Origin: Scyliorhinus canicula
Taxonomy: Eukaryota
Direction: 5' to 3'
Assembly: GCF_902713615.1 (NCBI RefSeq)
Contig: NC_052158.1
Coordinates: 19,588,546-19,652,545, forward strand
Length of the DNA: 64,000 nt
The position numbers were made by a program, and so were the translations under genes. The notes under the pieces were generated by a model that was not told the DNA's origin, made no database searches, and saw only the letters and a program-made list of their open reading frames with translations. Positions 1 through 64,000 of the stretch are shown one piece after another (the first letter of the stretch is position 1; every line of letters begins with the position of its first letter).

Positions 1-264
1 ACCATTTATTGACTTATTTGCGGGAGAGTGAGTGTCAGCAGGGGGAGGGGATTTGGGGGAGGGGGGGGGGGGTAGAGTAGGAGGGAAAAAATGGCGGGTA
101 GTGCCGATGGGAGAGGAGCGGGCTTGTGCAGTGTGTTACGATTGAAGTATTGAATGTACGTGGATGTTTGCGCATTTTTGCCTTTTTTGCTTTCTTTCTG
201 TTGATGTCTGTAACTGTTGACAAAGCCAAAAACTACCTCAATAAAATTGTTTATTAAAAAAAAA
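1..264 (+). mobile_element. L1/Tx1-clade LINE 3' end
   Basis: ORF2 terminus PFIDLFAGE* (like WQPFVDFLAEN* in other copies here), G-rich 3' UTR, AATAAA and poly-A. Confidence 0.8.
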
Positions 265-389
265 GATGTTTATGATCGATTTCTATCTCCCTTTTCAACA
301 TAAAAATGTTTTACCATCCTACCTCTGTCCACTCCCCTCACCCTATCCCTGTCACCCCACCGAACCTGCGCAGCTTTAGACAGTAAGAA

Positions 390-585
390 GCAATTGAGCG
401 CGGCCAATCACCTAACCTGCACATCTTTGAAATGTGGGAAGAAACTGGGGCACCCGGAGGAAACCCACGCAGACACGGGGAGAACGTGCAGACTCCGCAC
501 AGACTGTGACCCAAGGCCGGAATTGAACCCGGGTCCCTGCGGCTGTGAGGCAGCAGTGCTAACCACTGTGCCACCGTGCCGTCCC
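390..585 (-). mobile_element. V-SINE (HE1-like)
   Basis: tRNA-like head (TGGCACAGTGG, GGTTCAATTCC) plus V core GTGTCTGCGTGGGTTTCCTCCGGGTG. Representative of more than 40 copies in the window. Confidence 0.85.
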
Positions 586-803
586 CTACTTCTGTTTGCA
601 GCCAATACTGCGAGCATGCATTTTGCTGAACACTGGCACACATCCATATTTCCATAAAAATTGCACTTAAACAGCAAAATGAAAGAGTAATTTCATTTCT
701 GACGACAATAATGTGCGAAAGCTACAGGAATGTCCATTTACTAAAGTTTCAGAGCACCAGCTGTATTTCGAACTTGCCACCTGTATTTGAAACCAATACT
801 TAC

Positions 804-877
804 AAGACATTCAGGCTGATGAGAACCTGTCACATTGAGGCTTGGAGCTCTCGGTCTCCCTTTATTGTGGTTTCTAT
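804..877 (-). CDS. Exon 9: start of cytoplasmic tail
   Basis: 74 nt, acceptor ttcaccaccaacag|, donor CTT|gtaagt (phase 0); YRNHNKGRPR basic stop-transfer right after TM5. Confidence 0.7.
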
Positions 878-3800
878 CTGTTGGTGGTGAACGTACAGAT
901 GCAATGAGTTGTAACAATGACAAAATGAACAGAGCAGAGGGTTTCAATAAAGAGATTATTAAAATACCGGCCCATATATCCTTTATGGCAATAGAGAGTG
1001 TGAAAATTGAAAGAGGAGGCACTGGAAAGGCTGGCTATGCTTCGGCTAGGTAAGTCACCTAGTCTGGATGATTTACATCACAGCTTCCTGAAGGAAGTGG
1101 GGATACCTGTAGTGGGAGAACTTCCCTTGATTTTTTTTATCTTTCCCAGATATGAAATAAATGTCACAGGAATCAAGAACGGTAAGAAGTGTGTCAGAAT
1201 AGTCCTAAAAACTACAGGCCAGTTAGTCCAATATCAGTGGTGAGTAAGGTTGTGGAATCTATAAAACAGAAGAAAAAAAAAATCAACAGGCACTTGGAAA
1301 AGTGGAGTTAATTAAGGAGAATCAGCATTGGTTTCTTAAAGGTCGATCATGCTTGACTAATCTGACTGAATATTTTATAATAATCTTTATTAGTGGCACA
1401 AGTAGGCTCACATTAACACGCCAATGAAGTTACTGTGAAAATCCCCCCGTCTCCACACTCTGGCACCTGTTCAGATACAAAGAGGGGGAGAATTCAGAAT
1501 GTCAATTTACCGAACAAACACGTCTTTCGAGACTTGTGGGAGGAAACTGGAGCACCCGGAGGAAACCCACGCAGACACGGGGAGAAGGTGCAGGCTCCGC
1601 ACAGACTGTGACCCAAGCCGGGAATCGAACTTGGGTCCCTGGCGCTGTGAAGCAACAGTGCTAACCACTGTGCTACCACAGAGAAGGTTTGATGAAATAC
1701 ATGTGGTGGATATTGTCTGCATAGATTTTAAGAACGAGTTTGACAAGGTATCACATAAAAGGTTGCTTAACAATGTTGGCACTCATTGAATAAAAGGATC
1801 AGTATGCAATTGGATTTTAAAAATTGGCTTTTGGACAGAACACAGGAAGTCTTGGCAGCTAGTTGTTCTCTGACTGGAGGCTGGTAGTCAGTGGGGCCCC
1901 CCAGTGCTTGGTGCACTGTTTCTTTATTATATGTTAATGACTTATATCTTGGAATACAGTGTAAACATTTAAACTATTTTGGCAGAAGGGAAAGGTGGGG
2001 GAAATTCAGATTTAATGGCACAATTCGTAAGAGTGTGCAGGAGCACAGGGACCTTACATGCAATGATCTTTGAATGTGGCAGGATATATTGAGCAGGTAG
2101 CTCGCAAGGCATAGAAAATAGAAAATCGCTTATTGTCACAAGTAGGCTTCAAATGAAGTTACTGTGAAAAGCCCCTAGTCGCCACATTCTGGCGCCTGTT
2201 CGGGGAGGCTGTTACGGGAATTGAACCGTGCTGCTGGCCTGCCTTGGTCTGCTTTCAAAGCCAGCGATTTAGCCCTGTGCTAAACAGCCCCTTTGGCATA
2301 TGGCATCACCATGGGTTTCCTACAGGGAGGCAAAAGCAGGGAGGTTATACTGAACCTAGATGAAGCTATGGATAAGGCCCGAACTAGAATACTGCATCCA
2401 CATTGTTATAACCCACAAGGGTATTATGGGGTAGGGTTGATTAACTACCCCGTGGATCTTGCAGAATATGAGCTCCCCCAATAAGGGGGCGGGGGCCCTG
2501 CACAATACTTGGCTTTGTATAAATAGTCAGCCAGTAAGGCACCAACTGGAGAAGATGGTGTAGGGAACTATTGGAGCTGTCTTTAATAGCTGTTGTAAAA
2601 TAAAGGGTGGGAATTTTCAACACCGCCCGCCCGGAGACCGGAAATTCTCGCCCGAGGTCAACAGACCGTCACATGGTCCCCGTCCCGAACCGTCCGTGGC
2701 AATTTTGCAACTGGCGCGGCCGAAAAATCCAGCCCAAAGTAAGTTTTTGTTTGGACCTGCTCGGTGTGGACCCTTCATTGCTCTTACAAAATGCCCTTTG
2801 GGATATATGTCATAACCTTGCACAACCATCAAATCTGCCCTCCATCCCGTTCCTCAAAGCAGAACCGCAGCCTTTCCAACATAATATTATCATGAAGATT
2901 CCCAATGCCAGGAACCATTCTAGTAACTCTCCTCTGCACCTTCTGCCACCATCGCAGGCTCAGATCAGTTAGATTAAAATAAACTCCCATTTGACGATGG
3001 TACACGGAGTAAGTGACACAGGCTGTTTAGCACAGGGCTAAATCGCTGGCTTTGAAAGCAGACCAGCAGCACGGTTCGATTCCCGTACCAGCCTCCCCGA
3101 ACAGGCGCCGGAATGTGGCGACTAGGGGCTTTTCACAGTAACTTCATTGAAGCCTACTCGTGACAATAAGCGATTTTCATTTCATATTTATATACAGAAT
3201 TTCTATAGCTTCAAACATCCTGACACTGAGCTAACTTTAGAAAAGGCAGACTCTCTTTTAGCATAGATGTTACGTCCTGCTAGTTTTGTGTTCTTCATAA
3301 CCCAGCACCCATAACCCCTCCCCCACTCCGGATAGGATGTTTCCTCCCCCTGCCACACCTCCTGGAGCAATTTTCATCCTCACCAACATGCCATTCCTCC
3401 CCCCCCCCTCCCTGTTCTTCACCTCTTCCCCCCCTTATCTCTCTCTTTCCCTCCCAGGCTGCTCAGAATCTGGGGCTGGCTGGACCCCGAGGTGATGGTG
3501 TAGTTCTCTCTAGGGTGGATATGGGTGAGGAGGTCCCCGAGATTAAACGAAAGGGAAAATGCTGGAAAATCTCAGCTAGTCTGGCAGCATCTGTAGGGAG
3601 AGAAAAGAGTTAACGTTTCGAGTCCGATGACTCTTTGCCAAAACTCTGAGATTAAGGTGTGGTGTAGGTTGTGTATAAAAGAGAATAAAGCCCGCGGCAG
3701 GAGGTGAACAGGATGATATGATTTAGCATGAATGATATAATTTACACTACTGTTGTGGCGGAGAGTGTGGGAAGTCAAAACATCCAGTCATTCAAAGCTC

Positions 3801-6800
3801 TTTGCACCCATTACAACAGTTCTGATACAACTTGTTACCACATCAACATTACTTACATAGGATGTAAACTGTAAACACGATAAAAGATAAAATGAATGGC
3901 ACCATCACAGCAAGAATTAGAGTTGCTTGTAGATTGTCTGCTGGCCCACATTCATTATCTGCAATAGATATCACCGTATAAACACATAAATTGCAGTTCT
4001 AATTTGCACATTACTTAAGACTCATGATAGTATAGTTAAAACAATTATGGTGTAACATATATTGTACGACTATATACAACACACAGTTCATTCAAAAAAA
4101 TCAATAGGAAGGTTGATATATAATATAATTAACTATACCTGTTACATGAAGAGAATTGATTGTGCAAAATGCACAGCATCAGAATATGCATTGTTAGTCT
4201 GTTGCCAAAATAGGAACTAGGTTCATTCTGACAGGAATAGATTTACTTAAATCACTGATTGTATCTTAGCCTCGGAAAGTAACAAGCGTCTGGAACAAGT
4301 TTGTTCCTTTTAAGATGGAGTATTTTTTCCCACTTGGAAAAACCCTGAAGGAACCCATGGGGACGATCCAATTGATCTGCCCATGGAAGCCGTGGAATAC
4401 GAGCTTCCTCATTAATGGGCGGAGGCCCATCAGCTAGGGTTTATAGAATCAATCATTAACAGCTGGCCCGATGTGCTGTCTGCTGCGTTGCTGCCTTATC
4501 CTTTGGCTGAAAATAAACGGCTGTTTTGATTCTCCTTCCTGGGGCACCTGAACTGTTGTAACACTCAATATCCTTCCCACCTCACGTCAACGATGGCTCA
4601 GAAGGTTGAAATGCCAACTTCACAGAATCACAGAATTGTCATGGGCGCAGAAGGAGGCCATTTGGCCCATCGTGTCTGCACCGGCTCTCCAACTGAGCCG
4701 AGTGTCCTTCCCCTATATTTTACCTTTTGAACAAATTACTGAGTGGCCTGCAGACAGCACTCGGAACCTCTTCTTTTCCTTTTTGCTGGACACTAGCTCT
4801 AAAAATGAAGCCTCTAAACTTTAGAAGTCCTTTATTGCAGCCCTCAAATTTCCTTTATTTGCCAAACTTAAACGATCCAATCGTCTGAAATGCAGAAACT
4901 GGAATGATTGGGTCTCCTCTGACTTTCCTTTGGGGATGTGAGTAACTCTAGTCTCTCTATTCTTGAAATGGCTGAGGGAGCGACCGAAAAAGTCTTTAAA
5001 ATTACAACAGGTTTTCATGGATAAATGGCTCAAACTGTTGGGAAGAGGGAAGAGTAAACTAGAGGCCAGCAATATAAAATAGTCACCATGAAATCAAATA
5101 GGGAATTGATAAAAAACCTTTCACCATACTGTGGAGAGAATGCAAAACATAATACCGTGCAAGCACAAGTAAGCATCGATGCAAATAATATTAGTCCATC
5201 ATAGAATTTACAGTGCAGAAGGAGGCCATTCGGCCCATCGAGTCTGCACTGGCTCTTGGAAAGAGCACCCTACACCCAAGGTCAACACCTCCCCCTATCC
5301 CCATAACCCAGTAACCCCACCCAACACTCAGGGCAATTTTGGGCACTACGGGCAATTTATCATGGCCAATCCACCTAACCTGCACATCTTTGGACTGTGG
5401 GAGGAAACCGGAGCACCCGGAGGAAACCCACGCAGAGAAGGGGAGGATGTGCAGACTCCGCACAGACAGTGACCCAAGCCGGAATCGAACCTGGGACCCT
5501 GGAGCTGTGAAGCCATTGTGCTATCCACAATGCTACCGTGCTGCCCCTAAGGGAATGTTGAGTTAAACATATCAGCCGGAATTCTCTGCTGCCGCCGGCA
5601 ACCGGGCCCGCAGGCTTCCCGACGGCATGGGGTGACTTCAATGGGAAATCCGATTGACAAGCAGCGGGAATGGAGAGTCCTGCCGCCAGCGAACGGCGTG
5701 CTGCCGAGGCTGAGGAACTGGAGAATCCAGCCATGACAGGGAAAGGAAGGGTTAGGTCATAACATTTTATGGGCAGCATGGCAGCACAGTTGTTAGCACA
5801 GTTGCTTCACAGCTCCAGGGTCCCAGGTTCAATTCCCGGCTTGGCGCACTGTCTGTGTGGAGTCTGCACCTTCTCCCCATGTCCGCGTGGGTTTCCTCCG
5901 GGTGCTCCAGTTTCCTCCCACAGTCCAAAGATGTGCAGGTTAGGTGGATTGTCCGTGTTAAATTGCCCTTAGTGTCCAAATAGGTTAGGTGCGGTTACGG
6001 GGATAGAGTAGAGGTGTGGGGTGTTCTTTCCAAGGGTCGGTGCAGACTAAAGGGGCCGAATGGCCTCCTTCTGCACTGTAAATTCTATGTCCATGTCCAT
6101 AACAGTTAACTAAGAAGGGATGAAGGGAAGTGTGAGAAGAGAATTCATATTGGAATGGACTTTTTGGAGCCCCATGGTCTGTCTGCGCACTGTATTCTCA
6201 AAGTCATTAGAGGTATTCATTTTAAAATTGTCACTCAAGTAAAATGGCATTTTAAGAGAAATTTATTTCCACAGGATAAAATGCTTTACCACAGGGAGCG
6301 GTTCAAATGGGAACCATTTAATTTAATAAAGGAAATTTGGACAAATATTTGAAACGGAGAGCTCAACAGGGCTGTGAGGAGACAGCAGAGCAGAGTGATT
6401 AGATTCAGATTGATTCAACAAAGTTTACAGGAAACATCAATCTTTGATTTGACAAAAGTGACTGCGCCATTAGCTCTCCTAATCAGATTACTAATGAGAC
6501 GTCACTTTCAGAATTTACTTTCAGTCCAAAGATGTGCTCGGTGGATTGGCCGTGATCAATGCGCGGAGAAATGGGGCGGGGGAGTTGGCCGAGGTAGAGT
6601 GGTCTTTCGGAGGATCGGTGAAGACTCGAGAAGGTCAAACGCCTTCATTCTGCACTGTAGGGATTCAATGGTCTCATTAATTTGCTGGCGACAATTTTAC
6701 CATTGAAGACTCACCAGCTCGATCCTTTAATTTCACAATCAGGAATATTGAGGCACACAACACACTGATTGAACCGGATGTAGTTACTTCACCCATTCCC

Positions 6801-9063
6801 TTCAGACAGCAAACTGGCAACAAATAAAACACAGTTACAGAGTGAACACATTACAAACACCTCGCATACCAGGAGGTTATTGGATCATCTGGGTGCAGTA
6901 AACGCAGGAAAATAGGCAGGAAAAATCTACATCCTGAATAGTCTGCCAGATATTCTATCCATTTAAAATCAGAGAGAAAATCATAATCTTGCTTATGGAT
7001 GTTTACACCTCTCTGCCCAATTTTTCTGTATTTGGTATGCCTGGATGGTCCAATACTCCCAAGAGCAGAAATGTATTCTCTTTGTCTTCCTCTACCGAGC
7101 TTGTGGTCCTAATCTAAGTGTGTGGCTGACCCTGGCATTAATTCATTGTCAGACTGTTCCCTCGTTCAGTATTTATTTCAAAACAATTAGCATTTGGACC
7201 ATCGTATCTCAACTGGTGATGGCCTCATCATTTAGAACTGACAGCCTAGAAATGCTAGTTCTCCTTTTTGCCCCTTCTAGTCCCCCAAGTTCCAATCCTG
7301 GGATGTGGTGGACAACAGACATTAGAAGAACACAACAACTAGGAGCAGGAGTAGGCCATCTGGGCCCTCGAGCCTGCTCCACCATTCAATGAGATCATGG
7401 CTGATCTTTTGTGGACTCAGCTCCACTTTCCAGCCTGAGTACCATAACCCTTAATCCCTTTATTCTTCAAAAAACTATCTTTATCTTAAAAACATTTTAT
7501 GAAGGAGCCTCAACTGCTTCACTGGGCAAGGAATTCCATAGATTCACAACCCTTTGGGTGAAGAAGTTCCTCCTAAACTCACTCCTAAATCTACTTCCCC
7601 TTATTTTGAGGCTATGGCCCCTAGTTCTGCTTTCACCCGCCAGTGGAAACAACCTGCCCGCATCTATCCTATCTATTCCCTTCATAATTTTATATGTTTC
7701 TATAAGATTCCCCCCGTATCCTTCTAAATTCCAACTTCCCTAGCCATCTTTTTTACCACTCTGGGATGCATTCCATCTGAGCCAGGAGACCTGTCTACCT
7801 TTAGCCCCATTAGCTTGCCCATCACTACCTCCTTAGTGATAACAATCATCTCAAGGTCCTCACCTGTCATAGCCTCATTTCCATCAGTCACTGGCATGTT
7901 ATTTGTGTCTTCCACTGTGAAGACCGACCCAAAAAACCTGTTCAGTTCCTCAGCCATTTCCTCATCTCCCATTGTTAAATCTCCCTTCTCATCCTCTAAA
8001 GCAGTGCTTCTCAAAGTGTGGTACGCGTACCGGTGCCGGTACACGAGCCATCGTCTGCCGGTATGTGGAGTACTCCCAGAAAAGAAACACTTTCACATTT
8101 GATACAGCGCAAAGGTGAGTGCTGAGCTGGGGGGGGGGAGGTTGCGTCCTCGGGCCGTGCTGGGGGGTTGCGTCCTCGGGCCGTGCTGGGGGGTTGCGTC
8201 CTCGGGCCGTGCTGGGGGATTGCGTCCTCGGGCCGTGCTGGGGGATTGCGTCCTCGGGCCGTGCTGGGGGATTGCGTCCTCGGGACGTGCTGGGGGATTG
8301 CGTCCTCGGGCCGTGCTGGGGGATTGCGTCCTCGGGACGTGCTGGGGGATTGCGTCCTCGGGCCGTGCTGGGGGATTGCGTCCTCGGGCCGTGCTGGGGG
8401 ATTGCGTCCTCGGGCCGTGCTGGGGGATTGCGTCCTCGGGCTGAGCTGATGGGGGGGGTTGCGTCCTCGGGCTGAGCTGATGGGGGGGGTTGCGTCCTCG
8501 GGCCGAGCTGATGGGGGGGTTGCATCCTCGGGCCGTGCTGAGGGGGGGTTGCGTCCTCGGGCCGAGCTGATGGGGGGGTTGCATCCTCGGGCCGTGCTGA
8601 GGGGGAGTTGCGTCCTCAGGCCGTGCTGAGGGGGGGTTGCGTCCTCAGGCCGTGCTGAGGGGGAGTTGCGTCCTCGGGCCGTGCTGGGGGGGATTTGCGT
8701 CCCCGGGCCGTGCTGGGGGGGGATTTGCGTCCCCGGGCCGTGCTGGGGGGGATTTGCGTCCCCGGGCCGTGCTGGGGAGGGGGGGGGGGTGCGTCCTCGG
8801 GCCGTGCTGGGGAGGGGGGGGGGGGGGGGGTGCGTCCTCGGGCCGTGCTGGGAGGGAGGGGGGGGGGGGGGGTGCGTCCTCGGGCCGTGCTGGGGGGGAG
8901 GAGGGGGGGGGGGGGTGCGTCCTCGGGCCGTGCTGGGGGGGGGGGGGTGCGTCCTCAGGCCGTGCTGGGGGGGGGTTGCGTCCTCAGGCCGTGCTGGGGG
9001 GGGGGGGGTTGCGTCCTCAGGCCGTGCTGGGGGGGGGGGGGGGTTGCGTCCTCGGGCCGTGCT

Positions 9064-9106
<43 letters not shown>

Positions 9107-12100
9107 GCATCCTCGGGCCGTGCTGGGAGGGGGGGGTGCGTCCTCAGGCCGTGCTGGGGGGGGGGTTGCGTCCTCAGGCCGTGCTGGGGGGGGGGGGGGT
9201 GAGTAGGCCGTGCTGGGGGGGGGGGGGGGGGTTGCATCCTCGGGCCGTGCTGGGGGGGGGTTGCATCCTCGGGCCGTGCTGGGGGGGGGGGGGGGGGGTT
9301 GCATCCCTCGGGCCGTGCTGGGGGGGGGGGGGGGGGTTGCATCCCTCGGACCGTGCTGGGGGGGGGGGGTTGCATCCCTCGGACCGTGCTGGGGGGGGGG
9401 GGGGGGTTGTATCCTCGGGCCGTGCTGGGGGGGGGGGGGTTGCATCCTCGGGCCATGCTGGGAAGGCTGTATCCTCGGGCCGTGCTGGGGTTGGGGGGGG
9501 GGGGGAGGTTGCGTCCTTGGGCCGTGCTGAGGGGGGGTTCCGTCCTCGGGCCGTGCTGACGGGGGGGTGCCTGAATCCTCGGGCCGTGCTGAGCGGGGGC
9601 GGGGGGGGGGGCTGCATCCTCGGGCCGTGCTGAGCGGGGGGGGTTGCGTCCTCGGGCCGTGCTGGGGGGGGGTTGCATCCTCGGGCCGTGCTGGGGGGGG
9701 GGGGTTGCATCCTCGGGCCGTGCTGGGGTGGGGGGGTGGGGGGGGGGGAGGTTGCGGCCTTGGGCCGTGCTGAGGGGGGGGGGGGGGGTTGCGTCCTCGG
9801 GCCGTGCTGAGCCCGGGGGGGTGATCTCAATTCACTGGCCCATCCCTCTTCCACTGGAAAATGCACAGCTATAAAAATGAAAGAAATATTACATTATCTC
9901 AGCTGGTAAAACTGCACTGACAATGTGACTTGTTTATATCTTGATAATGAATATTTAGAGTGAAAACATTGATTCCCTTTGGTTTCAGACATGATAACAG
10001 CTGAATGAGAGATAGCAGCTTCAACACTAAAATTTGTTCTTGCTTTCGCTGTTCCTGTCTCCCTCCCCCACTTATCCATTCCCCTCCCTCTCTTATTCTG
10101 TGTCTTCCTCCCTTTCTCTCTCTCTCTCTCGCACTCCTCACCCCCCCCCCCCCCCCCTCCCAGCCACTTCTTCACCCTGTGTTAAGTGAGTCCCAATTTA
10201 CTGCCTTGGTTCGTGCGTTTTGTGAATCTTGGATAGACAAACAGTGGTCCATTCCTACAGTGTGTTCTCTCACTACAGAAATAATAGGTCAGAAAAAAGG
10301 GAAAATGTCCATGCCATTCCACTGAAACCCGTAATGTTAGGTTGCTAATTACCTCTACAATAATTCAAGTGAACAGGTCTTGTGCTTGTTGGTGAATCAA
10401 TCACCTTCAAATTCTGGATTAAACACAAAGGTACCTTGCACAGTTTGGCCACATTTCAAATATTTCATGTTCTTCTATGGCTCAATAAAAACAAAATAGA
10501 TCTGAGTTTAAACAATCATTAGCAAACAGAGTTTTCTTTGAAGAAAGGAAAGAAGTATTGGGCGCATTTCAAAAGCTTCCAATAAAATGAAAGTGAATGT
10601 AGAAATATCATACATTCAACATTCTTCGCACATTAACACTGAAATGCCTGTTGCCTCAGTTGATATTCCTTTTGTCTCTGAATCAAAAGTTTCTAATTGG
10701 GGGAGAAGTTAGACAGCAGTTCAGTCTGCCGTCTGGGACGTGCTTCAACAAGACTTCCAAATAAATGATGTGTACACTTATCTCCTTGTTTTTGACAACT
10801 TGTGCACAAAATGGCGGTCATGCTTGTCCTTCAGAGTACCACGTTGCATTTGACATGCTTTAATATCCCAAATTTACAGATGGCAAAGCGAGGCCCAATG
10901 GACATGTTTATCAAACCAAGACATCCAGTTGCTGAACACACAAATAATTCTGAAGCAGATGACAACGATGTAATTGAAACCGAAGTGTTGCCGGCAAAAA
11001 GAGTTCGTACTAGCTTTACTCAGAAATATGAGTCCTCATACATTCAATTCGGTTTTGTAGCCACAAATGATGCGGGAGTGCAAAAACCGCAGTGTGTTAT
11101 TTGTGGAGATGTGTTGGGTAATGACTCAATGAAGCCGTCAAACCTCAAAAGACATTTAAATACGCAACATAAAGAAATGAGTTCAAAGTCGAAAGAGTTC
11201 TTTGAAAGAAAGCATGTTGATTTAAAAGGCTGTCAGAAACAGATCTTTGAAGTGTCACACACAAATACTTGTGCTTTGCGGGCTTCTTATAAAGTAGCAC
11301 TTCGAATTGCTAAAGCTAAAAAGCCATACACAATTGGTGAGATGCTAGTGATAGGCTGTATTAAAGATGTTTGCATAGAAGTACTGGGTGAGCCGGCAGC
11401 AAGGAAAGTGGCTCAGGTTCCACTTTCAAATTACACTATAGCTCGACCAATTTACGATCTGGCACACGATATGGAAGATCAGCTCATAGGACAGATTAAA
11501 TTAGCAAAGTACTTTTCTTTGCAGCTTGGTGAATGTACAGATGTTGCTAATCAGGCAGTTCTGATGGTGTATGTGCGCTTTGAACATGAGGGTGATTTGA
11601 AAGAAGAGTTTTTTTTCTCTTCTTCACTACCAACAAAAACAACTAGTTCTGAAGTGTTCAAGACTGTGAGGGACTACATCGTTAACAAATGTGGGTTGGA
11701 TTTCAAGTTTTGTGTAGGCGTATGTACTTATGGTGCTGCCACAATGATAGGACGGCATTCAGGAATGGTTGCCCAGATCAAGGCGCTTGCCCCAGAATGT
11801 AAGTCAACACACTGCTTCCTTCACCGAGAAAGTCTTGCAACAAAAAAAATGTCAACAGAACTAAATAGTGTGCTCAGTGAGGTTGTAAAAATTGTGAACC
11901 ATGTAAAAGCAAATGCTTTAAATTCGAGACTCTTCACTGCATTATGTAATGATATGGGGGCGGATCATAAACAGCTCCTGTTGCATGCCGTTGTACGTTG
12001 GTTATCAAGGGGAAAAGTTTTGTCAAGGGTATTTGAGCTACGTAACGAACTTGCCGTGTTTCTTGAGGACAAAAAACCAAATTTGTCACAAATGTTCCGA

Positions 12101-15100
12101 GATGTGGATTGGCTACCCAAGCTGGCTTATTTGGCTGATATCTTTGCCATCTTTAATGATCTCAACACCTCCATGCAAGGAAGGATGGCATCGTGTTTTA
12201 CAATGGCGGACAAGATCGATGGCAAAAACGGAAGCTAGAAGCATGGAAGAATCGAGTGTCAAGAGATTGTTATGACATGTTTCACCAATTGGCAACGGTC
12301 ATCGCCGATGCAGGCGAAGACCTTAAAGTTGTAACTCTACGAAATGTTATCAAAGAACACTTGCTTAATTTGGTAGATCGTTTTCAGCATTACTTTCCAG
12401 CAGAAGAAGATCCACGGAAAGGGACTGGATGGATCCGAAATCCGTTTCTGCCACTGAGAGATGACATGGTCTTAAGTGTCACTATGGAGGATAAATTGTT
12501 GGAGCTGGCTGCTGACGAAGGATTGAAGATAAGTTTCGAAACTTCAACATCATTTGCTTCCTTTTGGATAAAGTGAAAGCAGAATATCCTGAGCTTAGTG
12601 AAATTGCTCTGAAAACTCTTCTCCCTTTTCCTTCAACATACCTCTGCGAGACTGGCATCTCAACAATGAGTGTCATTAAGACAAAATACAGGAATTGTAT
12701 GGATATTCATTCTCCATTGCGAGTGGCACTGTCCTCAATTGAACCACGATTGGATAAGCTGACAAATAAGCAGGCTCACCCTTCACATTAGTAAAGGTTA
12801 AGGTTTTGACATGCCTATTATTGTGTTAATAAAATAATCATCAATTTCATATTTTGGTATTACGACATATTTTCAAGGTTATGTCTTCAATTTAATGATA
12901 CCTATTCTTTGTTCACAAAATCAATATAAAATAAAAACATATGTCAACTTACTTTTATTATATATCCATTATATTTGCAATAATATAATATAATGTAATA
13001 TAATTGCCCCTGCAATAAGATATATCTCAAAAAAATTTCTGGGAGTTCACATCCCCCCCCCCCCCCGAACCCCCAACGGATTGGCTTGTTTCGCTCACCG
13101 GTCCCTGGCACATTGGGAAAAAAACTGCCGGTACGCCACATCAGATATTTTGAGAAGCACTGCTCTAAAGGACCAATATTTACCTGAGCCACTCCTTTTT
13201 GTTTTATATATTTGTCAAAACATTTACTATCTGTTTTTATATTCTGAGTAAGTTTACTCTCATAATCTATCTTACTCTTCTTTATAGCTTTTTTAGTAGC
13301 TTTCTGTTGCCCCCTAAAGATTTCCCAGTCCTCTATTTTCCCACTAATCTTTGCCACTTGTATACTTTTTCCTTCAATTTGATACTCTCCCTTATTTCCT
13401 TAGATATCCATGGCCGATTTCCCTCTTTCTACCGTCCTTTTGTTTTGTTGGTATAAACCTTTGCTGAGCACTGAAAAATCGCTTGGAAGGTTCTCCACTG
13501 TTCCTCAACTGTTTCACCATAAAGTCTTTGCTCCCAGTCTACCTCTTCTCTCATCCCATTGTAATCTCCTTTGTTTAAGCACAAAACACGTGTGATTTTA
13601 CCTTCTCATCCTCTATCTGTATTTTAAATTCCACCATATTGTGATCGCTCCTTCCGAGAGGATCCCTAACTATGAGATCATTAATCAATCCTGTCTCATT
13701 ACACAGGACAAGATCTAGGACCGCTTGTTCCCTCATAGGTTGCATTACATACTGTTGTAGGAAACCATCGCGGATACATTCTATAAACTCCTCCTCAAGG
13801 CTTCCTTGACCGACCTGGTTAAACCAATCGACATGTAGATTAAAATCCCCCATGCATGCATGCATCCTTTATTTCTTTGTTTAATGCCTGCCCCACCATA
13901 ATGTTACTATTTGGTGGCCGATAGACTACTCCTATCAGTGACTTTTTCGCCTTACTATTCCAGATTTCCACCCAAATGGATTCAACCTTATCCTCCATAG
14001 CACAGATGTCATCCTTTACTATTGCCCGGATGTCATCCTTAAATAACAGAGCTACATCACCTCTCTTACCATCCACTCTGTCCTTCCGAATAGTTTGATA
14101 TCCGTGGATATTTAACTCCCAGTCATGACTATCCTTTAACCATGTTTCAGTAATGGCCACTAAATCATAGTCATTCACTATGATTTTCACCATCAACTCA
14201 TTTACCTTATTCCGAATACTACGAGCATTCAGGTAAAGTACACTTATGGTGGCTTTTGTACCGCCGTTTTGAATCTTGACAGCTTGATCAGTAACCTCTC
14301 CCAAGTTACCTTTCCTCTTAACTTTTCTCCTAATTTTCCTTGTTGTTGAGCTCATATCTTCATGTAACAACCTGCCGCGTTGCTTTCCATTTATGTTTTT
14401 ACTTCCCAATTTATTCCTTTTAGTATTACTGGGCCTATTCACTGAGCTCTCAGTCATTGTACTTTGTACTGTCGCCCTTTTTGATTTTTGACTATGGCTT
14501 CTCTGCCTTACACTTTCCCCCTTACTGCCTTTTGTTTCTGTCCCTGTTTTACTCCCTTCCGACTTCCTGCATCGGTTCCCATCCCCCTGCCACATTAGTT
14601 TAAACACTCCCCAACCGCTCTAGCAAATAGCCCCCCTAGGACATCGGTTCCAGTCCTGCCCAGGTGTAACACGTCCAGTTTGCACACCTCCCCCAGAACC
14701 GGTCCCAATGTCCCAGGAATCTCAAACCCTCCCCCTGACACCATCCCTTCAGCCAGTATTCATCCTATATATCCTGTCATTTCTACTCTGATTAGCATGT
14801 GGCACCGGTAGTAATCCTGAGATCACTACCTTCGAGGTCCGATTTCTTAACTTCCTTCCTAGCTCCCTGTATTCTGCTTTTAGGACCTCATCCCTTTTTT
14901 ACCTATGTTGTTTGTACCGATGTGTACCACGACCACTGGCTGTTCACCCTCCCCCTCCAGAATATCCTGTACCCGCTCCGAGACATCCTTGACCCTAGCA
15001 CCAGGGAGGCATCATACCATCCAGGAGTCTCATTTGCGGCCACAGAAATGCCTGTTTATTCCCCTTATAATTGAATTCCCTATAACTATTGCACTGTCAC

Positions 15101-18100
15101 ACTTATCACCCCTCCCCTCTGCTCTGCTACGAGCTTTGCTGTTGCTGTTTTCCCCCCGAGAGACCATTCCCTTCAACAGTATCCAAAGCGGTATGTCTGC
15201 AGGGGAATGGCCACAGGAGATTCCTGCACTACCTCCCTCACTCTCTTGCTCTGTCTGGTGGTCACCCATTCCCTTCCTGCCTGCGGAGTCTGAGCCTGCG
15301 GTGTGACCACCTCTCTATCCGTGCTGTCCACAATGCTCTCCAACTCGCGGATGCTCCACAGTGTCTCCAGCCGCCACTCCAGCTCTGAAACCCGAGCTTC
15401 CAGGAGCGGTAACCGGAGACACTTCCTGCACACATGCTGACCCTGGGGACTGGACTGGAACTTGCCACATGGAGCAAGAGGAGCATACCACGCCTTGCAG
15501 CTGTCCTGCCATGATTTATTCCTTTAAATTAAACTTTTGAAATCAAACTTTAGAAATTATATCGCAGACTCGCATTACAGATGTCCACGCAACAGTGAAA
15601 TTTGACCACAACAGCCTGATACTCCAGTGAGAGAACCAAAGTCCAGCCTGACTAATGGCTTGGAGCAGGAATGTTAAATCCATTTTCTCTAGGGACATAG
15701 GCCACACTCAGCACATGTTATTTGGAAACACTAATAGAAATTGGTTTGCTTCATCTGTTTCTTGGGCACAAAATGGGTACGATACAAATCAATTCCTGGG
15801 CACCTTGTCCTATACCCAATTCACCTGTGGTGTCATGGTCACTTCTCTATTTGTCCACTCCACTTTCACTAGAAAACTTTTTTATTTTTTTTTATTTTTT
15901 TATTTTATTTTTTTTATAAATTTAGCGTACCCAATTATTTTTTCCAATTAAGGGGCAATTTAGTGTGGCCAATCCACCTATCCTGCACATCTTTTTTGGG
16001 TTGTGGGGGCGAAACCCACGCAGACACGGGGAGAATGTGCAAACTCCACACGGACAGTGACCCAGGGCCGGGATTCGAACCCGGGTCCTCAGCGCCGTAG
16101 GCAACAATGCTAACCACTGTGCCACCGTGCTGCCCTACTTTCACTAGAAAACTGACTGTAATCATTGGTAGCTGTACAATGAAGGGCCCTGTACCTGTTT
16201 CACGACACTTCTATAAAACAGGTAAAGGTAAAGTTGCCATCGTCCCAGATGACCAGATGCTGTTTGCCCCTTTGATGAGGAGAGCTGGCTGGCGGTGATT
16301 TAACCTGAGGATCACCACACCTCAGGCGAGGGGCAAGGTTGGCAAGGCGGGCCTTCATGAATAATCTATAATCTATAAAATACAAAAAAGCGAGAGGACG
16401 TGCCATTTGTTCTCCATCAAGATTTTCAATAAATTGGCCGCTGAAGTGTGCCTCTCCTGGGTGCACAGTACTAGAGCTGGAGACTAGCATTAAACCTTCC
16501 TGAATTTCCCCTCAAGATTTACCAGAAATGTAGTATGTCTAAATTTGAACCATCACATCGAACATCCCGGCCTTTTCACAGTAAATTAATTTGAAGCCTA
16601 CTTGTGACAATAAGCCATTTTCATTTCATTTCATTTCTTTCAGTTCCCTCCCCATTATCAATCCAAATCTCACCAACCCTCAACTCAACATTGATGGTGA
16701 GCTTTGTGAATGTGTAATATAAACACATCTTCAAACTTACGGTTGGCCTTCAGGTTCTTAATTAACCAGTTCCCTCCACTAATCGATAGTGCAAATGGTA
16801 TCTCCAAGAGACAGAAGAACACCAGTAAGAGCACATTGTTTCTGTGAGGTCCTATTAAAAGAAAACAAAGTGAATAAAATTAAATACTTACATCGGTGAG
16901 AGAATACATGCCATTGCAGATCAATTCACCACCATGCCTCTCAAAATATGACAAGAATGTGAAGCAAATATCTGGACGTGTCGGCTTTTATTCATTGATT
17001 TGAGGTAGACAGTAGATGCAATATTTTGATTTTCATAGGACCGTTGATCATGCTCATGATTAAGAGATCCATTAATAGAGAAATCAAATTGAAGAACTAA
17101 GATGTTACGTTAAATTTGTATTAAACCTTGACTACATCACACTCGAGTACTGTTCGCCACTCCATTTATCAAAATGCTAGAGGCACTCATGAAGGTGCAA
17201 AGTAAGGGCAGCATGGTGGCGCAGTGGATTAGCATTGCTCCTCACGGCACCAAGTTCCCAGGTTCGATCCCAGCTCTGGTTCACTGTCCGTGTGGAGTTT
17301 GCACATTCTCCCCGTGTTTGCGTGGGCACCCCCACAACCCAAAGATGTGCCGGGTAGGTGGATTACTGATCCAGTCACATGCACAATGCTCCCATTCCCT
17401 TCTCCTCGGGCCTTGGCAAACGCAAAATATCTTTGAACAATAAAGTTTGTGCTGATTCTCTGTGGGACTGAGGTAGGCTGCCACAGAAGTGGAATGAGGA
17501 GACCAGCAGCAAGAACCCTTGAGCCTGGGAGCAGCAATGAGGACTAGGGCAGATTGCAGCGAGCTATCGAGAGATCAACACAGCTGATGGGCAGCACGGT
17601 AGCATAGTGGTTAGCACCGTGGCTTCACAGCGCCAGGGTACCAGGTTCGATTCCCGGCTTGGGTCACTGTCTGCGTAGAGTCTGCACATTCTCCCAGTGT
17701 CTGCGTGGGTTTCCTCCGGGTGCTTAGGTTTCCTCCCACAGTCCAAAGACGTGCAGGTTAGGTGGATTGGCCATGATACATTGCCCTTAGTGTCCAAAAA
17801 GGTCAGAAGGAGTTATTGGGTTTGGGGGATAGGGTGGAAGTGAGGGCTTAAGTGGGTCGGTGCAGACTCGATGGGCCGAGTGGCCTCCTTCTGCACTGTA
17901 TGTTCTATAACTGAACTCTACACTTTAATATAGACTAAGGTCGCAAACCCTGGAGGTCACGAGGACCCGATTACTTGGGGCTACCATCGACTGCCCACAT
18001 TGAACAGGTGTTCAATTCCTAAAGACCCAGGTTGCTCGGCACATGTACATGCTGAAGGGAAAGATGTTTGACTATGAATGCAGAAGCATTGGAAGTACTG

Positions 18101-21100
18101 AAAATATTTACTGAGAGTCGAGCAGAAACATGCACGGCCTGATTGGCTGTGCGTGAAGATGTCCTGCGCAGAAACATGCACGGCCTGATTGGCTGTGCGT
18201 GCAGATGTCCTGCGCAGAAACATGCACGGCCTGATTGGCTGTGCATGCAGATGTCCTGCGCAGCAACATGCACGGCCTGATTGGCTGTGCATGCAGATGT
18301 CCTGCGCAGCAACATGCACGGCCTGATTGGCTGTGCGTGCAGATTTCCTTCGCTGCTCAACATAGAACCAGTGTGACAAAGCTTGGGGGAGTGGGCCAGA
18401 GTGTGTTGATCATAAAATCCCTGCAGTGCAGAAACAGGCCATTCAGCCCATCGTGTCTACATTGACCCTCTGATGAAGAGCACTCTATCCAGGCCCACTT
18501 CCCCACCCATATCTGTATCCTCATAACCCCGTCTAACCGTTGGACACCAAGGGACAATTTAGAATGGCCAATCCACCTCAACACAACATCATTGGACTGT
18601 GTGGTGGGTTGGGGGGGCGGACTGAAGGAAGCCCACACAGACACGGCAGAACATGCAAACTCTACACGGTCACCCAAGGTTGGAATTGAACCCGGGTCCC
18701 TGGTAATGTGGGAGAACTGATAAAAGAAAACACAGGTTTTGCAGGAATTGCTGGTGATCAAAGATTGGGGAGGGGTGGAAATGTTTCATTACAGCTAATT
18801 CCAACTTAGTCAGGACTACGATACGGTTATGAGAGTCAATGGGAACAGTTCTGAAGAAATTTCCAATCTCAGTGAACCAATTGGGTTTTTACAAAAAAAA
18901 AATGGTTTGTTGACGCCAACCCACAAACCAGCAAAATGACTGACTTTAAATTCTGTTTGCCAAATTAAGGTTAGAGCTCATCCAAATTCTCAGTTTGTAA
19001 AATATTAAACTGGAATTTACTTTGTTGGAAGTAGTGTATTGTAGAAATAGAACTACCAACTGGGAGCAAAGAACAGCAGCACGTAAAGTACCTTCAATCC
19101 ATATCCAATACCCCGACAAGGCGATAAGAGACGCAAACTGCACAACTTGTAGCAGAGTTTTTAATAACTGGAGACCTGGAACAATAAGCAAATTTGTAGT
19201 AAAATCACTTGAACAAACATTTGCATATTCAAATTAATCACTCATATGAAGAAGCAAATGTAAAATGACACCGGCATCACATTTAAAAGTTTCAGAGTCT
19301 CTTGTAACATTTTTAAAGTTTCAATACCAAACCCTGAAAATAACAAATGTCTCTTACTTGTGCTGTCTTTGAAGACTGAAATTGCTTTACAGATCAAGGC
19401 AACAACAGCAGTTATTAGTGCAACAATGGCTAATTGCTTTGTATAATAATGCAGCCGTGGAAAACCTGAAATAGAAAACGTGTTTTAAACTTATGCTTAT
19501 TTTGTAAGCAGTTTACAAACAGGGATCTTCTATTCCTTAAAAGTTTGATTATCAAGGGTTTTGAGTGTTGGAAATACAACGTCTCCCAGTAGGCGTGCGA
19601 TGTGACTTTCAAAGCCCGCCCCAACCCTTCAAGGTGAGATTCCGACCACTTAGAAACAGCGTAAAGTACTCACCATTCTGCCCGACAATGTACTGTTTTG
19701 TTACCTGCAAGGCATGTAATCTGTGCTACTTAATTCAGTTACAGTAGAGGCTTTGGAAGAAGGCTCAAAGTCATTCAGAAGTTTTCCAGAAGGTTTATTG
19801 AGCAACACAACTTAAATAACTGCGTGAGTTCTTACTTTTAAGAACTGTACTAGTGCAAAGGTTACAACCTTTCTATGCTCTACAACTAGGCCTGACCACA
19901 CTAGCAGCCCTGAGCTAAATCTCTGCCTCTGTTCTCCTCACAGTCTAATCAGCCAAAGAGGTCAGAGGGCTGCTTGCTTCTCCTTTTATACACACCAGTG
20001 CTGTCCCCTAGTGGTCTTTACATTACCCATCAGCCCCTTCTGTGCATACCCATGTAAAGATCGCTACGTGTACCTCAACTCAAAGTTCAGACAAGTGTAT
20101 CTTATTGTGCCAGTGGCCCCGTCTCCCCATTGTGCAATCTTTCTGCAATAGACTGAACTGAAATTATGATTTTCCACTTTGGCATTCCCTGTAAATGTCA
20201 GGAATGAACATCAGGTAAAACTAACACTATCAGCTTGTGATTCTCCATCTTACCCCTTTCATCTGTCAGGAAAATATACAAAGTTCTTCCAACATCAACA
20301 TCTTCAGTAAGATATATTAGGGGCCGTAAAGTTTTTAACTAATAAGTGGGACAGACTGACTGGTAAAACTCACCATAAATTGAGAGAGGATTGGAAATGT
20401 TCTTCTTACTGACAGAGTTCTCCACAGTGCAAGTGTACATCCCGCAGTCTGATTTTATGGCGTCCAAAATAATCATTCTGCTGTTGTTTTTCACCAACTG
20501 ATAACGTTCAGTGATTGAGATGATTTTCCCATCCTTCATCCACACAATGGAAGTCGCTTTCCCCGCAGATACTTGACAGGCCAGTATAATGGTGGTCCCC
20601 ACATAGGTACTATTGATCAAAGGCACCGACAGTGGTTCTGTGGGAGAGGGAGGGAGAATGGTCAGATTAGCAGCTCTGAGTTCGAGGATAGCATTGCTTC
20701 ACATTATGTTGGTGTGGTTAACGAACAAGAACGACAGGGCAGCACGGTGGCACAGTGGGTTAAAAATCCACACTAAAAAAATTGGCCCTTAATTGGAAAA
20801 TAAAATAATTGGATACTCTAAATTTAAAAAAAACTAACAAGAACTCTGTCCCTCACGGGTAGATCAATATAACATCAACGCTGTGATGAGCTTCCAAAGG
20901 CTTCATCCAATCACAAAAGCCGTCTAACTCCAACATCACCAGACTCTGCCCCTACTTCAGCCCAGCTGTTGCTGACATTCTGAGCCATTCTCACCCCCCC
21001 CCCCCCCCCCCCGACTCCACTATTCCAATGCTCAATGTGCTGCCTCCCGTCCCCCATCCTTCAACTCATCTGTAACTCTGCTGCCTCTTTCACATTCTGT

Positions 21101-24100
21101 ACCGTCTCAGTCACCTGTCACCCCTGTCTTCACTAGTCTGCATTAGCTGTTTCCTATCCTTTTTTTAAATACATTTAGAGTACCCAATTCTTTTTTTTCC
21201 AATTAAGGGACAATTTGGCGTGGCCAATCTACCTAACCTGTACATCTTTGGGTTGTGGGGGGTGAAACCCACGCAGACATGGGGAGAATGCGCAAACTCC
21301 ACACGGACAGTGACCCAGAGCCGGGAACGCACCTTGGACCTCGGCGCCGTGAGGCAGCAGTGCTAACTACTGTGCCACCATGCTGCCCCACCCACCATTA
21401 GACAGATTTTTAATTGGTAATGGGTTGAAGGGTTATGGAGAACGGGCAGGACGGTGGAGTTGAGGCCCAGATGGGATCAGCCACGATCACATTGAGAGGC
21501 TAAATTGCGTATTCTTGCTCCTAAGCCATGTGTTCTAGGGAGGAGATGCTCTGGCTGATTTTGCAAACCAGTTCTTGGTCTGCAGAGTTGCAGGTAGCAG
21601 ATGAGGAACATTTCAGCCTTGATAGAATGGCGGAGCAGACTCGATGGGATGAATGGCCTAATTATGCTCCAATATGAACTTATTATGCGCTTATGAACCC
21701 ATGAACACCAAAAGATGTGCAGTGAAGGTGAATTAGACATGCTCAATTGCCCCTTAATCGGATAAATAAGAACTGGATACCCTAAATTTATTAAAAATAA
21801 ATCTTTCACTGCTCCACCTCATTGCCACAACAATATAAATATATAAATGCATGCATGAACAGTGCAGAATGAGGCCATTCAACCACACACATAGGTAGCC
21901 AGCAGGGTGAGGGCAGCGTTGAGTACATTTCTCCCTCCCGTCTCTATAGATTTGTGCATGGTGTCCCTTCGGACATGATCCATGTTGGAGCTCGAGAGGA
22001 ACTTGAAGATGACTTGGGTGACTGATGCGGTGTATGACACAGGCCAGACCTGTGCCACATACAGCTACACCGAGAGTACCTCACACCTGATGACCAGGTT
22101 TTTGCCCACAATGGAGGGGGAGCGTTGCTCCCATATGCTCAGTTTCTGTCTTACCTTGACGAGACGCTTCTCCCAGTTTTTGGCGCATGTCCCAGCCGCT
22201 TTGTTTTTAAATTTAGAATACCCAATTTTTTTTTTATTCAGGTAAGGGTCAATTTAGCGTGGCCAATCCACCTGCACATCTTAGGGTTGTGGGGGCGAAA
22301 CCCACGCACACACAGGGAGAATGTGCAAATTCCACACGGTCAGTGACCCAGAGCCGGGATCAAACCTGAGGCCTCGGCGCCGTCAGGCAGCAGGGCTAAC
22401 CCACTGTGCCACCGTGCTGCCCCTAGAGGCAGCAGGGTGAACCACAGCTACACCATGCTGCCCGCTCCTCATGGATTCTGACATGCTACCGTCCAGAAGC
22501 ATACTCTCGTACACTTCCAGCATATCTGGGCCCATCCAGTCCCACAGAGCCGATTACAACGCAGCCGGTGAAACTCGTCCGGGAGTTTTACTCGTCTCAA
22601 AGGACTTGACGGCCTTTGTCAGCTCATCCAGAGTTAGCGGTTTGTCCAGTCTTTCCCGTTCGCTGTCATCTGAGACCTCCGTGATACACGGCAGGAAAGA
22701 CTGGGAAGCTGTGCAGTCTGTCGGCTTCAGGCCGTACAGTCCGGCATAAAAGGATTTGCGGATTCTCAGGATGTCAGACTGCGATGACTTTACTGAGACA
22801 TTTTCTTCCTACAGGCTGATGATCACAGAGTCTCTCTGTGCGCCTTTTGGAAAAAGAAACACAAGCACGTTTCATCCTGCTCCAGGGTCTGGATTCTGGG
22901 CCAGGAGATAATCTTGGAGACTTCCAAGGTAAAGAGCGAGGTTTGCTGGCTCTTCCCATCTTGGAGATCCTCCTTAACATCAACTCCATCAAATTCAGCC
23001 AAGCTGTTTCTGCAGACTTGGAATGGGAACATGTCCACCCCCCGTCTCTCTCTCTCACCTTCTGAACACATTTGAGGATGAGAAACCTCTTGATCTTCCC
23101 CTTGATTGCTTCCGACCTGAGAGATTCCCTCCAGAGAGATTCCCACCAGAGAGATGGAGACTCAGGAGAAATTTAGGGGAAGCATTGACGGAGTGGTACT
23201 GTCATTGGATTAGTAATCCAGAGACCCAGAGTCATGCTCTGGGGACTGGGGTTTGAATCCAGCCGTGGCAGATGGTGATATTTAAATTCAACAAAAAAAG
23301 TCTGAGGGGCGGCACGTGGCACAGTGGTTAACACTGGGACTGCAGTGCTGAGAACCCGGGTTCGAATCCCAGCCCTGAATCACTGTCCGTGTGGAATTTG
23401 CACATTTTCCCCGTGTCTGCGTGGATTTCACCCCCACAACACAAAGATGTGTAGGTCAGGTGGATTGGCCACCCTAAATTGCCCCTTAATTGGGAAAAAG
23501 AATTTATAAAAAATGTCTGGAATTAAAAGTGTAAAGATGATCACGAAAACATTGTTGATTGTCTTAAAATCCCATCTGGTTCATTGATGTCCAGAAGGAA
23601 TTCTGCCATCCTTACTTGGTCTGGACTACATGTGACTCCAGACCCACAGCAATGTGGTTGACTCTTAAATGCCCTCAGGGAGGGGGCAATAAATGCTGAC
23701 CCGGCCAGCCACACCCACATCCCATGAACACATTTTTACCAAAAAGAGAGGTTTCAAGGTTCTTCAACCTTTCTAATCCCTTTTCAGTTCCTCAAGGTTC
23801 TCTGGGGCCAACAGTTTCACATTCAAATTCCATGTCCCCCTTCCCGCCCTCTGGTTTTCCTTTAGGTGACAGTCGGCCAGTAGGAAGCAGTCATCAAGAG
23901 AAGTCCATGAACGCAAAGGGTCACAAAGAGGAAGTCTATCCTGGAGCGGACGGACCTGTCTGGCCGTGACCATATGTATCTACGCTGCGCTCCGTCTGCA
24001 GGGTTGCTGAAGACGTCGTGCAGCTTGGCGTCTTTTACCGTTTCCATCAGGAACCTGGAGGTAGAATTCAGTTTGCTGTCGGCCCTGCCAGATTGTCCAG

Positions 24101-27100
24101 CCGAATCGATGATGGAGTTGAAGCCACCGCCCAGAATGACCGACATGGAAGTGGCCAACAGCAGTGGGAGTTGCTGAAGGACTGCCAGCCGCTCACTCTT
24201 TACGGCTGGGCGTACACGTTAATGAGTCTGAGAGGAGCGTTTTTGTGTGTGACCTGCTACGAGAAGGCGTCCGCCCACCACCTCAACTTCAGTCATGGTG
24301 AAATTTGTAACCCTGGTGTTTAGAGTTGCACTCAGTGGATGTTGGGGTTGTAGGTCGATCTTCGCAACGCATGTTTCTGCTGATGGATTTCTGGACCTGG
24401 TGTGTGTGTCCTTCCTTTTGTTGTCTGGGGTCTGGGGTATGTTGGTCACATTGATGCTCCCATCGACCAGAGGTTGATGTTGCCGGGGTTTTCCTCGTCT
24501 TCCTCGACTGTGATCCGGGGTGTCTGCTGCTCCCATTTATCTCGGTGCTTGGCCTCTTACATTGTGGACCACAGCCAGCTTCTCCTTCCTCATTAAGGCG
24601 GTGGCACTGGAGGTGCTGGCTGAAAGCTGCCACTTTTTACTCTTCACTAGCCAAACCATCGTTCAGTTTCCCTTGCATTTTCCACTTACGTTTCTCCCTG
24701 GTCACCGTTACCCAGGTCTCCTCATTCACTGCTGTCACCTCTTCCATTGAGTCTTCCTTTTCCAATGGGGGTGTGGTTGTGTCATCCGGGTGTGCTGGGG
24801 CCTCCACCTTTTGTTGAGGGTCCGTGTTTTCTTTTCCAGCATCTTGGACTGGGGTGGCTTTGACCCTGGAGGTCAAAAAGCAGGTCACCTCCTCTGTGGT
24901 GACCTTTTACACTCCACCACTGGTGATTTGTGCATACGCAGCACCCTGTTTTGGGCTGGCCTTGTAAAGATGGTCGGCCTCCCCATCACGGGTTGCAGCA
25001 TTTGGCTTCTTTTGCAGTCCTTGATCGGGTGTGCCTCCTGAATGCTATTTTTGGCAGCAACATGTCCAGTTTTGCCACAGGTGTGACACACTCGTGGCTG
25101 CGCCGCCCAGTAAAGGTAACCTCATCTTTGGACTGAGAAATGATTGTCACGCCCTTTAGTTCCTCACTTACTTTCCTTAGCTGCCGCAAGTACCTTTCAC
25201 CTACTTTCAAGCATGGTAACACTGTCATGCTTCCTTCTGCTGTTTTAAAACATTCCAATGTTTTACGTTCTTCCTCTTTAATTGTAATGCCTGCTTTGCC
25301 CCTCCCTTTTGTGGATACAGGCACGAGAGATCTGTCCTTTTTTTAAAAAAAAGTATTTTCATTTGACAAATTTTCAACAATGTACAATACAAAATAACCC
25401 CAAACAACAGAATCACCCCCCAGTGTCCCCCATAACCGCCCCCCACGCCCCCATCGCTCAACATTAACCAACTGCCAGAAGCGCATGATTAACAAACCCC
25501 AACAATCGTTGAACCCCTCGTTTGCTCCCCTCAACGCAAACGTCAACTCTTGTGAGGTCAAAAACTCCAGCCCCCCCCCCCCCCCCCCCCCGAGAGGCAC
25601 AGGGTGGAGAAGCTGTCCTCCGTCCCAACAAGACCCGCCTGCGAAAAATCAGCGAGGCGATGGCTAAAACATCGGCCCGCTCGGGCCGGTTAGAGGCCCT
25701 GAATATGGCTTCCAGAGGACCGGGCTCCACATCCTCGAGAGGCAGCACGGTGGGCGCAGTGGGTTAGCCCCGGCTCTGGGTCACGGTCCGTGTGGAGTTT
25801 GCACATTCTCCCTGTGTGTGCGTGGGTTTCGCCCCCACAACCCAAAGATGTGCAGGATAGGTAGATTGGCCACGGCAAATTCCACTTAATTGGAAAAAAT
25901 GAATTAGGCACTCTAAATTAAAAAAAAAAGTAAATCCCTCGAGATGAGGCTGAACATTGTCCTCAAAAACCTTTCCAGCTTTGGGCAAGACTAAAAGATA
26001 TGACCGTGGTTTGCTGGGCCCCTCCCACATATCTCACAGATATTGTCCACCCCCTCGAACAGCCGCATCCTGTACCCCACCTTCAGCTGTATCAGCCTCA
26101 GCCTCGCACACAAAGTCAAGGCATTTACCCTCCAGAGCACTCACACCACAATCCCTCTTCCAGCCCCGCCCCAGCTCTCCCATTTCATCTTCATTCCCTC
26201 AATCGACACCCTATGCTCCTCCAGAACCCTCCCATAAATCGCCGAGACGACCCCGCCTCCAGCAAGAGGAGGCAGGCGCTATCGGAAGGTTGAGGAAAAC
26301 CTTCCTCGCAAAGTCCTGCACCTGCACATACCTGAAACGTTCCCCAATGCCAACCCATACTTCTCTCCCAGCTCCTCCAAACTCGCAAATCGTGCCCCCC
26401 CCCCACCCAGGAACAAATCCTTAATTTCCAGTCGCCATCCCATAATAATACAGCAAGTTTGGGAGGCCTAACTCCGCCCCCAATGTGCCATCCCGTCTGC
26501 AGTATCACCCTCCTAATCCTGGCCACCTTCCCGCCACCCCCAAACAAACAAGATCAATCTGTCCATCCCCTGAAAATGACTTAGGTGGGGCAGCACGGTG
26601 GGCGCAGTGGGTTAGCCCTGCTGCCTCACGGCGCCGAGGTCCCAGGTTCGATCCTGGCTCTGGGTCACTGTCCGTGTGGAGTTTGCACATTCTCCCCGTG
26701 TTTGCGTGTGTTTCGCCCCCACAGCCCAAAGATGTGCAGGGTAGGTGGATTTGCCACACTAAATTGCCCCTTAATTGGAAAAAATGAATTGGGTATTCTA
26801 AATTTTAAAAAAAGACTTAGGAAAAAAGATCGCAGACATTGAAACAAAAACAAGAACTGCGGCAAAACATTCATTTTAACTGCCTGCACCCGACCCGCCA
26901 GCGACGGATGGAGATTGTCCCACCTCAGAAAATCCGCATTCACCCTCCCCACCAAATTAAACTTTTGAAGCCCTGCCCACTTGCATCCCCAAATACCTAA
27001 AATGAGTCACCGCCAGGTGAAATGGCAGCCCCCCCCCCCCCCGGAAGACCACAACATGCTCGCTTTTCCCGAAATTCAGTTTGCATCCCGAAAACGTCCC

Positions 27101-30100
27101 GAGTAAACCCATTATGCTCCCCATGGGCCTGCTCGGCTCAGAAATGTACAGCAGCAGATCATCTACATATAGGGACCCCCTATGTTCCATCACACTCCGC
27201 CCGCCCCCCCCTCATTCTCCCCTTCCTCAACCCCAAGCTCCTCAGCGCAATGGCTGAAGGCTCTATAGCCAGTGAAAACAGCAAAGGGAACATGGGACAT
27301 CCCTGCTTTGTAACCCAGCGTAATGCAAAATACCCAGAATTGATTCTGTTTCTACGCACGCTCACCATTGGCTCCTTATACAGCAGCTCACCCATGCCAC
27401 AAACTTTGAACCCCGAGTCTCTCCAGTAACGCCATCAAATAACTCCGCTCGACCCGATCAAACGCCTTCTCCGCATCCAACACCACCACTACGTCCGTCT
27501 CCCTCCCCTCCGCTGGAGAAAGCACCACATTCAACAACCTCCTCGAGAACAGCTATCTTCCATTTATAAACACCATCTGGTCAATCCCAATCACATTTGA
27601 GCGACACCCTTCCAACCTTAACACCAACACCTTTGCCAGTATCTTGGTATCCACATTCAGCAGAGATATGGGCCTATACGACCCACATTCCACCGGATCA
27701 TTGTCCTTCTTTGACAACAAGGAGATGGAAGACTGCCCCATCTTTGCGGCAAGACACCCCGCCCCATCGCCATCCCAAACATTCCCACCATCAACAGCGA
27801 CAACTTGTCCTTTAATTTTTAAAAAAATTTCGACCGGGACCCACCGAGCCCCGCAACCTTCCCTGCCTGCAGCCCCCCCAATCGCCACCTTCACCTCCTG
27901 CTCCCCCACCGGCTCATCCAACCCTGCCCTCTCTAACTCTTCCAATCTCAGCCCATCTAGAAACTCCCTCATCTCTCGCTCCTCCGGCGCCGAGGTCCCA
28001 GGTTTGCTCCTGGCCCTGGGTCACTGTCCATGTGGAGTTTGCACATCCTCCATAAAAAAAATAACACTGCCCCTGGATGCAGATCGGAGGTGTTCACAGG
28101 GACCACAGAAGCACAGAGACAGGCTGGTTAGAAGGCCCGCTTCAGTTCTCTGGCAATTTGGCCCAGTTGTTTGCTTATACTTTAGGCCCCCTCGTCCTCA
28201 CCCATCACACCCTCTCACTCCCCACATCTCCATTCACACCATCCATGCCCCACCCACTTTCTAATTTCCCCTCATACCCGCTATCCCAACTCATGTCGCC
28301 GACTCATCCTGTATTCCCTTCATACCATCCATGCCAACTCATATTCCCCACCTGTTGCTCTTTTAAAAATGTTGGTGAACCACAAGCCTTTCCCTTATAT
28401 CAATCAAATGACCACACAACCAGTTAGTTAGTTCAAAAGATGGTTTATTTACACCCACAAGAGTTACCTCGACATGCAAAGAATCTGCTGTTCACCCCGG
28501 TCGCTGCCGGTGGTAACTCTACGGGAATGCTCGGGGGGTGGCCTGTTGGGGGGGGACTTCTTCACCAGTTAAACTACACCTATCAGCTACAATAACCTAT
28601 ACTTTTTTTTTAAATAATTTTTATTGGAATTTTTTACAGAAAATATAAAAATATAACAAGTATAGCAACAAGCAGTAATATGCAACTATCAGCCCCATAA
28701 CACCCACAATTCCCCCCCATACCGTAACATCACATGTATCACACCCCCCCCCCCCCCCCCACCCCAACAAGAGAACTTAACCATACATTTAAATTAAATA
28801 AATCAAATTTAAATAAAATAAGCCAACATAATCAACGTCCCCCCCCCCCCCCCCCCCCCCCCCCGGGTTGCTGCTGCTACTGTCCCAGTACCCTATCGTT
28901 GAGCCAGAAAGTCGAGGAAAGGTTGCCACCGTTTAAAGAACCCTTGCACCGATCCTCTCAGGGCGAATTTAACCTTCTCAGGCTTAATGAAGCCCGCCAT
29001 GTCATTGATCCAGGTCTCCACGCTTGGGGGCCTCGCATCCTTCCACTGTAGCAAAATCCTTCGCCGGGCTACTAGGGACGCAAAGGCCAGCACACCGGCC
29101 TCTTTCGCCTCCTGCACTCCCGGCTCTACCCCAACCCCAAAGATCGCGAGTCCCCATCCTGGCTTGACCCTGGATCCCACCACCCTTGACACTGTCCTCG
29201 CCACCCCCTTCCAGAACTCCTCCAATGCCGGGCATGCCCAGAACATATGGGCATGGTTCGCTGTACTCCACAATAACCTATACTTAACGGCGCTGTGCAA
29301 ATGGACAAGGCCTTTATCTGGGTTTCACTTGGCTGGTTCGAAGAAAGTGGCTCTTTCTCTGCTGGGCTCATCCGTCAGGTAGCGATCGTTGGTCTTGAAC
29401 TTAGCTGGCTGTTCCTGCTGCAATTGGGTTGGCTAAGGCCGGATCCAAAAGAGACAGAACACATGGCTGTGTCCTCTTTTATCCCTCTGGGATTTCGCAC
29501 TCTTTGGGGCGGGCCTTAACCTTGGACCCAATTGTTCGACAGGGCTCTGATCACCGTCTTCGATTTCGGCCAATAAAGGGGCGGGTGCCTTGGTGGCTGG
29601 GCGGGTCCTTAGCGGTCATTGACCTTGGCAGTTGGGCTTTCTGAGTAAGGGGAGTGGCGTCGATCAGTCTGTGGCTGCACCGGTTGTTTGACTGGAGTTC
29701 TATTGTCCTGGGAAAATGGGCCATTAAAATGCAAACGAGCGGGGGTTTCGATCAGGTCTGATTACCTGATTCAGATACACGTAGGCCATGTATCTGTCTG
29801 AGTCCTGGGTTGGCCAGAATTCCCATGGTCCTTTGCCGGTTGCCACCTTAGATGGCTACACACACTTCTCATTTGCCCTCATACCCACTATCCCAACTCA
29901 TGTCTCCCACTAATCCCCTCATACAATCCATGCCAGCTTATGCTTCCGACTCATACCCAAGGCCCCTCATATCTTCGATGCCAACTCATAGAGCTTTCAA
30001 GCTCATTCACCTACTGCACAAAACTAATGAACCCTTACACCGGGGATTTGGCGGGGGCGGGAATTGCGGCGCACCGGTCGGCGGCCGCTGGCAGTGCCCC

Positions 30101-33100
30101 CCCCCACCCGGCGATTCTCCAGCCTGCGATGGGCCGAGTGACCACCCATTTTCAGCTGGTCCCACCGGTGTAAATTAGAGTAGGTACTTACCGGTGGGAC
30201 CTGGCTGCGCGGGCGGCCTCCGGGGTCCTCAGGGGGATCTGGCCCCGGGAGGCGCCCCCACGGTGACCTGGCCCACGATCGGGGCCACCGATCTGCGGGC
30301 GGGCCTGTGCCATGGGGGCACTCTATTCTTCCGCGTCGGCGGCTGTGGTCCTCCGCCATGGCCGACGTGGAGATGAACTCCCCCTGCGCATGCGCTGGAA
30401 TGACGCCAGCACACACTGGCGCTCCCGCGCATGCGCCAACTCACGCCGGCCGGAGGCCCTTCGGCGCCAGTTGGTGTGGCGCCAAGCCCCTTCCCCACCA
30501 GCCGGCGCAGCGCAAACCACCCCAGCGCCGGCCTAGCCCCTGAAGGTGCAGAGGATTCCGGTTCACGCCACTCCTCGACGTCGGAGTTGCCCGCCCCGCT
30601 GATTCACACAGAGTCCCGCCACATATCTTTAAATAGTAGAACCTGTAAGTACTTTTTATGGGGCCCAATCAACTAAATAGAAGAACACAAATTAACTGCT
30701 GGACAAATTAAAAGGGGTCGCTCCTTATGAACAACCGGAGCACAGCCGAAAAGGAATAAAGAGGAAAAGGAAACTTAAAAACCATCAAACCAAGATGTGA
30801 ATAGCAGGGTGGATAAAGCAGCCCAACCCCTGCGGTGCCTACCGAGCACAGAAGGCCTCGATGGTGCCCGTGGACACCACATGCTCCCTTTCCAGGGACA
30901 CCGGCCGCAAATGTGGCTGCATAAGAGGGGCAGACAGTCAGGTCAGATGACTCCCTCAATCGCCGGCTGCCTGGACCTTTCTATGGCAAGCTTGGCCAGG
31001 CCCAGGGGCAGGTTCACAAGGAGGTCCCCTCCCCCGCATTGGATGCCCGTAGATCAGGTGCATGGGGCTGAAGAACCTGTTAGTAATTGCCAATCTTCCA
31101 TCTTGTGTAAATAATCATTAAACCATTGACAAGTGATTGCAGCAGTTAAGCTTCTCCCCAGGTGTTATCAAAATAGCCTGGGCTATCAGCCAATTCTCTT
31201 GGGGAGGGTTTAAAATAACTTAACAGGGTTGGGCACCTGGAGGTAACATTAGTTAGGAAATCCAAGGTGAGCAAAGACAGACAGCACTAAACTATGAAAT
31301 ATTTGACAAAGTGAAAGGGAATGGAATATATTTATTTTCCCCGCTGCAGCTATGTGAATGCCTGGAGTGCGGTAAATAAATTGGTGAGCTGCAGGCACAG
31401 CTAGTCAGGTGGGATTATGTCTGGTGATATTGGAGACCTGGGTCAGGATAGGGAAGGAATGGGTCGCAAATACTCTGGCATACCTCAAAGACATGGAAGG
31501 CAAGAAAGATGGAAAGCTGGTGGGAATGGAGGAGATCGCAAACCGAATTCTCCGGCCATTCGCTGGCAGTGGGATTTTCTGGTCCTGCCTGCAGTGCACC
31601 CCTGCCTGCGGGTTTCCAGGTGGCATGAGGTGGTTTCAATGGGAAATCCCATTGGCAAGCGGTGGGCATAGAGAATCCCGCCACCAGTGAAGGGCCGAAT
31701 GCTCAGACTTCATTATCAGCACATCCCAGTCCAAAGCCGACATCTCCATGTCATGGCTGCCATCTACACCACAATGTGCCCACCCCTGTCCAATGCCATC
31801 ATCTCCATGTCATGGCTACCATCGACACCGCAATGTGCCCACCCCTGTCCAATGCCATCATCTCCATGTCATGGCTACCATCTACACCACAATGTGCCCA
31901 CCCCTGTCCAACGCCATCATCTCCATGTCATGGCTACCATCGACACCGCAATGTGCCCACCCCTGTCCAATGCCATCATCTCCATGTCATGGCTACCATC
32001 GACACCGCAATGTGCCCACGCCTATCCAACGCCATCATCTCCATGTCATGGCTACCATCTACACCACAATGTGCCCATGCCAGTCCAACGCCGTCATTTC
32101 CATGTCATGGCTACCATCTACACCGCAATGTGCCCACCCCTGTCCAATGCCATCATCTCCATGTCATGGCTACCATCTACACCGCAATGTGCCCACCCCT
32201 GTCCAATGCCATCATCTCCATGTCATGGCTACCATCTACACCACAATGTGCCCACCCCTGTCCAACGCCATCATCTCCATGTCATGGCTAACACCGACAT
32301 CGCAATGTGCCCACGCCTATCCAACGCCATCATCTCCATGTCATGGCTACCATCTACACCACAATGTACCCACTCCTGTCCAACGCCGGCATCTCCATGT
32401 CATGGTTACCGTCGACATCGCAATGTGCCCACCCCTGTCCAACGCCGGCATCTCCATGTCATGGCTACCATCTACACCGCAATGTGCCCACCCCTGTCCA
32501 ACGCCATCATCTCCATGTCATGGCTACCATCTACACCGCAATGTGCCCACCCCTGTCCAACGCCGGCATCTCCACTTCATTAGCAGCGGTAGCAGAGTGG
32601 ACTCGCAAAGGAGAATCCAACCCAGGGTGTCCTATAGGAGTCACGTGTCAATTGGTTACACTGAAGAAACATTACAGGTACCAATACACCACTGATGTAT
32701 TTTATAAAGCTACCAACCAGTGGTAAAGATATAGAGGAAGACATTTGCAGTGATGCAAAAACCATAGGATAAAAGGAGGGCTTGAATATGGACCAGGATA
32801 GTAACAGTGTAAAAGGCTGAAAGGTGAAGAGTTCCTGATGTGTGTACAGGAGATCTTTTTTGTTCCACATCAGTATGTTCTAGTTTAGTGAGGTTCCTTT
32901 AGATCTGGCCCTGAGGGAACAGGTGGTTCAAATGGATCAAGTGTCATTGGGGAAGTGTCATTATGTAATCATAAGGTTTAAGTTGGCTCTGGAAGAGGAC
33001 AAGGAGCAATATCAAGTAAAAATACTGCGGCACGGTAGCACAGTGGTTAGTGCTGTTGCTTCATAGCGCCAGGGTCCCAGGCTCCATTCCCAGCTTGGGT

Positions 33101-36100
33101 CACTGTCTGTGCTGAGTCTGCACGTTCCCCCCTTTTCTACGTGGTTTCCTCCGGGTGCTCCGGTTTCCACCCACAAGTCCCGAAAGACGTGCTGTTAGGT
33201 GAATTGGACATTCTGAATTCTCTCTCAGTGTACCCCAACAGGCGCCGAATGCGACAATTAGGGACTTTTCACAGTAAATTCATTGCAGTGCTAATGTAAC
33301 CTACTTGTGACACTAATAAAGATTATTATTATTATTATTATTATTATTAACATTCATGGTGCCCCGAGGAACCTTCTTTGCCCAATGCTGTACCCAGCCA
33401 GCCCTCTGTCCAGCATCCTCCCCCAACAGCTCCTATTCCTCCTTCACCCCCTGCCCTCTTTCTAACAAGCTGACCTCTTCCAGGGCCTCACTGTCTCTAG
33501 ATTCACACCACTCTGGCCATCCTATGGGATGCACAGCAGACCACCACATTGACCAAGACTCTTGCAGGAGACTATTGGAGGGAGCCAGCTGCCCAAGTCC
33601 AGGCAGCGAAACAACAGCTGTAGAATGACCTGCACAACGTTTGCTCTCCTGAACAGGTGATACAGGTTGTGTTGCCTCTGGCTGCTGCTCCTATAGAGGG
33701 GTGAGTTTTTAATTCTGTCATGGTAAAGCCAGCATTCTGTACCCATCCCTAATTGCCCTCGGAGGTGATGGCGAGTTGCCTTCTGGAAACGCTGCAGTCC
33801 ATCTGGTTGTGAGGTGGGAGGTGTCACGTTATGGACACAGCGACGGTGAAGGTACAGCGATAAGTCAGGACGGTGAAGGTACAGCGATAAGTCAGGACGG
33901 TGAATAACGTGGAGGGAAACTTACAGGCAGTAGTGTTCCCTTGCATTGGCTGTCCTTATCCATCTAGGTAATAGAAGTCATGGATTTTGAAGATGCTGCC
34001 AAACCAGGTTTAGTAAGTCACGGCGTTGCATCTGGTTGGTGGTACACACGGCTGCCATCACGTTTCAGTAGTAAGGGCAGCACGCTGGCGCAGTGGTTAG
34101 CACTGTTTCATCATGGCTTCGAGGTTCCAGGTTCGATCCCGGCTCTGGGTCACTGTCCGTGTGAGGTTTGCACATTCTCCCCATGTTTGCGTGGGTTTCG
34201 TCCCCACAGCCCAAAGATGTGCAGGTTAGATGGATTGGCCACACTAAATTGCCCCTTAATTGGAAAAATTTAATTGGATACTCGAAATTTACATTAAAAA
34301 AACTTTTTTTTCATGTTTCAGTGGTGGAGGGGTGAATATTTAAAGCGGTTGATGGGATGTTGATCAAGCCCAGTTTCCTGGCTGGTGTCCAGCTTCTTGG
34401 GTGCTGTCAGAGCTGAACTCATTCACATAAGTGTTGACTATTCCATCACACTCCTTTTAAAAAAAAAAAAAAAATTTGAAGTACTGAATTCTTTTTTTTT
34501 CCCCAATTGAGGGACAATTTAGCGTGGTCAAATCACCTCCCTGCACATCTTTGGGTTGTGGGGGTGAGACCCACGCAGACACGGGGAGAATATGCAAACT
34601 CCACACGGACAGTGACCCAGGATCGGGATCGAACCCGGATCCTTAACGCCATGAGGCAGCAATGCTAATCACTGTGCCACCGTGCTTCCCTTTATTGATA
34701 CAGCAGGTCATTGGTGACCCCATGAATGTCAGAATCTTCAACATGTGCGGTTCAGCAAATGTAATGTAAGAGCAGCAGCTAGCGTTGAAACTTCAAAAAG
34801 CAGAACCACAAAGCTTATCTCAATTGTTGTCGTTTCAATTATTTTCTGATTGGATCAGAGGTTCTGTTTAATTTTGAATGAACAGAAATACGACAGATTT
34901 GCCTGGTGGGATAATCCAGAACAAGAAGAATGTGTTGACGCTGGCATCAACGGGCCTCCAGGCCCAGCCGTTCTTCCCTTCCTTGGGGGCTAGCACGGCA
35001 CCAGAGTGCTGTGCGCTGCTCCGGCGCCGCAAGCCAGCCCCACATGGCCGGCGCGGGTCCGCGAATACGAGGCACAGATGGCACGGGTACGCGCAAGCGT
35101 GCTATGGCCGTTTCCGCACCGGTGCCCCGGGCAACATGGCGGAGACCGACAGTGGCCCGGCATGGAGGAACATAGACCCCCCCCCCCCCGGAATGAGACC
35201 GCCCGCCAATTGGTTGCCCCCGATCGCGGGCCTGACCACCGTGGAGGCCCCCCCCCCCCCCCCCCCGGCCGAGTCGGCACCCCCCCGCCCACCAGGACGG
35301 CACCCACAGCCAGAACGCTGATGTCCCGCCGGGTAGGACCATACGTGAACGACGCCGGCAGGACTCAGCGAAAATCGGCAGGCACTCAGCCCGTCGAGCG
35401 CGGAGAATCGGCGACCACGCCTGCGCGATCGCTGCCGATTCTCTTGTCGCCGGAGAATCGGCGGCCCGGCGTCGGAGCGGCATGGCGGGATTCGCGCGCC
35501 CCCCCGGCGATTTTCCGACCCGGAGAATCCCGCCCAATATCTTAAAATTAGAGCAAAACCATTCTGCACTGAAATCCGTGAACATTTTAGCCTTCTGCAC
35601 AGAGAATAATGAAATTCTACCGTCCGGGGCCATGGCTGCTGTGTCAATTAGAAGTGGTGATTGGAATTTGTAATACAGGGGGTCCTCAGACTTGAGATAC
35701 GATTGGTTCCTCAAAACCATGTCGGAACTTTAGAACCAATTTTCCCAGAGGAACAATGTCAAAAATGGGTGATTGGTTTGTGAACACGTTAATGTCCAGT
35801 TCTTCAGGCTTTTTGGCACCCAGATCTATAATATTTCTCTTCATTCAAAACTAAACTGAATATCTGCTCCAATCAGAAAATAATTTAAATAACGATTGAG
35901 ATAAGCTTTGTGGTAAACCACTTGTCTGAAGTTATGGGTCAACCAACAAGTCATTATTGGAGATTAGGGGCAGCACGGTGGCGCAGTGGGTTAGCACTGC
36001 GGCCTCACGGCGCCGAGGTCCCAGGTTCGATCCCGGCTCTGGGTCACTGTCCGTGTGGAGTTTGCACATTCTCCCCGTGTTTGCGTGGGTTTCGCCCCCA

Positions 36101-37845
36101 CAACCCAAAAATGTGCAAGATAGGTGGATTGGCCACGCTAAATTGCCCCTTAATTGGAAAAAATGAAGTGGGTACTCTAATTTTTTTTTTAATTATTGGA
36201 GATTAAACTACAGGGCTATGCTGGGACATGAGTCTAGCGCAGTGCTCGGATATTTATTGTGCTCATGCTCTCGGTGTAAGTAAACTAGGCACACAAAACT
36301 AAGACAGATAGCACAGCCTCCCCCATTCCACTGTCCCCTGTCTGTCTCCATACCTCTGTCCTGCAAGGCTACATTTCTACCACCAAAATCAGTGGGATGC
36401 TTTTCTGCGTCTGCCCGAACTGAGATCAATAGATTTTTCTATTAGGTAGTAGATCTGGGAGATAATTAGAAAAACAGGTAAATGCAGGGAAGGTGCAGAT
36501 TAACCACGATTTAATAGAATAACATAACCGGGCTTGAGGGGATGGAATCGAATGTTTGTGTTCCTATTCCGTGGCTGTTCTGAAGTAGGGAAGTTAATAA
36601 GCTGAAACGTTTGTCATTTCCAACGTGATAAAGTATTGAAGGCACTTACCAATGAGTTTCAAATCTGTACTCCATTTCCAATGTCCATTCACAATGGTAT
36701 AAACCCCTTGGTCAATGGGTTTTAAATTGTTTATCATCAGAGACCCATTGGATGTAAAATATCGCAAACGTGATTTGAAGTTTTGATTTGGTTCCTCTGG
36801 TTGGTTACCTGGTGCATAATCCAAAATAGTAAACCGGTTTCCATCACTGCCAGTAAACTCCCATTCAACACTGTCACTCAGATCAGCTCCACGTTCAGGA
36901 TCCAGTAAAACTGATGAACCAATGACACCAAAAACTTCTTTTCTTCCATCTGATTAACAGAAAATGTATTCTTTTAACTTATGGCAGTAAAACACAGAAC
37001 TACAATTTTAAAAACTATGAAGAAAAGCAACAGCAAATGCTGAAGAGGCTCCACTCCCCCATGTGTCACCTCAGGAATGGGACCGGGGCGGCAGCATGGT
37101 GGCGCAGAGGTTAGCACTGCTGCCCCATGGCACCAGGGTCCCAGGTTCGATCCCGGCTCTGGGTCACTGTCCGTGTGGAGTTTGCACATTCTCCCAGTGT
37201 CTGCGTGGGTTTCACCCCCCACAACCCAAAGATGTGCAGGGTAGGCGGATTGGCCACGCTAAATTGCCCCTTAATTGGAAAAAAAAATGAATTGGGTGCT
37301 CGAAGTTTAAAGAAAAAGGAATGGGACAGGGGGACTGACACATCTCTCTCTCAGGAGGTCGGAAGGCAGTGAGAAGAGTAAGGAAAGTGGCTGCATCGGG
37401 GGGTGGAGGGGGGTGGGGGGGAGGGGTGTGGGGGGTGGGGGGGGGAGGGGGGTGGGGGGGTGGGGGGAGGGGGGGAGGGGGGGAGGGGGGTGGGGGGGAG
37501 GGGGGGAGGGGGGTGGGGGGGAGGGGGGAGGGGGGGAGGGGGGTGGGGGGGAGGGGGGGGAGGGGGGGGGGGGAGGGGNNNNNNNNNNNNNNNNNNNNNN
37601 NNNNNNNNNNNNNNNNNNNNNNNNNNNNNNNNNNNNNNNNNNNNNNNNNNNNNNNNNNNNNNNNNNNNNNNNNNNNNNNNNNNNNNNNNNNNNNNNNNNN
37701 NNNNNNNNNNNNNNNTGGAGGGGGTGGGTGGGAGGTGTGTGGGGTGGGGGGGGAGGCAGGGAAACGTTAACAAACTTGGAACAGAGAAAAAGGAGAATGC
37801 AGGCGGAAGACGGGAGGGCCGGCTGGGTTTTTTTTTTCCTCTGCA

Positions 37846-37881
<36 letters not shown>

Positions 37882-40800
37882 ACAGCACGGGGGGGGGGGG
37901 GGGGGGGGGGCAGCCAGCCGGGGGGGGGGGGGGGGGGCAGCACGGTGGTGCAGTGGTTAGCACTGCTGCCTCACGGCACCGAGGTCCCAGGTTAGATCCC
38001 GGCTCTGGATCCCTGTCCATGTGGAATTTGTACATTCTCCCCGTGTCTGCGTGGGTTTCGCCCCCACAACCCAAAGATGTACAGGGTAGGTGGATTGGCC
38101 ATGCTAAATTACCCCTTAATCATAAAAAAATGAATTGGGTACTGTGAAAACATTCTTTTTTTCCCAAAAGTCTGTTTCAATTATCTCCTGATGTTAAATT
38201 TTCTTTCATAGCAATTGTGTAGAAGCAACTTTAGGTTTACCACATTAAAAGTGCTACAACAACCAAGTTGTTGGTGAGGAGAGGGTGCCCAGAGGGTAGA
38301 AAAGAAATCCACACTTTATTTGATGATTTTCTTTAAATGATGTTTTTGTGATATTATTTGTCTTTTATGCCAAGGTGAAAAGAATGACAATCTATTCTAG
38401 AAAATGTTAAAAGGTGGTTGTTAGAAGTGGTTAAACCAACTATGGTTGTTAAATGATGCGCTTAAGCAAGTTGTTAACCAGACAAAGTAGTTAAGCTTGG
38501 CAGAATCTAAAACGTGGTTTGCATGAGGTTATGCTGAAATATCAATTACACAACTGTGGTTCATGACATGTGTTGGTGTTTAAGGAAAAATCATTATGTT
38601 TCCTTTTAATTTATTCCTGGGATGTGGGTGACGCTGGCTAGGCCAACATTTATTGCCCATCTCTAATTGCCCAAAGAAGTGGTAGTGAGAGGCCTTCCTG
38701 AACAGCGGCAGTCATAGAACATAGAACAGTACAGCACAGAACAGGCCCTTCGGCCCTCGATGTTGTGCCGAGCAATGATCACCCTACTCAAACTCACATA
38801 TCCACCCTATACCTGTAACCCAACAACTCCCCCTTAACCTTACTTTTTAGGACACTATGGGCAATTTAGCATGGCCAATCCACCTAACCCGCACATCTTT
38901 GGACTGTGGGAGGAAACCGGAGCACCCGGAGGAAACCCACGCACACAGGGAGGACGTGCAGACTCCACACAGACAGTGACCCAGCCGGGAATCGAACCTG
39001 GGACCCTGGAGCTGTGAAGCATTGATGCTAACCACCATGCTACCGTGAGGCCCCTAAGTCCTTGAGATGTAGGTACATCCACAGCGCTGTTATGGAGGGA
39101 GTAATCAGGATTTAGACCTAGTGAAGGAACAACCGTTTGATTTCCAAGTCAAAATGTTAAGTGGCTTGAAGGGAAATTTCCAGGTGACGGTGTTCCTAGT
39201 CTTGTCTTTCTCGATGGTAGTGGCCGTGGGTTTTGCAAGGTGCTGTCTAAGGAGGTTCAGTGGGCGCGATTCTCCGCAAATGCGGCGAATCGTAAAGGCT
39301 GCCGTGAAACTGGCCGTGTTTCACGGCAGCCTACGCGCCCCCTCCCGGGACCCGATTCTCCCCCCCCCCCTTCCCAAAAGAAAACAATTCTCTGGCCTGC
39401 ATTTCTTTGCAAGCAGTATGGATCCCAATTCCCAGGGCACTGCCTGAACTATCTACGGAGGCAGAATAACAAAAGAACCTTCAATTGTGATGTGCCAGAT
39501 TCCGGGAGTCCCCCAGAGGAAGTGAGGGGTGACACAGTGTCAGGCACGGGTGAGCCCTGCACTCCACTGCAGAGAACCTCATTTGCACCCACCGCTCCCA
39601 ACACTGGGCGGCTGACTGCCTTCGGGCAGTCACTTAGCAACTTGATTATGGAGCAGGCTGAACAAATTGCAACAGGCACTGGAATGTGGCGACTAGGGGA
39701 TTTTCACAGTAACTTCATTGTAGCAATACAGATTATTATTACCACATTACTTGATGACCTGATTTGCTGAGATTCAAGAATGATTCATGCATTGAATCCC
39801 GTGACAGACTGTTGCCACAGTTATAGGCAAATGCTAGCTCACCGTAACTTGGGAGTTTTATTCCCTTGGTGATCATTTCATTTTTTTTTTTTAAGTGTTT
39901 TTTCAATGACTTGCATGTTTGCTTGGACAAGATTAAAGGTTTTTTTAAAATTTATTTAGAGTACTCAATTATTTTTTCCCCAATTAAGTAGCAATTTAGC
40001 ATGGCCAATTCACCTACCCTGCACATCTTTGGGTGTGGGGGTGAGACCCATGCAGACACTTGGGAGTGTAGCCACCTAAGATGGACACTGGGCTACAAAA
40101 TGGAGAACTGCTAAGGCTGTAGGGAGAAAACAGTCTTAGCAAGGACAAGCAGTTTGCAGAAGGCTAATTAGCATTCTGCACGTACCGAAACCAGTTTATG
40201 GCCAGGTGCAGGATCTCAACTAAAGGTGTAAATGGCAACAACGCTTCGCATAGTAATGAGGTGATCAAGATCCAGGCCAGCACAATAGAAACATTTAGAT
40301 ATGAATGGATGCTTTTGAGAGAGGCCCAGACGAAACGGCACCATAAGTATCCATCACAAAGACCCATAGAGACCGCCCAACCCATCGAGAAGAGACCCTC
40401 AGATTGGGGGATTTGTAAAATATCGATTGGAAGAAGACCCAATCGATATACGGCAGGTAGAGAACCGCCCCGAAAAGGCGCGGACCTTGGGAAACCTATA
40501 AAAGTAGACCCCGCACATGGTTCGGTCTGTTTTGGCTCCGGCTCTGCTTTGGCTCCGGCTCGGACTGTTTTTGGCTCCGGCTCTGCTTTGGCTCTGGCGC
40601 TCGCTGATACATCGCATCCTGATTCCAGTTCCATCACCAGCCGTTGAGCCACCAGCCATCGAACTGTAAGTTTCACCACGACGCTCGCTACGTGAACCAG
40701 ACTTGCTAGACCCTGACGACCTTCAAGCTTTCTGAGAGTTGCAGACCAAGAACGGGACGAAGGCCTCGCTCCCTGACCTTGCCTGTTCCTGTTTAGATAA

Positions 40801-43800
40801 GTATTTTAGTCGTTTAGTTTAGTAGTAACTTAGTCTCTTTAGTGTTTTGGGCAGCACGGTAGCATGGTGGTTAGCATAAATGCTTCACAGCTCCAGGGTC
40901 CCAGGTTCGATTCCCGGCTGGGTCACTGTCTGTGTGGAGTCTGCACGTCCTCCCCGTGTGTGCGTGGGTTTCCTCCGGGTGCTCCGGTTTCCACCCACAG
41001 TCCAAAGATGTGCGGGTTAGGTGGATTGGCCATGCTAAATTGCCCGTAGTGTCCTAATAGTAAGGTTAAGGGGGGGGAGTTGTTGGGTTACGGGTATAGG
41101 GTCGATACGTGGGTTTGAGTAGGGTGATCATTGGGGCTAGTTTAGCTCACAAGGCTAAATCGCTGGCTTTTAAAGCAGACCAAGCAAGCCAGCAGCACGG
41201 TTCGATTCCCGTACCAGCCTCCCCGGACAGGTGCCGGAATGTGGCGACTAGGGGCTTTTCACAGTAACTTCATTGAAGCCTACTCGTGACAATAAGCGAT
41301 TTTCATTTCATTTTCATCATTGTTCGGCACAACATCGAGGGCCGAAGGGCCTGTTCTGTGCTGTACTGTTCTATGTTCTATGTTCTAGTGTGTGCATGTG
41401 TATTTATTATATTTGTGATAATAAATATCAATCGTTGGAACTTCCTAATCGGTGTACAGATTTATTACTTTGAACCTGACCTTGATATACTTGTGAGGTG
41501 TCTCGACACGGCACCTGGCGACTCCTGAGCTGAATTACACACACAGAGCTGTAGTAGTGTTAAGCACATGGCCTTTAAACGGAGGCGTGTTAATACACTC
41601 CAATAAAGGGGCAGCACGGTGGCACAGTGGTTAGCATTGCTGCCTACGGCGCTGAGGACCCGGATTCGAATCCCGGCTCTGGGTCACTGTCTGTGAGGAG
41701 TTTGCACATTCTCCCCGTGTCTGCGTGGGTTTCCCCACCACAACCCAAAGATGTGCAAGATAGGTGGATTGGCCACACTAAATTGCCCCTTAATTGGAAA
41801 AAAAGTAATTGGGTACTCTAAATTTATTTTAAAAAAATTTAAAAAAATACACTCCAATAAAACGTTTCAGACTCAAGTAAAACGTGCAACAGGAGAATGT
41901 GCAAAGTCCACACGGAGAGTGACCTGGGAGCGGGATCGATCCCGGGTCCTCAGTGCTGTAGGCAGCAGTGCTAACCACTGCACCACCATGCCGCCCCTAA
42001 GATTAAAGATCTTTAATGGAAATTTCACTGGCTGGCTGTGTTTGAGTAACCGTTGGGGGCATTTTTCCAAAGGCAATGCTGAATGCCTAATTTCCACTTC
42101 CAGACTAGGATTTCTCCCATGGGTTCATGACTACTCTACGGAGTAGTCCTGGCAAAAGCCAGCCCAAAATTATGGGGAAATTGAGATGCCCACCCTGCAA
42201 TATGGCTGGTGATAATGGGTGTGTTGTGTCTAGGCTTATTGATGCCCTTATCCTGTGCCAGAAACAGGAACATGGGATGGAAATCCCAGAGTTAGGTTGC
42301 TCCTGCCATATGTAAATGACAAAAAGAACAAATTAAGCATTTTGTTAACAAGGGAACTTTTAAATTATTACCTAAATTTAACTCCTAAACTTTCAAGGGT
42401 TAATGTTAAGAACATGGGAGGGTGGCTTGACCAAGGGTTAATGTGAGGGGACCATGTAGCTGACTAATATGTATTTATGACCTCTTCTTAATTCCCAATA
42501 TATACATGGATATAGCTAGGAAAGGCTCGTTTACATTGGATTTGTGCCACTATTTCATGGCAATAAGGGGCATCGACATGAAAATGTTTGAGGTTCCCCG
42601 ATGTTCTTGGGGGTCACTAGGGATTCCGTGGTCTAACGGTTGGGCAACCCTGGTGGTAGAACATAGAACATAGAGCCATGATCACCCTATTCAAACCCAC
42701 GTATCCACCCTACACCCGTAACCCAACAACCCCCCCCCCCACCTTACTTTTTAGGACACTACGGGCAATTTAGCATGGCCAATCCACCTTACCCGCACAT
42801 CTTTGGACTGTGGGAGGAAACCGGAGCACCCGGAGGAAACCCACGCACACACAGGGAGGACGTGCAGACTCTGCACAGACAGGGAATCAAACCTGGGACC
42901 CTGGAGCTGTGAAGCATTTATGCTAACCACCATGCTACCGTGCTGCCCCACATGGTATGATGTATACAATGCATAAGGGTTCCAGCAGCAGGTGAGGCTG
43001 CAGCAGAATCCGGTGAAAGTGCGGAGGAAGTCTCTGATGGTGCTGATATGGAATCAGAAGCACTCTCTTCAGAGCCAAATGACACCAATATTGCAAAGAG
43101 CTATTGCCAGGGAGAAGGATAGTCAGTCACTGGGATCTGAGGTCGGGAATGCGAGTCCCCCCCCCCCCCCGGTGTGGGGAGGTCGGGAATGTGTGAGACC
43201 CCGCCCCCGCCCCCCGCGCCCCGCGCCCCGGGCCCCGGGCCCCGCGCCCCGGGCCCCGGGCCCCGCGCCCCGCGCCCCGGGCCCCACACCCCGGGCCCCA
43301 CACCCCGGGCCCCGCACCCCGGGCCCCGCACCCCGGGCTCCGCGAGTTGGTCAGGTCCCTGCAGTGGGATACCACAGCATTAAACTTTCTGCTGCGATAT
43401 TTCAGCCTCAGAGCTGCTGTGTTGCTGGGGTTTAAACAGAAGGCATCCGGTCGATGGGCCACATGACGCTGCAATGTTGTTGCTCGGAGTGTGGGATCTG
43501 AGAATGATATTGGACTCCCCAGTACGTATTCAACTGGTGGTAATTTCTGCTCATCCACCTGAGCAGCCTGCCAATTGGGCACTGGATGAAGTGGACAGCA
43601 GTGCTGCTGAGGCAGAGCAGGGTGTCCTATGTCACGTATGTGGTACAACGTGCTTTCTGATGGGCGTTGCATGATAGCTCCGAGCAACAACATTGCAGCG
43701 TCATGTGGCCCATCGACCGGATGCCTTCTGTTTAAACCCCAGCAACACAGCAGCTCTGAGGCTGAAATATCGCAGCAGAAAGTTTAATGCTGTGGTATCC

Positions 43801-45029
43801 CACTGCAGGGACCTGACCAACTCGCGGAGCCGGGGGGGGGGGTCTCACATTCCCGACCTCCCCACACCGGGGGGGGGGAACTCGCATTCCCGACCTCCCC
43901 ACACGGGGGGGGAAACTCGCATTCCCGATCTCCCCACACCGGGGGGGCATTCCCGACCTCCCCACACCGGGGGGGGGGCATTCCCGACCTCCCCACACCG
44001 GGGGGGGGGGGCATTCCCGACCTCCCCACACCGGGGGGGGCATTCCCGACCTCCCCACACCGGGGGGGGGGGGCATTCCCGACCTCCCCACACCGGGGGG
44101 GGGGCATTCCCGACCTCCCCACACCGGGGGGGGGGGGGGGCATTCCCGACCTCCCCACACCGGGGGGGGGGGGGGGACTCGCATTCCCGACCTCCCCACA
44201 CCGGGGGGGCATTCCCGACCTCCCCACACCGGGGGGGGGGGACTCGCATTCCCGACCTCCCCACACCGGGGGGGGGCATTCCCGACCTCCCCACACCGGG
44301 GGGGCATTCCCGACCTCCCCACACGGGGGGGGGGGGCATTCCCGACCTCCCCACACCGGGGGGGGGCATTCCCGACCTCCCCACACCGGGGGGGGGGACT
44401 CGCATTCCCGACCTCCCCACACCGGGGGGGCATTCCCGACCTCCCCACACCGGGGGGGCATTCCCGACCTCCCCACACCGGGGGGGGGGGGGCATTCCCG
44501 ACCTCCCCACCCCGGGGGGGGGGGGGAACTCGCATTCCCGACCTCCCCACACCGGGGGGGGAACTCGCATTCCCGACCTCCCCACACCGGGGGGGGAAAC
44601 TCGCATTCCCGATCTCCCCACACCGGGGGGCATTCCCGACCTCCCCACACCGGGGGGGGGGCATTCCCGACCTCCCCACACCGGGGGGGGGGGGCATTCC
44701 CGACCTCCCCACACCGGGGGGGGGGGGGAAACTCGCATTCCCGACCTCCCCACACCGGGGGGGGGGGGAAACTCGCATTCCCGACCTCCCCACACCGGGG
44801 GGGGAAACTCGCATTCCCGATCTCCCCACACCGGGGGGGCATTCCCGACCTCCGATCCCCTGCCCCACCCCATTTGAAGACCACCCCCACCCCCCCACCC
44901 CCCAGTCACTAATTTACCTGCTTCACCGAGAGTCCTGGGTCCGAGGAAGCCCAGAGGCTGCAACAGGGGGAGGGCGAAGAGAAGAACCGAACGCGCCAAT
45001 CGAGAATTCATCGAGAATTGTCGCCACAT
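804..45029 (-). CDS. Spliced gene model (9 exons, 3' end incomplete): IgSF receptor, signal peptide + IgV + IgC2 + 5 TM + cytoplasmic tail
   Basis: Exons 44918-45029, 36650-36949, 20374-20637, 19358-19465, 19092-19175, 16741-16851, 6715-6813, 3857-3958, 804-877 join through GT-AG junctions (first eight junctions phase 1) into 1254 nt / 418 codons with no stop: MWRQFSMNSRLARSVLLFALPLLQPLGFLGPRTLGEA-DGRKEVFGVIGSSVLL...DQGVYTIVNGHWKWSTDLKLI-EPLSVPLINST...CQV...W...DCGMYTC...SIY-GFPRLHYYTKQLAIVALITAVVALICKAISVFKDST-SLQLLKTLLQVVQFASLIALSGYWIWIE-GPHRNNVLLLVFFCLLEIPFALSISGGNWLIKNLKAN-LCCLKGMGEVTTSGSISVLCASIFLIVKLKDRA-DNECGPADNLQATLILAVMVPFILSFIVFTVYIL-YRNHNKGRPRAPSLNVTGSHQPECL. Confidence 0.8.
1377..1679 (-). 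mobile_element. V-SINE with GTGACAATAAAG(ATT)n-type tail
   Basis: V core followed by ...cagtaacttcattg...cctacttgtgccactaataaagattattat. Related copies at 33025-33350 and 52980-53255. Confidence 0.8.
2113..2291 (-). mobile_element. Short tRNA-derived SINE (~180 bp, no V core)
   Basis: GGGGCTGTTTAGCACAGGGCT...GGTTCAATTCCC head, tail gcctacttgtgacaataagcgattttc. Copies at 3021-3185, 41133-41315, 63851-64000. Confidence 0.8.
2404..2788 (+). mobile_element. Solo LTR with an internal MITE
   Basis: TG...CA termini, TATAAATA, AATAAA, imperfect 4-bp flanks acat/aaat; shares sequence with 4335-4563. Confidence 0.6.
2605..2735. mobile_element. PIF/Harbinger-type MITE
   Basis: Termini gggtgggaattttc / gaaaaatccagccc, 3-bp TSD AAA. 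Related GC-rich MITEs at about 5576-5735, 30040-30625, 31535-31705, 34955-35535, 39262-39400. Confidence 0.6.
3300..3655. mobile_element. Penelope-like element fragment
   Basis: gaaaatgctggaaaatctcag...ctggcagcatctgtagggagagaaaagag...gtttcgagtc block, recurring at 55077-55210. Family assignment from recalled shark repeats. Confidence 0.45.
3857..3958 (-). CDS. Exon 8: extracellular loop with Cys + TM5
   Basis: 102 nt, acceptor tatctattgcag|, donor TAT|gtaagt; DNECGPADNLQ-ATLILAVMVPFILSFIVFTVYIL. Confidence 0.82.
4335..4563 (+). mobile_element. Solo LTR (related to 2404-2788)
   Basis: Shared block gaatacgagcttcctc..taatgggcggagg, AATAAA, ends tgttgtaaca. Confidence 0.5.
5197..5547 (-). mobile_element. 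V-SINE with CR1-type tail
   Basis: Tail gatgggccgaatggcctccttctgcactgtaaattctatg. Similar copies at 5771-6089, 17589-17910, 38715-39055, 42660-42950, 50155-50497, 51550-51845, 55545-55862. Confidence 0.85.
6715..6813 (-). CDS. Exon 7: TM4
   Basis: 99 nt, acceptor tgtgttttatttgttgccag|, donor CTG|gtgagt; LCCLKG...SGSISVLCASIFLIVKL. Confidence 0.78.
8137..9815 (+). repeat. Subterminal minisatellite of the hAT, ~52 units TTGCGTCCTCGGGCCGTGCTG(G)n
   Basis: Counted by eye; constant ~21-nt core with variable poly-G spacers. Confidence 0.95.
10880..12791 (+). pseudogene. Inactivated hAT transposase (ZBED5/Buster-like)
   Basis: BED finger PQCVICGDVL..SMKPSNLKRHLNTQH, CxxH HCFLHRE, VRWLSRG, YLCETG. 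Catalytic Asp positions read LQLGECTD and VCTYGA. -1 frameshifts near 12230 and 12570. Confidence 0.9.
15879..16136 (-). mobile_element. V-SINE, A-rich tail, 17-bp TSD
   Basis: TSD ACTTTCACTAGAAAACT at 15862-15878 and 16137-16153. Confidence 0.9.
16741..16851 (-). CDS. Exon 6: TM3
   Basis: 111 nt, acceptor ctttgttttcttttaatag|, donor ACC|gtaagt; VLLLVFFCLLEIPFALSI. Confidence 0.8.
18122..18345. repeat. 46-bp tandem repeat, ~5 copies
   Basis: gcagaaacatgcacggcctgattggctgtgcgtgcagatgtcctgc at 18122, 18168, 18214, 18260, 18306. Confidence 0.95.
19092..19175 (-). CDS. Exon 5: TM2
   Basis: 84 nt, acceptor ttattgttccag|, weaker donor AAG|gtactt keeps phase 1; LLQVVQFASLIALSGYWIWI. Confidence 0.65.
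19358..19465 (-). CDS. Exon 4: TM1
   Basis: 108 nt, acceptor gttttctatttcag|, donor CAA|gtaaga; LAIVALITAVVALICKAISVF. Confidence 0.85.
19694..20068 (-). mobile_element. Solo LTR, 375 bp
   Basis: 5-bp TSD TGTAC (19689-19693, 20069-20073); minus-strand TATAAAA and AATAAA; ends gtaacaaaaca. Confidence 0.8.
20374..20637 (-). CDS. Exon 3: IgC2/I-set domain
   Basis: 264 nt, acceptor ctccctccctctcccacag|, donor TATG|gtgagt. EPLSVPLI start, LACQV, IVWMKDG, SDCGMYTCTVENSVS. Confidence 0.92.
20737..20835 (+). mobile_element. Internally deleted V-SINE
   Basis: Head joined directly to the A-rich tail; TSD AACAAGAAC (20724-20732, 20836-20844). Confidence 0.65.
20900..21150 (+). mobile_element. L2 LINE ORF2 C-terminal remnant
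   Basis: NITRLCPYFS, YSNA, LQLICNSAA, SPVTPVFTSLH resemble L2 C-terminal motifs. Confidence 0.55.
21960..25338 (-). mobile_element. Tx1-clade LINE remnant (CCHC ORF1, APE, linker), RT region missing
   Basis: CHTCGKTGH knuckle; VILGGGFN..SRIDFLF; FFFQK.HRE; SMSESMR joined through a SINE to AKNWEKRL..SIVGKNLVIR. Confidence 0.8.
23195..23730 (+). mobile_element. tRNA-derived SINE with gggcaataaatgctg tail (V-SINE inserted at 23306-23515)
   Basis: Head with ggtttgaatcc B box; tail shared with the LINE at 54700-56085. A related head lies on the minus strand at ~57790-58030. Confidence 0.5.
25340..27990 (-). mobile_element. Degenerate L1/Tx1-clade ORF2 (RT to 3' end) with two V-SINE insertions
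   Basis: YRPISLLNVDTK, QGCP, YVDDLL, LAGRVQAVKMNVLP; SINE at 26585 with TSD GACTTAGG. Confidence 0.8.
28353..29860 (-). mobile_element. Solo LTR interrupted by a 5'-truncated L1
   Basis: Minus-strand start tgtagccatctaagg resembles the LTR start at 40067. Left boundary is approximate. Confidence 0.65.
28605..29269 (-). mobile_element. 5'-truncated L1/Tx1 copy
   Basis: ANHAHMFWAC..WQPFLDFLAQR*, poly-A, TSD ACAATAACCTATACTT (28589-28604, 29270-29285). Confidence 0.9.
30690..31070 (-). mobile_element. Tx1 LINE 3' fragment
   Basis: LLVNLPLGLAKLAI..SLEREHVVSTGTIEAF..APQGL, typical of the Tx1 ORF2 terminus. Confidence 0.65.
31150..33020 (+). mobile_element. Decayed CR1 endonuclease region containing a MITE and a minisatellite
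   Basis: YVNAWS..NK, ILETW, GEEFLMCVQE, LDLAL. Confidence 0.55.
31741..32574. repeat. 59-bp minisatellite, ~14 copies
   Basis: catctccatgtcatggctaccatctacaccacaatgtgcccacccctgtccaacgccat; period seen as a one-base shift per 60-nt line. Confidence 0.95.
36650..36949 (-). CDS. Exon 2: IgV-type N-terminal domain without cysteines
   Basis: 300 nt, acceptor tttctgttaatcag|, donor ATTG|gtaagt. Motifs EVFGVIGSSVLL, VEWEF, RLRYFTSNGSLMINNL, DQGVYTI typical of CD2/SLAM/CEACAM N-domains. Confidence 0.9.
37380..37935. other. G-rich low-complexity tract with assembly gap (N 37579-37715)
   Basis: 137 N flanked by G runs. Confidence 0.95.
40067..41891 (+). mobile_element. Solo LTR (ERV/Gypsy-like) inserted into a V-SINE, carrying three SINEs
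   Basis: TG...CA, TSD GGAG (40063-40066, 41892-41895), TATAAAA at ~40497. Host SINE halves at 39945-40066 and 41892-41998. Confidence 0.85.
43132..43831. repeat. Inverted duplication: perfect 154-bp arms 43336-43489 / 43678-43831 plus a mirrored copy of the array
   Basis: Arms checked base by base; 188-bp spacer. Confidence 0.95.
43845..44860 (+). repeat. Minisatellite, 31 units GCATTCCCGACCTCCCCACACC(G)n
   Basis: Counted by eye; ends ~57 nt inside intron 1. Confidence 0.95.
44918..45029 (-). CDS. Exon 1: signal peptide
   Basis: ATG at 45029-45027 (second in-frame ATG 45011). Basic n-region, hydrophobic core SVLLFALPLLQPLGFL, ends LGEA. Donor GCAG|gtaaat, phase 1, matching the IgV exon. 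Confidence 0.75.
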
Positions 45030-45055
45030 CACCGGGACACAACTTTACTCTCCAT
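45029..45055 (-). promoter_or_regulatory. Upstream ORF MESKVVSR* overlapping the main start (TGATG)
   Basis: AAAATGG at 45055, nine codons, TGA at 45031-45029 shares its A with the ATG at 45029. Confidence 0.5.
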
Positions 45056-45079
45056 TTTCTCGAGGGCACTGCTTTTCTG

Positions 45080-45150
45080 CCAGACCACACCCGCCCCCGA
45101 AACTCCCCCAGCTACTCAATCGGAAAAAAGCAGAAATCAGGAAGTGGTTT
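45080..45150 (-). promoter_or_regulatory. Putative TATA-less proximal promoter
   Basis: ETS core CAGGAAGT 45138-45145 overlapping GTGGTTT (RUNX-like), GC box CCCGCCCCC 45090-45098, RUNX-like TGTGGTC (minus) 45083-45089, about 55-120 nt upstream of the ATG. Confidence 0.55.
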
Positions 45151-45884
45151 TGACAAATGTCAATCACAGAATTGTTACAGCGCAGACTGAGACCATTCAG
45201 TCCATCGCGCCTGGGACGGCTCTTCCAATGAAAGGTGCTATCTCTCCCCCCCCCCCCCCCCTGCACATTCTTCCTTTATTTTAACTCTGCACCTTCTTCC
45301 TGTTTTAAAATAAATTTACCCAAATAATTTTTTTCCAATTAACTGGCAATTTAGCCTGGCCAATCCACCTACCCTGCACGTCTTCGGGTTGTGGGGGCAA
45401 AACCCACGCAAATACAGGGAGAATGTGCAAACTCCACATGGACAGTGACCCAGAGCTGGGATCGCACCTGGGACCTCGATGCCGTGAGGCAGCAATACTA
45501 ACTACTGCGCCACCATGCTGCCCCACATTCTTCTTTTTTATAGAGCATTTAGTTCACCCTTAAATCATAGAATCCCTGCAATGCAGAAGGAGGCCATTTG
45601 GCCCATCGGGTTTGCCCCAACACCACTCTGCCTAGGTCCACTTTCCTGCCCTATCCTCTTAAACCTAACCTGCACATCCCTGGAAACTAAGGGGCAATTT
45701 AGCATGGCCAATTCACCTGATCTGCCTAGAATCCAGACAGCGCAGAAGAAAGTGATCGAGTCTGCCCCCACCCTTCGAGAAACCACCCTACCTAGGTCTA
45801 ATTCCTGCCATTTTCCTGCAACCTCAACCCTATGGGACACTTTAGCGTGACCAAATCACCTAATCTGCACATCTTTGGACATAT

Positions 45885-47300
45885 TTGTGATTGATTGATT
45901 GGTTTGATTTATTGTCACATGTACCGAAGTACAGTGAAAAGTATTTTTCTGTGGCCAAGGGAACGTACACAGTAGACAAAAAAGAATAATAATCAACAGA
46001 GTACATTGACAAATGGAAATCAACAAATAGTGATTGGTTACAGTGCGGAACAAGGGACCAAAAAAGCGCAAATATATGAGGAAGAGCAGCATAGGGCGAC
46101 GTGAATAGTGTTCTTACAGGGAACAGATAAGTCTGAGGGAGAGTCGTTGAGTCCAGTAGCTGTTCCTATGTCTGGATGTGCGGGTCTTCAGACTTCTGTA
46201 CCTTCTGCCTGATGGAAGGGTCTGGAAGAGGTCAAAGCCTGGGGGCGCAATTCTCCCAACGGGAGTCTAAGTGCCGACGGCGGAGTGAAAACCGGAGTGT
46301 TTCACTCCGGCGTCGGAGCCCGCTCCCAGCCCCCTATTCTCCCGCCCCAGGGGGCTAGGAGCGGCGTCGCATCATTGACGCCATGGCGCCATGTAAATGA
46401 CGCGGTCGGCGCCGCGCAAATGACATCACCCGCGCATGCGCAGTTGCCGTCCTCCCCAAGTCCACCCCGCAAGAAGATGGCGGATGGATCTTTTTTTTTA
46501 AATTTAGAGTACTCAATTTTTTTTTCCAATTAAGGGGCAATTTAGCGTGGCCAAACCACCTACCCTGCACATCTTTGGGTTGTGGGGGTGAGACCCACGC
46601 AGACACGGGGGGAAATGTGCAAACTCCACATGGACAGTGACCCAGGGCCGGGATTCGAACCCGGGTCCTCAGCGCCGTAGGCAGCAATGCTAACCACTGT
46701 GCCACGTGCCGCCCCAGGTGGATGGATCAGGCGGTGGAGGAAAGGAGGCTCTCCCTTAGAGAGGCCAGCCCGCCGATCAGTGGGCACCGATCACGGGCCA
46801 GACCCCATCGGAGGGCCCCCCTCCCCGGTGCAGGAACCCCCCCCCCAGCATTCCCGCGCAGATCCCGCCGGCAGCGACCAGGTGTGGACGGAGCCGGCGG
46901 GAACCTGTCGTGTTGGGGCGGCCGCTCAGCCCATCCGGGCCGGAGAATCGCCGCTCGCTTTTTGCAAACGGCGAGAGCCGATTATCCGAGCGGCCAGCCG
47001 TGATTCTTGCCGCGCTGGTTTGGGGGGGATGGGAGAATCATGTGCGGGTGCCTGGGCAGTGTGGCGGGACTCGCGCGGCGGCCCGGCGATTCTCCCGCCT
47101 GGCGTGAGGGGGTAGAATTCCGCCCTGGGTGTGAGGGGTCTCTGACAATGCTGTCTGCCTTCCTGAGGCAGCGGGAGATGTGTACAGAATCAATGGGAGG
47201 GTGGCAAGCTTGTGTGATGCGTTGGGCTGAGTTCACCACACTCTGCAGTTTCTTGCAATCTTGGGCCGAGCAGTTGCCATAAGCTGTGATGCAGCCACAT
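45885..47300 (-). mobile_element. Rex1/Babar LINE 3' end split by a Harbinger MITE
   Basis: CITA.YGNCSAQDCKKLQ..SRCLRKADSIVRDPSHPG..LPSGRRYRSL; (AATC)n tail. Confidence 0.75.
46243..47125. mobile_element. PIF/Harbinger-type GC-rich MITE containing a V-SINE
   Basis: TIR gggcgcaattctc / gggcggaattcta, 3-bp TSD TGG; inner SINE TSD ggYggatggatc. Confidence 0.75.
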
Positions 47301-47399
47301 ACAATCATAGGACCCTGGAGCTGTGAAGCAGCAGTGCTAACCACTGTGCTACCTTAAAAACAAATTAAATCAAATAGAGATGGAGGGTCAGGTGAGGTG

Positions 47400-48580
47400 A
47401 TGTCCTTGCGTGATGTGGAGCTGGTGGACCCCAATGTGGTTCCTAGTGAGCACGTCTGTGGTAAGTGTTGGTTGCTTGAGAAACTCCAGCTCAGAGTTGA
47501 TGAGCTGGATTCTGAGCTTTGGACACTGCAACACATCAGGGAGGGGGAGAGGTACCTGGACAATGTATTCCAGGAGGTAGTCACACCCCTTGCATTAAAT
47601 ACCTTAAATTTGGCCAGTGCTCAGGGACAAGAGGGTGTGGCTGCAAGTGTGGCAGGTGACGTATCCAGGAGTAGGGTTGCAGGAGTCTCAGTCCTGAACT
47701 TGTCCAACAGGTTTGAGATTCTTACTCTTGTGTGGATGGGAATGGGACTGCAGGGAGGATGAGCAAACTGACCATAGCACCATGGTAACAGGGAGCCATT
47801 CAAGTCAGGGGAGAAAAAAATAAATGTAGTCGTAATGGGGGAATAGTATCGTTAGGGGCATTGACACTGTTCTCTGTGACCAGGACCGAGAATCCCAAAG
47901 GTTGTGTTGCCTGCCTGGTTGGGAATATCTCATCTGGGCTGCAGAGGAACTTGGAGTGGGAGGGTAGAGATCCAGTTGTCGGGGTGGCATAGTGGAGCAG
48001 TGGTTAGCACTGCTGCTTCACGGCGCTGAGGACCCGGGTTCGATCCCAGCCCCATGTTACTGTCCGTGTGGAGTTTGCACATTCTTCCCGTGTCTGCGTG
48101 GGTCCCCACAACCCAAAGATGTCCAGGGTAACAGGAGGGCAGCAAGGTGGCACAGTGGTTAGCATTGCTGCCTATGGCGCTGAGGACCCGGGTTCGAATC
48201 CCGGCCCTGGGTCACTGTCCGTGTGGAGTTTGCACATTCTCCCCGTGTCTGCGTGGGTCTCACCCCCCCACAACCCAAAGATATGCAGGGTATGTGGATT
48301 GGCCATGCTAAATTGCCCCTTAATTGGAAAAAATAATCGGGTACTCTAAATTTATTTTTTAAAAAGATGTCCAGGGTAGGTGAATTTGCCATGCGCCTTA
48401 ATTGGAAATGAAAGAGAATTAGGTGCTCTAAATTTATTTTTTTAAAAAGATCCAGTTGTCATCCACACAGGTACCAACAATATAGATCGAACAAGAACAG
48501 GGGTTCTGCTAAGGGAGTAAGAACAGCTAGGAGCTAAATTAAAAAGCAGAACCAAATAGGTAATAACCTCTGGAGAGGGG
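47400..48580 (+). mobile_element. CR1 ORF1 remnant (Zn finger + SGNH esterase) with SINE-in-SINE
   Basis: HVCGKCWLLEKLQLRVDEL, LSNRFEIL, VVMGNSIVRGID, EGRDPVV|IHTGTNNI. Confidence 0.8.
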
Positions 48581-51500
48581 GGGGGGGGGGGGCAGTGAGG
48601 AGGGTTCAGTTGTACGGAGAATTAGAAATTCAAAGTTAAAGGAAAGAGTAGAAGTGCAATATTACAGGGCAGCACGCTGACAGTGGTTAGCACTGCTGCC
48701 TCACGTCGCCAACTCCCAGGTTCGATCACGACTCTGGGTCACTGTCCACGTGGAGTTTGCACATTCTCCCCGTGTCTGCGTGGGTTTCACCCCAACAACC
48801 CAAAGATGTACAGGGTAGGTGGATTGGCCACACCACAATTGCCACTTAATTGGAAAAAAATAATTGGGTACTCAAAATTTATTGTAAAAAAAGGACAGCT
48901 GACTCACAGCGCTGAGGACCCGGTTTCAATCCCGGGCCCAGGTTACTGTCTGTGTGGAGTTTGCAAATTCTCCCCGTGTCTACGTGGGTTTCACGCCCAC
49001 AACCCAAAGATGTGCAGGTTTGGTGGATTGACCACACTAAATTGTCCCTTAATTGGAAAAACATAACTGGGTATTCTAAAATCTAAAAAGAAAAATTTCA
49101 TTTTTTCCAATTAAGGGGCAATTTAGCGCGGTCAATCCACCTACTCTGCACATCTTTGGGTTGTGGGGGGCGAAACACACACAAACACGGGGAGAATGTG
49201 CAAACAGACCGTGACCCAGAGCTGGGATCGAACCTGGGATCGCGGCGCCGTAAGGCAGCAGTGCTAACCACTGTGCTGCCCAGTTGGACAAAAAAATTAT
49301 TGGGTACTTTAAATTTATTTTTTAAGAAATGGTCTGGATACTACGGCCAAATAGCCTTGTGTTATAACCATTCTATAGGTAACACATTTGTCAAAAAGAT
49401 GTAATGGACAATTATAACGGTCACATACATACATGTTCAAGTACCTGCTACTTCGTTCCTTGGGCAGCCTTTACATCACTGAGACTGCCTATTACCAACT
49501 CAATAACATGACTGACTGCACCATTGCTACACTTCACCTACTGCTCTCAGTCATGCCTTTGTCAGCTCATTTGTTTAGACGTGTGCCTCTAGATTTGGGT
49601 GCTTTAGTCATACCTTCGTCACCTCTAGACTTGACTATTTTGGTACATTCCTGACTGGTCTCCACCCTTCCACCCTCATCAACTTAACATTGTCCGAAAC
49701 AGAGTTTTCAAAGAATCGTTACAGTGCAGAAAGAGGCCATTCGGCCCATCGAGCCCACACCTACCCTCTGAAAGAGTACCCTAACTAGGCCTGCTCTGCC
49801 ACCCTAGCCCTGGAACTCTACAACCTCATCTAACCTTTGGGCACTCTGGGCAATTTAGCTCGACCAATCCAACTAACCTGCACATCTTTGGACAGTGGAG
49901 GAAACCACAGCGAGAACATGCAAACTCTGCACACATAGTCATCCGAGGCCAAAATTGAACCGAGGTCCATGGTGCTACAAGGCAGCAGTGCTAACCACTG
50001 TGCCGCCATGCTGCCGTTTCCATTTCATTTATTATATTAGAGGCAAGATATAAATGCACTTTCACGTTATAGTTAATGGATCCATGTATTCTTACTCATG
50101 CCAAGTCCCTTCACCCATAATCTCAGCACTGAGTGACATATATTGGTTCCTGGTAATAGAACATAGAACAGTACAGCACAGAACAGGCCCTTCGGCCCTC
50201 GATGTTGTGCCGAGCAATGATCACCCTACTCAAACCCACGTATCCACCCTATACCCGTAACCCAACAACCCCCCCCCCCTTAACTTATTTAGGACACTAC
50301 GGGCAATTTAGCATGGCCAATCCACCTAACCCGCACATCTTTGGACTGTGGGAGGAAACCGGAGCACCCGGAGGAACCCCACGCACACACGGGGAGGATG
50401 TGCAGACTCCGCACAGACAGACCCAGCCGGGAATCGAACCTGGGACCCTGGAGCTGTGAAGCATTTATGCTAACCACCATGCTACCGTGCTGCCCCAAAT
50501 AGCAGAGACCTCACTCATTTTAGCTAATTTCGGAAATCCGTGTTGGCGAAAACTCCACACCTAACTTGGGGCCAGGATCGAAACTCTCTGCATTCTCTCG
50601 CGGGTATAACTTCTCGAAGAGATAGAGCACTTCAAGCTCACAATGCTTTGATTAAAATAAAAAATCTTCCATTTTCCTTAATTACAAATTTTAAAAATTT
50701 AAGCCAATTTTCAATGCCTGATTTTATAGGCACCACCCATTCCTTTTTCTTTTAACAATCTCAGACCCATTCTCACCCAAACACATTTACCACCTGCAAT
50801 TCTTAAAAACTTACTGCAACTTAATTTCTAAGAAGTTCAAACCAAAACTACAAAAGCGGTGTGGAGATTTAAAACTGTCTACTGAAAGGGTTAACCTTCT
50901 GCAGAATCTAAAATGGCGGAGCTGAGTACTGTTCTGTTCTATAGGGAGTGGGGTAGCTTGATCTTTTTTTCGGACAATGCTCGGCACAACATTGAGGGCC
51001 AAAGGGCCTGTTCTGTGCTGTACTGTTCTATGTTCTATGTTTGATAAACATTCTTGAGGTAAAGCAGCTCCCTGTAACTTTCTTTTTACCAAGTTGTAAA
51101 CACTATATTGAACTCCACTTTCTCAACTGGTATACTTTTCCCTCCTATTTCAGTTTCTACAATTTTTTTAGGGAACTAAACACAATACTTTGACTGTTTT
51201 TCTACGGATGAGTAATCCTATAATAACATTTGTCTCTGCGATAGGAAAAGGCAATGTTAGGGACTTTCCTGATCTGGGTCGCTGTGGTTTCATTCCTTTC
51301 ATAAGGGGCCATTTGCAATTAAAAGCACGATTGCTTCCTCAGTTTGTAATCACTTGTTTGAGCCTTCCTGCACTTTCTACTGCACAGTGAGGAGTCTGTT
51401 GGAATCCGCCCCTTTTTTTTTGCATTTTTCCAATTTGTTTACAATGTTTTCAGGCGAAATGTAGTGACATAGTCCCTTCACCTCCCCCATTCTACAACAA

Positions 51501-53516
51501 ACCCGAATTCCCCCTTGTCAGTACGTGACGCTATAGCCCGTGCTTCAAAGTGAGGCGGCATAGTGGTTAGCACAGCTGCCTCACAGCTCCAAGGACCCAG
51601 GTTCAATTCCGACCTCCGGTGACTGTCTGTGTGGAGTTTGCACTTCCTCCCCGTGACTGCATGGGTTTCCTCCTGGTGCTCCGCTCCGGTTTTCTCCCAC
51701 AGCCCAAAGATGTGAGGTTAAGTGGATTGCTATGGTATATTGACCCTAGGTAGAGTTACGGAGACCTAGGTAAGGTATCCTTTCAGAGGGTCGATGCAGA
51801 CTCGATGGGCCAAATGGCCTCCTTCTGCACTGTCGGGATTCTATGATTGGATAGTATAATTATGTAAATAGAGCTTGTTAGTGATTGGATATTGTAATTA
51901 GGCAAGTGTGGTTAGCAAAGTTCCCCTTTGTCCATTGTTCTGGTATCTTTGTTGTCTTTGCTGCTTCACAGGAAATCTTACAGCCGAGTTGATATTTTTT
52001 AAAAAACCTTTCAGTATTAATTGTAATTTCCTTCCAGTAATTTGATACCACTGATCCTTGACATCAGGTGGAACTGTTGGCATGTTATGGAATTAATTCC
52101 AGATTTTCTGTGACTGACTAATTTGCAAGCGAATTGTTCAAAACAATTCCCACACATGCAGATTCCCCTCAATGTACACAAGGCTTTATCTCCACCCAAA
52201 AGCACACAGAGTCGCACTTACTCCTCATACAGACTCCTCTCACCCTCATCATACCCACATATTCACAGCCTCACTTACTTGTCAGCACGAACACATAGGA
52301 GGAGGGGTGTTTATGGCCTCTCATGGCATGGTTGGTGCGTTAGGGAGGGTATTAAATCTAGCACCTCGCCACCTGCTTCCTTCAACGTCTGGGATGAAAA
52401 AGCCTGCTTGAAATTCCTGCACAACCACAATTTAGGATTTTACATGGCCAAGTATTGACACTTAGTGGTCCCGTCACCACTGTTATTAACCCAGCTGCAG
52501 GTGGGCCTGTACATAGTTTAGAAACATGCGGGAGGCTTGTGGTCTCTGGAGTAGGTCGATCGCTCAAAGTCACTTTCCTGAGTGTTAAGGGGGCAGGGGG
52601 GGGTGCCTGCTGGAAAATCACACCCTTGTCCTGGTTCCTGACCCCTTTCCCTCATTCCCCCGCAACCAGTGCCCTGCAAAACCGCTCTTGCCATGGCACA
52701 CCTCTGGTCTGGGTCACTGCGATTCTGGACCTCCAGGACTGTCGCACCACCCCTTTGCCGACCTCTGATTGTTAATCGCGGGAAAGGCACACCAGTTAAA
52801 GTGCCTTCACCAACCGGTAGGCAAGACCCCCGATGTCTCCATAAAAATTCCCAACAGAATTTAGGAATATACACTGTCACAGGCAAACAGATACGCAGTT
52901 ATTTTTCTCCATTTTAAGTAATGGAGAACATGAAGCCATTTGTTTTCCATGTTAAATCTACTCTCTGCTCGTTAGCTACTAAGGCACGGTAGCACATTGG
53001 TTAGCAATAGCGCCAGGGTCCCAGGTTCGATTCCCGCTTGGGTCGCTGTCTGTGCGGAGTCTGCACATTCTCCCCACGTCTGCGTGGGTTTCCTCCCACA
53101 TGTCCCAAAAGACATCTGTTAGGTAATTTGGACATTCTGGATTCTCCCTCTGTGTACCCGAACAGGCGCCGGAATGTGGTGACTAGGTTCACAATAACGT
53201 CATTGCAGTGTTGATGTGAGCCTACTTGTGACAATAAAGATGATGATTATTATAAGAGCCACTGCACTTTCTGACAACAGCCTGAGGGTTATAACCAGTC
53301 TCTAATTATGTGGGGCGTGTGCTTATTGTTTACAGATAATAATCACCAAGCCAACAAGATGTGATCATATACCAGTTTCGGAATAAAGAAATTCAATCAA
53401 GATAGGTGTGTACCTCAGCAGAATGTTAGTGCCACAATCTCAGACCCGTTCTAACTTTATGCCCTTTCTCTTCTGACTCATCTGTCTCACTTTTTGCATA
53501 TTCCAGGCCTGTGCCC

Positions 53517-53993
53517 TGTGGTGATGTGCATCACTGTAAATACACAAGGGGTTAATGTAAATACATATAGACTAGCTAGACACTAGAGGGAGCACCAGAG
53601 ACATGACGCACAGACACTCAACCAATAGAACAGTTAGATAGGACACGACCAATGGGCATTCACGATACGCACAGAGGTGACACGACCACAGGGGGGGCAT
53701 TACACCAACCCATATATAAAGGACACCACACACATGATCTGCCTCTTTCCAGTGGAGATAGTCAGTGAGTACAGACACAGGGTTGATTCAATATCACTCC
53801 CACCACGTGGATTGTAGCAGACTGGTGAGTTAGTCTGAGTAGCTATAGAAGGATTAACAGTAGTGGCGAACCCGAGTAATAGAAGTGTAAATAGTTTAAT
53901 AAACGTGTTGAAGTTATCTCCATGTCTGAACCTTCCTTTGTCAAGTGCACGACAAGGAAGCCGCTTATGCTCCACCTAGAGCATAACAAGACA
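53517..53993 (+). mobile_element. Solo LTR, 477 bp
   Basis: TGT...ACA, two CCAAT boxes, TATATAAA, AATAAA, near-perfect 5-bp TSD tgccc/tgcct. Confidence 0.75.
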
Positions 53994-54699
53994 TGCCTCC
54001 GAGCGCAAATAAGTGTTTAAAATGATTGGAGATGGGGGTAGATAGACACAGGTGGTTTTCTTTTCATTGAATGGTTCAGCTTAATTTGCTAAAATTATGT
54101 CCCAAATTAATCAATGCAACTTTGCACTGATAGTTTGGTTGCACAGTTTAATTGAGGGAGGAGCCTTAGCACTGCTGCCTCGTGGCGCCAAGGATCCAGG
54201 TTCGATCCAGGCCCCAGGTCCGTGTGGAGTTTACACATTCTCCCCCTGCCTGTGTGGGTCACCCCCCCCCCCCCCCCCCCCACACAACCCAAAGATGTGC
54301 AGGGTAGGTGGATTGGCCACGCAAAATTGCCCCTTCATTGGAAAAACATAATAATTGGCTACTCTACAATTTAAAAAAGATTGGCGAGGAGCCAGTTACT
54401 CGCTTAATCAGCTTCCTTCCTTTTATCTGTAAAGTGAAGAAAGACAAAAGGACTTTCAATTGTACTGCGTGTGTTTCATTGCTGGCCTTAGCCTGAACTG
54501 GTTAACAGCTGCACATGCCTGCCCAGAAAGGCAACACTCTCCGCATGCCAAGTAAATGCATCACCCCTTCAAGGCAAGCTGCAAAAGCTGGCTGTCTGAA
54601 ACCTACTAAAACGGGACGAGATGTACATTTAATTGATATTTCCACCCGATGCCAGGAGGCAAATTTCAGCAAGTGATATTGACAAAGTAAATCAGTGTC

Positions 54700-56085
54700 C
54701 CAGACGCAACCAGCTGCTTCATCAATGACCTTCCCTCCATGATAACGTCAGAAGTGGGGATGTTTTTGATGACTGCACAATGTTCAGTACCATTCGAGAT
54801 TGAAGGCGTCCATGTCCAAATGCAGCAGGAGCTGGACAGCATTCAGCTTTTGACTGATAAATGTATATGGCTCTCCCGTGCTCCCTCTAGTGTTTGCTCA
54901 GTTGTATTGCATCTAGTTAACTTGTGATCACCACAACGTCCACATCCCGTAAGTGCCATGCTGACCATGTCCGAGAAAAGAGAGAATCTAACCATCTCCC
55001 CATAATGTTCAATTCTCATCTCTGAATCTCCCACTATTACCATTGACCAGAAGCTGAATTGGACTCGCCATATAAATGAAAGCAAATTACTGTGGATGCT
55101 GGAATCTGAAACCAAAGAGAAAATGCTGGAAAATCTCCGCAGGTCTGGCAGCATCTGTAGGGAGAGAAAAGAGCTAAGGTTTCGAGTCCAGATGACCCTT
55201 TGTCGAAGCCAAATAAATTCTCTGGCTAAAGAGTAGGTCAGATGCTGGGACACACCTCCTGACTTCCCAAAGAATGTTCACAGTCTACAAGGCACCAAGT
55301 CATGGGATACTGTCCACTTGTCTGCATGAGTGCAGCTCCAATAATGTTCAAGAGGCTTAGCACCATCTAGGACATAGCAGCCCGCTTGATTGGCACCCCA
55401 TCAACCATGCTAAACATTCATTGTCTCCCGACTGTACAGTGACAGACGTCCATCTACATTGGGCACTGCAGCAACTCACCGGGAGAATCTTCGGGAGAAT
55501 CTCCCAAACCCACAACTTGTACTATCTAGAAGTACAAGGGCAGCAGATGCACAGTGGTTAGCACTGCTGCCTCACAGCACCAGGGACCCGGGTTCAATTC
55601 GGCCTTGGGTGACTGTGTGGAGTTTGCATGTTCTCCCTACCTCTGCGTGGGTTTCTTCCAGGTTCTCTGGTTTCCTCGCAAAGTCCAAAGATGTGCAGGT
55701 TAGGTGGATTGGTCATGCTAAAATTGCCCTTAGTGTCCATGGATATGGAGGTGAGGTAGAGTTACGGGAATAGGCCGAGGGAGTAGGTAGGGTGCTTTTT
55801 CAGAAGGTCAGTGCGGATCCAATGGGCCAAATGGCCCCTTTCTGCACTGTCGGTATTCTATGGGATCACCTGCAAATTCCTCACCAAGCACACATCATCC
55901 TGATTTGAGAATATATCGCCGTTCCATCACTGGGTCAAGATCCTGCAACTCCCTCTCGAACACACTTTGGATGTACCTACACCACATGGGCTGCTGTGGT
56001 TCAAGAGGTGGCTCACCACCACCTTCTGAAGGACACTAAATGCTGGCCTACTTAGAGGCTCCCCCATGCTTTGTAAGGATAAAAA
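54700..56085 (+). mobile_element. Decayed CR1/L2-clade LINE (RT end to 3' tail)
   Basis: CFINDLPS..EVGMF.DDCTMF; 3' tail taaatgctggcc. Confidence 0.6.
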
Positions 56086-56375
56086 AATTAATCCTTATCA
56101 ACCTTTCTTCCAGAAAGAGCTGGAAACAAAGAGGCTTAAGTCAAGGGGCAGCATAACACACAGTCCCTAAACTGTGAAACCCCACAACTGCTGCCTTGCT
56201 GAATGGTCAACACATCCATGGATAAAGGCACACAAGTTTGCGAATGACCCAGATGAAGAGCCAGTGAAAGACGGCCTACTTGGCTGCGTCTCAGTTACCT
56301 CAAGAGGCTGGTATTGGCTTCCTTTTGCAAAAGTGGGGATACAGCCAAATTCATTTGGTCAACTGTGGAGAGGAA

Positions 56376-57008
56376 GAGGCCCCGATGAGCAGATTCTTTG
56401 GGGTGGAGGACAGGTGTGCAAAGTGTGCGGGGGGTGGGCCAGCGAATCATGTCCATATGTTCTGGCCATGTCCAAAACTGAGGGGATTTTGGCAGGGGTT
56501 TGCTGACACCATGTTCACAGTATTAAATACGAGGGTGGCAATGAGTCTGGAGGTGGCGATTTTTGGGGTGTCGCAGGATCCAGGAATCCAGGAGGAGAGA
56601 GAGGCGGATGTTCTGGCCTTTGCTTCCCTGGTAGCCCGGAGGCGCATACTACTAGCATGGGTGGAACTCAAAGCCCCAAAATCGGAGACCTGGCTTTCGG
56701 ACATGGCAGGCTTCCTCTGCCTGGAGAAAATTAAATTCGCCATGAGAGGGTCTCTGCTGGGGTTCGCCCGGAGGTGGCAACCATTCGTCGACTTCCTCGC
56801 AGAGAACTAATCGTCAGCAGAAAGGAGGGAAGTGGGGGGTGGGATGGGGTTAGGTTAGCGTAGGTTAGGGGGGTAAGTAATGGCAAGACCTGTGGGAGAG
56901 GGGGGTGGAATTTGCACTATGTTTATATTTTTCTTGTTTATTGTTGATTTTGTTGTTGTTGAAATGCCAAAGAAATACCTCAATAAAACGTTTATTTTAA
57001 AAAAAACA
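56376..57008 (+). mobile_element. 5'-truncated L1/Tx1 copy
   Basis: CAKC..NHVHMFWPC..WQPFVDFLAEN*, AATAAA, poly-A, TSD TGGAGAGGAA (56366-56375, 57009-57018). Confidence 0.85.
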
Positions 57009-57149
57009 TGGAGAGGAATCCCTTTGGGATTCAACGGGTTTTGGAATTCCCTCTACTACCAGAGCCATGAAAATCTGAACGTCTTCAACTGCTGAGTCAG
57101 AGCACGCATGGAAAGCGGCGGGAGAAAGTGCAGCAAGTGACGAGAAGAT

Positions 57150-57770
57150 TTCACAGCTTCAAGGCATCCCAAAGTGCTCTACTGCCCATGAGGTATTTGT
57201 GAAATGTACTGTCGTAATGTAAGAAATACAGCAGATAATGTGTGAACACCAATCTCCCACAAACAGAAGTGAGATAATAGCCACGTAATCAGATTCAGTG
57301 GGGCTGGGTGAGAGATTATTATGAGCACGAAACTGGGCAAAACTCTCAGCCCATCCTCAGAACAGTGGAATCTGTCAGGTCCACGTGAAAGGACAGGTGG
57401 TGCCTTGGTTTTATGTTTCATCAGGAAGTCGGATCTCCGGCAGTGTAACACTCCCTCAGTACTGCACTGCAGTGGGCAGCACGGTGGCGCAGTGGGTTCG
57501 CCCTGCTGCCTCACGGCGCCGAGGTCCCAGGTTCGATCCCGGCCCTGGGTCACTGCCGGGGGGAGTTTGCACATTCTCCCTGTGTTTGCGTGGGTTTTTC
57601 CCCCACAACCCAAAGATGTGTAGGCTAGGTGGATTGACCACGCTAAATTGCCTCTTAATTGGAAAAAATGAATTGGTACTCTAAATTTTTTTTTTTAAGT
57701 ACTGCACTGCAGTGTCAGCCGAGATTTGGCACTCGTGTTCCGAGAGTTGAACATGAATGAACAAACGTCT
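57150..57770 (-). mobile_element. Old DeuSINE-like (SacSINE1/AmnSINE-type) copy with a V-SINE inserted
   Basis: cactccctcagtactgcactg.agtgtcagcc and ctcccacaaacag blocks recalled from the Deu domain; inner SINE TSD AGTACTGCACTGCAGTG (57458-57474, 57698-57714). Confidence 0.55.
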
Positions 57771-58518
57771 GGCATAGAGCGAGGTGTAGGTCAGTGAAGT
57801 CTGCAGATTTCCTTTCTCACAGGAGATTACTGAACCCGATGAGTTATTACGACAAATCAACTGTAGTTTTATATTTACCATTACTAAAACTAGCTTCGTA
57901 TTCTAAATGTATTAATTGAATTCAAATTCCACCAGCTGCCATTGTGGGATTTGAACTAATTGTCCCCAGGGCATTAGCCTGGGTTTCTGTATTGCTAGTT
58001 CAGTGTGTTTGCAGACCTGTCAAAGCCTCTGTGATGTACTCTGCTTTGTTTAGTCTGCCACCTACTGGTCACCCATTGATACTGCACCATGTCTGTCCAG
58101 AGAAGTTGAAATGTATTGAAATTAGGCCTAAATACAGCAGAAATAAACTTATCCCTAATGTTTTTTTTTTTTATTTTTGTTTTTTTTTTTTTAAATTTAA
58201 ATTAGCCAATTATTTTTTCCAATTAAGGGGCAATTTAGCGTGGCCAATCCACCTACTATGCACATTTTTGGGTTGTGGGGGCGAAACCCACGCAGACACG
58301 GGGAGAACGTGCAAACTCCACACGGACAGTGACCCAGAGCCGGGATCGAACCTGGGACCTCAGCGCCGTGAGGCGGTTGTGCTAACCACTAGGCCACCGT
58401 GCTGCCCTCCTAATGTTAAGTTTAAAATGCAATGGCACATATTTTTAATCTTAATCCATTGAAATGGGGGAACCAATAATTCTGGTGTTCTCTAATGGTG
58501 CTAAAAAGAAAAATGTGT

Positions 58519-61500
58519 TTTTTTTTAAATAATTTTTATTCAAATTTTCACAAAAAATAAAACAATAACAGAAAATTCTAAGAACAAAAAAAAACAGACC
58601 CCCCCCCCCCCCCCACTGCCGTAAATACAAAAGAGAAACAATAAATTAACGCCCGTCGTTGGCAAAAAACAGATATTGAACCCAAAACAAAAACAAAGAG
58701 ACAACCCCCCCCCCCGGGTTGCTGCTGCTGACCTTTTGTTTTTACCGTTCAGCCAGGAGATCTAGGAATGGTTGCCATCTCCTGAAGAACCCCTGCACTG
58801 ACCCCCTTAGGGCAAATTTCACCCTCTCCAATTTAATAAACCCCGCCATATCGTTGACCCAGGCCTCCACGCTTGGGGGCCTCGCATCCTTCCACGGAAG
58901 AATAATCCTCCGCCGGGCTACTAGGGACGCAAAGGCCAGAACACCGGCCTCTTTCGCCTCCTGCACTCCCGGCTCCACTGCAACCCCAAATATTGCGGGT
59001 CCCCAGCCTGGATTGACCCTGGATCCCACCACCCTCGATACCGTCCTTGCTACACCCTTCCAAAATTCCCCCAGCGCTGGGCATGCCCAGAACATGTGGA
59101 CATGGTTTGCTGGGCTCCCTGAGCACCTAATACACCTGTCCTCGCTCCCAAAATACCAGCTCATCCTTGTCCCGGTCATATGAGCCCTATGCAGTACCTT
59201 AAACTGTATGAGGCTAAGCCTCGCACATGAAGAGGAGGAGTTCACCCTTTCTAGGGCATCCGCCCACGTCCCCTCCTCAATCTCCTCACCCAGCTCCTCC
59301 TCCCATTTATCTTTCAGCTCCTCCACCGAGGCCTCGTCTACCTCCTGCATCACCTGGTACACTTCCAAGATCCTCCCCTCTCCAACCCATACCCCCGAGA
59401 GCACCCTGTGCTGGACCCCACGCGGCGGCAGCAGGGGGAACCCCGCCACCTGCCGCCTGACAAACGCCCTTACTTGCATGTACCTAAAGGCGTTCCCCGG
59501 GGAAAGCCTGAACTTCCCTTCCAGCTCACCCAGGCTCGCAAACTTCCCATCTATGAACAGGTCCCCCAGCCTCCTGACACCTGCCCTGTGCCAACTCAGG
59601 AACCCACCATCAATTCTCCCCGGAACAAACCGGTGGTTCCCCCGTATTGGGGACCCCATTGAGGCCCCCACCTCCCCCCTGTGCCGCCTCCATTGCCCCC
59701 AAATCTTGAGGGTAGCTGCCACCACCGGGCTCGTGGTATACCTCGTCGGAGGGAGCGGCAGCGGCGCCGTTGCAAGCGCTTCCAGGCTCGTACCCACACA
59801 GGATGCCATCTCCAGCCTCTTCCATGCTGTCCCCTCCCCGTCCATTACTCACTTACGCACCATTGCTGCGTTGGCAGCCCAATAATACCCACAGAGGTTG
59901 GGCAACGCCAGCCCCCCCCCCCCCCCCCCCCCCACCATCCCTGCCCCGCTCCAAGAACACCCGTCTCATCCTTGGAGTCCCGTGTGCCCACACAAACCCC
60001 GTAATGCTCCTGAAAAAGGCCTTCAGGATAAGGATGGGGAGGCACTGGAACAGGAACAGAAACCTCGGGAGCACCGTCATCTTGACTGACTGCACCCTAC
60101 CCGCCAGAGACAGCGGCAGCATGTCCCACCTCTTAAACTCCTCCTCCATTTGCTCCACCAGCCTTGTGAGGTTTAGCTTATGCAAGGCCCCCCAGCTCCT
60201 GGCCACCTGAACCCCCAAGTACCTGAAGCTCCTCTCCGCCCTTTTCAGTGGGAGCCTCCCAATCCCCCCTCCTGGTCCCCCGGGTGTACCACAAACAGCT
60301 CGCTTTTCCCAAAGTTAAGCTTATACCCTGAGAAATCCCCAAATTCTCCATCACCACCGGCATTCCCCCCACCGGGTCCGCCACATACAACAATAGGTCA
60401 TCCGCATAGAGCGACATTCGGTGCTCCTCCCCACCCCGGACGACATTCGGTGCTCCTCCCCACCCCGGACCAGCCCCCTCCAATCCCCCGACTCCCTCAG
60501 CGCCATACCCAGGGGTTCAATTGCCAGCGCAAAAAGTAGGAGGGACAGGGGACACCCCTGCCTCGTCCCTCGGTATAGTCGAAAATACTCCGACCTCCTC
60601 TTATTCGTAGCCACACTTGCCATCGGGGCCTCATACAACAGCCTCACCCAACTGACAAACCCCTCCCCAAACCCAAACCTTTCCTGCACCTCCCACAAGT
60701 ACCCCCATCCGACCCTATCAAAGGCCTTCTCCGCATCTAGCGCCACCACTATCTCCGCCTCCCCTTCCACCGCCGGCATCATAATAACATTCAAGAACCT
60801 CCGTATATTAGTGTTCAGCTGCCTCCCCTTCACAAACCCCGTTTGATCCTCGTGGATAACTTGCGGCACACAATCTTCTATCCTCGTGGCTAAGATCTTG
60901 CCAACAACTTGGCGTCCACATTCAGGAGTGAGATCGGCCTGTATGACCCACACTGCAGGGTACCCATGTCTCGCTTAAGGATCAAGTAGATCAGCGCCCG
61001 AGACTTTGTCAGGGGTAAACACCCCCCCCTCCTCCCTCGCCTCGTTGAAGGTCCTAACCAACAGGGGGCCCAGGAGGTCTGCATACGCCTTGTAAAATTC
61101 AACCGGGATCCCATCCGGCCCCAGTGCCTTCCCCGACTGCATGTTCCCTATCCCTTTAACCAGCTCCTCAAGCTCAACTGCCGCCCCCAGACCCTCCACC
61201 CATCCCTCGGGAATCTCAGCCGGTCCAAAAAGCGCCTCATCCCCCCCTTCTCCGCCGGAGGTTCGGACCGATATAGTTTCTCATAAAAGTCCCTGAAGAC
61301 CCCATTAATGTCTACCCCCCTCCGCACCACATTTCCTCCCCGGTCCTTAACTCCACCAATCTCCCTAGCCGTGTCCCGCTTACAGAGCTTGTGTGCCAGC
61401 ATCCTACTCGCCTTCTCCCCATATTCGTACACCGCTCCCTGTGCTTTCCTCCACTGAGCTCCCACCTTTCTTGTGGTCAACAAGTCAAACTCAGCACGAA

Positions 61501-62717
61501 GGCTGCGCCGCTCCCTCAGCAATCCCTCCTCCGGGGCCCCCTGTCCACCCTCACCATCTCCCCCACCAATCTCTCCCTTTCTCTCTGCTCCCCTCTCTCC
61601 CTGTGGGCCCGAATGGAGATCAACTCCCCCCGAACCACCGCCTTCAGCGCCTCCCAGACCGTCCCCACTCGGACCTCCCCATTATCGTTGGCCTCCAGGT
61701 ACCTCTTGATGCATCCTCGAAATCGCCCCCTCACATCCTCGTCCACCAGCAGCCCCACCTCCAACCGCCACAACGGGCTGGTTCCTCTCCTCCCCCAGCT
61801 CGAGGTCCACCCAATGCGGGGCATGGTCAGAAATGGCTATCGCCGAGTACTCAGCGTCTACTACCCCCGCAATCAGCGCCCTACTCAAAACAAAGAAGTC
61901 AATCCGGGAGTAGGCCTTATGCACATGGGAGAAGTATGAAAATTTCCTGGCCCTCGGCCTCGCGAACCTCCAGGGATCCACCCCTCCCATCTGGTCCATA
62001 AACCCCCTCAGCACCTTAGCCGCCGCAGGCCTCCTACCTGTCCTGGAACTGGATCGATCCAGTGGTGGATCCAGCACCGTGTTGAAATCACCCCCCCCCC
62101 CCCCCCCCCCCCCCCCCATTATCAGGCCCCCCACCTCCAAATCTGGAATCCGGCCCAACATGCGCCGCATGAAACCCACATCATCCCAATTCGGGGCATA
62201 TACATTGACCAGCACCACCCGCTCCCCTTGCAGCTTGCCGCTCACCATCACGTACCTCCCGCCGCTGTCTGCCACCACACTCGACGCCTCAAACGACACC
62301 CTCTTCCCCACCAGGATCGCCACCCCCCCGTTTTTTTTGCATCCAGCCCCGAATGAAACACTTGGCCCACCCACCCCTTCCTCAACCTGACCTGAGCCAC
62401 CACCTTCAGGTGCGTCTCCTGAAGCATAGCCACGTCCGACTTCAGCCCCCTCAGGTGCGCGAACAAGCGGGACTGTTTGACCGGCCCATTCAGTCCCCTC
62501 ACATTCCAGGTGATCAGCCGGATCGGAGGGCCACCTGCCCCCCTCCCCCGTCGACTAGCCATCACCCTTCTGTAATCCGCCACGTGCCCGCGCCCCCCGC
62601 TCAGCCCGTTCCTCACAGCGACAGACCTCCATCCTGATCCCCTCTGCACGTCCCAGCTCCTTCTTGGCCATTCCAGCAGCAACCCGGTATCCCCCCCCTC
62701 AACCCCCCCCCCAAACT
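58519..62717 (-). mobile_element. L1/Tx1-clade LINE with near-complete but frameshifted ORF2 (APE-RT-CCHC)
   Basis: ITWNVRGL, LQETH, VNVYAPN, GDFN, SRIDFF, SDHAP; GPDG, YRPISLLNVD, DAEKAFDRV, RQGCPLS, YADD; HMFWAC. TSD AAAAATGTGT (58509-58518, 62718-62727). Confidence 0.92.
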
Positions 62718-62893
62718 AAAAATGTGTATTTGTTGCTCACCCATAGGACACCCAAGGCACTTCCTAGCCTATAAATTGGAAGAACTGCAACCTCTCTTGT
62801 TCAATGGGCAAACAGTGGGAATTTGTGCACAGTAATATCCCATAAAACAGAAGATCAATAGTCATTGAACCTACTGTGATAGTTTACGTTGAA

Positions 62894-63213
62894 GGCCTTA
62901 TCAGTGTTTCACAGGCCTAATCAGTGTTTCACAGGCCTAATCAGTGTTTCACATGCCTAATCAGTGTCTCACAAGCCTAATCAGTGTTTCACAGGCCTAA
63001 TCAGTGTTTCACAGGCCTAATCAGTGTTTCACAGGCCTAATCAGTGTCTCACAGGCCTAATCAGTGTCTCACAGGCCTAATCAGTGTCTCACAGGCCGAA
63101 TCAGTGTCTCACAGGCCGAATCAGTGTCTCACAGGCCTAATCAGTGTCTCACAGGCCTAATCAGTGTCTCACAGGCCTAATCAGTGTCTCACAGGCCTAA
63201 TCAGTGTTTCTCA
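62894..63213. repeat. 20-bp minisatellite, ~16 copies
   Basis: GGCCTAATCAGTGT(T/C)TCACA. Confidence 0.95.
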
Positions 63214-64000
63214 GACTGAGATCTGTGGGTGCCTGGAATCCACAGATACTTTGCTCCGGGGTTCACTGAAATAACCTCTCAATTGAAGGTGAGAGAGAAA
63301 AGTCTAGAGTGGAGAAAGGGAAAAGGACAACCTGTTAGTGCTAGAGAGTATCAGTCACAGACCAGCCGCTGAAAAGACTTTCACCAATGATGCCCAATGA
63401 CTCTTACGTTTACTTGAGGGGAGGCCAGTTACTGCTGCGATACTGCGCTGTATTCAGTTTGGGCTTGTGCCCTGACCTGCGTTCGATCCTGGCCCCGGGT
63501 CGCTGTCTGTGTGGAGTTTGCATGTTCTCCCTGTGTCTGTGTGGGTCCCACCCCCCGCAAACCAAAAAGATGTGCAGATAGGTGGATTGGCCACGCTAAG
63601 GGCCCCTCAGTTGGAACAAAAATAATGGGGCACTCTAAATTTATTTTTTTTTAAACTCAAAAAAAAGCCCCACTATTTGTCATCTGCAGACCATATGGGA
63701 TAGCCACGTAATTTTGCCTTGTCCTAAAAGGAATAAGCATGAGGCTGAGAAACAATCGTGTTCAGTGTAAAATGATGTATTGGTAGTGCTTCTGTACTTG
63801 TCAATAATATACAAGGGAACTGGACTCTGGTATCCTTTTTTTTTTAAATAATGAAATGAAATGAAATGAAAATTGCTTATTGTCACGAGTAGGCTTCAAT
63901 GAAGTTACTGTGAAAAGCCCCTAGTCGCCACATTCCGGCGCCTGTCCGGGGAGGCTGGTACGGGAATCGAACCGTGCTGCTGGCCTGCTTGGTCTGCTTT

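What the first reader, a model, noticed from the sequence alone, without database searches (positions are those of the whole stretch)
804..45029. Hidden two-Ig, five-pass membrane receptor: CD2/SLAM/CEACAM-like ectodomain on a CD47-like 5-TM body
Seen: nine small exons spread over 44 kb of repeats splice in frame into signal peptide-IgV-IgC2-TM1..TM5-tail. The ORF track shows only fragments. Charge fits N-out topology: inner loops and tail are basic (KDST..K; KNLKANLCCLK; YRNHNKGRPR) and the TM4-TM5 loop carries D/E residues. Established: IgSF receptors are almost all single-pass or GPI-linked; CD47 (IgV + 5 TM, ligand of SIRPa) and its poxvirus homologues are the classic exception. Inference: either a divergent CD47 relative that kept or gained a C2 domain, or an independent fusion of a CD2/CEACAM-type ectodomain to a 5-TM module. 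Either would be a poorly described cartilaginous-fish cell-surface system, possibly for self recognition or leukocyte adhesion. I see no clear residue-level similarity to CD47 by eye.
Basis: partly seen in the sequence, partly recalled or inferred. Interest (0 to 1): 0.9.

Follow-up and report, generated by a model that had tools for sequence, protein, structure and literature searches.

The report
Shark two-Ig, five-pass membrane receptor
The catshark gene is real, expressed and already in RefSeq under a misleading "HEPACAM-like" name; it belongs to an undescribed shark-and-ray family that joins CD2/CEACAM-type Ig domains to a five-helix membrane body, a plan so far known only from CD47.

Summary
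Nine phase-1 exons on the minus strand (45029 to 804), all with canonical AG/GT sites, join into signal peptide, Cys-less IgV, IgC2, five hydrophobic helices and a basic tail.

The 418-aa join is identical to the first 418 residues of Scyliorhinus canicula RefSeq "hepatocyte cell adhesion molecule-like isoform X1" (449 aa). Its tenth coding exon lies outside the window. So the gene is annotated, not hidden, but it is misnamed and uncharacterised.

RNA contigs from four runs show the E2-E3, E3-E4, E4-E5 and E5-E6 junctions, and E8 is present as exon-only sequence in 14 RNA runs. The assembly gap lies inside intron 1 and hides no coding sequence.

The gene belongs to a large family found here only in sharks, rays, skates and sawfish. 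Ectodomains vary, and some members are V-only plus 5 TM, which is CD47's exact plan.

A spare Cys in the membrane-proximal Ig domain and a Cys in the TM4-TM5 loop were lost together in three independent shark lineages. This argues for a CD47-style Ig-to-loop disulfide.

No sequence or fold similarity to CD47's membrane domain was detectable (Pfam, PDB profiles, Foldseek, VIA-align), so homology with CD47 stays open.

The parts
44918..45029 (-). Exon 1: start codon and signal peptide (37 codons + 1 nt), donor GTAAAT
   Evidence: tblastn of P0151 residues 1-38; hydrophobic segment 11-29
37579..37715 (.). Assembly gap (N) inside intron 1, flanked by G-rich/Pro-coding simple repeats; not part of the coding sequence
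   Evidence: RNA contig length upstream of E3 equals E2 + E1 + 18 nt. Orthologues are contiguous across E1/E2.
36650..36949 (-). Exon 2: Cys-less V-set Ig domain (CD2/SLAM/CEACAM N-domain type)
   Evidence: Pfam V-set 4.3e-8, Receptor_2B4 1.4e-3. The end of this exon is read as the loose end joined to E3 in 4 runs.
20374..20637 (-). Exon 3: C2/I-set Ig domain with canonical Cys158-Cys207 and a spare Cys202 in the D-C-G-x-Y-x-C motif
   Evidence: Pfam I-set 5.2e-14. Held at share 0.86-1.0 in 14 runs labelled 'RNA?' and 0.95 in 4 of unknown kind. Joint to E4 in 4 runs.
19358..19465 (-). Exon 4: short linker (FPRLHYYT) + TM1; skipped in RefSeq isoform X2
   Evidence: RNA joints 19463|20372 (4 runs) and 19173|19356 (3 runs). 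P0001 lacks it.
19092..19175 (-). Exon 5: TM2, ending in the family-invariant Trp (W285) followed by I-E-G
   Evidence: RNA joint to E4, and a loose end that reads into E6.
16741..16851 (-). Exon 6: TM3 and the start of the basic inner loop (KNLKAN)
   Evidence: The first 30 nt are read as the loose end after E5 in runs X1, X4 and X8. tblastn 100%.
6715..6813 (-). Exon 7: rest of the inner loop (LCCLK) + TM4
   Evidence: tblastn to P0151 and to the S. torazame orthologue, 94%. No direct RNA junction seen here.
3857..3958 (-). Exon 8: outer loop ECL2 with Cys363 (NECGPADNLQ) + TM5
   Evidence: Word share 0.39 in 14 RNA runs equals the exon alone. The loop Cys is conserved across the family.
804..877 (-). 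Exon 9: basic cytoplasmic tail (YRNHNKGRPR...ECL). The donor GTAAGT at 803 leads to a tenth coding exon about 11.2 kb beyond the window's start.

Best explanation
This is an expressed protein-coding gene of the small-spotted catshark. RefSeq calls it 'hepatocyte cell adhesion molecule-like' by automatic similarity.

Shown: it encodes a glycoprotein that starts like a type-I membrane protein. A signal peptide is followed by a disulfide-less CD2/SLAM/CEACAM-type V domain, then a C2/I-set domain. Only about four residues after that domain comes a bundle of five membrane helices, each on its own phase-1 exon, and then a short basic tail inside the cell.

Shown: it is one member of a large, fast-diverging gene family of sharks, rays, skates and sawfish. 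In that family the same five-helix module carries one to three Ig domains.

Inferred from co-variation: the spare cysteine at the membrane-facing end of the last Ig domain (Cys202) forms a disulfide with the cysteine in the outer TM4-TM5 loop (Cys363). This pins the ectodomain onto the helix bundle, as the C15-C245 bond does in CD47.

Inferred from the domain types: the V domain is the ligand-binding face for a homophilic or heterophilic partner on another cell. The tail has no tyrosine motif, so the five-helix body would serve orientation and lateral association with other membrane proteins rather than direct tail signalling.

In design it works like CD47. The membrane module is a family of its own, with no detectable relative.
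For: Gene model and splicing.

Identity with RefSeq X1 and the species.

Ectodomain type:
- Pfam V-set, 2B4 and I-set.
- The PDB profile hits CEA/CEACAM1 across both domains, and CD2/CD48.
- Best fold overlaps are CD2 1hng 0.72, CD48 2dru 0.69 and NTB-A 2if7 0.68.

Five helices:
- Hydropathy.
- AF2 helices 228-257, 261-289, 293-313, 317-361 and 367-399.
- Across 16 family members ICL2 has 3.7 K/R against 1.3 D/E, and ECL1 has 0.2 K/R against 1.6 D/E.

Family:
- 48 proteins, isoforms included, match the shark TM profile.
- Ray members are joined by hhalign at probability 95.4%, E 1.7e-8.
- Every named member is an elasmobranch.

Disulfide:
- Both cysteines are present in about 20 genes.
- Both are lost in three lineages that are separate on the tree: Y/W, S/R and G/F.
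- Ray P0042 has also lost both.
- Only two cases lack the motif cysteine alone: P0154, and ray P0005, which carries a substitute spare Cys in another strand.
- The Ig cysteine sits in the E-F turn next to the domain's C-terminal end, and the linker to TM1 is very short.

CD47 facts: PMC8410850.
Against: No protein-level data exist: topology, disulfide, surface expression and ligand are all inferred.

The AF2 models are only moderate (pLDDT 66-69, pTM 0.41-0.52). Coordinates could not be read, so the Cys-Cys distance was not measured.

TM2 and TM4 are only moderately hydrophobic (1.58 and 1.70).

RefSeq also predicts isoforms that drop single TM exons, which would invert the topology. If these are abundant they argue for a looser role of the module.

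Junctions E6-E7, E7-E8 and E8-E9 were not seen directly in reads here.

Tissue of expression is unknown, so 'immune' is a guess from the ectodomain type.
Confidence: 0.72

Rival explanations
1. The family is truly homologous to CD47: a divergent paralogue group, or the elasmobranch counterpart, sharing an ancestor that already had an Ig domain, five helices and the Ig-to-ECL2 disulfide. On this view CD47 is a reduced V-only descendant, or these are expanded relatives.
For: Same design:
- Ig directly on a 5-TM bundle.
- An inter-domain disulfide to the TM4-TM5 loop.
- A Cys-x-Pro in that loop: C-G-P here and C-E-P in the family, against C245-I-P in CD47.
- A conserved Gly at the outer start of helix III in both.
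- A short tail encoded on small 3' exons.

V-only members of 310-375 aa match CD47's size and plan. One of them, P0088, has its spare Cys in the A strand as CD47 does.

TM modules in this family diverge so fast that HMMER already misses ray members from a shark profile. A negative against CD47 is therefore weak evidence.
Against: - No match to Pfam CD47 TM (PF04549) for 26 family TM regions at E up to 10.
- No CD47 chain in three TM-profile searches of PDB sequences at E up to 10.
- No CD47 among Foldseek hits in PDB, Swiss-Prot AFDB, AFDB clusters or viral BFVD, nor in the VIA-align top 50.
- The V domain is the CD2 type without the B-F disulfide, whereas CD47's IgV has it.
- The SWF linker motif is absent.
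- The Ig cysteine is at a different place in the fold in most members.
Confidence: 0.2
2. Independent invention: a CD2/CEACAM-type ectodomain gene in an elasmobranch ancestor acquired an unrelated five-helix module by exon shuffling, which the all-phase-1 exons would make easy. It then converged on a CD47-like disulfide tether.
For: Every exon is phase 1-1, the class that shuffles in frame.

In the same ray genomes there are short single-pass or GPI-type 'CD48-like/CEACAM1-like/HEPACAM2-like' relatives of the same V domain. Their accession numbers neighbour those of the multi-pass members; map positions were not checked.

The TM module has no detectable relative anywhere.

The Ig cysteine position differs from CD47's.
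Against: No donor of the five-helix module was found.

Convergence on Ig + exactly five helices + a disulfide to the same loop + Cys-x-Pro is a lot to ask of chance.

AFDB-cluster hits named HEPACAM-like outside sharks hint at an older origin.
Confidence: 0.5
3. The multi-pass part is not the functional product. The working protein would be a single-pass or shorter form, and the distal hydrophobic exons would be annotation or splicing noise.
For: RefSeq predicts isoforms lacking single TM exons in several species: P0001, P0012, P0157 and P0159.

Junctions beyond E6 were not seen directly here.
Against: - RNA contigs run E2-E3-E4-E5-E6 with no E3-E5 joint in four runs, and one 1303-nt contig extends 415 nt past E5.
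- E8 is in RNA of 14 runs without its introns.
- All five TM exons are conserved in frame across sharks and rays, with invariant Trp and loop motifs.
Confidence: 0.03

Closest known systems
CD47 (integrin-associated protein) and poxvirus CD47-like proteins
   Same: - An Ig ectodomain set directly on a five-helix membrane bundle, with the N terminus out and the C terminus in.
- An inferred disulfide from the membrane-proximal Ig domain to the TM4-TM5 outer loop, with Cys-x-Pro in that loop.
- A short cytoplasmic tail without tyrosine motifs, encoded on small 3' exons.
- V-only family members have the same size and plan as CD47.
   Different: - No detectable sequence or fold similarity of the membrane domain.
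- This gene has two Ig domains.
- The V domain lacks the canonical disulfide (CD2 type).
- The SWF linker is absent.
- The Ig cysteine lies in the E-F turn of a C2 domain, not in the A strand of a V domain.
- It is a multigene family with variable ectodomains rather than a single-copy gene.
CD2/SLAM family (CD2, CD48, CD58, 2B4, NTB-A)
   Same: An ectodomain of a disulfide-less V domain followed by a C2 domain. Best fold overlap is with CD2, CD48 and NTB-A. There are weak Pfam 2B4 and SLAM matches.
   Different: Those proteins are single-pass or GPI-anchored, and the SLAM receptors signal through ITSM tyrosines. Here there are five membrane spans and no tyrosine motif in the tail.
CEACAM family
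   Same: The profile of the family matches CEA/CEACAM1 across both the N (V-like, no disulfide) and C2 domains (E 2e-36 to 3e-25).
   Different: CEACAMs are single-pass or GPI-linked and are known from bony vertebrates. They have no multi-pass module.
HEPACAM / GlialCAM (the RefSeq name)
   Same: A V + C2 ectodomain, which is the reason for the automatic name.
   Different: HEPACAM is single-pass with a long cytoplasmic tail. Nothing beyond generic Ig similarity supports the name. Other family members were auto-named CEACAM1-like, CD48-like, CD276 homolog, contactin-6-like or VEGFR2-like, which shows that the names carry no information.

Membership tests
CD47 | Five transmembrane helices after the Ig ectodomain, N-out/C-in | tested here: met
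   Five hydrophobic segments, five long AF2 helices, and a positive-inside pattern across 16 members. This is prediction only.
CD47 | Inter-domain disulfide between the Ig domain and the TM4-TM5 loop (C15-C245 in human) | tested here: inconclusive
   The two cysteines co-vary. Both are lost in three independent shark lineages and in ray P0042. The Ig-motif Cys alone is missing in P0154 and in ray P0005, which has a substitute. There is no chemical proof. The Ig cysteine is in the E-F turn of a C2 domain rather than the A strand of the V domain.
CD47 | Membrane domain matches the CD47 TM family (Pfam PF04549) or the CD47 chain of 7MYZ by sequence | tested here: not met
   No PF04549 hit for 16 shark and 10 ray/V-only TM regions at E up to 10. 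No CD47 chain in PDB profile searches with A2, A4 or A5.
CD47 | Membrane domain has the CD47 5-TM fold | tested here: inconclusive
   Foldseek (PDB, AFDB Swiss-Prot, AFDB clusters, BFVD) and VIA-align wide give only generic helix bundles and no CD47. The model is of moderate confidence (pLDDT 69), so its helix packing is not reliable.
CD47 | Single N-terminal IgV with canonical disulfide, and the RVVSWF linker | tested here: not met
   This gene has V + C2, its V domain has no cysteine, and the linker reads GFPRLHYYT. The Pfam V-set_CD47 match to the C2 exon (22.5 bits) is far below I-set (52.5 bits), so it is generic.
CD47 | Conserved synteny with the CD47 locus | not tested
   No other gene lies within 10 kb on either side, and wider context was not retrievable.
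CD2/SLAM family | Disulfide-less V domain followed by a C2 domain | tested here: met
CD2/SLAM family | Single-pass or GPI anchor; ITSM (TxYxxV/I) in the tail of SLAM receptors | tested here: not met
   There are five spans. The only tail tyrosine is the one at the membrane edge, and there is no ITSM or ITIM.
HEPACAM | Single-pass type-I protein with a long cytoplasmic tail | tested here: not met
   Five spans and a tail of about 55 residues. The name is automatic.

The most novel reading that the evidence does not exclude
CD47 is not an orphan. This elasmobranch family, and possibly the 'HEPACAM-like' proteins with a similar helical module that the AFDB-cluster search turned up outside sharks, would represent an ancient jawed-vertebrate class of Ig receptors disulfide-tethered to a five-helix body. 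CD47, the 'marker of self', would be the lone, reduced survivor of that class in mammals.
Probability: 0.2. Interest if true: 0.85.

Novelty: new variant of a known kind. Interest (0 to 1): 0.62.

Why it matters
The structure paper on CD47 calls it the only 5-TM receptor of the immune system, with a unique fold and no relatives (PMC8410850).

Here there are dozens of shark and ray genes built to the same plan: Ig domain(s) on five helices, with co-varying cysteines that point to the same Ig-to-loop tether. Their ectodomains are of the CD2/SLAM/CEACAM recognition type, and their membrane module has no detectable relative.

Either reading is informative. It may be a second, independent solution to holding an Ig domain rigidly on a multi-pass base. 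Or it may be the missing relatives of CD47, which would make the origin of the CD47 system testable.

On the practical side, the RefSeq names of the family (HEPACAM-like, CEACAM1-like, CD48-like, contactin-6-like, VEGFR2-like and others) hide that these proteins belong together and are multi-pass.

Tried and rejected
- I first took hydrophobic ORFs at 6289-6414, 5033-5269 and 744-1034 for TM exons. Phase, stop codons and RefSeq showed they are not.
- A word-based protein search restricted to the TM region found only close orthologues.
- A mixed alignment meant to give a TM-only profile still scored the Ig columns.
- ESM Atlas feature and shape searches gave only bacterial transporters and generic bundles.
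- Weak Pfam hits to MARVEL, DUF6526, DUF6814 and CD20 in single members, and a Foldseek row for human MLC1 (E 1.2), were judged to be chance.
- Literature searches for shark CD47-like or multi-pass IgSF proteins found nothing on this family. A search for the CD47 exon structure failed, so the 'one helix per exon' parallel with CD47 rests on memory and is not used as evidence.
- Chromosomal positions of the paralogues could not be retrieved.
- CD47 sequences could not be obtained from any tool, and I did not type them from memory, so no profile-profile test against CD47 was run.


Full report
**1. What is in the sequence**

The feature is on the minus strand. Reading the candidate regions and their splice sites gives nine exons:

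| Exon | Window coordinates | Content |
|---|---|---|
| E1 | 45029-44918 | start codon, signal peptide |
| E2 | 36949-36650 | V domain without cysteines |
| E3 | 20637-20374 | C2/I-set domain |
| E4 | 19465-19358 | linker + TM1 |
| E5 | 19175-19092 | TM2 |
| E6 | 16851-16741 | TM3 |
| E7 | 6813-6715 | TM4 |
| E8 | 3958-3857 | outer loop + TM5 |
| E9 | 877-804 | basic tail |

- Every acceptor has a pyrimidine tract and AG, and every donor is GT (GTAAGT or GTGAGT for most; GTACTT for E5).
- Every exon starts in phase 1.
- The join has no stop for 418 residues, up to the donor at 803.
- Simple hydropathy gives a signal peptide and five hydrophobic stretches.

**2. The assembly gap**

The only N run (37579-37715) lies inside intron 1, between simple G-rich repeats. 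Three observations show that it hides no coding exon:

- E1 ends and E2 starts in the same phase.
- Orthologues align without extra residues across the E1/E2 boundary.
- One 1303-nt RNA contig has 430 nt upstream of E3, which is E2 (300) + E1 (112) + 18 nt.

**3. Is it transcribed and spliced as proposed?**

E3 is held by many RNA runs of the same organism.

The second attempt, on 18780-20720, succeeded:

- Coverage fell only on the exons, apart from a piece of intron 3 at 19735-19925 covered by unrelated contigs (see section 8).
- GT..AG-bounded joints were found for E3-E4 (four runs) and E4-E5 (three runs).
- Loose ends read into the first 30 nt of E6 and the last 30 nt of E2.
- No E3-E5 joint was seen.

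A stretch made of E8 plus its flanking introns is held at a word share of 0.39 in 14 RNA runs. That is what the exon alone would give.

The junctions E1-E2, E6-E7, E7-E8 and E8-E9 were not seen directly. They rest on contig length, the RefSeq model and conservation.

**4. It is already annotated**

A full HMMER scan with the V exon returned a 413-aa protein that is 100% identical over the exon. The named search identified the source:

- The genome is Scyliorhinus canicula.
- The gene is 'hepatocyte cell adhesion molecule-like', with isoform X1 (449 aa, P0151) and isoform X2 (413 aa, P0001).
- My 418-aa join is identical to residues 1-418 of X1.
- X1 ends in a tenth coding exon about 11.2 kb beyond the window.
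- X2 skips E4 (TM1).

The gene is 'hidden' only from an ORF track.

**5. Ectodomain**

| Test | Result |
|---|---|
| Pfam, E2 | V-set, with weak 2B4/SLAM |
| Pfam, E3 | I-set |
| Family profile against PDB sequences | CEA/CEACAM1 across both domains; CD2/CD48 |
| Foldseek, full AF2 model (pLDDT 66) | CD2 0.72, CD48 0.69, NTB-A 0.68, CEACAM1 about 0.6 |

The ectodomain is a CD2/SLAM/CEACAM-type V-C2 pair. The HEPACAM name reflects only this.

**6. The five-helix module and the family**

Membership and distribution:

- Forty-eight of the proteins fetched match a profile of the shark TM region.
- Many further ray, skate and sawfish proteins with a related V domain have four to five (some up to twelve) hydrophobic segments.
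- hhalign joins these to the shark module at probability 95.4%, E 1.7e-8.
- Every named member is an elasmobranch. Sharks: Scyliorhinus, Mustelus, Carcharodon, Cetorhinus, Rhincodon, Stegostoma, Chiloscyllium, Hemiscyllium, Heterodontus, Heptranchias and Pristiophorus. Rays, skates and sawfish: Hypanus, Hemitrygon, Mobula, Amblyraja and Pristis.
- Several paralogues sit on one chromosome in each species.
- The automatic names vary widely, which shows that they carry no information.

Ectodomain variation:

- The forms seen are V, V-C2, V-V-C2, V-C2-C2 and V-V.
- The V-only forms (310-375 aa: P0088, P0054, P0045, P0015) have CD47's exact plan.

Conserved features of the module:

- an L-H-x-Y-T linker;
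- an invariant Trp at the outer end of TM2, followed by x-x-[EK]-G;
- a Ser in TM4;
- the loop motif K-G-C-E-P (here N-E-C-G-P).

Loop charges across 16 members fit N-out/C-in topology.

**7. The cysteine pair**

This gene has a spare Cys202 in the D-C-G-x-Y-x-C turn of the C2 domain. That is the end of the domain that faces the membrane, and the linker to TM1 is only a few residues long. It also has Cys363 in the TM4-TM5 loop.

| Pattern | Members |
|---|---|
| Both cysteines present | about 20 shark genes |
| Both replaced | three lineages: Y/W, S/R and G/F |
| Both replaced | ray P0042 |
| Ig-motif Cys alone missing | P0154; ray P0005 (has a spare Cys elsewhere in its C2 domain) |
| No spare Ig Cys and no loop Cys (V-only or V-V forms) | P0054, P0009 |
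| Spare Cys in the V-domain A strand, loop Cys kept | V-only P0088 |

- A maximum-likelihood tree places the three double-loss lineages apart, each with sisters that keep both cysteines.
- Treating lineages as independent, three joint losses among roughly 25 genes, with four Ig-Cys losses, have a chance probability of about 0.002. This is my own hypergeometric estimate.
- This is good comparative evidence for an Ig-to-loop disulfide. In CD47 the equivalent bond is C15-C245, and it is needed for ligand binding and signalling (PMC8410850; Rebres et al. 2001, cited in PMC5440412).
The co-variation test here supports it.

**8. Is the module CD47's?**

Negative or inconclusive results:

- No Pfam CD47 TM match for 26 family TM regions at E up to 10.
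- No CD47 chain in three profile searches of PDB sequences.
- A TM-only AF2 model (pLDDT 69, pTM 0.52) finds only generic helix bundles in PDB, AFDB Swiss-Prot, BFVD and VIA-align wide.
- HMMER already fails between shark and ray members of this same family, and the model's packing is uncertain. These negatives therefore do not exclude distant homology.

Parallels with CD47:

- Cys-x-Pro in the loop.
- A conserved Gly at the outer start of helix III.
- Family members of CD47's size and plan.

I could not obtain CD47 sequences from any tool and did not type them from memory, so the decisive profile-profile test was not run.

A lead from the AFDB-cluster search: after the S. torazame orthologue, two entries named 'Hepatocyte cell adhesion molecule-like' and 'HEPACAM family member 2' rank near the top. 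Their helical regions lie after the Ig domains (TM-score by query 0.61-0.64). The tool does not show their organisms. If they are not elasmobranchs, the family is older than it looks.

Other things in the window are ordinary:

- The introns are full of Deu-type SINE copies, minisatellites, LINE fragments and an ORF of 478 aa or more on the opposite strand, for which no transposase domain was found.
- No second gene lies in the window or within 10 kb of the gene.
- RNA contigs over 19735-19925 (intron 3) carry foreign flanks and no ORF, so they probably come from a repeat transcribed elsewhere.

**9. Verdict**

The architecture and the CD47 analogy hold, and are strengthened by the co-varying cysteines and by V-only relatives.
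- The gene is annotated (though misnamed), it is one of a large elasmobranch family, and homology to CD47 is not shown.
- I found no paper on this family in six full-text searches.
- I rate it a new variant of a known kind: a CD47-like design with an orphan membrane module. It would be of solid interest to comparative immunologists and to those working on CD47 structure.
- Function remains inferred.

Noticed in passing
window 19358-19465 (E4): RefSeq isoform X2 (P0001) skips the TM1 exon, which would leave four spans and invert the topology. No E3-E5 joint was seen in four RNA runs. Similar single-TM-exon skips are predicted in other species (P0012, P0157, P0159).
   Followed up: partly
window 19735-19925 (intron 3): RNA contigs cover this piece at higher depth than the exons. 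Their loose ends match nothing nearby, and there is no ORF on either strand. It is probably a repeat transcribed elsewhere.
   Followed up: partly
window 878-962, minus strand: The reading frame just upstream of E9's acceptor is open and hydrophobic (ILIISLLKPSALFILSLLQLIASV), vaguely like TM5. It is not part of any transcript or protein seen. It could be a relic or chance.
   Followed up: no
whole window, e.g. 17181-17440, 26588-26751, 35965-36130, 37090-37251: About 45 copies of a tRNA-headed SINE with a Deu-type core (GTGGAGTTTGCACATTCTCCCCGTG). This core tripped the human-likeness filter of read laying.
   Followed up: partly
window 8136-9736, 31725-32574, 43848-44839, 18122-18353, 62893-63207: Minisatellites: G-rich units of 26-33 bp (GC 0.72), a 59-bp unit x14, a 28-bp unit x30 just inside intron 1, a 46-bp unit x5 and a 20-bp unit x16. 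They create long spurious ORFs on both strands.
   Followed up: partly
window 10802-12791 (+), intron 6: A long ORF (478 aa, continuing in other frames) lies opposite to the gene. A 637-aa product is called there in the assembly annotation. Pfam gives only a weak Spin-doc zinc-finger match. It looks like a domesticated or decaying transposon gene.
   Followed up: partly
window 58742-62700 (-), 13840-14607 (-): LINE fragments: reverse transcriptase (RVT_1, 2e-18) and endonuclease (Exo_endo_phos) ORFs upstream of the gene and in intron 6.
   Followed up: partly
AFDB clusters A0A3Q0GE46 (aligned 249-421) and A0A4D9ECI9 (aligned 313-493): Two IgSF entries named HEPACAM-like have a helical region after their Ig domains that resembles the TM-only model (TM-score by query 0.61-0.64, probability about 1). 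The tool gives no organisms. This may be a sign that the Ig + 5-TM family exists outside elasmobranchs.
   Followed up: no
ray proteins P0003, P0013, P0176, P0177 (Hypanus, Hemitrygon): Some ray relatives of 740-940 aa show 9-12 hydrophobic segments, as if two five-helix modules (or two genes) were joined in one model. They could be tandem-gene fusions in annotation or real double modules.
   Followed up: no
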